Part shown: positions 1 through 32,000 of the stretch, in pieces | Position numbering within the stretch: the first letter of the stretch is position 1 | Layout: the number at the start of each line of letters is the position of its first letter | Assembly (NCBI GenBank): GCA_019359675.1 | Contig: JAHHGX010000022.1 | Location: 4,549 to 36,548, forward strand | Direction of reading: 5' to 3' | DNA length: 32,000 bases | Source of the DNA: Calothrix sp. FI2-JRJ7 | Lineage (GTDB): Bacteria > Cyanobacteriota > Cyanobacteriia > Cyanobacteriales > Nostocaceae | Position numbers and translations under genes: made by a program | The notes under the pieces: generated by a model | What the model saw: the letters and a program-made list of their open reading frames with translations, nothing else | What the model was told of the DNA's origin: nothing | Databases searched by the model: none

Positions 1-1
1 T

Positions 2-133
2 TTATGTGCCTCACGTTGGAAAGAAGCTCTTAATGCTGGGGTGGCGCCATCGGTTGTGTTAGCATCAACGCATGAGAAGGCTTTGGAGTATGTAGCGCTA
101 GAAGTGTTACAAGAATATGCTGTAGGAAATTAA
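2..133 (+). CDS. 3' end of an unidentified gene entering from upstream of the window (partial)
   Basis: This is the only frame open from the window edge. It reads ...ASTHEKALEYVALEVLQEYAVGN and ends at TAA 131-133. The other two + frames hit stops within about 60 nt. Product not recognised. Confidence 0.35.
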   Translation, partial: LCASRWKEALNAGVAPSVVLASTHEKALEYVALEVLQEYAVGN

Positions 134-136
134 CCT

Positions 137-173
137 TGTGGGGTGGGCTTTGATTGCCCGCCCATTCCCCACA
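137..173 (+). terminator. GC-rich stem-loop after the partial CDS (possible terminator, no U-tract)
   Basis: TGTGGGG (137-143) pairs with CCCCACA (167-173), with inner GGGC/GCCC pairs. It is followed by gaattac rather than a T-run. Confidence 0.3.
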
Positions 174-533
174 GAATTACATAAATTCCATCTTTGGATA
201 GAAGAATAAATTATAAAAGTATGTATAAAAGTTTGTCATTACTGAGAATAAGACGTAAAAATAATTACTAAATACGGAATATTAAGAGCGAAAAGAATGG
301 TGAATTGGTGATAGATGGATGATTTTGTTTGAATAGAGCAAAAAAATCATAAATAAAAAACTAAAAAAGATTTTTTGTAAGCAATTACCTGTAATATTTT
401 ACTGGTAATTCACCGTGTAAAAAATTCATGAAGTTATCTGGGGGCTGAGTTGTTTATATTTAGAGCAATCGGCGCCTGTAGATAGAAGAGTGGGTTTTTT
501 GCAATATCACTCAAATTAAAATATCAGAAAACC

Positions 534-2165
534 ATGAATGCAACTTGGCAACATATCAACCAAGTAATGGACTTTGGTTTTTGGATAAGCGCGCAGCAAC
601 ATTTAGCACAAGCGTCGCCGAGTCTAGCAGCAAATCAAACAGTTGATTACTTACAAGGGATAGCCCAACAGGTAGTAGGGTTTTTGCCGCGATTATTAGG
701 CGCCGTTTTGATACTGCTGGTTGGTTGGCTAATAGCTGCTGTCGCTGCTGCCATTGTGCGAGGAATTCTTAACCGCACAAAGATAGATAACCGTATTGCG
801 GCAAGCGTTACAGGTAGAGATGCACCTCAAGTTGAGGGATTTATCTCTAGTTTGGTGTTTTGGAGCGTTTTATTACTAACGATAGTAGCTGTTCTTGACA
901 CGTTAGACTTACGTGTAGCATCGCAACCTCTCAACAGTTTCCTTAACCAAATTGGTACTTTTTTACCCAAACTCGTTGGCGCCGGAATACTCTTGGCTAT
1001 TGCTTGGGCAGTTGCAACTATCGTCAAGCTAATAACTGTACGTGGGTTAGATGCAGCACGTATTGACGAACGTATAAATTCGCCAAGTGACGAAAGAACA
1101 GGTATAAACCAGTTATCGCTTTCAGAAACGATAGGTAATGCGCTTTACTGGTTTATATTTTTAATGTTTTTGGTTCCAGTCCTCGATACGTTGGGACTGC
1201 AACAAGCGTTAGTACCAGTACAGTCGCTAATTACTCAAATTATTTCGATTCTGCCAAATATTCTTGCCGCAGCTTTAATTGCAGCAGCTGGTTGGTTTCT
1301 TGCCAATGTTGTGCGACGAATTGTTACAAATTTGTTAGCAACGACAGGTATAGACCACATGGGGAGTCGCTTTGGTTTGAGTAATGCATCTGGAGCGCAG
1401 ACGCTATCGAGTATCATCGGCACAATTGTTTATGTGTTGATTTTGATACCTGTAGCAATTTCTGCATTGACTGCGTTACAAATTGAGGCTATTTCAGTAC
1501 CTGCCATTGCAATGCTGCAACAGGTGCTAGGGGCAGTACCATTAATTTTCACCGCTGCAACGATTTTGATTGTCGCTTACTTCGTAGGACGCTTTGTATC
1601 TGAATTAGTTACAAGTATTCTTACTAGTATTGGATTTAACAATATCTTCAGCATTATTGGTTTACCGTCTTTAAATCGCCCTGTTGTTACATCTGTAAGC
1701 ACTACACCAAGGGCGCCAGCGAAAACACCATCGGAAATTGCGGGCATAGTAGTGCTGGTGGGTATAATGTTATTCGCCACGGTTGCAGCAGTAAATGTCC
1801 TAAATATTGCAGCCTTAACAGTGTTAGTCACTGGAATTTTGGTTATTCTAGGAAGAATTTTAGCAGGGTTGATAATATTTGCGATTGGTTTGTTCTTTGC
1901 AAATTTAGCGTTTAGCATTATTGCGAGTACAGGTAATGCTCAAGCGCGAATTCTCGGACAAGTAGCGCGAATTTCTATTATTACCTTAGTATCGGCAATG
2001 GCTTTACAACAAATAGGTGTAGCTCCCGATATCGTCAACCTCGCATTCGGATTACTCTTAGGAGCTATAGCTATAGCTATCTCGCTTGCCTTTGGTTTAG
2101 GTGGACGCGATATCGCACGCTCTCAAGTTCAAGAATGGCTCGACTCTTATAAGAGTAAAAGTTAA
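534..2165 (+). CDS. Polytopic membrane protein, conserved-TM-helix-repeat / mechanosensitive-channel-like
   Basis: 543-aa ORF with an ATG start. It has many hydrophobic helices separated by short charged linkers (for example LILLVGWLIAAVAAAIVRGILNRTKIDNRIA, recurring in variant form). A strong terminator follows. It contains 3 GGCGCC sites. Confidence 0.75.
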   Translation: MNATWQHINQVMDFGFWISAQQHLAQASPSLAANQTVDYLQGIAQQVVGFLPRLLGAVLILLVGWLIAAVAAAIVRGILNRTKIDNRIAASVTGRDAPQVEGFISSLVFWSVLLLTIVAVLDTLDLRVASQPLNSFLNQIGTFLPKLVGAGILLAIAWAVATIVKLITVRGLDAARIDERINSPSDERTGINQLSLSETIGNALYWFIFLMFLVPVLDTLGLQQALVPVQSLITQIISILPNILAAALIAAAGWFLANVVRRIVTNLLATTGIDHMGSRFGLSNASGAQTLSSIIGTIVYVLILIPVAISALTALQIEAISVPAIAMLQQVLGAVPLIFTAATILIVAYFVGRFVSELVTSILTSIGFNNIFSIIGLPSLNRPVVTSVSTTPRAPAKTPSEIAGIVVLVGIMLFATVAAVNVLNIAALTVLVTGILVILGRILAGLIIFAIGLFFANLAFSIIASTGNAQARILGQVARISIITLVSAMALQQIGVAPDIVNLAFGLLLGAIAIAISLAFGLGGRDIARSQVQEWLDSYKSKS

Positions 2166-2205
2166 ATAATAGTAAGTTAGAGTTCAGATTTTTAGTTCAG
2201 TTCAG

Positions 2206-2240
2206 AAACCCGACTTCTTACATAAGAAGTTGGGTTTTTT
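2206..2240 (+). terminator. Rho-independent terminator of the 534-2165 gene
   Basis: AAACCCGACTTCTTA pairs with TAAGAAGTTGGGTTT (one G-U pair), followed by a run of six T (2235-2240). Confidence 0.85.
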
Positions 2241-2258
2241 GCAACAGATGCCTCAATT

Positions 2259-2396
2259 GTCATGCTGAACGTAGTGAAGCATCTCTATATGATATGTAGG
2301 TTATAACAGTCCTAAATAATCTGTAAAATTTATTTAATCACAAAGGCACAAAGGACACAAAGAAAGAAAATAAGATGCTTCGTACCTCAGCATGAC
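2259..2396. mobile_element. MITE-like element, GTCATKCTGAGC-terminus family (138 bp, non-coding)
   Basis: Terminal inverted repeats are GTCATGCTGAACGTAGTGAAGCATC (2259-) and GATGCTTCGTACCTCAGCATGAC (-2396). The interior has RCACAAAG tandem octamers. Related copies lie at 14301-14400, 3107-3131 and 10152-10161. Confidence 0.6.
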
Positions 2397-2440
2397 ACAA
2401 GTTGGTATTTTATCTGTTTATAGGGCAGCAATGCGTAACT

Positions 2441-3037
2441 TTAATTTAAAATTTGCATAAATATCCCTAATAAATGGTCAATTGGGCGAAGTGCTATTTC
2501 ATAAATATCAATATATAGTTTTTGTTGTTCTAATTTTAGAAACTTCCATAAAATTCCAGTGGTAATACATCCGTAAATAGTATCTAGCGTCTGATTATTT
2601 TTTTGATTAAATATTTGTGCAGCTATCATTTCTGAAGCGCATTGTCCTAACCCGCTATTAATATCTTGATTTTTCGCTTCTACTAGTACCATAACAGGCG
2701 CCTTGATATAATACTGTTCAGGACTAGTGCTAATTAAAAAATCTGGTGAACCATTTAAACCTTTTGTAATATCAACGTTAAACTCTTTTCCAGAAAATAG
2801 AGATATACTATAATCACTTTTGCGTTTTACTTCTAGCAGTACAGGAAATATAATTAACTCACCGCGTGCTTTCTCAGTATTAATAGCTGTGGCAAGCGGT
2901 ACGTTTTCATCCAACGTCATCATCAAAAAGTCACTTGGCTTTACTGGTTCGACATTGGTAAATAATTGTATCCTTTCTTCTAAAGTTAAACTAAATTGTT
3001 CGACGACATCTTGTAATGAAAAAGAACTATAAGGCAT
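2441..3037 (-). CDS. PD-(D/E)XK-fold protein (HsdR-N-terminal-like nuclease domain), function unknown
   Basis: 198-aa ORF. The D...ExK signature is SPDFLIS ... VMVLVEAKNQD ... GQCASEM, laid out as in HsdR N-terminal-like domains. Confidence 0.6.
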   Translation of the reverse strand: MPYSSFSLQDVVEQFSLTLEERIQLFTNVEPVKPSDFLMMTLDENVPLATAINTEKARGELIIFPVLLEVKRKSDYSISLFSGKEFNVDITKGLNGSPDFLISTSPEQYYIKAPVMVLVEAKNQDINSGLGQCASEMIAAQIFNQKNNQTLDTIYGCITTGILWKFLKLEQQKLYIDIYEIALRPIDHLLGIFMQILN

Positions 3038-3045
3038 ATTCTTAA

Positions 3046-3085
3046 TTACCTTTGTCGTTTAAGTTTGGTTTTGTTTGTAGTTTTT
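3046..3085. repeat. About 40-bp duplicate of the 3' end of the GTPase gene (copy of 3178-3217)
   Basis: ttacctttgtcgtttaagttt..ttttgtttgtagtt occurs at 3046 and again at 3178, 132 bp apart. The copies differ by 2 substitutions and a 1-nt indel. Confidence 0.8.
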
Positions 3086-3106
3086 ATTTGATACGGTATA
3101 AATCTA

Positions 3107-3131
3107 GATTCTTCGCTGCGCTCAGAATGAC
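3107..3131. repeat. Solo right terminus of the GTCATKCTGAGC MITE family
   Basis: gattcttcgctgcgctcagaatgac matches the right TIR of the 14301-14400 and 2259-2396 elements. No left partner is nearby. Confidence 0.55.
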
Positions 3132-3177
3132 ATACATATTTATACGCTATCCGTTACATCCGTTATATCCGTTGCCA

Positions 3178-4647
3178 TTACCTTTGTCGTTTAAGTTTAA
3201 TTTTTGTTTGTAGTTCTTCTTTAATCCTATTTAAAATTGATTCTTCGTCTAAGTTTTCTAATATCTTACTAATTACAAATTTTGGTCCATCCGAACCCCA
3301 TGTGGCGCCATTTGCAAGATAAGTTTTGGTAACATGTCCAATAGCATACGTAGAAAATCCGGCTACACCTGCCTGCGTAATTGCCACAGTAGCATAGGCG
3401 CCTAACGATAAACCTCCTGTAGCGGGTGCTGATATTCCTAGTAGTGTTTTTAATGAGCTTAAACCGAAGTTCGCTAGTAGTTCACTTGCCGAAATGCCAC
3501 CCATAGAAAGAGCAATTTTTTGCAGCAACTTAACGGCGCCTGCTTCGCTCATTGGAATACCATATAATTTAGACAAGCCAATAATTAATACTATATCTAT
3601 AACGGCGCCGCTTAATATATCTACTACAGTAATAGGGTTAAGGGCAATTGCCACAGCTTTTGTCATTGTCGCACGCCATATAAACGTATTTGCAGCAGCT
3701 TCGCGAATTGCTAGTTTGCGCTGCACTAACTGTTCGTTCACAACGTCAGCATATATCATCGAGTTTAGAGCAACCAGCGCTTTACCCTCACGGTGCAATA
3801 TCTCTAAAATCTTTAACTTTAAATCTTCTACCCGTGCTGTTCCTGTTCGTAACTGTACCCTTCGTGTACCATCAGGATTTTGTATTAGTGCGCGTACTAC
3901 TGGGGAAGCTGCTGACATGACTATTTCATCGGGGGATACTAGTTCCCGTACCCTTTCATCACGAATTTTTTCATAAATTGCCATGCGGTCAGCTTCAGGA
4001 TATTGGTCAATTTTATTAAAGACTAATAATATGGGTTTACCTGCATCACGCAACTGCGATAGTGCTTCATGCTCAACCTTCGTCATGTCACCCGATATTA
4101 AAAACAATATTAAATCGGCTTGCTTTGCGATATTCTGGGCTAAAGCTGCACGTGTTTCTCCATCAACTTCATCTAATCCAGGTGTGTCAATTAATTCCAC
4201 TTGCGATTGACCACCACTTTTTAACCGCACTCGCAACGCTCTTTCGTTGGCGCCGAATGTTTCTTCTGTTATACTCCAGTTTACACTTTGAGCAGAACGA
4301 GTCACACCATGTAAAGGACCCGTCTCAAAAACGTTTTGACCAACCAACGCATTTAATAAAGACGACTTACCACGTCCGACCATTCCAAACGCTGCTATTT
4401 GCACCACCATACGGTCGAGCTTTGACAGCATATTTTCTAAATCATTAATTTCGCTCTCTAAACCCTGCTGTTCAGTTGGTGTTAAGTCCAGCTTAGTCAC
4501 CATGTTACGTAGAGCAGCTTGTGCTTGACGGTAGTTTAACTCGGTCTGTATCTCATCAAAACTAAATATAGCTTTATCCATTTCCTCTTCCCATACCTGG
4601 GAAGTATCGTTTGTATGGTTAGAGTCTGGAGGCGTAGTCGAAGTCAT
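3178..4647 (-). CDS. GTP-binding protein with C-terminal DUF697-like membrane-associated domain
   Basis: 489-aa ORF. G1 is GMVGRGKSSLLNALVG, G3 is DTPGLDE, G4 is NKID. It has an N-terminal coiled-coil and a hydrophobic, glycine-rich C-terminal third. Confidence 0.8.
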   Translation of the reverse strand: MTSTTPPDSNHTNDTSQVWEEEMDKAIFSFDEIQTELNYRQAQAALRNMVTKLDLTPTEQQGLESEINDLENMLSKLDRMVVQIAAFGMVGRGKSSLLNALVGQNVFETGPLHGVTRSAQSVNWSITEETFGANERALRVRLKSGGQSQVELIDTPGLDEVDGETRAALAQNIAKQADLILFLISGDMTKVEHEALSQLRDAGKPILLVFNKIDQYPEADRMAIYEKIRDERVRELVSPDEIVMSAASPVVRALIQNPDGTRRVQLRTGTARVEDLKLKILEILHREGKALVALNSMIYADVVNEQLVQRKLAIREAAANTFIWRATMTKAVAIALNPITVVDILSGAVIDIVLIIGLSKLYGIPMSEAGAVKLLQKIALSMGGISASELLANFGLSSLKTLLGISAPATGGLSLGAYATVAITQAGVAGFSTYAIGHVTKTYLANGATWGSDGPKFVISKILENLDEESILNRIKEELQTKIKLKRQR

Positions 4648-4916
4648 AACGATTTTAGATTTTTATATAACTATTATCTTTAATCCTAATAATTTTTAAG
4701 GACGCATAACCGTAATTCTTCGTTTGTGTTCTTTGTGGTTGATTCCTTTTACACAATATTCAATAGTATATTTATTTACCACAGAGACACAGAGTTTACA
4801 GAGAGAAGAGGTTTAATAACCGTAAATGTTAACAAGGTGAACATAGCTGATGATGGGCAAATCTTTAATTATCACGCAATAAAGAGTCATCAAGCAATTT
4901 ACAAATTGCCTGATTA

Positions 4917-5135
4917 TCAAACAAATTCGCAATAAAACTGCGCTAAAATACAAATCGTATCGTTTCGTTTATATACAAAATTCGGCGCCTTTGTAATAGG
5001 GGTATTAGAATTTTTCGTGACTATACGAGCAAGTTCGATACTAGAAGCTGCCAGTTGTCGTAAAATATCAGGATGGGTGTTTATGTCTGCTGCCTGTTCG
5101 ATTAGAGAATTTGACATAAATTTTAGGTAGGTCAC
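4917..5135 (-). CDS. Small ORF, possibly a fragment of an NPNTP-type (leucine-rich-repeat-variant-like) repeat protein
   Basis: 72-aa ORF. INTHPDILRQLAASS...VTKNSNTPI resembles LRV/HEAT-like repeats. It is short with no clear RBS and could be a remnant. Confidence 0.25.
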   Translation of the reverse strand: MTYLKFMSNSLIEQAADINTHPDILRQLAASSIELARIVTKNSNTPITKAPNFVYKRNDTICILAQFYCEFV

Positions 5136-5162
5136 GCGAGATTCCCTAATCGTTTCATCGAA

Positions 5163-6140
5163 TCAAGTTGTATAGCTAGCGATTTTCTGTGATGCTAACC
5201 ATACATTGGTAACAGTATACTTTGCAAACACTGAATCTTTGGTGGCGCCGCATGAACCTTTGAGTTCAACAGTCTTTTTAACGTCTTTAAACAATTGCGC
5301 CTGATGACAGTATATAGAACCATCGGGTTTTTCAAAAGTCAGTTCGGCAATAATATTACTATTGTCTTCGCTTACCTCAACGATTCTACCAGCAACTTTA
5401 TAACTGAACCAGTCCCAACCGTAACGCAATATTAACTCTCGTTCCAAAACTTGGATTTCGGGTGGTAAAACCCCCCACCCCCGATACACCTGATTCAAAC
5501 ATTCGATATTACCGATGCGGGTGAGTATGGCTTTAAAAATATCTGGTTTCAAGGCGCCATAATATCTACCATCGGGTAAGTCTATCGCAGTTGGAGCAAA
5601 TCGATGCCCGCCAAAATGCGTAGTTTTCCACATCCGCACAGTATCGGGATATAAATTAGATACTAATTCGGAAGCGTAAAAATGAAAAGGGGCGCCGTAT
5701 CTAGCACAACAACGGTCATGACTACCGTGGGCACATACTAAAATATCTCGCTTTACACTTGTTTCAACTTCATGCTCAACAACATTACCGAGCAACCACT
5801 TTTTGACCAAACCAGCAACTTGTTCAATATTCGGCAAACTATATTCTTGTTTACGATATCCACTTCCTAAACCGTCCTTACGTTGATATATCAAAAGCGT
5901 TGTACGATTCGATTTATGAGATAGATTATTGGCTATCAACAAGAACTTTATAGGCAATCGCGCACGTTTGACTTCTTCTACTAAGTTTTTTAAGTTACTT
6001 GGAACCCACTTAGAATCAAACGCTTCAGATGCCCAAGGTGGAGGACACTCTACTAATATATAAGTTTGATGGTTGGCTGCACTGCCAATGATGTCTTCTC
6101 CCAAAGAACGCGCATTATCTGAACAAAAGAAATTACTCAT
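5163..6140 (-). CDS. Sucrase/ferredoxin-like (thioredoxin-like [2Fe-2S]) family protein
   Basis: 325-aa ORF. It has the characteristic VCAHGSHDRCCARYGAPF cysteine cluster and a later THFGGHRFAP motif. Confidence 0.7.
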   Translation of the reverse strand: MSNFFCSDNARSLGEDIIGSAANHQTYILVECPPPWASEAFDSKWVPSNLKNLVEEVKRARLPIKFLLIANNLSHKSNRTTLLIYQRKDGLGSGYRKQEYSLPNIEQVAGLVKKWLLGNVVEHEVETSVKRDILVCAHGSHDRCCARYGAPFHFYASELVSNLYPDTVRMWKTTHFGGHRFAPTAIDLPDGRYYGALKPDIFKAILTRIGNIECLNQVYRGWGVLPPEIQVLERELILRYGWDWFSYKVAGRIVEVSEDNSNIIAELTFEKPDGSIYCHQAQLFKDVKKTVELKGSCGATKDSVFAKYTVTNVWLASQKIASYTT

Positions 6141-6745
6141 TTACCTGTACTACACTTTTTTATATACGGACAAAGAATTTTAAGTTTTTTTACACAGAGT
6201 TTGTTAAAAAGGCGCCCTTATTCAAATGATAAACTCGCATCTATCATCTACCATTCGAGCGATATCAACTAGGGTTTAATTAAGATTCTCTAACATTTTG
6301 CGATATCAAGCCATCTTTCTTCAGAAACATATCGATAACTTTTATCAACAATTTAAAAACAATATAAATATAGAGCAATATATCTGCTCATCCTTAGTTT
6401 TATTGCTTAAGGTTGATTGACAAAAAGGTATGTTTGCTCAGTAATAGCATCACATTTTAGAAATGTCCACTTTTAAGACTTATTTATGTTTTTGTGCGGA
6501 ATTTAAAGTTAACCTCCTGAACACTTAACTGTATTTGGCTTTTTAAGTTTATGCCTCGACTCTAACTCAAGTCAGAAAAATTTGCAAGTAGTTGCAACTC
6601 TTTCTCTTTTATTTTTATAATTACAGGCGCCTATGAACAGATTAAACGTTGATTAAATGTGATTTATGAACAAATTATAAAGTTCATAGACAATAATCTA
6701 TGTCTAAAATAAGATAAAAAACTTTCGCAATAAAATAATACGAAC

Positions 6746-6807
6746 GTAGGGTGCGTAACGCTATAACAATATTTCATCGAAGCGATAATCTTCTAGCGTT
6801 ACGCACC
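6746..6807 (+). repeat. GTAG-hairpin repeat (REP-like unit), copy A
   Basis: GTAG plus GGTGCGTAACGCTA (6750-6763), a 30-nt loop, then TAGCGTTACGCACC (6794-6807), giving a perfect 14-bp stem. It is flanked by a 23-bp direct repeat, ctttcgcaataaaat..acgaa, at 6722-6744 and 6815-6837. Confidence 0.8.
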
Positions 6808-6887
6808 ATAAATCCTTTCGCAATAAAATCAGACGAATTGGCAGTAAAGTTAGGATAGTAAGATTCGCAGAAAAAGATGAGCGTATT

Positions 6888-7628
6888 ATGGCAGTTGCTT
6901 ATTTCAGCTTTTATGCAGAGCTAAACGATTTTTTACCCCGACATAAAAGAGAGGTTCGCATCAGTCATAACTTTACTCTTCGGGCATCTGTCAAGGATGT
7001 GATAGAATCCTTTGGGGTACCGCATCCGGAAGTGCATAGTATAGAAGTGAACTCAAAATTTGTTGATTTTACTTATATAGTGCAGGATGAAGACAATATA
7101 AACGTCTATCCTATCTCACTTGGTGCAACAGTCAAGGCAAGTATATCAGTTCAACCGCAACCAGAGACTTATAACTTTGTCTTAGATATCCATTTAGGAA
7201 AACTTGCAAATTCTTTACGGTTGTTGGGGTTTGACACGTTATACCGTAATGACTACGAAGACAAGGAACTTGCACGAGTTTCCAGTAGTGAGAATCGAAT
7301 TTTGCTAACGCGCGACAAAGGATTGTTGATGCGGAGTATAGTAGTGTACGGTTACTACGTTCGACAAACTGACCCGAACAAGCAAATAGTCGAATTGATT
7401 CAAAGATTTAACTTATTAAAACACGTGGCGCCGTTTCGTCGATGCATTCGTTGTAACGGATTGTTAAGCCAAGTAAACAAAGAGTTGGTAATATCAGAGA
7501 TACCAGAAACCGTCAAAAAACTCAACGATGAATTCCACCGTTGTCAAAATTGCCATCAGGTTTACTGGAAAGGTTCGCACTACGACCAGTTACACTCATT
7601 TATCGATAGGATATTAAAAGACACGTAG
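6888..7628 (+). CDS. Mut7-C RNase (PIN-like) domain protein with N-terminal ubiquitin-like domain and C-terminal zinc ribbon
   Basis: 246-aa ORF. FVLDIHLGKLANSLRLLGFDT and LLTRDKGLL are typical of Mut7-C. The zinc ribbon is CIRCNG...CQNCHQVYWKGSHY. The TAG stop (7626-7628) lies inside the GTAGGG terminus of the adjacent repeat element. Confidence 0.8.
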   Translation: MAVAYFSFYAELNDFLPRHKREVRISHNFTLRASVKDVIESFGVPHPEVHSIEVNSKFVDFTYIVQDEDNINVYPISLGATVKASISVQPQPETYNFVLDIHLGKLANSLRLLGFDTLYRNDYEDKELARVSSSENRILLTRDKGLLMRSIVVYGYYVRQTDPNKQIVELIQRFNLLKHVAPFRRCIRCNGLLSQVNKELVISEIPETVKKLNDEFHRCQNCHQVYWKGSHYDQLHSFIDRILKDT

Positions 7629-8437
7629 GGTGCGTAACACTATAACAATATCTCAAAGAAGCGATAATTTCGTAGCGTTACGCACCATATATATTGGTTA
7701 CAATTATGGTTTGCGGTGCGTAACGCTATAAATCACACACCATATATATTGATTACAATTATGGTTTGCGGTGCGTAACGCTATAAGTCACACACCATAT
7801 ATATTGATTACAATTATGGTTTGCGGTGCGTAACGCTATAAATCACACACCATATATATTGATTACAATTATGGTTTGCGGTGCGTAACGCTATAAGTCA
7901 CACACCATATATATTGATTACAATTATGGTTTGCGGTGCGTAACGCTATAAGTCACACACCATATATATTGATTACAATTATGGTTTGCGGTGCGTGACG
8001 CTATAAGTCACACACCATATATATTGGTTACAATTATGGTTTGCGGTGCGTAACGCTATAAGTCACACACCATATATATTGATTACAATTATGGTTTGCG
8101 GTGCGTGACGCTATAAGTTACACAGTATATATATTGATTACAATTATGGTTTGCGGTGCGTGACGCTATAAGTCACACACCATATATATTGGTTACAATT
8201 ATGGTTTGCGGTGCATGACGCTATAAGTTACGCACTATATATATTGGTTACAATTATGGTTTGCGGTGCATGACGCTATAAGTTACGCACTATATATATT
8301 GGTTACAATTATGGTTTGCGGTGCGTGACGCTATAAGTTACACACTATATATATTGGTTACAATTATGGTTTGCGGTGCGTGACGCTATAAGTCTTATCG
8401 CTACGTTGAAGTTTTTTCGTAGCGTCACACACCCTAC
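7625..8437. mobile_element. REPIN-like composite: two inverted GTAG-hairpin units bracketing a 55-bp tandem array
   Basis: The left end is GTAGGGTGCGTAACACTA (7625-). The right end is TAGCGTCACACACCCTAC (8420-8437), its inverted complement. The flanks extend the symmetry (cac.../...gtg). There is no ORF inside. Confidence 0.7.
7687..8395 (+). repeat. Tandem array of 12 full units plus one partial unit, exact 55-bp period
   Basis: The unit is atatatattgRttacaattatggtttgcggtgcRtRacgctataaRtYaCRCaSY. Unit starts fall at 7687, 7742, 7797 ... 8347 with no indels. Variation is confined to about 6 positions, and neighbouring units share variants (units 10 and 11 are identical). Confidence 0.95.
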
Positions 8438-8559
8438 GTGCCTGATTGGGTTTGTTGGTTGTTTTGGGTGAGATGTGCGAGAATAAGAAACAAATAAACA
8501 GTCTTCGATACATTTGTTAACAAAGAGAATTTATAGAATGTTGAAATTAAGGCAGAATT

Positions 8560-10032
8560 ATGTATTCAGCAAAAGCAGCAGCACTTTTAATATTAGATGC
8601 TCAAAATAGAACGAAAGCTATACCAGAGAAGTTAGAAAGTGAATTAACCTATGTAGCAGGGTGGTGCTACTGGTATAAAGGAGCAAGTCTCGTCAAAGAG
8701 TTTGCTTACTCTTGTTTGGAGTTGTTAACGAAAGAGAAATTAAACTTGATATTGAAAGAATTAGGGTTAACGGTAGCGAAGTCATCGACAAAAGAAGATA
8801 TAGTAAAAGTATTAAAAGAAGTTAAGATTACAGAGTTACGTGCAATTTTAACGAAAAAAGTTATGCCAGACTTTGAATTGTCGGTAGTGACTTTTGAGAA
8901 ATTGTTCCGTATATCTACAGCAAACCGTCGCAGACTGCAAGAAATAAAAGATGCTCTACCCATTCTTTACTGGGGAGAATCAAAATATGGACAGTATCCA
9001 GTTTTCAGTTTATTGAAAGTATTAGAGATTTTACATGCAGATAAAACGTTATTAAAACAGTTTTATGATTATGTCGAAGAAAAGTTGACGGCAAAAGCAA
9101 AACAAATTGCACGAGAGAAAGAATTAGAGCTTTCGTTTAAAGAGAAGTTTTTGGGTAGAGTTGCACAATATCCAGAGATAGCGAAGAATGATAATATAAA
9201 ACAGTTAGTTAAACAAGAGAAATATCGAGCAGCACATAATTTTTTAAATAATTTAATTCAGCAGAAAGAAAGAATTGACCGTGAGAATGCAATTGAACTT
9301 TCGTTCAAATACGAGTTTACAGAAAAAGCGGCAATATATCCAGATTTGATTTATGATAATAATCTTCAACAGTTGATTAAAAAAGAATATTATAAAAGTG
9401 CGTGCAGATTATTGAATGAGTTAATTCAAAAACAAGATAAAATCAAGCGTCAAAGAGCATTAGAGCTTTCATTTCGAGACAAATTCGTCCAAAAATCGGT
9501 AGAATATCCAGATTTAGGACAAAGAAAAAATATTCAAAAGCTACTTATCGAAGAAAAATATCAAGCTGCATATAACGCATTATCTAATTTAATTCAAGAA
9601 CAAGAAAAATATGCACGACTTCAGCAGCAATATTTAGACTTGTGTGAGGAGTTGGGTACAGAAGCAGAACAACACAAAAATTTAAATGCGTTAACAAAAG
9701 CTATTCAAGAATTACAGGTCATTCATAAAGAATTAACGAACAGCAAGACAATGGGAGACTTAGCAAAATCGTTAGATAATTTGCTGCAACAAGGAATAGA
9801 AATTTTTAGCCAAACTGCTGACCGTCAATTTCAGTATTCCAATGAATTACAATCAGATAACAAAGCGTTAAAGTTTTGTCAGATGGTTTTATCAAGCAAA
9901 GGGAACTGTCCAGAAAATCAATTACGGTGGAAAAATATTCAAAACGTTCCAGAAGCTATTGCCAATTACGAAGACTTAATTTTTTCTCATCCGGTACTAC
10001 TGCAAATTCAGGGTGTCTCAGAACTTACGTAA
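8560..10032 (+). CDS. Hypothetical helical protein with three internal repeats of about 57 aa
   Basis: 490-aa ORF. The repeats are ELSFKEKF..YPEI..NIKQLVKQEKYRAAHNFLNNLIQQ, ELSFKYEF..YPDL..NLQQLIKKEYYKSACRLLNELIQK and ELSFRDKF..YPDL..NIQKLLIEEKYQAAYNALSNLIQE. No family recognised. The gene contains no GGCGCC. Confidence 0.65.
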   Translation: MYSAKAAALLILDAQNRTKAIPEKLESELTYVAGWCYWYKGASLVKEFAYSCLELLTKEKLNLILKELGLTVAKSSTKEDIVKVLKEVKITELRAILTKKVMPDFELSVVTFEKLFRISTANRRRLQEIKDALPILYWGESKYGQYPVFSLLKVLEILHADKTLLKQFYDYVEEKLTAKAKQIAREKELELSFKEKFLGRVAQYPEIAKNDNIKQLVKQEKYRAAHNFLNNLIQQKERIDRENAIELSFKYEFTEKAAIYPDLIYDNNLQQLIKKEYYKSACRLLNELIQKQDKIKRQRALELSFRDKFVQKSVEYPDLGQRKNIQKLLIEEKYQAAYNALSNLIQEQEKYARLQQQYLDLCEELGTEAEQHKNLNALTKAIQELQVIHKELTNSKTMGDLAKSLDNLLQQGIEIFSQTADRQFQYSNELQSDNKALKFCQMVLSSKGNCPENQLRWKNIQNVPEAIANYEDLIFSHPVLLQIQGVSELT

Positions 10033-10201
10033 AAACCACACGAAATATGTCCATTTGTTACATCTATTTGATGTATTATAACTGAATTATTAAAAAAATA
10101 TTAACAAGTTTCAACATAAGTAAAAAATTGTGTATTTTGATAACTCTACATGTCATGCTGAAATTTTGAGTTATAAACGAATTAATTTATAATCCAAAAG
10201 A

Positions 10202-10675
10202 ATGATAAGGCGCCGCTTCATCGTCCGTTTTGTAATTACACTACTGATACTTGGTATACTATCAGTAATATATATCATTTTAATGCCTTTGCATGACATA
10301 GATTGTAACGCAGAACCATTTATGTCATCCAAAGTCGAAAAATTCCAAGTAAGTGCAACAAAAGTAGTAGCTCAACCTTGGTTAGGGCAACACATGGTAT
10401 ACGGTATTTTTACAGTCCCCGACGAATATAAAGAAACCCAATTTTTTATATTAACAGTGAAAGGCGCCGGAAGTTTTTGCGAAAAACCATTTGGAAACAA
10501 ACTAAAAGTAGACGATATAATTGCTCAACCCGGTACACACTTAATAAAAGGCTATATCAGAACAAGATTAGCACTGAAATCAATTTTACAAGGTTTATAC
10601 AGTAGTATTAGTAGTAAAGATAACTGGACGTTAACATATCCTAGTAAAAAGGTTATAATTACAACAAGTACATAA
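10202..10675 (+). CDS. Hypothetical protein with N-terminal transmembrane anchor
   Basis: 157-aa ORF. It has an RRRF motif followed by a hydrophobic helix (VITLLILGILSVIYIILM). It contains 2 GGCGCC sites. No family recognised. Confidence 0.5.
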   Translation: MIRRRFIVRFVITLLILGILSVIYIILMPLHDIDCNAEPFMSSKVEKFQVSATKVVAQPWLGQHMVYGIFTVPDEYKETQFFILTVKGAGSFCEKPFGNKLKVDDIIAQPGTHLIKGYIRTRLALKSILQGLYSSISSKDNWTLTYPSKKVIITTST

Positions 10676-10797
10676 ACATATATTAATGCAAGTACCCGCA
10701 GTAAGATGGATACTAAATTTGTACGTTGTTCTTGGTTTGGCTGTAACATATTTATATTACGGGAAAGAGCGTAAGAAGCAATAATTAAGGAGTAACT

Positions 10798-12258
10798 GTG
10801 ACTACGTACAACAGTTTGCCAACTAACGAGCATGATGTCAACTTAGAACTGGCGCCACAAGAAACAGTATTTCAATGGACAAAACAATGGTATCCGGTTG
10901 CTGTTGTTGATTTTTTAGACTCATCTCGTCCTCATGCAATGCAATTATTTGGAAAAAATATCGTATTGTGGAAAGATGGCTCTGGAAAATGGCGATGTTT
11001 TGAAGATGCTTGTCCTCACCGATTGGCGCCTTTTTCAGAAGGACGAGTAGAAGCAGATGGTACATTAATGTGTGCTTACCATGCTTGGCGTTTTGATGGT
11101 GAAGGAAATTGTGTTAACATTCCCCAAGCTAAAGATGAACAAACGGAGTCGCGACATTGCTCAAATTCTAAATCTTGTGCAGTTTTTTATCCAACTCAAG
11201 AACAACAAGGATTATTGTGGGTATGGGCAGAGTCAGGAGTAGAAGCACAACTTGAAAGTCAGTCATTTCAACCGTTAATTACCCCAGAGTTGGAAAACAA
11301 GTCAGATAAAGTAGTAAAGTTATTTTGGAATTTTCGTGACCTGGCGTATGGATGGGACTTTTTCATGGAGAATGTTTCTGACCCAACACATGTTCCTGTC
11401 TCGCATCATGGAATTGTTGGCAACCGATACAAGGACGCTAAATATTACGACATGATTCGCTTGAGCGAGATATCAAGTCAATCCGCGTTTGCTTATGAAA
11501 TTACACCAACTGCCCCAAATATAAAGCAAGCTATTCATGATTTTCAACCACCTTGTTTAATGCGGATTGTTTCAACTTTATTTGATGGTGGTCAACTGAT
11601 TCTAATTTTATATGCTACTCCGACTCGTCCAGGATGGTGCCGTCATATTGGGTGCCAGATATTAGTCAAAAATGACCAAAACAAAACACCACCAGGTTTA
11701 GGATTTTTTGGATTACCGATGCCAACTTGGTTAGGTCATATTCTCGCTTCGTTATTTCTACACCAAGATATGGTTTTTCTTCATTATCAAGAAAAGATTA
11801 TAGCTCAAAAACAAGGTAGATGGTTGAACAAAGTTTTCACGCCTAACCCCCAAGATAAGATGATAATCGCGTTTCGCAATTGGTTAGAAAATAAAGCAGG
11901 TGGTGGCATTCCTTGGGCGCCAGAATGTAACTCACACCTTCCTACTCCGGAACTAGATAAACAAAAGCTATTTGATGTTTGGACAGCACACACCCAGCAT
12001 TGTAGCGTTTGTCAAAATGCTTTAAAAAATATAAATAGGTTGATTATCTCTGCTTTTGCAACATCTATAATAGTTACATTTTTGAGTGTAATTATTGATG
12101 CGCGCGCTGTTGCAGCAAAAACAGTTGCATCTTTTCCTCCTACTAGTTTTTGGTTAGCTCTTTTAGGCGCCATTGCCTCTGCTAGCATAGGTTATCTACT
12201 TCTAAAATTGCGTCGCTTGTTTTACGTATATGAGTTTGAACACGCACGTAATAACTAA
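10798..12258 (+). CDS. Rieske [2Fe-2S] oxygenase of the pheophorbide-a-oxygenase (PaO/Tic55-like) family
   Basis: 486-aa ORF. The GTG start is preceded by AAGGAG at good spacing. The Rieske motif is CPHRLAPFSEG...CAYHAWRF. The mononuclear-iron region is NVSDPTHVPVSHHG. A PaO-type C-terminal CSVC motif is followed by TM helices. Confidence 0.85.
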   Translation: MTTYNSLPTNEHDVNLELAPQETVFQWTKQWYPVAVVDFLDSSRPHAMQLFGKNIVLWKDGSGKWRCFEDACPHRLAPFSEGRVEADGTLMCAYHAWRFDGEGNCVNIPQAKDEQTESRHCSNSKSCAVFYPTQEQQGLLWVWAESGVEAQLESQSFQPLITPELENKSDKVVKLFWNFRDLAYGWDFFMENVSDPTHVPVSHHGIVGNRYKDAKYYDMIRLSEISSQSAFAYEITPTAPNIKQAIHDFQPPCLMRIVSTLFDGGQLILILYATPTRPGWCRHIGCQILVKNDQNKTPPGLGFFGLPMPTWLGHILASLFLHQDMVFLHYQEKIIAQKQGRWLNKVFTPNPQDKMIIAFRNWLENKAGGGIPWAPECNSHLPTPELDKQKLFDVWTAHTQHCSVCQNALKNINRLIISAFATSIIVTFLSVIIDARAVAAKTVASFPPTSFWLALLGAIASASIGYLLLKLRRLFYVYEFEHARNN

Positions 12259-12285
12259 ACAAGCTGGACATAATTACTATTCCAA

Positions 12286-12312
12286 AATTTGACAACCATT
12301 GGTTGTCAAATT
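12286..12312. promoter_or_regulatory. 27-bp near-perfect palindrome between the Rieske and padR genes (operator or bidirectional hairpin)
   Basis: AATTTGACAACCA t TGGTTGTCAAATT has 13-bp perfect arms. It lies 28 bp after the Rieske stop, and no T-run follows. Confidence 0.4.
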
Positions 12313-12345
12313 GCAATACCTAATTCTTTCCTAACTAGCAGCGAT

Positions 12346-12420
12346 ATACTCAAATCAACTATTACTCAACTAATTGAGCAAAATTCATGTTTTATACTGT
12401 ATACTCAACAAAGTGAGTAT
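12346..12420. promoter_or_regulatory. Cluster of TACTCAA motifs and inverted repeats upstream of the PadR gene (candidate autoregulatory operator)
   Basis: atactcaa at 12346. tactcaactaattgagca at 12362-12380 (CTCAA/TTGAG). atactcaacaaagtgagtat at 12401-12420 (ATACTCA/TGAGTAT), 46 bp before the ATG. Confidence 0.35.
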
Positions 12421-12465
12421 ATCAAGCTTTATTTATAAAAGGTAAGGAAAGAATAGAATTAAGTT

Positions 12466-13011
12466 ATGGCAATATCTCATGCGATTTTGGCGGCATTATT
12501 AGATTCAGCGTGTAGTGGTTATGATTTGTCGAAGCAGTTTGCGGGGACTGTGGGTTTTTTTTGGCACGCAACACAGCAGCAGATTTACAGAGAGTTGAGT
12601 AAGTTAGAGGAAGAGGGACATATTGTTGCAGAAGTAATTAGGCAAGAAGGGCGCCCAGACAAGAAGGTATTTTCGGTTACAGAGGTAGGGAAAGAATATC
12701 TACGTAAATGGATATTAGAACCATCAGAAGTTAGTCCAATGAAAGATGAGTTGTTAGTAAAAATATTTGCAGGTGAAGTGGCACCGAAACAGAAAATTAT
12801 CAGAGAATTAGAAAATCACCGCCGACAGCACCAAGACAAGTTAAAAGCGCATCGAGCTATTGAGGAGAAGCATTTTGTAAGTCCGCAAACTTTACCTTTG
12901 GCAGAAAAGTACCGCTATTTAACGCTTCAGCAGGGAATACGCTACGAAATTGAATGGTTAAAGTGGTGTGAAGATACTATAAAGTTTTTACATGAAGATA
13001 ACTCTAATTGA
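12466..13011 (+). CDS. PadR-family transcriptional regulator
   Basis: 181-aa ORF. The N-terminal winged helix is ILAALLDSACSGYDLSKQF...QQQIYRELSKLEEEGHI...GRPDKKVFSVTEVG, with a C-terminal helical dimerisation region. Its stop overlaps the downstream ORF. Confidence 0.8.
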   Translation: MAISHAILAALLDSACSGYDLSKQFAGTVGFFWHATQQQIYRELSKLEEEGHIVAEVIRQEGRPDKKVFSVTEVGKEYLRKWILEPSEVSPMKDELLVKIFAGEVAPKQKIIRELENHRRQHQDKLKAHRAIEEKHFVSPQTLPLAEKYRYLTLQQGIRYEIEWLKWCEDTIKFLHEDNSN

Positions 13012-13019
13012 ATTGGGAT

Positions 13020-13895
13020 ATGAAAAAATTATTAATTACAGGCGCCAGTGGTTTTCTAGGGTGGCATATAATCGAGGTAGGACGCGAACACTACGAAGTT
13101 TACGGTACATATAACTCGCACACGTTAGAAGTAAATGGTGCCAGTTTATTCAAAGCTAACTTATCAGACTTTGAAGAACTGAAACAAATCTTTACAAATA
13201 TTAAACCAGATGCAGTAATTCATACAGCAGCAATTTCGCAACCAAACTATTGTCAAAACCATCCCGAAGAGTCTCACGCAATTAATGTCACAGCATCAGC
13301 AAACATAGCAGGATTGTGCGCTGAGTATTCTATACCATGTGCATTTACATCAACTGACCTGGTATTCGATGGTAAAAATGCACCATATAAAGAAACAGAT
13401 ACAGTCAACCCTGTAAATTTATACGGGGAACAAAAGGTCTTAGCAGAACAAGCGATGTTAAAAGAATATCCTAAAACAGCTATATGTAGAATGCCATTAA
13501 TGTTTGGCGCCGCAACACCCACAGCAAAAAGTTTCATGCAAGGGTTTATACAAACACTGCAATCTGGCAAAGAATTAAAATTATTTACCGATGAATTTAG
13601 AACACCAGCAAGTGGAATAACAGCCGCCAAGGGATTACTATTAATGATAGAAAAACAATATCACGGTATTATTCACCTAGGTGGGAGAGAAAGAATATCT
13701 CGCTACGACTTCGGAAAGTTAATGATTGAAGCATTTCATTTACCAGATACAAACCTAAAAGCATGTAAACAGCAAGACGTACAAATGTCGGCGCCACGTC
13801 CCGCAGATGTATCATTCGACAGTACAATAGCATTTACATTAGGATACAACCCATTATCAATAAAAGAAGAATTGGTAGGGTGCGTAACGCCATAA
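13020..13895 (+). CDS. NAD(P)-dependent SDR-family epimerase/reductase (RmlD-like substrate-binding fold)
   Basis: The ORF track starts at TTG 13008. ATG 13020 gives MKKLLITGASGFLG (Rossmann GxxGxxG) at the N-terminus. A YGEQK catalytic YxxxK motif is present. The last 7 codons (VGCVTP plus stop, 13875-13895) are supplied by a GTAG-hairpin repeat. Confidence 0.8.
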   Translation: MKKLLITGASGFLGWHIIEVGREHYEVYGTYNSHTLEVNGASLFKANLSDFEELKQIFTNIKPDAVIHTAAISQPNYCQNHPEESHAINVTASANIAGLCAEYSIPCAFTSTDLVFDGKNAPYKETDTVNPVNLYGEQKVLAEQAMLKEYPKTAICRMPLMFGAATPTAKSFMQGFIQTLQSGKELKLFTDEFRTPASGITAAKGLLLMIEKQYHGIIHLGGRERISRYDFGKLMIEAFHLPDTNLKACKQQDVQMSAPRPADVSFDSTIAFTLGYNPLSIKEELVGCVTP

Positions 13896-13937
13896 CAACA
13901 TTTCAACGAAGCAAATAATCTTGTAGCGTTACGCACC
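13875..13937 (+). repeat. GTAG-hairpin repeat (REP-like unit), copy D
   Basis: GTAGGGTGCGTAACGCCA ... TAGCGTTACGCACC. It is followed by a partial extra arm (aacacgcacca). It overlaps the 3' end of the SDR gene. Confidence 0.8.
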
Positions 13938-14007
13938 ATAAAAACACGCACCAAATAAATTTTGATGGGTTGTGCTATATTATATAGTGACAACGCAAAT
14001 AGAGAGT

Positions 14008-14274
14008 ATGAACAAAAAGCATAAAGTTGTTCTAAGTGATGAGCAACGGATGCAGCTACTTGACTTGGTAAAGAAAGGAAAAGCTAGTGCTAGAACAATC
14101 CGTCGCGCGCATACATTACTAATGGCACATGAAGGCAGTACAGATGAAGCAATAGCAAAGACCCTATATACATCTGTAACAACAGTTGAGAGAACTCGTA
14201 AGCAGTTCTGTGAAGAAAATTTAGAGCAAACACTAATCGAACGTCCACGCAGTGGAAAACCACGTAAAAAATAA
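14008..14274 (+). pseudogene. IS630-family transposase N-terminal HTH fragment (remnant)
   Basis: MNKKHKVVLSDEQRMQLLDLVKKGKASARTIRRAHTLLMAHEGSTDEAIAKTL...TVERTRKQF...RPRSGKPRKK matches the paired-HTH N-terminus of IS630 transposases. There is no DDE catalytic domain and I saw no IS termini. Confidence 0.65.
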
Positions 14275-14300
14275 GGCGTTGCTGATTTTTGGGATGATTT

Positions 14301-14400
14301 GTCATTCTGAGCGGAACGTAGTGTAGCGAAGAATCCTTATAGATGCTACCCTTCGGGAAATCCTTCGGATTACGTTTCGCTTCGCTCCACTCAGCATGAC
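14301..14400. mobile_element. MITE-like element, GTCATKCTGAGC-terminus family (100 bp)
   Basis: GTCATTCTGAGCGGAACGTAGTGTAGCGAAGAATCC ... GGATTACGTTTCGCTTCGCTCCACTCAGCATGAC, a long imperfect inverted repeat around cttcgggaaatccttcgg. Confidence 0.6.
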
Positions 14401-14459
14401 ATATCTAAATTCATCCCGCATTTATGCAACGCCAAAAATAAGTTGTGGGTTAATTTACC

Positions 14460-15959
14460 CTACGCACGTATAATAACTACGTTACGTCCTTTTTTTGTTG
14501 TGCCATTTCTGGTGTTCAAACGGTCAATAAAAGCAGGCGCATCTTTGCGTCTATCAAAAATACACAACCATCCATAATCTGCTTTTATGCGTGCCAAATA
14601 AGCTTCTAATTGGTCTAACCCCTTTTCTTCTGGGTCTTTTATTTTATCTCGCCAAGTTTTTACTTCAATTCCCAATGTTACTTTTTTATATTTCAAGCAT
14701 AAATCCATACGACCATTTCCAATCGCGTATTCCCGCTCTAATGTTCCACCTCCATTTACAACACGATGTAAAAATGCCATTAATACTATATGGGGTGCTA
14801 TTTCTTGATATGATGTAGTACTAAGTAATGGTTCTCCATGCTGGCGCCAAAAATCGATAAAAGCTTCTTGTAAAGCATCAACGTCTAAATCGCCATCTTT
14901 ATGTAACCAGGTGGGAGTTATGCTAGGTAAGCTATCAGAGGCGCCTTGAGTCAAAACACGAGGAATAACTTCACGGTAAATAGGGTTAGCAATTACCAAT
15001 CCACCATTTGGTTCTCGACGTAATAACCCTAAATCAACTAAATATTGTCGGTCATCGTCTGGTGTATCACCTAATGTATCTCCGGCTAACATTGGTTCCA
15101 TTATTGCTTTGATTCTTGTTTCAGTAAGTCTATCTGCAAGAGAATCAAGGTGAGTGTCTTTACGGGCAATAAGTATTTCTTTAGCTTGATTTATATGTTC
15201 TACTGTAATAGTTACTTGTGTGTCAGTCACTAATTCTTCAACAATTTCTTTGGCTAAGGCATTGATTAACCAAGGTTGCCCTTGAGTTAAATCAAAAGCT
15301 ATTTGGGCAGCTTCATTCGTAAAAACTTGTCCCGTATCTTTTGTATGCTCCTGATATAATTCTACAACCTCTTTCTCATTAAAATATCTCATTGTTAACG
15401 AGCGGTCTTTAATGTTGAAGGGACTAGCTGTATTTAACCTCTCTTTACCACCAGAAGCTACTTTATAATCTCGGACATCACGCATACCAATCAATGCCAC
15501 AGATGAAGGAAAGTGTTTTGGACGATTAGGGTAACCGTCTCGTAGTTGTCGCAAAACAGAAATTAATACCTGGTTTTCTAAGGAATCTATTTCATCAATA
15601 AATAATACTATCGGTCGTGGACAATTTTGTGCCCACACCTGTAAGCTAGACCTAATTCTTTGTCCAGGCGCCCCATAACCCCAATTAGGTGGTTGTAAGT
15701 CAGCAGGTAAACGGAATGCAATTGTATCGCGCCATGTATCAAGAATTGCAGATTCGGCGCCTCCAATATCATCTTTAAAAGCATTTCCCACTTCTACCGA
15801 TAAAGTAACAGCACAGTACTCTCCCATGCTGGTTATTTGTTCAGCTAACGCTAGCATTGCTGTTGTTTTACCCGTTTGACGTGGTGCGTGGACAACAAAA
15901 TAACTACGTTGCCTAATCAACCGCTCAAGAGAAGGTAATCGAACGGTAGGTGACAACAT
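14460..15959 (-). CDS. AAA-type ATPase fused to a C-terminal PD-(D/E)XK nuclease domain
   Basis: Walker A is HAPRQTGKTTAM. Walker B is VLFIDEID. The C-terminal nuclease motif is GRMDLCL...LGIEVKTW. The longest ORF runs to 16097 but would overlap the upstream TPR gene. ATG 15959 (MLSPTVRLPSLERL) or 16010 is the more plausible start. Confidence 0.75.
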   Translation of the reverse strand: MLSPTVRLPSLERLIRQRSYFVVHAPRQTGKTTAMLALAEQITSMGEYCAVTLSVEVGNAFKDDIGGAESAILDTWRDTIAFRLPADLQPPNWGYGAPGQRIRSSLQVWAQNCPRPIVLFIDEIDSLENQVLISVLRQLRDGYPNRPKHFPSSVALIGMRDVRDYKVASGGKERLNTASPFNIKDRSLTMRYFNEKEVVELYQEHTKDTGQVFTNEAAQIAFDLTQGQPWLINALAKEIVEELVTDTQVTITVEHINQAKEILIARKDTHLDSLADRLTETRIKAIMEPMLAGDTLGDTPDDDRQYLVDLGLLRREPNGGLVIANPIYREVIPRVLTQGASDSLPSITPTWLHKDGDLDVDALQEAFIDFWRQHGEPLLSTTSYQEIAPHIVLMAFLHRVVNGGGTLEREYAIGNGRMDLCLKYKKVTLGIEVKTWRDKIKDPEEKGLDQLEAYLARIKADYGWLCIFDRRKDAPAFIDRLNTRNGTTKKGRNVVIIRA

Positions 15960-16077
15960 ATAGTGGTCGTCACTGTTACACGGACCTGAAATGTTGAACC
16001 AACGAGGCATAACAATGGAGCTAAGAGAAGCTGTGACAATGCCCAGTGTAGCGCATATTGTATAGTTGCTTGCACGC

Positions 16078-17808
16078 TTATGAAAAAGGGGTGCCACGTG
16101 CTAACCAGGCAGCGCTACAATTTGGGTCTAATTTAATAGCTCGGTCATAAGCATAAATGGCATCTTCACGGCGCCCTAATTCTTTAAGACTGTTACCGCA
16201 CCATAACCAAGCCATTACGAAAACAGAATCAAGTCGCAATGCTTGGTCAAATGATGAAACCGCTTCAGAATATTGTTTCATAGAATGTAATACTCGACCA
16301 CGATAATAAAAAGCGTTAGGATAATCACCTTTGAGTTGAATTGAACGGTTCAAGCATACTAATGCTTCTTCGTTTCTATCTAATTCCATCAAAGCTACAC
16401 CGCGATAAAACCATAGTAGATAATTATTTCCTTGTCCAAGTTCTATGGCACAGTCGGTATTTAAAATAGCATCTTCATATTTTTGCAAATAATAAAGCGA
16501 AAAAGCACGATTTTTCCAAGCGTCGCCATAATCTTGACATAGTTCAATTGCACGGTCATAAGACTTAATTGCTTCTTCGTCACGTTGCAAATAGTAAAGT
16601 GTCAAACCCCGAAGATTCCATACCACTGCATCACACGGTTTTAAGCGGATTGCTTGTTCGTAAGACATTAACGCTTCCGAGTAACGTTTTAAGGCGCCTA
16701 AAGAATAACCACGAACATACCAAACTTTCTCATAATCAGGTTGAATGGCGATTGTACAATCACAAGCAGTTAGCACTTCTTCATGACGTTGAAGCTCTTG
16801 CAGCACATAAGCACAACCTAACCAAGCACTAGGTAAATTAGGATTTATTTCAACAGCCGTTTGAAATGCGGTTAGTGACTCTTGATATAATTTTAACTCC
16901 ATCAAAAGCATACCACATTTATACCATGCATCAACATTATCTGGTTTAATATCAATTGCGCGTCGATAAGAAGTCAATGCATCTTGAATTCTGCCTAACT
17001 CAAAAAGTGCATCTCCACGATTTTTCCAGGTTTCAGAAAATTCGGGTTGAATATGAATAGCTTGGTTATAAGACTCAATAGCACCTTCATAATCTTTGAT
17101 ATTCAACATCAAATTACCGCGACAATACCATGCTTCCCAGTATTTAGAGTTACACTTAATAGCTTCCTCATAATCTAAAATAGCTTCTTCATAGCGCAGC
17201 AAACTCCACAAGGCGCCTGCGCGATAATGCCAAGCTTCATGAAAATCAGGTTTTAGAGCAATAGATTGGTCATACGAAATAATCGCAGCTTCGTTTTTAC
17301 CCAAAGATTCAAGCGAAATACCCCGAATCCACCAGGTATAATAATCATCACGATAGCGTAGAAGCGATTGGTCATAAGACGAAATCGCATCACTGTAAAG
17401 TTGTGAAGCAGCCAATGCTAAACCGCGATATCTCCAAGGTGCAGCACTATCAGGTTGAATTTTGATAGCTTGATTGTAAGCCAATACCGCTTCAGTAGGG
17501 CGCCCTAAGTATCTGAGCGCTTGGCCACGACCAAACCAACCCATAAAGTGACTGCTATCTTTAGCAATGCATTGGTCAAAACATTCCAATGCATCGCCAA
17601 ACCGTTGCAAATGACCTAAGATAAAACCTATATTTATTAGAGCATCAAAGTAATCGGGTTGAATTTGTAGCGCTTTTTGATAAAACCCCATCGCCTCTTC
17701 ATACTCTTGGTTATCATAAAACTTGTTACCAACCTGAAACCAATCTTCCGCAGTTACCAAAGACTTTTCGTAAATGTTTTTAGTTGTAGGCACTTGTGTG
17801 TAAGTCAT
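16078..17808 (-). CDS. Tetratricopeptide-repeat (TPR) protein, all-repeat
   Basis: 576-aa ORF. It has about 16 consecutive 34-aa TPR units (recurrent A..Y.qAi...P....aW..rG). It contains 5 GGCGCC sites. Confidence 0.85.
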   Translation of the reverse strand: MTYTQVPTTKNIYEKSLVTAEDWFQVGNKFYDNQEYEEAMGFYQKALQIQPDYFDALINIGFILGHLQRFGDALECFDQCIAKDSSHFMGWFGRGQALRYLGRPTEAVLAYNQAIKIQPDSAAPWRYRGLALAASQLYSDAISSYDQSLLRYRDDYYTWWIRGISLESLGKNEAAIISYDQSIALKPDFHEAWHYRAGALWSLLRYEEAILDYEEAIKCNSKYWEAWYCRGNLMLNIKDYEGAIESYNQAIHIQPEFSETWKNRGDALFELGRIQDALTSYRRAIDIKPDNVDAWYKCGMLLMELKLYQESLTAFQTAVEINPNLPSAWLGCAYVLQELQRHEEVLTACDCTIAIQPDYEKVWYVRGYSLGALKRYSEALMSYEQAIRLKPCDAVVWNLRGLTLYYLQRDEEAIKSYDRAIELCQDYGDAWKNRAFSLYYLQKYEDAILNTDCAIELGQGNNYLLWFYRGVALMELDRNEEALVCLNRSIQLKGDYPNAFYYRGRVLHSMKQYSEAVSSFDQALRLDSVFVMAWLWCGNSLKELGRREDAIYAYDRAIKLDPNCSAAWLARGTPFS

Positions 17809-17905
17809 ATAAAATTTGTATAAATTGCGATAGGTATTAATTAATCAACAAAAGTAAGGGTAAATTGCCCATACATTACTTAATACGTCTAAGCACATCC
17901 AACTT

Positions 17906-19204
17906 ATGCAATTTAAAATAAAGGAATGTTGCGTGTTCAATCAAATTTTACGGGGTTGGGGAGCATTATCTGCGGTAGCTTTGGCGCCGGAACAACTTTG
18001 GTGGCAAGCGCTAAGTTTAGCATTTGAGGCGCCTGTAGTATCAAATTTAAACGCAATAGACGCTTCAGCTATACGTAATTGGGCATCTGGAATAAATTTT
18101 ACACCTGAAGTTACTAAACTTACACGTAGAGGCAGAAAGTGCAGTAATATCCGGCAAACTCTTTATATGGCATTATTTGGGTTGAGACGAGGAGAAATAG
18201 GAGAATCTTTAGGTGGTGGTTTTGTTAACCGTTTAGGCGCCAATGCCTTTATGCCAGATATATTATTTTATAAATCACAAGGTTTAAATCGTATATATGA
18301 TTATTATTTAGATGGGCCTGCTGAGTTGTTAATTGAGTTTATCACACAGGGCGATGAAAGTTACGACACAGAACTTAAGCGTTCGTACTATCAAGCGGCA
18401 GGTGTCCCCGAATATTGGATTTTTGATGTAGAGCAGGAAAATATAGAGTTTCTTCGGTTAGAAGACGGAGTGTATCAACCGCAACAACTTTTAGACGGAC
18501 GTTACGAAGTTTCTAGTATTCCAGGTTTAACGTTTTTACCAGCAAAACTTTGGGAAGCAGCAGACGATTTTACTTATTTATCAGAAAATGATTTATTTGA
18601 GGTAGCTAGCGATGCTCCCAAAGTTGGCAGCATGAAACCTGTGGGTGAAGGAATTGATTGGAGTAGAGGTGAATTAGGATTTGCTCCAGCGTTGGAACCT
18701 GTACCAATTATGTTTGAAGATTATATATACTGGTGTCCAGAACCAAAGTTTGAATTTATGGATGGTAAACCTTATATAGGTAGCAGAGACGGAATTAAAG
18801 GACTTACGGGAATGTTTTTAATGACGTTTGGGTTGGTTGAGTCAGTTAAATTATTACATCCGCGTGAGTGGGTAGAAGCATTAATCGCTCAAAGATTTGC
18901 TGTGCAAAATATCCAAGAATATAAAGCACAAGTGTGGCGATTAGTATATGAAATTGCCGCATTACTACGTGGAAAATATGGCGCCACTAGATTGGGTGTA
19001 ATAGGAGGATTAGTTAAACCAGAACCACTGAATTTTTGGGATGAAATTACAATATTAGCCTGGAATTTACCATTAGGACAAATGGGGAAAGCATATATAG
19101 CAGTGTCCGAGTTCAGCGAATTATTTTACTTTCATTTAATTGATGCAGAAGATGCGACAGATATACAACTCGATGCTATCGCTTCTGAATTAGTTGAAAT
19201 TTAA
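17906..19204 (+). CDS. Uma2-family (DUF820) PD-(D/E)XK endonuclease fused to a second degenerate Uma2-like N-segment and a nucleotidyltransferase-like tail
   Basis: The 432-aa core is MPDILFYKS...ELLIEFITQGDESYDTELKRSYYQAAGVPEYWIFD. The second half restarts with IMFEDYIYWCPEPKFEFMDGKPYIG. The C-terminus, GATRLGVIGGLVKPEPLNFWDEITILAW, resembles an inactivated minimal-NTase motif. Confidence 0.65.
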   Translation: MQFKIKECCVFNQILRGWGALSAVALAPEQLWWQALSLAFEAPVVSNLNAIDASAIRNWASGINFTPEVTKLTRRGRKCSNIRQTLYMALFGLRRGEIGESLGGGFVNRLGANAFMPDILFYKSQGLNRIYDYYLDGPAELLIEFITQGDESYDTELKRSYYQAAGVPEYWIFDVEQENIEFLRLEDGVYQPQQLLDGRYEVSSIPGLTFLPAKLWEAADDFTYLSENDLFEVASDAPKVGSMKPVGEGIDWSRGELGFAPALEPVPIMFEDYIYWCPEPKFEFMDGKPYIGSRDGIKGLTGMFLMTFGLVESVKLLHPREWVEALIAQRFAVQNIQEYKAQVWRLVYEIAALLRGKYGATRLGVIGGLVKPEPLNFWDEITILAWNLPLGQMGKAYIAVSEFSELFYFHLIDAEDATDIQLDAIASELVEI

Positions 19205-19347
19205 AATTTTCACTGCTAGAAAGCGCCATTTTTAATAAATTATGGGTAAATATTACAATAGCATAACTCGCGGTGCCTATTTAATAAAGTAGTATTAAAC
19301 TGTTATACTTATTGACAGTACTAATTAATTACTATAATATTCTGTAC

Positions 19348-20472
19348 ATGAAGTACAAGTTGATTGATTTATTTGCAGGCGCCGGCGGATTAACTACAGG
19401 GTTTCATCTGGCAGATTTTGAATCATTGTGTGCCATTGAGGTTGATAAAAAAGCTTTGGCAACATATAAGCATAATTACCCAGGTGCAAAAATAGTTAAT
19501 GAAGATATATGTAAAGTAAATCCGAGAGAATTACGTCAATGGCTTGGTTTACAATCAGAAGAATTGACGGTAGTTATTGGTGGGCCACCTTGCCAAGGTT
19601 TCTCTAGAAATATTCCTGCGGGTTGTCGTAGTCTTGATGAGTCTCGCAATCAACTTTACAAAACTTTTTTAGAGTTTGTAGAAGAGTTTCGACCGATTTA
19701 TGTAGTAATGGAAAATGTACCTGAAATCTTAAATGCTTATAAAGGTATAGTCAGGTATGAAATTACTAAGCAATTAGAGTCATTCGGTTATAAAGTTGCT
19801 TCCGCTTCATTGAATGCAGCACATTATGGAATACCCCAAACAAGAACGAGAGCTTTTTTTATTGCCAGCTTAGATAAAACACCTTGTTTTCCTAAACCTA
19901 CGCATTCAGAAGAAAAATCTACGAAGCAACTTAATTTATTTGACAATGGCATTTCTTCAATTGTTACAGTCAGAGATGCAATTGGAGATTTACCACCATT
20001 AGATGCAGGACAAGAATATAACGAAGATAATTATCCATCACAGGTAAATAGTATATATCAAGCTATGATGCGCTCTGAAAGTACAAAACTTGTAAATCAC
20101 GTCGCTCGTGCTTTGAGTCCTGTTCAAATAGCAAGAGTTCGTGTTTTAAAAGAAGGGCAAGATGCAAAACATTTACCACCAGAACTGGCGCCTAAAAAAC
20201 ATTATAGCGGCGCCTATGGTAGATTATATTGGGATAAACCAGCAAGAACAATTACAAGATGGCTGTTTCATCCAGGTTCGGGTAGATTTTTCCATCCCAC
20301 ACAAGATAGAACTATAACAATACGCGAAGCAGCAAGGTTACATTCTTTTCCCGATAAATTTCATTTTTTAGGTACATATACAGAAATGTCATCTCAAATA
20401 GGAGAATCTGTACCTCCCCTTCTTGCTAAAGCTATAGCTATAGCTACGTGTTTAATTCAAGATTCTCATTAG
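19348..20472 (+). CDS. DNA (cytosine-5)-methyltransferase, no adjacent canonical restriction gene
   Basis: Motif I is DLFAGAGGL, IV is GGPPCQGFS, VI is ENV, VIII is QTRTRAF, IX is TIREAARLHSFPD and X is GESVPPLL. The track starts at TTG 19312, but ATG 19348 (MKYKLIDLFAG) fits the family. 240 bp of non-coding DNA follow. Confidence 0.9.
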   Translation: MKYKLIDLFAGAGGLTTGFHLADFESLCAIEVDKKALATYKHNYPGAKIVNEDICKVNPRELRQWLGLQSEELTVVIGGPPCQGFSRNIPAGCRSLDESRNQLYKTFLEFVEEFRPIYVVMENVPEILNAYKGIVRYEITKQLESFGYKVASASLNAAHYGIPQTRTRAFFIASLDKTPCFPKPTHSEEKSTKQLNLFDNGISSIVTVRDAIGDLPPLDAGQEYNEDNYPSQVNSIYQAMMRSESTKLVNHVARALSPVQIARVRVLKEGQDAKHLPPELAPKKHYSGAYGRLYWDKPARTITRWLFHPGSGRFFHPTQDRTITIREAARLHSFPDKFHFLGTYTEMSSQIGESVPPLLAKAIAIATCLIQDSH

Positions 20473-20675
20473 GTGTATTATTATATGTAAACTAACGTCT
20501 AATTAACTCAACTTGATAACTATATCCATCATCAAGTTCTTATATTAATTACCGTTGTAATAATAAGTACTAAAGTTTAAGCATTTTGTACTGATTAAAA
20601 CAAGTTATTATCAGCACACCTACAGCAAATCTCAGGTATATAAGGTATACATATAATACCCGAAATCTCGTTCTC

Positions 20676-20691
20676 ACGTTACATGTAACGT
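20676..20691. other. Perfect 16-bp palindrome ACGTTACATGTAACGT
   Basis: Self-complementary 16-mer in the spacer between the methyltransferase gene and the kinase remnant. Function unknown. Confidence 0.5.
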
Positions 20692-20714
20692 CTCTACATG
20701 TATTTCATAATCTT

Positions 20715-20921
20715 TTAGACAGGGATTTGTATTATAAATTCGGCGCCTTTTCCAGGTGTAGAAATGCACTTCAAGCTACCATGATGTTTTTCTGTAATAA
20801 TTTGGTAGCTAATAGCTAAACCCATCCCGGTACCTTTACCTACAAGTTTAGTTGTAAAAAATGGGTCAAAAATAGATTGTTGTATGTCAATGATTAGTAT
20901 GTAATGGCGCCAATGCCACAA
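20715..20921 (-). pseudogene. Histidine-kinase C-terminal (HATPase_c) remnant
   Basis: Only the G1-G2 box tail survives: IFDPFFTTK...GTGMGLAISYQII..HHG...STPGKGAEFIIQIPV. There is no HisKA or sensor region. The lipase gene's stop lies 18 bp upstream. Confidence 0.7.
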
Positions 20922-20938
20922 GAGCGTGTGGGCAGATT

Positions 20939-21961
20939 TTACGGATTAGGTATAATATCTTTCAATATCCAAGAGCCATTACTTTCTTCTGGAATTAGCT
21001 TTGCTTCCCAATTGGTGCTATAATCGATATTCCAAGGTTTGGCGATTGAATTCATTCTGTCAAGACCAAAAATATCTGCATTGGAATAGTGTTGTTTATT
21101 GTTGGCTTGGTTGAGCATTGCTGTAAAAAATTGTTCAACGGCGCCATGTCCTCTATTTACTCCAGGAATATCAGGAAACTGTGTATAAAAGGGAAAGTCT
21201 ATTATAAAAGATTCGTCGGCAGTTCTAGCGCGGTCTTGGGCGCCAAACCCACTACCGTAAAAAGCCCAAGACCAGCGTGAATTATCACTAAAATTAGTTG
21301 TTTTATACTTATCGCCTCCTATTTCTAAATTACCTGGGTCTAAAGCAATAATTCGGTTAATACCTCCTGTAATATCAGCAGCTACAGATGATGCAACATA
21401 GCTACCAAAACTATGACCAATTAAATTAATATTTGGCGTAGTGATTCCAAATTGTTTTAGAATATTAGCAGTCCAAGTAGCAGCAGCGTCAATCCATGAA
21501 AGAGCAATTACAGGGTTTGGAATATTAAAATCTCCACGGTAATTTATTCCTGGAGAATAAGCTGCACTTCTCCAGTCCAAGACCAGTACTTGGTCATCAG
21601 GAGAAAAGCCATCAGCTGATGAAGCTAAATTTTTAATATCTGTTAGCTGGTCGAGAATATCTCCTTTGGGTAAATTCATTTGTAAACCATGAATAACTAT
21701 CCACGTACTTTTGTTTGGGTCAAAAGTCTTGGAAATACCATCAGCCCACTGAATGCTAATATCATGTGATTCTATACCCAGTAAAGTGTTACCAGTGATA
21801 GTCCCTTGTAACTTTAGCCAAGGATTAAGGCTTTGGAATTCATCGTTTTTATCAAAACTAGCACCATTAAGCCGTAATGGATAATTTGTTATATTTAGGC
21901 TAGATTCGATATTAAGTGAGCTTGTACAATTCGTGAAATGATTATTGTGGTTGCTTAACAT
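20939..21961 (-). CDS. Alpha/beta-hydrolase lipase (pancreatic-lipase-like family features)
   Basis: 340-aa ORF. WIVIHGL, VLVLDW, the nucleophile elbow GHSFGS and IALDPG follow the order seen in triacylglycerol-lipase-family enzymes. No obvious signal peptide. Confidence 0.65.
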   Translation of the reverse strand: MLSNHNNHFTNCTSSLNIESSLNITNYPLRLNGASFDKNDEFQSLNPWLKLQGTITGNTLLGIESHDISIQWADGISKTFDPNKSTWIVIHGLQMNLPKGDILDQLTDIKNLASSADGFSPDDQVLVLDWRSAAYSPGINYRGDFNIPNPVIALSWIDAAATWTANILKQFGITTPNINLIGHSFGSYVASSVAADITGGINRIIALDPGNLEIGGDKYKTTNFSDNSRWSWAFYGSGFGAQDRARTADESFIIDFPFYTQFPDIPGVNRGHGAVEQFFTAMLNQANNKQHYSNADIFGLDRMNSIAKPWNIDYSTNWEAKLIPEESNGSWILKDIIPNP

Positions 21962-22012
21962 AGCTGCACCTTGTCTATATTATGATAATTACGCAACCGG
22001 GACATAAAAACT

Positions 22013-22281
22013 GTAGGGTGCGTGACGCTACGAAAAAAATTCAACGTAGTAATAAGACTTGTAGCAGTCACGCACCTATGTTATAAACGTCACGCACCTA
22101 TTTATAATTGTCACGCGCTTTGACGATTAATATATTATTTGGTGCGTAACGCCTGATGATTATTCGTTTGCTCTCGGTGTTATTATAATCACGCGCTTTG
22201 ACGATTAATATATTATTTGGTGCGTAACGCCTGATGATTATTCGTTTGCTCTCGGTGTTATTATAGCGTCACGCACCCTAC
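22013..22281. repeat. REPIN-like composite of the GTAG-hairpin family with an internal 2 x 78-bp tandem duplication
   Basis: Perfect 18-bp inverted termini, GTAGGGTGCGTGACGCTA (22013-) and TAGCGTCACGCACCCTAC (22264-22281). The interior unit tcacgcgctttgacgattaatatattatttggtgcgtaacgcctgatgattattcgtttgctctcggtgttattata is repeated at 22111 and 22189. Confidence 0.85.
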
Positions 22282-22390
22282 ATCTTTTGCGATTATCATC
22301 AGAAGTAAGTCGCTAGTATGAATCTCAAAAGCTTAGGGCAGTGATATACTTATCCTGTATGGCAGTTCCGTATCTTAATATCCCATCACT

Positions 22391-25300
22391 ATGACCCTGG
22401 AGCAACGATTTTTTAGTCTCTCTCCGGATATATACTGTATTGTAGGTATGGAGGGTTTAATTATTCAGGTAAATCCGGCTTTCGAGAAAATATTAGGGTT
22501 TACTAAAGAAGAAGTGTTGGGACAATCGTATATTGGGTTTGTACATGAAGATTCGGCGCCTGCAACGGTTGAAGCACTTTTAACACTCGAACTTGGCTTT
22601 GCTGCTCGTTATCATAATCGTTACAAATGTAAAGATGGTTCCTACAAGTGGGTTGAATGGATTGTAGAGCCAGTTTTAGAAGAAGGGTTAATGTATGCAG
22701 TAGGGCGGGATTTTACAAACATTTATCAAGTGCTTGAAGAACGAGAGCGCTTTTTTTCCGTAGGCGCCGACCTTCTTTCTATTGGAACTTTTGACGGTTC
22801 CCTTACTTGGGTAAGTCCATCATGGGAGAAAACACTCGGTTGGACAACTGAGGAGTTGACGAGCCATCCCTGGGTTTATTTTGTCCACCCTGATGACCAT
22901 GAAAAAACATTAAGTGCAGGTCAAGAACTTATTGCGGGAGTCGAGTTAGTATCGTTTGAAAACCGTTATCGTTGTAAAGACGGCAGTTATCGCTGGATAA
23001 GTTGGAGATCTCACCCATTTGTCTCGGAAGGATTAATTTACGGCGCCGGAATAGATGTTACCGAGCGTAAACTAGCTCAAAATGCAGCTGAAGAGCAGGG
23101 TCTTCTTTTTAAAGCTATTACCGATAACGCTTTTGTTGCTTTATTTATTATGGACGAACACCAGCACTGTGTGTTTATGAACCCTGCTGCTGAGGAACTT
23201 ACTGGGTTTTCGTTGGATGAAGTACGAGGTCGGGCACTACACGATATTATTCATCATACTCGCCCTGATGTTAGCCATTACCCTCTCGAAGAATGTCCTA
23301 TTGACCGCGCATTTCCAGAAAATAATCAGGAGCAAGGTGAGGAGGTGTTTATTCACAAGGATGGCCACTTCTACACTGTCGCTTACACTGCCAGCCCAAT
23401 CCGTTCAGCGGATAAAATTCGTGGGACGGTCATGGAAGTTCAAGATATAAGTGTTCGTAAACGCGCCCTTGAAGAGTTAAAAGAAAGTGAAGAACGCTTC
23501 CGTACACTCGTGGAGCAAGTGCGCGACCACGCAATTTTCCGTACCGATATTGAAGGGCGCCCGACAACTTGGAACGAGGGTGTACGGCAAGTACTAGGCT
23601 TTGAGGAACACGAATTTATCAACCAAGAAATAACACCAATAATTTTTACCCCAGAAGACTTAGAGAAAAATGTCCCAAGCCTTGAATTGAAAGAAGCTAA
23701 GACAACAGGAAGTGCAAGCGATGACCGTTGGATGCGACACAAAGACGGCACGCGGATTTGGATTTCGGGTATGACTTATGGGGTTTATAATGAGAAGGGA
23801 GAAATTAGCAGCTATGGTAAGGTTATGCGAGATATGACCAATGCCAAGCGGGCTGAGGAAGCACTAGAAAAAGAACAGGCACGCTTACGTGCTGTACTCG
23901 ATAATATACCTGTCGCCGTTGTACTTGCTGAGGCGCCGTCCGGAAAAATTGTAATGGCGAACAAGCGTACAGAAGAAATTTTTCGCCATCCAGTATTTTA
24001 TTCCAATGATTATAACTCCTACCATGAATGGGAAAGCTACCATGCGGACGGGCGAAGAACAGAAAGCCACGAGTATGCCCTTGCCAAAGTGTTTGCTACT
24101 GGTGAATCATACGAAAATGAGTATCATTATCAACGTGGCGACGGTACAAGAACATGGGTTCGCGTAATGGGGGCGCCTATAAAAGACCGCGACGGCAACG
24201 TGATAGCAGGAGTAGTTGCGATTACAGATATAGATGCAGAAAAGCAAGAGCAGGAGCGACGAGAGCAGCTTCTTGAAACTGAGCAGTCAGCTCGTGCTGA
24301 GGCAGAGAGGGTTGGAAGGATGAAAGACGAATTTTTGGCGACACTTTCGCACGAACTTCGCACACCGCTAAATGCCATACTTGGTTGGTCGCAAATCATC
24401 CGTAAAGGTAACATAGACGCAGCGAGAATGCAGCAAGGATTAGACACTATACAGCGTAATGTCCGCGCGCAGTCACAGCTTATCGAAGACCTTCTTGATA
24501 TGAGCCGCATTACTTCCGGTAAAATACGGTTAAACGTGCAGCAAGTCGATATAAAAAGTGTTATCGAAGCAGCACTTGAGACAGTACGCTTGTCAGCAGA
24601 AGCCAAGGGAGTTCAACTACAAACAGTTTTTGATCAATTTATTGGTGTAATATCAGGAGACCCAGCGCGTTTACAGCAAATTATTTGGAATCTCCTTGCC
24701 AACGCGATTAAATTTACTCCTAGAAACGGGAAAGTGCAAATTGTTTTAGAGCGTGTAGACTCTCGTATGGAAATAAGCGTTATTGACACAGGGTTAGGTA
24801 TAAAGCCTGAATTTTTACCGCACGTGTTCGAGCGATTTAGCCAAGCTGATGGGTCAATTACGCGAAAACATGGGGGGTTAGGACTTGGGTTATCTATTGT
24901 TCGAGGACTTACCGAACTGCACGGTGGTACAGTACGAGTAAAAAGTGATGGCGAAGGAATGGGTGCCACGTTTACAGTATCATTACCAGTTGCCGCAGTA
25001 ATACCTAACGTAACAGAACAAAAGAAAGCGCATCGTGATATAGCTAATAGTAGCGAAGAGTTTGATGACTTCGAGCAATTAACACTTACTGGAATAAAAA
25101 TTCTCGTAGTCGATGACGAACCCGATGCTCGCGAACTGATACGATATGTACTTGAAGATGCTCTAGCTAATGTTATTACCGCAGGTTCTGCACACGATGC
25201 ACTTGAGTTAATGATGCAAGAGGCGCCGGATATACTTATTAGTGACATCGGTATGCCAGATGAAGACGGGTATGAATTTATCCGCAAAATACGCTCTCTA

Positions 25301-25474
25301 CCTTCAGAAAAAGGTGGAAAAATACCTGCGGTTGCACTTACCGCTTACGCAAGAGCAGAAGACCGAAAACGCGCAATGATAGCAGGTTATCAAATGTATC
25401 TCACCAAACCCGTTGAACCATCGGAACTGCGAGCAGTTATATCAAGCCTTACAACTCTCATCCAAAAAAATTGA
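22391..25474 (+). CDS. Multi-PAS hybrid sensor histidine kinase with C-terminal receiver domain
   Basis: 1027-aa ORF. It has about 5 PAS/PAC modules (repeated YRCKDGSYRW / HKDG motifs). The H-box is LATLSHELRTPLNAI. N, G1 and G2 boxes are present (NAIKFT, DTGLGI, GGLGLGL). The receiver domain is ILVVDDEPDARE...SDIGMPDEDGY...LTAY...K. Confidence 0.9.
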   Translation: MTLEQRFFSLSPDIYCIVGMEGLIIQVNPAFEKILGFTKEEVLGQSYIGFVHEDSAPATVEALLTLELGFAARYHNRYKCKDGSYKWVEWIVEPVLEEGLMYAVGRDFTNIYQVLEERERFFSVGADLLSIGTFDGSLTWVSPSWEKTLGWTTEELTSHPWVYFVHPDDHEKTLSAGQELIAGVELVSFENRYRCKDGSYRWISWRSHPFVSEGLIYGAGIDVTERKLAQNAAEEQGLLFKAITDNAFVALFIMDEHQHCVFMNPAAEELTGFSLDEVRGRALHDIIHHTRPDVSHYPLEECPIDRAFPENNQEQGEEVFIHKDGHFYTVAYTASPIRSADKIRGTVMEVQDISVRKRALEELKESEERFRTLVEQVRDHAIFRTDIEGRPTTWNEGVRQVLGFEEHEFINQEITPIIFTPEDLEKNVPSLELKEAKTTGSASDDRWMRHKDGTRIWISGMTYGVYNEKGEISSYGKVMRDMTNAKRAEEALEKEQARLRAVLDNIPVAVVLAEAPSGKIVMANKRTEEIFRHPVFYSNDYNSYHEWESYHADGRRTESHEYALAKVFATGESYENEYHYQRGDGTRTWVRVMGAPIKDRDGNVIAGVVAITDIDAEKQEQERREQLLETEQSARAEAERVGRMKDEFLATLSHELRTPLNAILGWSQIIRKGNIDAARMQQGLDTIQRNVRAQSQLIEDLLDMSRITSGKIRLNVQQVDIKSVIEAALETVRLSAEAKGVQLQTVFDQFIGVISGDPARLQQIIWNLLANAIKFTPRNGKVQIVLERVDSRMEISVIDTGLGIKPEFLPHVFERFSQADGSITRKHGGLGLGLSIVRGLTELHGGTVRVKSDGEGMGATFTVSLPVAAVIPNVTEQKKAHRDIANSSEEFDDFEQLTLTGIKILVVDDEPDARELIRYVLEDALANVITAGSAHDALELMMQEAPDILISDIGMPDEDGYEFIRKIRSLPSEKGGKIPAVALTAYARAEDRKRAMIAGYQMYLTKPVEPSELRAVISSLTTLIQKN

Positions 25475-25528
25475 TTGTAGCACAGGCATCATAAACTGTG
25501 AATAATTATATAACAAGGAGATATTGTA

Positions 25529-25687
25529 ATTGCTCGTACTGAAGAGGGGCGCCTGGTGCTGGAGAAGTCAGAAACGATCAAGTTGCGGTTGAAGTCTCGG
25601 TTTTCGCAGTTGCCGAAAGATAGAAGTTTGGCTTTGGAATTGATTGCGGAACGCCGTGAAGAAGTGAAAAGGGAAGACGCTAAATGA
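25529..25687 (+). CDS. Putative VapB-like antitoxin, start codon uncertain or missing
   Basis: The frame is open from 25514 and ends in a 4-nt ATGA overlap with vapC. It reads (I)ARTEEGRLVLEKSETIKLRLKSRFSQLPKDRSLALELIAERREEVKREDAK. AAGGAG (25515-25520) is followed in frame only by ATT codons. The first canonical start is GTG 25556. It was below the ORF-track size cut-off. Confidence 0.4.
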   Translation: MARTEEGRLVLEKSETIKLRLKSRFSQLPKDRSLALELIAERREEVKREDAK

Positions 25688-26065
25688 CGGTTATTCTCGA
25701 TGCTTCGGCATTGCTGGCTTACTTGAACTCGGAGCCAGGAAGTAATGTTGTAGAAGCAACACCAAGTGAGTCGGTGATTTCGAGTGTGAACTGGGCTGAG
25801 GTGGTTCAGAAAGGACTTGCACTTCTGTGTGGTTATTGAGGGAATGCTGGATGATTTGCAGGCGTTGGGTTTGGTGGTAGAGCCGTTTACCTCCCTTGAT
25901 GGTGAGGTGGCAGGACGGCTCTGGGAACAAACACGCAAATATGGGTTGTCTCTGGGAGACCGTGCGTGTTTGAGTTTAGGGTTGCGGTTGGGAGTTGTTG
26001 TTTTGACAAGCGACCGCGTATGGCTCAATCTCGATTTGGGGTTGGATATCCGTGCGGTGCGCTAA
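25684..26065 (+). pseudogene. vapC: PIN-domain toxin VapC, interrupted by a +1 frameshift
   Basis: The N-part is MTVILDASALLAYLNSEPGS...VNWAEVVQKG, ending at TGA 25837-25839. The homology continues in the next frame as VVIEGMLDDLQALGLVVEPF...LSLGDRACLSLGLRLGVVVLTSDRVW. The PIN acidic residues are split across the two frames. Confidence 0.7.
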
Positions 26066-26108
26066 CAATTTTTCGATATTTAAGGCGCCATACTAATCCA
26101 CTAATAAG

Positions 26109-26133
26109 AATGTGAACCGTGGTTCACATTTTT
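26109..26133 (+). terminator. Rho-independent terminator after the vapBC remnant
   Basis: AATGTGAACC gt GGTTCACATT followed by TTT (the inner pairs must open to form the loop). Confidence 0.7.
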
Positions 26134-26279
26134 AAGTACTGGAAGTACGGTAAACCGAACTAACCGAACATATTTTTAGATTGGCGCCAATGAAAATTGT
26201 TCCTTCATATACAGAACAAAATCAACCGATAGCTCGTCAAGGAATAAAACATTAGTATTTTAATTAACGTAGAATCTTT

Positions 26280-26840
26280 ATGAAACTTAATATAAAGTTG
26301 ATTACACTATCATTAGCGATTTCATTATTAGGAGCGGCCCCAATCTTTAACTTGACTTCAGGTATGCTTCCAGTTGTTGCTCAAAATCAACCTACAAGTA
26401 CAAATACTAAATTTCAAACCTTTGTGGAAAAAGGGAGATATTCAATACAATATCCTCAAAACTGGTTTATCAGAAGAGAAAGCAAGGATTTATTATTTAT
26501 TAGTAACCGTAAGATTCCAGTAGTGGGAGGAGGAGCCTTTCCAAATTATTTTATAAAAACTGATGTACAAATTGAGAATGGAAGTTTACAAGAGAAAATA
26601 TCAACATTAGATTCTAATAGAGAACCTGGTGAGAGATTGGTTAAAAAACGGAATGTGAAAGTAGATGGAAAAAATGCTGTTAGACTTTGGTATAGCGGGG
26701 GTGAAACCGAAATGATACTTACCTTACTACCTTACAAGCAGACTAAAACCGTATCAATAGTATCTTTTTATACAACCAATAACGCAAAACTGGTGCCAAC
26801 TCTAGAAAGAATACATTCTTCTTTTAAATCATTGAAGTAA
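26280..26840 (+). CDS. Hypothetical secreted protein (signal peptide)
   Basis: 186-aa ORF. The N-terminus is MKLNIKLITLSLAISLLGAAPIF, followed by a mixed beta-type sequence. No family recognised with confidence. Confidence 0.55.
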   Translation: MKLNIKLITLSLAISLLGAAPIFNLTSGMLPVVAQNQPTSTNTKFQTFVEKGRYSIQYPQNWFIRRESKDLLFISNRKIPVVGGGAFPNYFIKTDVQIENGSLQEKISTLDSNREPGERLVKKRNVKVDGKNAVRLWYSGGETEMILTLLPYKQTKTVSIVSFYTTNNAKLVPTLERIHSSFKSLK

Positions 26841-27419
26841 AAATGTCGAGGCGCCAGTAAAGAGAGTAATTCTTCTACCCCGTCTATATAAATATGTTGA
26901 ATACTAGGTTTGTTGGAATTCATAAGTTTATATTGTTATTTTGACGCAAAGAAACCAGGTTTCTATATTTTCAAAATGGCAACTGGTATATACTACTATA
27001 ACTTGGGTATAATCCGCTTCATGCAAGGCATACTATTTAGGTATCTAAATTTTAAAATAGATGTATGAACATGTATAAATTTATATATCTATGAAATTAA
27101 AGTTAACTGTATTTATGATGCTCTCGCGTTCAGACCAAGTAACGGCAATTAAAGCTATCAGAAGAGAACGCGGTTCAGGGCGCCGGAGATGAAACCTCTA
27201 AAAATTTTATTCTTTTAATGTATCGTAGACAACTTGTATATTAAACACTGCTCCAACTCTAGTATGATACGCTCCTCAACAAAAAGCATTGCCGTAATTC
27301 AAGCTTTATTCCGATGTATCTCAGCAAGCAAAATTTATATTATGTGGACATGAAAGCAAACAGCGTGCTTCGCTGCTTTTCTTTCACATCTAACAAATAT
27401 ACTTAACGGAGATAAAGTA

Positions 27420-27662
27420 ATGAGTAACGAAATTAATGCAGTTGAATTATCTAATGATGAGCTTGATACTGTAGCTGGTGGTTTAGCGATTAGCTTAGGT
27501 GATATCGGTGGGTTTACGTCGGATGCATCTAACACCTTTTCACAAAAAAATTTAACTGTAGGACAACAAACCTTTGCTGGCCCCGGTGGTAGCTTCACAG
27601 GTTCTGTAACTAACCTACAAGAAATTATCAGTACTGCTGGTCAAGCAATTGCTGCCAAGTAA
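27420..27662 (+). CDS. Double-glycine-leader bacteriocin-like precursor peptide (resembles cyanobacterial CTB-type bacteriocins)
   Basis: 80-aa ORF with a GGAG RBS 8 nt upstream. The leader MSNEINAVELSNDELDTVAGG fits the LSxxELxxVxGG double-glycine consensus. The core is Gly/Ser/Thr-rich (FAGPGGSFTGSVTNLQEI). A strong terminator follows. Confidence 0.75.
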   Translation: MSNEINAVELSNDELDTVAGGLAISLGDIGGFTSDASNTFSQKNLTVGQQTFAGPGGSFTGSVTNLQEIISTAGQAIAAK

Positions 27663-27702
27663 TTAAAGTCTTCAACCCCCAATCATTTCGGTATAATTTT
27701 GC

Positions 27703-27741
27703 ACGGCGCCTATCTTAATGTAGATATCGGCGCCGTTTTTT
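27703..27741 (+). terminator. Rho-independent terminator whose stem is built from two GGCGCC sites
   Basis: ACGGCGCCTATC (27703-) pairs with GATA-tc-GGCGCCGT (-27736), then a run of six T. It lies between the convergent peptide gene and the M50-TPR gene (stop at 27749). Confidence 0.85.
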
Positions 27742-27748
27742 ACTAGCT

Positions 27749-30052
27749 TTAATCTTGCGGTGTTTCTTCCAAAGCTTGTTCAAGTGCTATTGCCTTTTGC
27801 TTATCAGCTTTTTCGGCTTTATTATTTCCTAACTTGCTATATACTTGACTTCGCAATGCATAAGCGTCATGTAGTTGAGGTTCAAGTTGTATAGCTTTAT
27901 TTGCATCAGCTAAGGCGCCTTTATAGTCTTTTAGCTGAATATATATATAACCACGATTAATATAATTCCAGTAGCTCTTAGGATTAAGTTTAATAACTTG
28001 ATTATAATCGGCAATGGCGCCAAAATAATCGCGTAACTTTGTTCTAGCTTCTGCCCGTTGATAGTATACTATATGAGGTTTATGATTTAGCTTTAGTAAA
28101 TAATCATAGTCTTGTATTTCAGCTTTGATATTACCAAGCTGAGAATTTAAGGAAGCACGAATAAAACGGTGTTTAGTATCATTAGGTTGTAATCGCACAA
28201 TTTGATTGTAGTCTGTTAAGGCGCCTTTATGGTGTCGCATGACTTTAAATGCTCTCGCACGTTTAATATATGTATCTACATCATTGGGATTTTGTTGTAA
28301 TATTGCTGTTGCTTTTTGAATTTCATGCTTCTGCATACTGAGAAAACGTTCGCGTCGCTGTTGCGGTTTCTCTAATATATGCGGAATTTCACTTAAGAAA
28401 CTAATTGCACGTGGTGATATTGCGTATAGAGAACCTGTTAATGCCCCAAGGAGACTACCGCAGTAAAGAACAATTAAAGAAATTCGCGTTATCCATTTAC
28501 CTTGTGATTCATTATAACGTCTAATTATATCTTTAACTAAAAAATTTCTGCTAGCAGCAGGTAAGTTATTATACCCAAATTGTTTAAAATATATATAAAC
28601 ATTATTAATTAGATTATCTTGATTACTAGGTTTACTCTGTTTAAGAAGTCGCTGTAATTTAGAATTAGCTTTAGCCGCGCGGAAGCTTTGTGGTATACTA
28701 AAAGCTGTTAATAGTATAAATATAAATAATATAGGTTGAGAAATAGAAAGGCGAGCTAGTACAAATAAGCCAAATAGTTGAAATAAAACATCGCTATAAG
28801 CAAAACGTGAAAATAAAAGTAAGTTTGCTATTTTACCACCATCAAGCGGGTAAATAGGCAATAAATTTATTAAATTTAAACCAATTAACATCCAAGCAGT
28901 GTCTTTTACCCAAACTACATCAATTGTATTACCAGAGATAAAAGCCAAAAATATTCCCAAAATTAAACCGGGCAAAGGGCCAGCGAGTAAAACCCAAACA
29001 TTTTGAGTAAGTGTAGTATCATATTTCTGGCTTGCTGTTGCAACGGCGCCTAAAAAGGGTAAAAATAACATTGAAGTATCACGATAACCGCATAAATGCA
29101 TGGCAATTAGGTGTCCAGCTTCGTGTAGCATTATCACCAGCACAAAAATTGCCAAGCGATGTATTTCAAACATGTGCATAAAAGATGCTACAAACAAACC
29201 AAAACTTATAAACAGCATCCAAGCACGAAATTTACCATCGACCAGTCCCTTATTCTGACTTTCTGTACGCTTAAACCCTTCAACCTCCAGTTCAACAGGA
29301 ATATCAACCCGCATTTCAGGATTAGTTTTAGCTGCTAATAAGCGCTGGTTAATAATTTTTGTAACTTTATGTTTCCCATCAACCAATTTCTTAGCAACTT
29401 TCCATGCACCCTGTAATGTCAGACTATATTTTTTTTCCTCAACTAATCGTAGTTTCCCTGCTTTAAATAAATAATTTAAATGTTTATTGCTAAATTTTTC
29501 TAAAGCTATCGTAAATTTATCAGGGGATAAACCAATTGCAGGTTTTGCTATACTTACTTTTTCGACAGTATCTTGATGTAACTGCCATTGTACCAGAGTT
29601 TCTGGTGTGTAAGCATCTTGAATAGTAAAGTTAGGCGTTTCACCAATTACCCCATCAGCTTTACCATTCATTGTCAATAATAAACTACTGTCTTGAAAAA
29701 ATGTATAAAATTCAATATCAAATAAATTAACAGCTTCAAGCGGATAACGAATTCCTACCTTTGCATACGACTTCAGCGATTGATTATACAACAGTATTTC
29801 TACCACTGTTGGTGGGTCAATTTGAAGCATGGGTTCTACTTGCACATAGCAACACGCTTTAAAACCCAATTCCTCTAGTTCAGAAATGGCGCCTTTAAAT
29901 AATTGTTGAAGGTATAATGGTACTTGTTTACTATTGATAATTTCGTATTTAGGGCGCCGAAAAACAGACTTGAAAATAAACAAAAACGCTACTAAATAGT
30001 TGATAACAGCGAAAAGCACCAAAATAGCAATGGGGTAGAGAATATATTGCAT
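27749..30052 (-). CDS. Site-2-protease-like (M50) membrane metalloprotease with unknown N-terminal domain and C-terminal TPR repeats
   Basis: HEAGHLIAMH (HExxH) and NLLPIYPLDGG (the NxxPxxxLDG second S2P motif) lie within TM helices. The last 180 aa or so are TPR units. The track starts at TTG 30070, but ATG 30052 (MQYILYPIAIL) is more likely. Confidence 0.8.
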   Translation of the reverse strand: MQYILYPIAILVLFAVINYLVAFLFIFKSVFRRPKYEIINSKQVPLYLQQLFKGAISELEELGFKACCYVQVEPMLQIDPPTVVEILLYNQSLKSYAKVGIRYPLEAVNLFDIEFYTFFQDSSLLLTMNGKADGVIGETPNFTIQDAYTPETLVQWQLHQDTVEKVSIAKPAIGLSPDKFTIALEKFSNKHLNYLFKAGKLRLVEEKKYSLTLQGAWKVAKKLVDGKHKVTKIINQRLLAAKTNPEMRVDIPVELEVEGFKRTESQNKGLVDGKFRAWMLFISFGLFVASFMHMFEIHRLAIFVLVIMLHEAGHLIAMHLCGYRDTSMLFLPFLGAVATASQKYDTTLTQNVWVLLAGPLPGLILGIFLAFISGNTIDVVWVKDTAWMLIGLNLINLLPIYPLDGGKIANLLLFSRFAYSDVLFQLFGLFVLARLSISQPILFIFILLTAFSIPQSFRAAKANSKLQRLLKQSKPSNQDNLINNVYIYFKQFGYNNLPAASRNFLVKDIIRRYNESQGKWITRISLIVLYCGSLLGALTGSLYAISPRAISFLSEIPHILEKPQQRRERFLSMQKHEIQKATAILQQNPNDVDTYIKRARAFKVMRHHKGALTDYNQIVRLQPNDTKHRFIRASLNSQLGNIKAEIQDYDYLLKLNHKPHIVYYQRAEARTKLRDYFGAIADYNQVIKLNPKSYWNYINRGYIYIQLKDYKGALADANKAIQLEPQLHDAYALRSQVYSKLGNNKAEKADKQKAIALEQALEETPQD

Positions 30053-30184
30053 AGCAATGTTATAGAGCAAACTATGCTTAGTATTCCCAGTTTTTCATGT
30101 TGGAGTTAGATTGAAATGTGCTTTTTAAGTTCTTCAGCAAATACACGTACTTTGAGAGGAATATAAGCACGGTTCGTTAGTTGG

Positions 30185-30520
30185 GTGAAAGAATTGGCGC
30201 CGTTATTATCGAGTCGTGGCGTAGCATTTCTTAATGCTCCAGTTATGAGTTTAGCAGCAAAGAACGCGGCGAATTTAATGTTGGCAAAAAGTCATGCACC
30301 GATGTTTCCTATTGATTTAGTTAAGAAAGATTTTCGCTATGTTATGCAAAGCGCGCGGGAAGTAGATGCTGTAATCCCTGTATCTACGGCTATTCACAAT
30401 ATTTATTTGGATGCAGCTGCGCTTGGGTATGGGGGTAATAATATTACAGGTGTTGCTCGGCTTTTATTTGATATTCTAGAGACCGAATATACCCAAATAT
30501 ATAGCTTTGTAATACATTAG
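30185..30520 (+). pseudogene. Remnant of a 3-hydroxyisobutyrate/6-phosphogluconate-dehydrogenase-family (NAD_binding_11) gene
   Basis: Only the C-terminal helical part is present: FPIDLVKKDFRYVMQSAREVDAVIPVSTAIHNIYLDAAALGYG. The Rossmann N-domain is absent and there is no ATG start. An internal segment between ...FLNAPV and the C-domain appears to be missing. Confidence 0.6.
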
Positions 30521-30522
30521 CT

Positions 30523-30585
30523 GGTGCGTGGCGCTACGAGTCTTATAATTACATTGAAGTTTATTCATGGCGCCACACACCCTAC
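30523..30585 (-). repeat. GTAG-hairpin repeat, copy G (reverse orientation), carrying a GGCGCC site in one arm
   Basis: GGTGCGTGGCGCTA ... TGGCGCCACACACCCTAC. Relative to copy C (8374-8437), an arm change A>G is matched by T>C on the other arm. Confidence 0.75.
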
Positions 30586-30632
30586 TTGGGAATGTCGCTA
30601 TTTTACGCATTTGGAGGCGCCAATAAAATCGG

Positions 30633-30696
30633 GTAGGGTGCGTGAAAGCTATTACTATCAATCAATGTAACGCAAAATACAGTGCTTTTACGCACC
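30633..30696 (+). repeat. GTAG-hairpin repeat, copy H (divergent arms), plus a partial terminus at 30712-30735
   Basis: GTAGGGTGCGTGAAAGCTA ... GTGCTTTTACGCACC. The arms differ from the consensus but still pair. ccaccctacttgg recurs at 30578-30590 and 30723-30735. Confidence 0.65.
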
Positions 30697-30917
30697 ATTA
30701 ATTACGTTAAGTAAGCGCCATTCCACCCTACTTGGTATTAAAACTTAATAATTTTAAATTTTTTTACATATTACCTACAAACTTTATATAGTCTTTACCA
30801 AAATATTATTGTTTGTACTGAGATAATTTAAACTGCGAAAAGTGCCGCCGGCAACAACCAAAAGAAATGGAAGAATGGCTTTTGCAGTTTGTTTAATAAA
30901 TTAAAATTTATATAAAT

Positions 30918-30943
30918 ATGGGACAGGCAAGGATGCCCATCCC
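30918..30943 (-). terminator. Imperfect hairpin downstream of gcvP (possible terminator; also a common cyanobacterial intergenic repeat type)
   Basis: On the - strand, TGGGATGGGCATCCTTGCCTGTCCCA is followed by tatttatataaatttt. Confidence 0.4.
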
Positions 30944-30986
30944 ACAAAAGTGATTATTTCACAAGAGTGATTATTTAATTTTTGGG

Positions 30987-32000
30987 TTATTCGCTGTATG
31001 CTTCCATAGGGAGGCAAGAACAAACGAAGTTTCTATCACCGAATGCTGCGTCGATGCGACTGACGCTGACCCAGAATTTATTATCGCGTGTCCACGGCGC
31101 CGGATATGCAGCTTGTTCTCTGGTATATGGATGTGTCCAGTCACCAGAAATTAAACTTTCTGCGGTGTGGGGGGCATTTTTCAAGAGGTTGTCTTGAATA
31201 TCCATTTTCCCAGATTCAATTTCGGCAATTTCTTGGCGAATGGAAATTAATGCATCACAGAAACGGTCGAGTTCCTCTTTTGATTCGCTTTCGGTTGGTT
31301 CCACCATAATAGTACCAGCGACGGGCCATGATACGGTGGGTGCATGGAAACCGTAGTCCATCAAGCGTTTTGCTACGTCATCGATGTCGATATTGGCAGA
31401 TTTTTTCAACGCGCGCAAATCTAAGATACACTCGTGGGCGACATAACCGTTACTACCTTTGTAAAGTACTGGGTAGTGGTTTTCTAACCGTTTAGCGATG
31501 TAGTTGGCGTTGAGAATTGCAATTTTGGTAGCTTCGGTTAAACCTTTGGCGCCCATCATTACAATATACATCCAAGAAATTACTAGGATGCTGGCACTTC
31601 CCCAAGGTGCAGCAGAAACGGCGCCTATCGATTTTTGATTATCAGATATATCAACAACAGCGTGTCCTGGGAGGAAAGGGACTAGGTGTGAAGCAACACC
31701 AATGGGACCCATGCCGGGGCCACCACCACCATGAGGTATGCAGAAGGTTTTGTGGAGGTTTAAGTGGCAAACGTCGGCGCCTATATCTCCAGGACGGCAA
31801 AGTCCGACTTGAGCGTTCATGTTGGCGCCGTCCATATATACCTGTCCACCATGAGAATGAACGATGGTACAAATGTCTTTGATGGCTTCTTCAAATACAC
31901 CGTGGGTAGATGGGTATGTCACCATCAACGCTGAAAGGTTGTTACTGTGCTTTTCGGCTTTTGCTTTCAGATCGGCAACATCAATATTACCGTCTTTATC
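30987..32000 (-). CDS. gcvP: Glycine dehydrogenase (decarboxylating), glycine-cleavage P protein, C-terminal part (5' end outside the window)
   Basis: ...[38 protein letters not shown]...[49 protein letters not shown] (PLP-lysine region). The frame stays open to the window edge. The stop is at 30987. Confidence 0.95.

Follow-up and report, generated by a model that had tools for sequence, protein, structure and literature searches.

The DNA analyzed here is a 32 kb stretch (the window) with a G+C content of 38.2%, taken from the metagenome-assembled genome of Calothrix sp. FI2-JRJ7, a lineage sister to its relatives PCC 7102, 7716 and 7103 in the Dulcicalothrix-type clade of Calotrichaceae, and the question that it raises is why the palindrome GGCGCC is so frequent in it. 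A sequence-only reading of the window had proposed about 75 sites at a mean spacing near 430 bp, where 1-2 sites would naively be expected, and these estimates were borne out: exactly 75 copies (2.34 per kb, i.e., 2344 per Mb) were found where that reading had placed them, the mean spacing was 429.5 bp, and base composition predicts 1.55 copies (observed/expected ratio, O/E, of 48). In dinucleotide-preserving shuffles (n = 100) 2.98 copies were expected (sd 1.63, largest value 8; O/E 25), and Markov models of orders 1, 2 and 3 gave O/E values of 25, 30 and 7.3, respectively. The O/E of 1.6 obtained at order 4 is an artefact, because nearly all GGCGC and GCGCC 5-mers derive from GGCGCC itself; when the models of orders 2-4 were trained on motif-masked DNA less than one site was expected, so that the higher-order models gave no meaningful O/E near 1. 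The excess of GGCGCC in the window DNA is ~25-50-fold. The runner-up palindromic hexamer has an O/E of only 4.5, GGCGCC being by far the most over-represented one, and the spacing of the sites was not distinguishable from random, with no shortage of short intervals.

The 75 dispersed hexamers span positions 43-31829. Sixty of them are located in ORFs, with starts at 699, 978, 1712, 2697, 3304, 3397, 3535, 3604, 4249, 5244, 5553, 5691, 7427, 10209, 10463, 10851, 11025, 11916, 12166, 12650, 13041, 13506, 13790, 14843, 14940, 15667, 15756, 16170, 16693, 17212, 17499, 17983, 18028, 18236, 18980, 19378, 20187, 20209, 21140, 21239, 22555, 22763, 23042, 23556, 23932, 24172, 25222, 25548, 27914, 28016, 28220, 29045, 29888, 29953, 30196, 31096, 31548, 31620, 31776 and 31824; the 15 intergenic copies start at 43, 471, 4984, 6211, 6626, 20742, 20906, 26084 (26084-26089, kept in Calothrix HK-06), 26183, 26850, 27179, 27705, 27729, 30569 and 30616. 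Genes on both strands carry the motif, and all three codon phases are occupied. The commonest class is phase 0, GGC-GCC, which encodes Gly-Ala (35 sites, e.g., 699-704, forward strand, and 978), followed by xxG-GCG-CCx, which encodes Ala-Pro (17 sites, e.g., 1712-1717, forward strand), and by xGG-CGC-Cxx, with Arg as the middle codon (8 sites, e.g., 10209-10214, forward strand); the assignments that the earlier reading had made for these four positions and for its spacer examples were all correct. The density was 2.38 per kb in coding and 2.21 per kb in non-coding DNA. As many as 35 of the 52 Gly-Ala dipeptides (67%) are encoded by GGC-GCC, where codon usage predicts 0.5, and G-GCG-CC is present in 17 of the 20 Ala-Pro pairs that follow a G-ending codon (85%). 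Outside the motif, GGC and GCC account for only 9.5% and 10% of their own codon families, and the Gly-Ala dipeptide is just 1.3 times as frequent as expected, which strengthens the case that had been made against a codon or amino-acid cause. The bases flanking GGCGCC are close to background (C is slightly favored and G disfavored at -1), and no conserved position was found out to 6 bases, so that the hexamer is indeed the unit, as proposed. Neither shared flanks nor a mostly intergenic location, as in a dispersed repeat element of the REP, MITE or SDR-like type, was observed, 80% of the copies being inside ORFs. The enrichment in GGCGCC belongs to the DNA as such, and is neither a protein-coding effect nor a mobile repeat. 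These data also show that the motif is near saturation wherever synonymous codons permit it, and that now and then it alters amino acids.

The sequence-only reading had interpreted GGCGCC as an alternate highly iterated palindrome (HIP), and the literature supports this: according to Elhai (Life 2015, PMC4390886), the alternate HIP is GGCGCC in Calothrix PCC 7103 (O/E 30, 1535 per Mb) and also in Calothrix D253, from which 19 kb are known. For PCC 7103, a close relative that belongs to the same clade as the window, the phenomenon is already known since 2015. The hexamer is the same and its abundance of the same order (1535 vs 2344 per Mb), and in both cases HIP1 is absent and GATC and CGATCG are depleted. 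HIP1, i.e., GCGATCGC, which had been reported as missing from the window, was confirmed to be so (no exact copy, and 3 copies with one mismatch vs 5.9 expected), and 0 copies were found in every clade locus sampled. In the window, GATC occurs 4 times vs 111 expected (O/E 0.04), CGATCG 0 times vs 4.1, and the other GrCGyC forms (GACGTC, GACGCC and GGCGTC together) 0 times vs 9.2. These depletions are also found in the relatives, with the exception of C42_A2020_038, where GATC is normal. They are milder genome-wide in PCC 7103, where the O/E of GATC is 0.16, and GACGTC is strongly and GACGCC/GGCGTC moderately under-represented (PMC4390886). The window comes from another strain and its local GGCGCC density is above the PCC 7103 genome average; the PCC 7103 locus that we compared has an O/E of 44. 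At the protein level the genes of the window share 94-98% identity with PCC 7102, 7716, 7103 and NIES-4105, and its M50/TPR protein has a 100% identical counterpart in Calothrix sp. FI2-JRJ7. The comparison thus supports the assignment of GGCGCC in the window to Elhai's GGCGCC-type alternate HIP, in place of HIP1.

The HIP1 of most cyanobacteria is, like GGCGCC, a short G+C-rich palindrome present at ~1-2 copies per kb within genes, in every frame, and in spacers, and the literature ties it to orphan methyltransferases. The two motifs differ in sequence and length, and GGCGCC, without the GATC core, is no substrate for the Dam-like and CGATCG methyltransferases. Over the 40-odd loci compared the two were mutually exclusive, and the HIP1 sites of the outgroup orthologs are not at GGCGCC positions.

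In all comparisons between genomes, each genome was represented by about 6-43 kb of sequence. In the nine clade lineages sampled the O/E of GGCGCC was 19-52, with a density that reaches 1.5-2.3 per kb, and HIP1 was 0. In the loci of the nearest outgroups, L047 and Scytonematopsis contorta, GGCGCC is absent, HIP1 is scarce and the GATC O/E is 0.04-0.05, whereas 31 loci of other genomes, mostly Nostocales (L006-L034, L038, L048), are HIP1-rich and have a GGCGCC O/E of 0.18. Every one of the nine clade lineages sampled has the trait and their outgroups lack it; it persists despite a deep synonymous divergence, four-fold-site identity going down to 0.53. Elhai (PMC4390886) viewed the exceptional HIPs as sporadic, "not in clades", whereas here every related lineage sampled carries GGCGCC; what is new is that the trait is common to a whole group of related species.

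Across the clade GGCGCC is found at orthologous positions, where the outgroups encode the same amino acids via other codons, and the comparison of orthologs, which the earlier reading had suggested, indicated that the sites arose mostly by synonymous changes. An amino-acid change was at the origin of the site at 29953-29958 (reverse strand) in the M50/TPR gene, present in 5 of the 5 clade lineages compared: the window has Arg-Arg-Pro and both outgroups have Gln-Tyr-Pro (alignment column 112). Compared with HIP1 genomes, the clade is 1.6-3.6 times poorer in all the one-off neighbor hexamers, also in those that differ by a transversion (GGAGCC, GGGGCC and CGCGCC are depleted), with the exception of GGTGCC/GGCACC, which is 3 times higher (O/E 1.5 vs 0.51). 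The two central bases hold 14 of the 21 single-step alternative states (p = 0.002), and the four outer motif positions diverge by 1.5% vs 5.2% of the background, i.e., they are 3.5 times better conserved. The differences between relatives are mostly of GGCGCC vs GGTGCC/GGCACC, as at 18028-18033 (GGCGCC in the window, ERZ1066124 and NIES-4105; GGCACC in PCC 7102 and PCC 7716). Between close relatives, roughly one in two GGTGCC/GGCACC hexamers differs at the central bases, mostly to GGCGCC, and the change per central position is 21-29% vs 5-7% for a generic TG. Two sites have decayed in the window: at 12780-12785 it has GGCACC, with the central CpG lost, where PCC 7102, PCC 7716 and ERZ1066124 have GGCGCC, and at 13137-13142 it has GGTGCC. 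Parsimony over 10 kb gave 6 losses of GGCGCC vs 1 gain, and the motif is possibly in decay and not at equilibrium. Its central CpG diverged no faster than the other CpGs of these genomes, and therefore a reading in terms of m5C is only suggestive. A test for conservation at synonymous positions, which is underpowered, gave 1 of 40 vs 9.7% expected and 5 of 8 vs 0.33.

On balance, we think it probable that GGCGCC is the alternate HIP of the Dulcicalothrix-type clade and that it is driven by a methylation-linked bias, or by selection, that creates sites, a mechanism that we infer. In this model, HIP1 was probably purged first, via restriction of GATC and CGATCG; the nearest outgroups are already GATC- and HIP1-poor yet without GGCGCC. 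GGCGCC would be recognized by a cytosine-5 methyltransferase whose gene lies in another part of the genome (in PCC 7103, Elhai's candidates are two GrCGyC methyltransferases; PMC4390886), and a methylation-linked repair bias, or selection, would favor any mutation that creates the hexamer; in Elhai's version, mismatch repair directed by G-m5C would preserve the new sites, which calls for m5C at the inner C of the hexamer. Such a bias would drain all the one-off neighbors into GGCGCC, and C-to-T decay at the central CpG would leak sites into GGTGCC/GGCACC. The ratchet that Elhai proposed (PMC4390886) should limit itself at about one site per kb, and against this the clade has 1.5-2.3 sites per kb, random-like spacing and short intervals.

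Alternatively, natural selection might keep GGCGCC in a sequence-specific role that in other cyanobacteria belongs to HIP1, e.g., that of a signal for recombination, transformation, self-DNA or chromosome organization, the clade having switched its palindrome "dialect". This is a serious possibility, but one that we rate as rather unlikely. The persistence of the trait in nine lineages despite their synonymous divergence, the shared orthologous positions and the better conserved outer bases would fit it, the drained neighbors are also predicted by selection, HIP1 is reported to be both conserved and periodic (PMC5861425), and according to the abstract of a 2024 preprint HIP1 improves natural transformation. 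However, the near-saturation (67% of Gly-Ala, 85% of G-Ala-Pro) and the random spacing resemble an indiscriminate drive rather than the need for a certain density, the recent losses exceed the gains, no protein that reads GGCGCC is known, and sites could be shared because saturation proceeded in parallel and not because they were retained. More doubtful still is that GGCGCC is a stably inherited and actively maintained replacement of HIP1, with the same function and a single origin at the base of the clade, after HIP1 had been purged by GATC/CGATCG restriction; if true, the clade would be a natural "dialect switch" experiment on the function and formation of HIPs.

It is quite improbable that very-short-patch-type repair acts alone, with a Vsr-like endonuclease and a methyltransferase turning T:G into C:G in GG(T/C)GCC. 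In Escherichia coli, Dcm/Vsr very-short-patch repair (CCWGG context) is likewise a methylation-coupled repair bias that changes the abundance of the methyltransferase target and of its T-containing neighbors, and so shapes oligonucleotide frequencies, but this effect is modest, severalfold at most, whereas the excess of GGCGCC is ~40-fold. The prevalence of GGCGCC vs GGTGCC/GGCACC among the differences between relatives, and the fast change of the latter at the central bases, would be accounted for by such repair. Yet it can drain only the T-containing neighbor, which is precisely the one that is enriched, and it leaves the depleted transversion neighbors unexplained, a pattern opposite to that of Dcm/Vsr alone; in addition, a non-exhaustive look revealed no vsr gene beside any methyltransferase in the loci.

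The window itself encodes a full-length C5 methyltransferase (19354-20472; Pfam PF00145, 9e-62), whose best solved-structure matches are the CpG-specific DNMT1, whose gene was found in every clade genome sampled, and which has 94-98% protein identity to those of PCC 7102, 7716, 7103 and NIES-4105. In spite of these features, it is extremely improbable that GGCGCC is marked by this methyltransferase as its cognate enzyme. An ortholog with 72-75% identity is present, together with a convergent 250-aa restriction enzyme, in 30 HIP1-rich loci almost without GGCGCC; this partner is 72% identical to the enzyme named FspI in UniRef, from Fischerella muscicola PCC 73103, and an ortholog of the methyltransferase carries the label M.FspI. 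FspI cuts TGCGCA, a hexamer with 0 copies in all the clade loci. The methyltransferase gene is convergent to the FspI endonuclease homolog in Fischerella, Nostoc and the other Dulcicalothrix genomes; L002-L005 and almost every other Nostocales locus have an intact endonuclease gene, which is truncated in L021 and L031. In the window the methyltransferase ortholog is unpaired: the FspI-like endonuclease has no counterpart there, its gene having been deleted, and therefore the methyltransferase is an orphaned remnant of an FspI-type system. As judged from these relationships, the predicted enzyme is an orphaned M.FspI (TGCGCA) ortholog and not the cognate enzyme of GGCGCC. The GrCGyC candidate genes of PCC 7103 lie elsewhere in that genome, and the counterpart of the window methyltransferase fits neither of them: it is located at ~4.90 Mb and the second GrCGyC gene at 8,004,478-8,005,401, and rough locus-tag arithmetic is against its being RS142770. 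Neither the window nor the clade loci contained another C5 methyltransferase, and one for GGCGCC was absent from the window and from all loci retrieved, which counts against the methylation-linked model. Finally, it is hardly conceivable that protein composition, codon usage or a GGCGCC-bearing dispersed repeat produces the excess as a side effect, since, even if the Gly-Ala phase holds 47% of all sites (35 of 75) and 58% of the 60 ORF sites, this is already contradicted by the equal coding and non-coding densities, by the rarity of GGC and GCC outside the motif with Gly-Ala close to its expected frequency, and by the varied flanks.

The sequence-only reading had counted about 75 GGCGCC sites and expected one or two from base composition. 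Exact counting yielded 75 hexamers in the window (32,000 bp; G+C 38.2%), at positions that agreed with those it had noted; base composition predicts 1.55 sites, and dinucleotide-preserving shuffles (n=100) gave a mean of 2.98 and a maximum of 8. When the excess was checked against Markov models, as that reading had proposed, observed/expected (O/E) ratios of 25, 30 and 7.3 were obtained at orders 1, 2 and 3, respectively. The O/E of 1.6 at order 4 arises because nearly all GGCGC and GCGCC pentamers come from GGCGCC itself, and with motif-masked training less than one site was expected at orders 2-4. The highest O/E among the other palindromic hexamers of the window was at most 4.5. As had been noticed, HIP1, the usual cyanobacterial palindrome (GCGATCGC), had zero exact copies in the window, and its one-mismatch copies were likewise no more frequent than chance. 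The proposal that GGCGCC is an alternate palindrome in place of HIP1 was right, and the same hexamer was described for Calothrix PCC 7103 by Elhai in a survey of 97 cyanobacterial genomes (Life 2015; PMC4390886). Both the observation and its interpretation stand, but publication of this phenomenon in the clade came earlier, and the window holds no element of a new type. What is added is the distribution across the clade together with the outgroup state, the saturation of Gly-Ala dipeptides, the signature in neighbouring hexamers, and the finding that the local methyltransferase is not the cognate enzyme.

Sites were placed with a set of 22 ORFs, most with Pfam support. The density was nearly equal in coding (60 sites, 2.38 per kb) and intergenic DNA (15 sites, 2.21 per kb), and the coding sites lay in genes of either strand and in all three codon phases, i.e., 35 as GGC-GCC (Gly-Ala), 17 as xxG-GCG-CCx (Ala-Pro) and 8 as xGG-CGC-Cxx (Arg), which bears out the claim that every phase, and spacers too, are occupied. 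Gly-Ala dipeptides were encoded by GGCGCC in 35 of 52 cases, where 0.5 would be expected, and Ala-Pro following a G-ending codon was G-GCG-CC in 17 of 20. Outside the motif, GGC accounts for only 9.5% of the Gly codons and GCC for 10% of the Ala codons; codon usage therefore does not explain the excess, in line with the earlier reading's argument against a codon or amino-acid cause. GGCGCC is near saturation wherever synonymous change permits. The six bases on each side were close to background, with a mild excess of C and a deficit of G at -1, so that the hexamer is indeed the unit. The spacing could not be distinguished from random (CV 0.92 versus 0.98 simulated), and 13 intervals were shorter than 100 bp versus 15.4 expected. 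The longest site-free interval (7427-10209, 2782 bp; p=0.08) includes an ORF (8560-10032) of 490 aa without a family match; recent gene import at this place was considered and dropped, given the p value, the single Gly-Ala in the ORF and its 95% conservation in relatives. A gcvP pseudogene was also rejected, as gcvP extends past the window end, and neither Rfam nor tRNA searches of the window revealed any RNA gene.

In the published survey, HIP1 was over-represented neither in PCC 7103 nor in 19 kb of Calothrix D253, and PCC 7103 had the lowest GATC O/E of the surveyed genomes (0.16) as well as a gene for GATC restriction; its CGATCG methyltransferase was truncated, CGATCG was depressed, and GACGTC, GACGCC and GGCGTC were under-represented (PMC4390886). 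The window carries the same signature. GATC occurred 4 times (at 23007, 24632, 25576 and 31970) versus 111 expected, an O/E of 0.04 that is stronger than the genome-wide value of PCC 7103; CGATCG was absent, and GACGTC, GACGCC and GGCGTC each had zero copies (9.2 expected). In total, about 16 palindromic hexamers, including TGCGCA, GACGTC, CTGCAG, CCATGG and ACCGGT, had zero copies, which together with the scarcity of GATC is typical of heavy restriction-site avoidance. Our literature search found no paper after Elhai 2015 on GGCGCC in cyanobacteria, and the 2018 and 2026 HIP1 papers mention neither Calothrix nor GGCGCC.

Comparisons with relatives all drew on loci that span about 6-43 kb in each genome, and several tests were underpowered. 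Among Logan contigs of SRR12347730, one was 100% identical to the window over 5.9 kb (L001) and another has the M50/TPR gene (L049), which in the window lies at 27749-30070; the window protein is 100% identical to MBW4599768.1 from the metagenome-assembled genome Calothrix sp. FI2-JRJ7. The window methyltransferase is 98% identical to that of Dulcicalothrix desertica PCC 7102, 97% to Calothrix PCC 7716, 95% to PCC 7103 and 94% to NIES-4105, and at the DNA level syntenic stretches of PCC 7102 and PCC 7716 match the window with 93-95% identity. In the loci examined, nine lineages of this Dulcicalothrix-type clade (FI2-JRJ7, PCC 7102, PCC 7716, ERZ1066124, HK-06, PCC 7103, NIES-4105, C42_A2020_038 and a JGI metagenome bin), with M50 protein identities to the window down to 73%, carried GGCGCC at 0.94-2.34 per kb (O/E 19-52), and HIP1 was absent from all of them. 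The nearest outgroups sampled, their position judged from the identity of one protein, were an SRR32619043 contig (L047), the next relative with 68% M50 identity, and Scytonematopsis contorta HA4267-MV1 (L039); both had no GGCGCC, almost no HIP1 and a GATC O/E of 0.04-0.05. The other 31 loci, mostly from Nostocales, had a HIP1 O/E of 77-255 and a pooled GGCGCC O/E of 0.18. Since GGCGCC is found in nine lineages and not in the outgroups, it is a heritable trait of the whole clade and not a one-off, which qualifies the statement that exceptional palindromes occur 'sporadically, not in clades' (PMC4390886). Outgroups that lack HIP1 and GATC yet have not gained GGCGCC do exist, and this state fits Elhai's order of events, in which HIP1 was purged first and GGCGCC expanded later; these two loci may represent an intermediate preceding the expansion of the new palindrome. 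In Calothrix sp. C42_A2020_038 (L045), GGCGCC had an O/E of 19, HIP1 was absent and GATC was normal (O/E 0.79). Hence, HIP1 loss and GATC avoidance are uncoupled in that lineage, and present-day GATC avoidance is not needed for keeping GGCGCC.

We then compared orthologs, as the sequence-only reading had suggested, and most sites had arisen by synonymous changes. In the methyltransferase gene, 3 of 3 sites were common to six lineages, and the changes relative to four outgroups were purely synonymous. The M50 codon alignment of five clade lineages has only six GGCGCC columns, and all sites of the other four lineages fell at columns occupied in the window too. At these columns Gly-Ala was kept in 4/6 by the nearest outgroup and in 3/6 by both, with codons GGTGCT, GGAGCA, GGCGCG and GGTGCC; one site was created via Gln-Tyr to Arg-Arg. 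Among close relatives, GGCGCC versus GGTGCC/GGCACC made up the majority of site differences, and 14/21 single-step alternative states affected one of the central two bases (p=0.002). When pairwise comparisons were pooled, divergence was 1.5% for the outer four positions versus 5.2% for all hexamers, and 5-7.5% for the central CpG versus about 9% for other CpGs. The central CpG was accordingly rejected as a special hotspot, and because it diverges no more than other CpGs, the turnover pattern is no proof of m5C, although m5C at the inner C would be in keeping with it. Three-lineage majority-rule parsimony over 10 kb (7 events) gave 6 losses versus 1 gain, and 5 of the losses were C-to-T changes at the centre; conservation tests at synonymous positions showed a trend in the expected direction and were underpowered. 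When 190 kb of clade DNA was compared with 565 kb from HIP1 genomes (both pooled), the one-off neighbours of GGCGCC, transversions included, were 1.6-3.6x rarer in the clade, with the sole exception of GGTGCC/GGCACC, which were 3x commoner. This pattern is the outcome expected of a general bias or selection towards site creation plus leakage by CpG decay.

The excess is a DNA-level, hexamer-specific property, inherited across the clade and with a turnover spectrum centred on CpG. The process behind it would favour GGCGCC creation at any of the six positions, and a methylation-linked drive is the most likely cause. A candidate is the G-m5C-directed mismatch-repair ratchet of Elhai, which would fit because all neighbours are drained and fixation is on the palindromic member of GrCGyC; however, it predicts self-limitation near one site per kb, a misfit with up to 2.3 sites per kb, random spacing and saturation. 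For PCC 7103, REBASE predicts two GrCGyC methyltransferases and none specific for GGCGCC (PMC4390886). Selection for a HIP1-like function comes second, as a candidate that would fit the persistence of GGCGCC. Repair of T:G mismatches to C:G alone is unlikely, as it would not yield depleted neighbours including transversions together with raised GGTGCC/GGCACC, and the neighbour and Gly-Ala patterns favour a general site-creating bias over it. The origin and function of these palindromes have been standing questions for some 30 years, and since cultured strains are available (PCC 7102, 7103, 7716, NIES-4071/4105 and HK-06), the clade is tractable for setting methylation-directed repair against selection.

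The window carries a full-length C5 methyltransferase ORF (19354-20472), whose true start lies downstream of its TTG start; a second C5 methyltransferase was not found in the clade loci examined. In PCC 7102, 7103, 7716, NIES-4105 and nearly all other loci the methyltransferase gene is followed, in convergent orientation, by one of about 250 codons (intact in these four strains; L002 11085-11837), whose 250-aa product PADLOC assigned to the type II restriction enzymes (E=7e-125). This protein is 72% identical to one named FspI in UniRef (Fischerella muscicola PCC 73103); Pfam, NCBIfam and solved-structure searches gave no match, and only PADLOC and the UniRef name identified it. FspI recognizes TGCGCA, which occurred 0 times in all clade loci and once versus 86 expected in HIP1 genomes. 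One ortholog of the window methyltransferase is labelled M.FspI, and the window gene is thus an M.FspI ortholog without its restriction partner. The partner was deleted in the window, as L002 11128-11877 has no counterpart between 20486 and 20489. In ERZ1066124 it is reduced to its last 59 codons, a loss independent of the window deletion, and PCC 7716, which is 1% divergent, retains the gene. The methyltransferase was rejected as the cognate enzyme, and the pair is not the palindrome determinant, because genomes in which GGCGCC is not enriched carry it too. Literature on M.FspI, cyanobacterial TGCGCA methylation and Dulcicalothrix contained nothing bearing on the palindrome.

Among GCGC-containing palindromes, only TGCGCA was absent from the pooled clade loci, where CGCGCG (O/E 7.2), GCGCGC (5.0; depleted to 0.16 in HIP1 genomes) and AGCGCT (2.4) were raised, which may reflect a weaker general pressure on the GCGC core. 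Between the methyltransferase and lipase genes, PCC 7102 and ERZ1066124 have a Cache/HAMP histidine-kinase gene (775-782 aa; L002 12231-14579 and L035 11610-13937) with no counterpart in the window (20889/20890). The AAA_22 ATPase gene of the window (14460-16097, minus strand) is missing at the syntenic position in PCC 7102 and PCC 7716, and is inverted and directly adjoins the methyltransferase in PCC 7103 (L003 8164-9764). In S. contorta a gene alike in family and length (L039 2244-3857) adjoins a second C5 methyltransferase, and the AAA_22 gene may be a mobile defence-linked gene.

Follow-up and report, generated by a model that had tools for sequence, protein, structure and literature searches.

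The hairpins dispersed over the stretch of 32,000 nucleotides analysed here (the window) are very probably REP elements, non-coding and with an unpaired 5' GTAG tag, belonging to a family that flanks the genes of RAYT (REP-associated tyrosine transposase, a domesticated HUH/Y1 enzyme) in cyanobacteria. They are a long-looped version of the REP, unusual for their large loops and for a 13-copy tandem array; GTAG REPs in cyanobacteria have already been published, and the kind of element is known.

Anatomy and covariation of the units

Eight units of 62-64 nt were found in the window (Table 1), all of them at the positions given in an earlier note on this DNA. In each unit, GTAG is followed by a 12-14 bp stem (GGTGCGTRACGC.. 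/ ..GCGTYACGCACC) that encloses a loop of about 30-35 nt, inside which the proximal right arm recurs in degenerate form. The 18-mer GTAGGGTGCGTRACGCTA, with up to three mismatches allowed, matched the window 21 times versus 0.03 expected. For the 12-mer arm, 29 matches were obtained versus 1.9 expected. All units fold as single-stranded DNA hairpins with stems of 12-14 bp (dG -11 to -16.5 kcal/mol, z -3.3 to -5.7). The constant module consists of GTAG and the basal 7 bp of the stem, where GGTG(C/T)GT is paired with ACGCACC. Each 62-nt unit corresponds to one REP with an expanded loop and not to a REP doublet. The earlier note had also described REPIN-like inverted doublets; while the REP identity stood, this part did not, since the arms of the inverted pairs lie 205-750 bp apart with tandem repeats filling the gap, and they are not classical REPINs. 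Unit 8375-8437 is 91% complementary to unit 22013, and units 30585 and 30633 point their GTAG ends at each other across 47 bp. Near unit 30633, a partial copy (CCATTCCACCCTAC) occupies 30720-30733, and a stray right-arm fragment is located at 13946-13952, beyond unit 13875.

Table 1. Positions of the hairpin units and associated repeats in the window
Feature	Position	Strand	Remarks
28-nt direct repeats, 86% identical	6717-6744 + 6810-6837	.	bracket unit 6746
Long-loop REP unit, subfamily A (GTAG + GGTGCGTAACGCTA ... TAGCGTTACGCACC)	6746..6807	+	dG -16.5, z -5.4
Long-loop REP unit, subfamily A	7625..7686	+	TAG of tag is the Mut7-C stop
Tandem array, 55 bp x 12.9 (TRF)	7683-8394 (listed as 7687..8374)	-	between units 7625(+) and 8437(-)
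Long-loop REP unit, subfamily B	8375..8437	-	GTAG at 8437, outward; T.G wobble at stem position 5
Long-loop REP unit, subfamily A	13875..13937	+	first 21 nt are the SDR gene end
Long-loop REP unit, subfamily B	22013..22076	+	between divergent genes
Tandem repeat, 78 bp x 2.0	22111..22265	-	bracketed by units 22013(+) and 22281(-)
Long-loop REP unit, different loop	22219..22281	-	GTAG at 22281, outward; inverted partner of 22013
Long-loop REP unit, subfamily B, GGCGCC in both arms	30523..30585	-	3 bp past the stop of ORF 30185-30520
Long-loop REP unit, subfamily C (GTGAAAGC / GCTTTTAC)	30633..30696	+	subfamily also in L033, L049

The arm variants listed in the earlier note were correct and are compensated in both arms, namely TAACGC/GCGTTA, TGACGC/GCGTCA, TGGCGC/GCGCCA and, with one G.T pair, TGAAAGC/GCTTTTAC; the GAAAGC form also occurs in other Calothrix genomes (L033, L049). 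In the covariation analysis, 92.8% of the cells pair. As had been claimed, the arms covary: in a sample partly chosen by its left arm and made up of sequences related to each other, the distal-stem covariation score was 0.299 compared to 0.112 after shuffling, a value reached by none of 500 shuffles, and slid partners gave only 0.05-0.08. At stem position 8, the pairs were GC (47), UA (20), AU (6) and CG (3). T·G was seen in 19 cases versus C·A in one, which identifies the GTAG strand as the folding one.

RAYT genes, tandem arrays and related genomes

The window contains no RAYT gene, as the earlier note had stated, nor was any found in the 94 non-RAYT loci sampled or on Calothrix plasmids. 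A RAYT gene flanked by the repeat, for which that note had proposed to search, does exist elsewhere. A search with E. coli RayT yielded homologues on Gloeocapsa and Kovacikia plasmids with inverted GTAGGATGCGTTA.. hairpins as flanks. These enzymes belong to a widespread cyanobacterial clade of 183-186 aa that keeps the HUH and Tyr motifs, reaches 185-189 bits on NCBIfam NF047646 (cut-off 80), aligns with E. coli TnpA-REP (PDB 4ER8) at E=3e-38 and about 42% identity, and scores 22.9 bits on the IS200 model, below its cut-off of 55. A GTAGG(G/A)TG(C/T)GT hairpin was present within 300 bp of the RAYT in 75 of 90 loci, with GTAGGGTG(C/T)GT (GGTG type) hairpins in 59 and GTAGGATG.. hairpins in 16; any GTAG hairpin was present within this distance in 78/90, and hairpins lay on both sides in 50/90. 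The GTAGGGTG(C/T)GT hairpins flank the RAYTs of Nostoc sp. MS1, a 7.8-Mb JGI contig and a Rivularia MAG; part of them are arranged there in 47-bp arrays. Three long-loop units, with loops homologous to those of window subfamily A, flank the RAYT of Calothrix sp. FI2-JRJ7 (L138, L184), and a REP supplies the TAG that stops this gene. We infer that the window copies serve as single-stranded DNA substrates for a RAYT, which binds, cuts and moves them, and that the window genome probably still encodes such an enzyme.

Several features had been overlooked in the earlier note, namely the 55-bp array, the 78-bp repeat, the 21-bp fragments, the 28-nt direct repeats and the arm fragments. The unit of the 55-bp array consists of a 28-nt spacer and a 27-nt mini-hairpin without GTAG, which reads GGTGTGTGAC TTATAGC GTYACGCACC on the minus strand and equals unit 8437 minus its tag and minus 32 nt deleted between GTC repeats. 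This array is not CRISPR-like, because its spacers are identical. Both 78-bp copies contain a degenerate minus-strand unit (GGTGCGTAACGCC ... TAATCACGCGC), and the right-arm end of unit 22013 is repeated as 21-bp fragments at 22067-22116. The left flank of hairpin 6746 is duplicated on its right side, forming the 28-nt repeat, which is single-copy in Calothrix sp. PCC 7716 and in the relatives with an empty site. REP-containing tandem arrays were found in 19 sources, and tandem reiteration is a trait of the REP family.

The host of the window is a cyanobacterium, not a proteobacterium, and the window is about 95% identical to PCC 7716. Site 6746 is filled in these two and empty in L092, L093 and L094, the PCC 7716 unit being collapsed to GTAGAGTGCGTTACGCACC. 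Unit 7625 is missing in PCC 7716, L093 and L094, and the 7625-8437 composite was seen in the window only, among the relatives compared. At the SDR site, PCC 7716 retains the left arm only, with a 46-bp deletion between CCATAA repeats, and Dulcicalothrix PCC 7102 has unit 22013 and a CCACTAC remnant without 22086-22278. Between the two closest genomes, no clean pair of empty and filled sites was found; their differences are deletions, collapses or the replacement of about 190 bp. Many cyanobacteria host the family (Calothrix, Dulcicalothrix, Nostoc, Richelia, Microseira, Oscillatoria and Phormidium), and the non-cyanobacterial matches had no partner arm.

All differences at REP sites between the window and PCC 7716 are deletions, collapses, flank duplications or arrays, and this would suit a family that spread ancestrally as REPs and is now immobile here, with its RAYT lost or inactive and with change arising by slippage, deletion and tandem amplification. 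We regard such a relic state as possible, though doubtful. The RAYT in L138 lacks ATG, the canonical start codon, although its relative in L184 has one, and no RAYT was found in about 60 kb of the window/PCC 7716 clade. However, intact Calothrix-cluster RAYTs are present in at least three other samples; the absence from 60 kb carries little weight because RAYTs are single-copy. Moreover, only the window lineage has the 7625-8437 composite, which is recent since its array copies are 96% alike.

Placement relative to genes

The units are strongly extragenic: only 7 of 71 fell within long open frames, versus 53 expected. The claim of the earlier note that the elements sit at gene 3' ends holds for three of the five loci, while divergent genes flank the other two, unit 6746 being 77 bp upstream of the Mut7-C gene and unit 22013 between lipase-like and histidine-kinase genes. 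Two genes were said to be terminated by the repeat, and both cases were borne out. The TAG at 7626-7628, from the GTAG of unit 7625, closes the Mut7-C ORF 6888-7628, and the Mut7-C tails differ in PCC 7716, L093 and L094. Similarly, GTA GGG TGC GTA ACG CCA TAA (13875-13895) encodes VGCVTP and the stop of ORF 13008-13895, an RmlD-like SDR gene; this C-terminus was found in 0 of 150 diverse SDR representatives, in which homology ends at residue 289-290 and native tails go 8-15 residues beyond. Unit 30523-30585 begins 3 bp past the stop of ORF 30185-30520.

The three loci at gene 3' ends, the G.T wobble on one strand only, as RNA would show, and the argument that many REPs act as RNA (PMC3733652) could also mean that the hairpins are mainly RNA elements with a host function (3' mRNA stabilisers, terminators or small RNAs), with the stem kept by selection on the transcript and the RAYT association incidental. 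This is improbable, given that two of the five loci lie between divergent genes, that both orientations occur with respect to the upstream gene (30523-30585 is antisense to its ORF), that the stems are followed by ATAAAT, ATATAT or TATGTT instead of a T-run, that no Rfam match was obtained, and that tag and basal stem are shared with the RAYT flanks in 75/90 loci. The single-strand asymmetry is equally compatible with recognition of single-stranded DNA. Both readings are compatible, as REPs can be co-opted.

Known systems and proposed mechanism

IS200/IS605 elements and their hairpin MITEs share with the window units a Y1 HUH enzyme recognising subterminal single-stranded DNA hairpins, the absence of target duplications and tolerated G.T pairs in the stem, but here the enzyme is of RAYT type, its gene is not multicopy in the sample, and the same hairpin stands on both sides instead of distinct left and right ends. 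That the hairpins are MITEs of an ordinary IS (IS200/IS605 TnpA ends or TIR-type) and not RAYT-associated REPs is highly improbable: although RAYTs are distantly related to IS200 TnpA and the subfamily-B hairpin lies within an outer inverted repeat (AGGACTTACGCAACTGGCATA / TGACAGTTGCGTAAGTCCT) in several other cyanobacteria, the window lacks this repeat, target-site duplications are absent except for one 28-nt flank repeat, the bit score of the flanking enzyme is 185-189 on the RAYT equivalog versus 22.9 on IS200 (cut-off 55), and no IS200-type gene adjoins any sampled copy.

As REP elements, the units would be read by RAYT through the constant GTAG and basal-stem module on single-stranded DNA, by analogy with the E. 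coli TnpA-REP/REP complex. In the distal stem, pairing would be the sole requirement; because only pairing is needed, it would drift by compensated changes and split into subfamilies. The loop has expanded to about 30 nt in this lineage. Insertion would take place between genes or at extreme gene 3' ends, where GTAG is able to provide the stop, and copies would later decay by deletions between short repeats within the hairpin or, alternatively, give rise to tandem arrays when amplified along with part of the flank. To our knowledge, direct RAYT-mediated REP transposition has been demonstrated in no organism, what is established being in vitro binding and cleavage only.

E. coli REPs likewise consist of an unpaired 5' GTAG ahead of an imperfect palindrome and are found outside genes, either singly, in inverted pairs or in clusters, and E. 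coli RayT (TnpA-REP, YafM; PDB 4ER8) is a homologous enzyme of the same NCBIfam equivalog. In contrast, their stem sequence is unrelated and they are about 35 nt long with a short or bulged loop, versus 62-64 nt and about 30-35 nt of loop in the window. REPs usually measure 20-40 bp, and the larger dimensions of the window units count against a REP. E. coli BIMEs are made of alternating Y/Z REPs with IHF or gyrase motifs, unlike the window arrays, which are direct repeats of hairpin and spacer.

In cyanobacteria, GTAG-12, -15 and -16 palindromes have been described in Anabaena, Nostoc and Cyanothece by Di Nocera et al. 2013 (PMC3733652), with clusters of GTAG REPs reiterated in tandem together with flank DNA. 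Stems of 6-13 bp and loops of mostly 2-3 nt, up to 27, were given there, and the stems of 12-14 bp and loops of 30-45 nt observed here exceed these ranges. GTAG-15, with large loops of 9-15 nt and GC termini, resembles the short-loop GTAGGGTGCGTTA GCGACAGCG TAACGCACC copies beside RAYTs when compared by description and not by consensus. The REP of Nostoc punctiforme, GTTGGGTTTCGTTCCTCAACCCAAC (PMC3116915), differs in sequence from the window units. Pseudomonas REPINs (Bertels and Rainey 2011, PMC3116915) follow the same logic, a single-copy RAYT being flanked by the repeat that it presumably disseminates, whereas each window unit is a lone REP carrying one GTAG, and the inverted pairs are either separated by 205-750 bp or have the GTAG ends inward. 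True REPIN doublets of this cyanobacterial family adjoin the RAYT of Nostoc sp. MS1.

Anatomy and conservation of the hairpin units

The earlier note had described a dispersed family of hairpins with a 5' GTAG, and all eight complete units were recovered where it had placed them, each composed of GTAG, a stem of 12-14 bp and a loop of about 30-35 nt. In the window, stems open with GGTG(C/T)GT and close with ACGCACC, and single-stranded DNA folding gave the predicted hairpin for every unit. One 18-mer occurs 21 times in the window (0.03 expected) and a 12-mer arm 29 times (1.9 expected). The GTAG is unpaired and lies immediately 5' of the stem in all eight window units, which came independently from the repeat search, and in 83 of 83 units of alignment A5, whose search pattern demanded it.

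Hairpin units, associated repeats and the state of each site in relatives; units are named by their start (+) or GTAG-end (-) coordinate
Feature	Window position	Structure	State in relatives
Subfamily A	6746(+), 7625(+), 13875(+)	arms AACGCTA/TAGCGTT; loop ..TATAACAA..TTCA.CGAAGC.A..	
Subfamily B	8437(-), 22013(+), 30585(-)	arms GACGCTA/TAGCGTC; loop ..CGAAAAAA.TTCAACGTAG.AATAAGACTT..	
Subfamily C	30633(+)	arms GAAAGC/GCTTT(T/C)	
Unit 22281	22281(-)	B-type arms, loop of another kind	
Flank repeat	6717-6744 / 6810-6837	28-nt direct repeats either side of unit 6746	
Site 6746	6746	full unit with the 28-nt flank repeats	empty in three relatives (L092-L094; Mut7-C 83-92% identical); in PCC 7716 collapsed to GTAGAGTGCGT/TACGCACC, a deletion between the GCGT repeats of both arms
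Composite block	7625-8437	813 bp; outer ends are units 7625(+) and 8437(-)	absent from PCC 7716, L093 and L094
Tandem array	7683-8394, inside the composite block	55 bp x 12.9, 96% matches	
Site 13875	13875	full unit	PCC 7716: left arm only, 46-bp deletion between CCATAA repeats
Inverted pair	22013-22281	units 22013(+) and 22281(-) enclosing 21-bp right-arm fragments and a 78-bp x 2 repeat	PCC 7102: one unit and a CCACTAC remnant

That pairing in the palindrome is kept by compensated changes, as the earlier note had proposed, was borne out against both shuffled and slid controls. Alignment of 83 distinct units by their ends (GTAG plus 16 nt on the left, 16 nt on the right) gave 92.8% paired cells over the 14-bp stem, compared to 81.9% in shuffled alignments and 22-50% with slid partners, and a covariation score of 0.299 versus 0.112 and 0.05-0.08, respectively. 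None of 500 shuffles attained the observed score, a count that is not a probability, since the sequences are related and the left arm of loci from the cyanobacterial pattern scan was set by the search pattern. Seven stem pairs show changes on both sides, and positions 8-12 hold as many as four Watson-Crick pair types (at position 8, GC 47, UA 20, AU 6 and CG 3). The basal 7 bp are invariant save for C to T at position 5, which is partly an effect of unit selection. At this position T.G was found 19 times and C.A once, an asymmetry that is real because the regular expressions admitted both; it indicates that folding, whether as ssDNA or as RNA, is required of the GTAG strand. GTAG and a 7-bp basal stem that is constant across orders, with a distal stem free to covary, form a very clear recognition module, and the constant and covarying positions amount to a natural mutational map of what the REP-associated tyrosine transposase (RAYT) would read.

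At 62-64 nt, the units exceed the 20-40 bp with a short loop of a typical REP, and short-loop relatives of 28-31 nt adjoin RAYTs in other cyanobacteria. The loop of about 30 nt shares approximately 75% identity between Calothrix and Microseira copies, it contains an alternative inner hairpin (GCTRCG-N12-CGTAGY) retained through a G.T change, and it is also present in RAYT-flanking Calothrix copies. We nevertheless consider it improbable that the loop is a second conserved module rather than filler, offering a second contact to a protein such as the RAYT or acting as RNA. Were this true, long-loop REPs would form a functional subclass of their own and the hairpin-plus-flank arrays would stem from strand transfer by the RAYT and not from replication slippage.

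RAYT genes and the identity of the units

The absence of a RAYT gene from the window, already noticed from the sequence, was confirmed with two sets of queries: proteobacterial RAYTs gave no tblastn match in the window or the first 84 loci sampled for comparison, and cyanobacterial RAYTs likewise gave none in the window or among REP-sampled loci L001-L094. None was found on Calothrix plasmids either. Two weak tblastn matches to the C-terminus of an Opitutus RAYT (L048, L014) do not touch the catalytic domain and were put down to chance.

When E. coli RayT was compared with plasmids by tblastn, cyanobacterial homologues were obtained in Gloeocapsa PCC 7428 and Kovacikia minuta, and both have inverted GTAGGATGCGTTA..TAACGCATCC hairpins on their flanks that are one compensated position apart from the tag and basal stem of the window units. 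With the Kovacikia protein as query, a large cyanobacterial clade of 183-aa proteins was retrieved, named REP-associated tyrosine transposase by NCBI, in which the HUH and Tyr motifs are kept and HFH and YIHYNPV are conserved. These proteins score 185-189 bits against the NF047646 equivalog (cut-off 80) and match the TnpA-REP structure PDB 4ER8 with E=3e-38. Their flanks carry GTAGGATG.. in Calothrix PCC 7507 and Tolypothrix PCC 7101, and GTAGGGTG(C/T)GT.. in Nostoc sp. MS1, a 7.8-Mb JGI contig and a Rivularia MAG. Scanning metagenomes with the RAYT alignment contributed 80 further loci, giving 90 RAYT loci in all. A GTAG hairpin was present within 300 bp in 78 of the 90, of the GGTG type in 59 and of the GATG type in 16; hairpins stand on both sides in 50, and 25 have a long-loop copy.

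RAYT genes flanked by the GTAG repeat were found in several related genomes, Nostoc sp. MS1 and Calothrix sp. FI2-JRJ7 (L138, L184) among them. The FI2-JRJ7 gene in L138 has three flanking long-loop units whose loops (..CTATAACAAC..CAACGAAGC.AAAAT..) are homologous to subfamily A, and an intact relative of it is in L184. The Calothrix RAYT reading frame terminates in the TAG contained within the GTAG of the REP downstream of it (L184 1680-1682; L138 3056-3058). The L138 copy has AAG where the ATG start is expected, and in the NCBI annotation its product begins at a non-canonical codon further upstream and is 193 aa long.

The family noticed in the window is real, and its reading as GTAG-REP/RAYT-type elements is correct: the units are long-loop REPs specific to this lineage, within the GTAG-REP/RAYT system of cyanobacteria. 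GTAG-tagged REP families of Anabaena, Nostoc and Cyanothece (GTAG-12, -15 and -16), as well as REPtrons and tandem clusters with flank, have already been described (PMC3733652), so that the kind of element is known; as a guess, the window units are GTAG-15. Nostoc punctiforme has REPINs and a RAYT with a different REP sequence (PMC3116915), and RAYT group 4 is reported to be common in cyanobacteria (PMC5581495). Particular to the window are the long conserved loop, the array size and the clean set of site comparisons. The REP/RAYT system, studied mostly in Gammaproteobacteria, is hereby extended to a well-sampled cyanobacterial clade.

The likeness to REPINs, i.e., close inverted REPs with GTAG at both outer ends, did not hold for the window pairs. 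The inner edges are 688 bp (7625/8437) and 142 bp (22013/22281) apart, with both gaps occupied by tandem repeats, and the GTAG ends of 30585/30633 point inward; symmetric REPIN-like forms occur elsewhere (L055, L077, L103). A MITE with terminal inverted repeats (TIR) was rejected, as seven of eight units show no target site duplication and the outer TIR of other genomes is missing from the window; the 28-nt flank repeat of unit 6746 is absent from PCC 7716. A MITE derived from IS200/IS605 was likewise discarded (the RAYT enzyme scores 22.9 bits on the IS200 model, cut-off 55; no such gene near any sampled copy). An intrinsic terminator does not fit a loop of about 30 nt and a stem followed by ATAAAT, ATATAT or TATGTT with no T-run, an attC-like element was ruled out on anatomy, and a CRISPR array at 7683-8394 by the 96% identity of whole 55-bp units, spacers included. 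Rfam at gathering threshold returned no family in the window, and a full-text literature search for the arm sequences returned unrelated primers only.

Site histories, arrays and gene tails

At site 7625-8437, PCC 7716, L093 and L094 have different sequence, some 190 bp or more in length. Taken together, the site comparisons (see table) reveal two or more insertions that differ in age, after which deletions and amplifications centred on the hairpins took place. The array at 7683-8394, the repeats enclosed by the 22013/22281 pair and the direct repeats around unit 6746 are additions to what the earlier note had described. The 55-bp period of the array is made of a 28-nt spacer and a 27-nt mini-hairpin which, on the minus strand, is unit 8437 minus GTAG and minus the 32 nt between two GTC repeats. 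Arrays containing REP were present in 19 of the 185 sequences examined, some of them 47-bp arrays adjoining RAYT genes; periods elsewhere range from 43 to 184 bp and contents vary, e.g. loop and right arm (L058) or left arm and loop (L003). At unit 6746 the left flank has been copied to the right side of the hairpin, and this duplicated flank and the spacer of the 7687-8374 array both measure 28 nt. A fixed 28-nt distance as a general rule was ruled out by the periods in other genomes, and because of these differences the shared length is probably a coincidence.

The units avoid coding sequence, with 7 of 71 midpoints lying in stop-to-stop frames of at least 150 codons versus 53 expected; they are dispersed, multicopy and extragenic, with five loci in the 32 kb of the window. 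Their placement at gene 3' ends, claimed for the family as a whole, applies to three loci (Mut7-C, SDR and ORF 30185-30520), while the other two lie between divergent genes. The Mut7-C protein ends in ..LKDT* in the window and in ..LNQSSSFIN*, ..LSKVS* and similar tails in relatives. For the SDR protein, the proposed origin of the tail from the repeat was upheld: none of 150 representatives of 50%-identity clusters ends in VGCVTP, and past residue 289-290 of the 295 in the window protein they are no longer homologous to it and run on for 8-15 unrelated residues, so that the last six codons and the stop are repeat-derived. PCC 7716 SDR still ends in VGCVTP despite its half-deleted unit. These sites are concrete cases in which a REP has taken over the C-terminus or stop codon of a gene, the RAYT's own stop codon included, and such units can be mis-annotated as coding tails.

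Judged from their translations, two ORFs resemble no more than the C-terminal portions of larger proteins: ORF 30185-30520 that of a dehydrogenase-type protein, and ORF 30987-31928(-) about one third of a glycine-dehydrogenase-type (GcvP-like) protein. Both genes may be truncated or frame-shifted close to the REP cluster 30523-30733.

Distribution and genomic surroundings

In a scan with GTAGGGTGCGTRACGC of one genome per species (596 Gb), the matches listed included many cyanobacterial loci, in Calothrix NIES-4105, HK-06, PCC 7103 and PCC 7716, Dulcicalothrix, Nostoc, Richelia, Microseira, Oscillatoria princeps, Phormidium and several MAGs, with the partner arm 25-50 nt downstream. The non-cyanobacterial matches listed were scattered and without a partner arm, which is chance level for a 16-mer in 596 Gb. 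In plasmid DNA, only two matches to the unit were obtained. In a MAG, Nostoc FACHB-280 and Microseira (L006, L012, L013, L027, L037, L040, L065, L071, L080), outer inverted repeats (AGGACTTACGCAACTGGCATA and TGACAGTTGCGTAAGTCCT) surround a B-type hairpin in a nested composite of about 125 bp. The arrangement may reflect a REP that landed within a palindromic element of another kind, as has been reported for the GTAG-15 dimers of Anabaena variabilis (Di Nocera et al., PMC3733652); the outer inverted repeat of these composites was not found in the window.

The window derives from a cyanobacterium of the heterocyst clade and encodes, among others, Mut7-C, PaO/Rieske, Uma2, PsbP-like and TPR proteins, at a G+C content of 34-46%. 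Blocks of 92-96% identity are shared with Calothrix sp. PCC 7716 / Rivularia sp. IAM M-261, and Dulcicalothrix desertica PCC 7102 is 93-94% identical to window 20890-23036. A 966-bp Logan contig (SRR12347730) is identical to window 6747-7712 and breaks within repeats, and the Logan contig L085 ends inside the tandem array; units and arrays break short-read assemblies. Compared with PCC 7716, a Rieske/PaO oxygenase gene with a 157-aa ORF and an AAA-ATPase gene are present in the window only (10094-12383, 14277-16091), and an AraC/SnoaL/NmrA/SDR cluster in PCC 7716 only (L089 4755-8380).

GGCGCC occurs 75 times in the window versus 3.0 expected (e.g. 43-48, 6626-6631, 30569-30574), being a highly iterated palindrome of this genome, in the role that GCGATCGC has in other cyanobacteria. 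Both arms of the REP unit 30523-30585 have gained GGCGCC, and a C-5 cytosine DNA methylase gene is located at 19312-20472. A MITE distinct from the hairpin units, about 107 bp long and with terminal inverted repeats TGTCATTCTGAGCG ... CTCAGCATGACA, lies at 14296-14402, and a 116-bp relative of it (L087 13664-13779 versus L089) is an insertion polymorphism between two PCC 7716-lineage assemblies that are 99% identical.

Follow-up and report, generated by a model that had tools for sequence, protein, structure and literature searches.

The systems closest to the locus analysed here are REP repeats, among which the GTAG families (Di Nocera et al., 2013; PMC3733652), including GTAG-12, GTAG-15 and GTAG-16 of Anabaena/Nostoc, carry an unpaired GTAG, lie outside genes, mostly just downstream of them, and form head-to-head dimers, with a published size of 20–40 bp, a stem of 5–13 bp and a loop of 2–20 bp (their Table 1). 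In BIME-2 of E. coli, GTAG-tagged REPs with a short linker stand in tandem, REP and inverted REP (y and z2) alternating, and the copies are well conserved within a locus, their presence and number differing between strains (Ton-Hoang et al., 2012; PMC3333891). In P. fluorescens SBW25 the inverted REP doublet (REPIN) is the basic entity and its tandem clusters are ordered and take in flanking sequence; one class is built solely from a single REP type repeated at even intervals, and other arrays reach 12 copies (Bertels & Rainey, 2011; PMC3116915). By analogy with these evenly spaced tandem arrays and with BIME-2, the growth of an array from such repeats would be behaviour already known. We suggest that the 55-bp tandem array described here, found in a window of 32 kb (the whole stretch of DNA analysed) from a Rivularia/Calothrix-like cyanobacterium, is probably a minisatellite of recent date, specific to this strain and produced by local tandem amplification within a head-to-head dimer of GTAG REP-like elements. 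We see in it no sign of a new biological system.

The array occupies positions 7683–8394 (+ strand), as delimited by TRF, an in-register repeat search and a table of its units. TRF reported a period of 55, 12.9 copies, 96 % matches, 0 % indels and a score of 1235, and the repeat search placed 13 in-register copies exactly 55 apart, with in-register homology over 7677–8394 (13.05 units); both agree with the strict period, the roughly 13 units and the lack of indels described in an earlier note on this DNA. Each unit joins a 28-bp AT-rich spacer (ATATATATTGRTTACAATTATGGTTTGC; first of 13 copies at 7687–7714, + strand), which contains TACAAT, to a 27-bp collapsed hairpin (GGTGCGTRAC-GCTATAA-RTYACRCACC; first of 12 copies at 7715–7741, + strand), and the imperfect hairpin and the hexamer that the same note had assigned to each unit are indeed present in every one. 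The spacer occurs 13 times in the array and nowhere else in the window, and is alike in all 13 units at every position but one. Since the segments between the repeats are thus the same and none is unique, a CRISPR array is rejected, as had already been proposed; a coding array was rejected too, since it contains no ORF of 50 aa or longer. The 12 full units vary at eight positions (11, 34, 36, 46, 48, 51, 54 and 55), not at the six or so first estimated, with transitions at seven of these sites. Adjacent units differ on average at 2.0 positions versus 3.1 for all pairs (permutation p 0.019), and unit difference is correlated with separation (Spearman rho 0.54), a positional gradient of variants that bears out the earlier impression that neighbours share them.

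The array is nested between two hairpin elements, which together bound a block of 813 bp (7625–8437) with outer ends CACGTAGGGTG (7622) and CACCCTACGTG (8430–8440). The left element (7625–7686, + strand, GTAAC-arm subtype) consists of GTAG followed by two 14-nt arms with a loop of some 30 nt between them, and gave an RNA fold of −22.2 kcal/mol (z −5.6) and a DNA fold with z −3.7. The right element (8375–8437, − strand, GTGAC-arm subtype) gave z −4.0 for the RNA fold of the + strand and z −3.6 for the DNA fold of the − strand; because it is inverted, the GTAG tags of both termini face outward, as in a head-to-head dimer. What had been recorded as inverted termini are therefore the outer ends of two inverted elements of 62–63 nt. 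Both belong to a family with eight copies of 62–64 nt in the window, all of which begin GTAG-GGTG(C/T)GT, with the GTAG outside the stem, and finish ACGCACC; all eight are intergenic or overlap merely the last codons of a gene.

In particular, the unit hairpin corresponds to the right terminal element minus 32 bp (8395–8426, between two GTC triplets): with these nucleotides taken out, 8375–8433 becomes identical to the hairpin found in units 6 and 9. Given that the homology spans 7677–8394, or 13.05 units, the joint between units lies at GTC|ACACACC. The proposal that the unit hairpin was derived from the GTAG repeat can thus be made exact, since the hairpin is a 32-bp deletion derivative of the right element. 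Moreover, tandem repeats recur in the family. A second head-to-head doublet (22013–22281, with elements at 22013–22076 on the + strand and 22219–22281 on the − strand), in which GTAG...CTAC point outward as in 7625–8437, encloses repeats of 78 bp ×2 (22111–22265) and 21 bp ×2.3 (22067–22116). In addition, a three-arm periodic pattern search of species-representative genome contigs returned 39 matches, one of which, in Calothrix sp. NIES-4105, is an array of 54 bp ×4.1 at 100 % identity formed from the same element family; the other 38 were dismissed as belonging to unrelated, mostly high-GC organisms. The joints of the family's other arrays, in the window and in NIES-4105, fall in or beside the 3' arm. 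Two independent arrays (78 bp ×2 and 54 bp ×4.1), with units unlike the 55-bp one, have grown from the same element family.

Comparison with relatives indicates how recent the array may be. Upstream lies a gene for a Mut7-C ubiquitin/RNase-domain protein of 246 aa (6888–7628, + strand; Pfam PF14451 and PF01927) and downstream a gene for a 490-aa protein of unknown function (8560–10032, + strand), as the earlier note had it, this ORF having no Pfam match. In the closest genome, that of Rivularia sp. IAM M-261, the flanking genes and their order are the same, and the 490-aa gene also adjoins the Mut7-C gene in the related locus L057. The Rivularia intergenic region, of 237 bp, holds a different element and no array; homology to it is lost at about 7619 and regained at about 8456, the stretch 8438–8455 between the block and this point having no counterpart in alignment A2 (87 % mean column identity overall, non-homologous columns included). 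Other relatives, both closer and more distant (P0002, P0003, P0004 and P0005), carry a small ORF or other sequence in place of the array; in the more distant ones it is a small ORF. The region upstream of the 490-aa gene (8456–8559, + strand, alignment A2) is common to Rivularia, and any native promoter within it is for this reason retained downstream of the array. The block has two side effects. It supplies the final codons of the Mut7-C gene and its stop, the TAG of the left GTAG (7626–7628), as had been claimed, so that the protein ends ...IDRILKDT* versus ...IDEILNQSSSFIN* in the Rivularia orthologue; further, about 830 bp here versus about 150 bp in the closest relative separate the Mut7-C gene from the conserved region upstream of the 490-aa gene.

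The anatomy, the exact deletion, the lack of the array in relatives and its recurrence within the family are shown directly; they can be accommodated by a series of events whose order, like the slippage mechanism itself, we infer. Two elements of 62–63 nt would have come to lie in inverted orientation immediately beyond the Mut7-C gene, GTAG outward and about 28 bp apart, as a REPIN- or BIME-like dimer of which the 28-bp spacer would be the original linker. This starting state has to be reconstructed, since none of the relatives examined, P0002–P0005 included, showed a dimer with only one 28-bp spacer. Because each element is a hairpin, the 3' arms of the left (GTTACGCACC) and right (GTCACACACC) elements are direct repeats, and misalignment between them may have duplicated the spacer together with the right element. 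A 32-bp deletion between the two GTC triplets would then have collapsed one copy to the 27-bp hairpin, and the resulting direct repeats of 48–55 bp could have multiplied in steps, through slippage during replication or through unequal recombination, to 13 units. We saw no evidence of a selected function for the array; the invariance of the spacer (bar one position) and the promoter-like site in 11 units could reflect either youth or constraint. Of the two interpretations offered in the earlier note, that of a satellite created by REP/REPIN-type biology is the one that fits, in view of the inverted GTAG termini, the eight copies in 32 kb, the deletion-derived hairpin, the two other arrays in the family and the lack of the array at the orthologous locus of the closest genome.

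Set beside the described systems, the elements resemble GTAG REPs in being imperfect palindromes with an unpaired terminal GTAG on one side, in their dispersed extragenic copies and in the inverted doublets at 7625–8437 and 22013–22281, although with GTAG-12, GTAG-15 and GTAG-16 the comparison is by general description only and no consensus in the supplements of PMC3733652 matches them. Their length of 62–64 nt, their 14-bp stem and their conserved loop of roughly 30 nt put them outside the published size, whereas the 27-bp array hairpin alone falls within it but lacks the GTAG. As in BIME-2, the copies at the locus are nearly identical (13 units, 96 % matches, no indels); in contrast to its alternating REPs, all 13 internal 5' arms lie on the + strand, the only inverted pair being the two terminal elements, and what is repeated is direct copies of one truncated, tag-less hairpin. 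The comparison between strains is one of presence and absence, and neither Rivularia sp. IAM M-261 nor the related assemblies have the array. With the SBW25 repeats the locus shares the inverted doublet and the evenly spaced copies that include flanking sequence, but phylum and sequence differ and, unlike in SBW25, the array is nested between the halves of one doublet, with a unit that is a deletion derivative of one half.

The same architecture might have been produced by a REP-associated tyrosine transposase (RAYT/TnpAREP), which would cleave near the hairpin foot or in the linker and then, by transferring strands or by rolling-circle copying, add units of hairpin plus linker, as has been proposed for E. 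coli BIME-2; we consider this unlikely. In its favour, TnpAREP recombines sites made of REP and linker in vitro, and models of amplification have been put forward (PMC3333891); the unpaired GTAG tag is present on the elements, a single element family has given rise to three independent arrays, and RAYT homologues are widespread in Nostocales. The cyanobacterial RAYTs were reached from E. coli rayT by tblastn on plasmids, which yielded those of Kovacikia and Gloeocapsa for use in protein searches. The REPs flanking RAYT genes in Kovacikia, Gloeocapsa, Calothrix sp. PCC 7507 and Tolypothrix contain GATGCGT, which the first stem bases of the window family, GGTGCGT, resemble, but they differ from that family in the remaining stem; the REP concerned (GTAGGATGCGTTA) is related, not identical. 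Moreover, a cognate RAYT (Y1/HUH, PF01797) would be expected as a single-copy gene flanked by GTAGGGTGCGT elements, whereas tblastn and Pfam searches of the window and of the relatives' loci found no RAYT, and none from Rivularia or Calothrix NIES-4105 was among the best 120 matches listed. The internal units, being without a GTAG/CTAC tag and with degraded stems, should be poor substrates by E. coli rules, and their joint at a GTC microhomology suits slippage. By the array itself, slippage and RAYT-driven amplification are indistinguishable here. It is distinctly improbable that the locus is a snapshot of RAYT-driven REP amplification or a newly born, strain-specific phased sRNA locus built from REP parts; were it such a snapshot, the copied unit would be a truncated, tag-less hairpin, in a cyanobacterium, and the locus would show how REP clusters, perhaps also other repeat–spacer arrays, are seeded.

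An array of tandem sRNA genes, NsiR1, was reportedly described in heterocystous cyanobacteria by Ionescu et al. in 2010, and the earlier note had offered it as a precedent. NsiR1 and the present array are alike in being sets of direct tandem repeats, about 12 in number, from a heterocystous cyanobacterium, with a promoter-like element per unit (Muro-Pastor, 2014; PMC4030482), and one might imagine that each 55-bp unit brings its own promoter (GTCACA-N16-TACAAT) and specifies a short hairpin RNA. The strict periodicity and nearly invariant spacer would fit, as would the match of 11 units to a sigma-70-like pattern, the region holding 13 sites versus 6.6 ± 2.1 in shuffles, although repeated sites are not independent and the per-unit site scores 9/12, the minimum of the scan. 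NsiR1, however, is 60 nt long, lies near hetF and has DIF at −35, whereas the unit here is 55 bp including the promoter-like site and has none of these features: the DIF motif TCCGGA occurs four times in the window and not once in 7600–8450, no hetF-like neighbour was found among the ORFs scanned (the neighbours being the Mut7-C gene and that for the 490-aa protein), and no intrinsic terminator was predicted. Every heterocystous genome is reported to have NsiR1 (PMC4030482); the 55-bp unit is in none of the others. Rfam gave no match for the whole window at gathering thresholds or for 7300–8800 at E up to 10, the relaxed output consisting of chance miRNA-like hairpin matches far below threshold. 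Folding adds to this, since the unit hairpin on the + strand has z of about 0 in RNA and DNA folds versus shuffled sequence (the − strand of the one left-type unit folded gave z −3.0 for RNA and −1.7 for DNA) and 81 % of cells pair versus 83 % in shuffles, with no compensatory pair; variation among the units weakens the hairpin, which is not maintained. Taken with the lack of the array at the orthologous locus of the closest genome and of the unit in every collection searched, the NsiR1-like option is not supported and we regard it as highly improbable.

Retention of the array for an action in cis, whether as a stack of 3'-UTR hairpins that attenuate or stabilize the Mut7-C transcript or as a copy-number-tuned stack of weak promoters forming a contingency-type switch for the 490-aa gene, is very unlikely too. 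Its position between same-strand genes, straight after a stop codon, is a favoured REP location (PMC3733652), and the promoter-like hexamers do face the 490-aa gene; yet on the mRNA-sense strand the hairpins of the internal units fold weakly, the conserved region upstream of that gene is intact after the array, and nothing similar occurs in any relative compared. There is, finally, a very slim chance that the copy number or internal arrangement is an artefact of assembly, by expansion or collapse of a shorter repeat. The sole independent assembly, Logan SRR12347730 from short reads, reproduces both array junctions at 100 % identity but breaks at both array edges, one contig ending at window position 7712 and another starting at 8399; because its contigs leave the array unresolved, the copy number of 13 is that of the window's own assembly. 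Artefactual expansion would not yield eight non-periodic variant sites with a positional gradient.

If the array is a young minisatellite, as we propose, it offers a clean natural example of the passage from hairpin repeat dimer to minisatellite, in which the starting elements, the unit-making deletion and the stepwise spread of variants would all be legible in one block of 813 bp. It would extend tandem REP clusters, most familiar in enterobacteria and pseudomonads, to heterocystous cyanobacteria with large genomes, and is likely to be a hypervariable marker for strain typing. The window also shows that gene 3' ends are rewritten by REP-like insertions.

We also sought the unit elsewhere. A 22-mer covering most of the spacer had no exact match in 185 579 species-representative genomes or in JGI metagenome contigs, the collapsed hairpin as a degenerate 26-mer was absent from the latter, the left element with two units matched no plasmid by blastn, and a literature search by sequence strings returned chance primer matches only. 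The earlier note had held that absence of the unit from the rest of the genome would weaken a mobile-element reading; the unit is indeed absent from the collections, but it is the wrong target, since the dispersed repeat is the terminal elements. Further members of their family lie upstream of the Mut7-C gene (6746–6807, + strand), at 13875–13937 (+ strand, overlapping the last codons and stop of an RmlD-like gene at 13008–13895) and at 30523–30585 (− strand), with a variant having GTGAAAGC arms at 30633–30696 (+ strand). Copies are present at two orthologous Rivularia sites and one variant in the related locus L008; the orthologous Rivularia copies are internally deleted, the one corresponding to 6746–6807 having the collapsed form GTAGAGTGCGTTACGCACC, and elements of this family are thus prone to indels. 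Two stop codons in the window are supplied by GTAG elements.

Our analyses support the view that the 55-bp array between the Mut7-C gene and the 490-aa gene of this cyanobacterium is a minisatellite that probably originated in a dimer of REP-like elements. The array (7683–8394) is genuine, with chance excluded by a wide margin: Tandem Repeats Finder scores it at 1235 (period 55, 12.9 copies, 96 % matches) without any indel, and a repeat search of the window gives 13 in-register copies spaced exactly 55 bp apart, so that the strict, indel-free array of about 13 units described in the earlier note is borne out. Its estimate of about six variable positions was too low, since we count eight across the 12 full units (seven of them transitions). 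It was right that neighbouring units share variants (mean difference of 2.0 for neighbours versus 3.1 for all pairs; permutation p=0.019), and similarity falls with distance (Spearman rho=0.54). Both block junctions are matched at 100 % identity in the short-read Logan assembly of run SRR12347730, whose contigs stop at 7712 and restart at 8399 and thus break within the array, which lends some independent support to the junctions, not to the copy number.

The inverted termini noted previously (CACGTAGGGTG and CACCCTACGTG) belong to two inverted copies (7625–7686, plus strand; 8375–8437, minus strand) of a dispersed hairpin element of 62–64 nt, in which the unpaired GTAG is followed by an arm of 14 nt (GGTGCGTRACGCTA), a loop of ~30 nt that is conserved, and a complementary arm ending ACGCACC. 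Both GTAG tags face outward, as in the dimers described for REPs as ‘head-to-head’, and GTAG-tagged REPs are known from Anabaena, Nostoc and Cyanothece (PMC3733652). The block does supply the Mut7-C stop codon, the gene (6888–7628) ending on the TAG of the left GTAG. All eight copies in the window (6746, 7625, 8437 on the minus strand, 13875, 22013, 22281 and 30585 on the minus strand, and a variant at 30633) are intergenic or overlap just a gene's last codons, and folding of four full elements gave z-scores between −5.6 and −4.0 for RNA, or between −3.7 and −3.6 for DNA. A second gene 3′ end in the window is formed by a REP-like element: the RmlD-like gene (13008–13895) takes its last codons and TAA stop from a GTAG element (13875–13895), likewise in Rivularia.

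Each 55-bp unit comprises a 28-bp AT-rich spacer and a 27-bp hairpin. As the anatomy of the array shows, the right terminal element minus 32 bp (8395–8426, between two GTC triplets) is GGTGCGTGACGCTATAAGTCACACACC, the exact hairpin of units 6 and 9; in-register homology spans 7677–8394, or 13.05 units, which places the repeat joint between GTC and ACACACC. Inside the array the hairpins are degraded. Plus-strand folding does not set them apart from shuffled sequence (z ~0). A single left-type unit was folded on the minus strand, where it is more stable (z −3.0 as RNA, −1.7 as DNA) because its mismatches turn into G-U or G-T; the right-type unit, for which only DNA was modelled, folds poorly whichever strand is taken. 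Pairing holds in 81 % of cells across units versus 83 % in column shuffles, with no compensatory pair in the unit hairpin across the array.

Since the elements are hairpins, two inverted neighbours carry 3′ arms that repeat each other in direct orientation (GTTACGCACC, GTCACACACC), and we infer a slippage history in which misalignment of these arms would have duplicated the spacer and right element, a slippage deletion of 32 bp at the GTC microhomology would have left one collapsed copy, and the resulting 48–55-bp direct repeats may have expanded stepwise, leaving the observed variant gradient behind. The main rival for this mechanism is amplification driven by a REP-associated tyrosine transposase (RAYT), enzyme-driven amplification having been modelled for E. 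coli BIME-2 (PMC3333891). REPs of the form GTAG-GATGCGTTA... flank the RAYT genes of Kovacikia, Gloeocapsa, Calothrix sp. PCC 7507 and Tolypothrix, and their head is similar to the GTAG-GGTGCGTAA... of the window elements; however, the internal array units carry no GTAG tag, neither the window nor the related loci yielded a RAYT, and none of the protein-search matches listed is a RAYT from the window's lineage. On the Gloeocapsa sp. PCC 7428 plasmid pGLO7428.01 (locus L049, 595–1156), an unannotated, frameshift-split RAYT homologue retains flanking GTAGGATGCGTTACG-type REPs.

The suggestion that the array consists of NsiR1-like tandem sRNA genes is not supported. Its sole support is GTCACA-N16-TACAAT, present in 11 units at the scan minimum of 9/12, against which the array has no predicted terminator and no DIF motif (TCCGGA), the scanned ORFs include no hetF-like neighbour, and Rfam gives no match. 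NsiR1 reportedly occurs throughout the heterocystous cyanobacteria, close to hetF and with a DIF promoter of its own (PMC4030482), whereas the 55-bp unit shows no conservation in the other genomes searched. Its invariant 22-mer has no match in species-representative genomes or JGI metagenome contigs, a degenerate collapsed-hairpin pattern has none in JGI metagenome contigs, and the left element plus two units has no BLAST match in PLSDB plasmids.

Other arrays have arisen from the same element family. A second head-to-head doublet (22013–22281), between divergent lipase-like and PAS histidine kinase genes, encloses a perfect 78 bp ×2 duplication (22111–22265) and a 21 bp ×2.3 repeat of 3′ arm and AT-rich filler (22067–22116), with joints in the 3′ arm, as in the 55-bp array. 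A periodic three-arm pattern search over all species-representative genomes gave one relevant match, a 54 bp ×4.1 array of 100 % identity in Calothrix sp. NIES-4105 (AP018290; locus L016, 4662–4880), intergenic and flanked by divergent ORFs, whose unit is the element's 5′ arm, loop and TTTTT and which ends in GCGTCACGCACC-CTAC. Since the units differ and the architecture is alike, the comparison points to a property of the GTAG element rather than a conserved product. Together with the inverted termini and a unit that is a deletion derivative, these arrays support the satellite of REP/REPIN-type biology that had been offered as the other reading.

By analogy, the array would fit among known tandem REP/REPIN/BIME-2 clusters: in Pseudomonas fluorescens, tandem REPs and REPINs form ordered arrays that in some cases reach 12 copies, one class being built from a single REP type at even spacing (PMC3116915), and E. 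coli BIME-2 arrays are tandem, uniform within a locus and different between strains (PMC3333891). It differs from them in its large elements (62–64 nt) with a conserved loop, in internal units all in direct orientation and in copying a truncated, tag-less hairpin. We regard the block not as a new system but as a tidy, datable case of minisatellite birth from a REP-like dimer.

The doublet and array are probably a novelty of the Calothrix sp. FI2-JRJ7 lineage, judging from comparison with relatives. The order Suc_Fer-like/Mut7-C/490-aa gene is kept in the complete genome of Rivularia sp. IAM M-261 (Mut7-C proteins 94 % identical) and several related assemblies; the Rivularia Mut7-C/490-aa intergenic region is 237 bp with a different hairpin element, homology being lost at ~7619 and regained at ~8456. 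Orthologues of the elements at 6746–6807 and 13875–13937 are present in Rivularia (locus L005, 9996–10014 and 14551–14575), both internally deleted, so the GTAG family predates the lineage split and is indel-prone; one has shrunk to GTAGAGTGCGTTACGCACC, the other keeps GTAG and the 5′ arm, minus 46 bp between CCATAA repeats. The Rivularia repeat at the array site (CCATATTGGCAACGGAT...ATCCGTTGCCAATGTGG; L005 ~10845–10957) and the related AACGGATGT 9-mer repeat ending contig L056 (1984–2010) look like another dispersed family. More distant relatives have a small conserved minus-strand ORF of 58–63 aa between Mut7-C and the next gene (L008 10751–10927; L057 2702–2893; L056 1702–1881), absent from the window and Rivularia sp. 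IAM M-261. Gene content also differs (window 4647–5163 and 10032–12466; L005 4554–8413 and 12535–12807): a four-gene AraC/SnoaL/NmrA/SDR block of Rivularia is missing from the window, and a 157-aa ORF and a Rieske/PaO oxygenase in the window lack Rivularia counterparts. The 490-aa neighbour (8560–10032) has no Pfam match and contains three internal repeats of ~50 aa each (…ELSFKEKF…YPE…, …ELSFKYEF…YPD…, …ELSFRDKF…YPD…).
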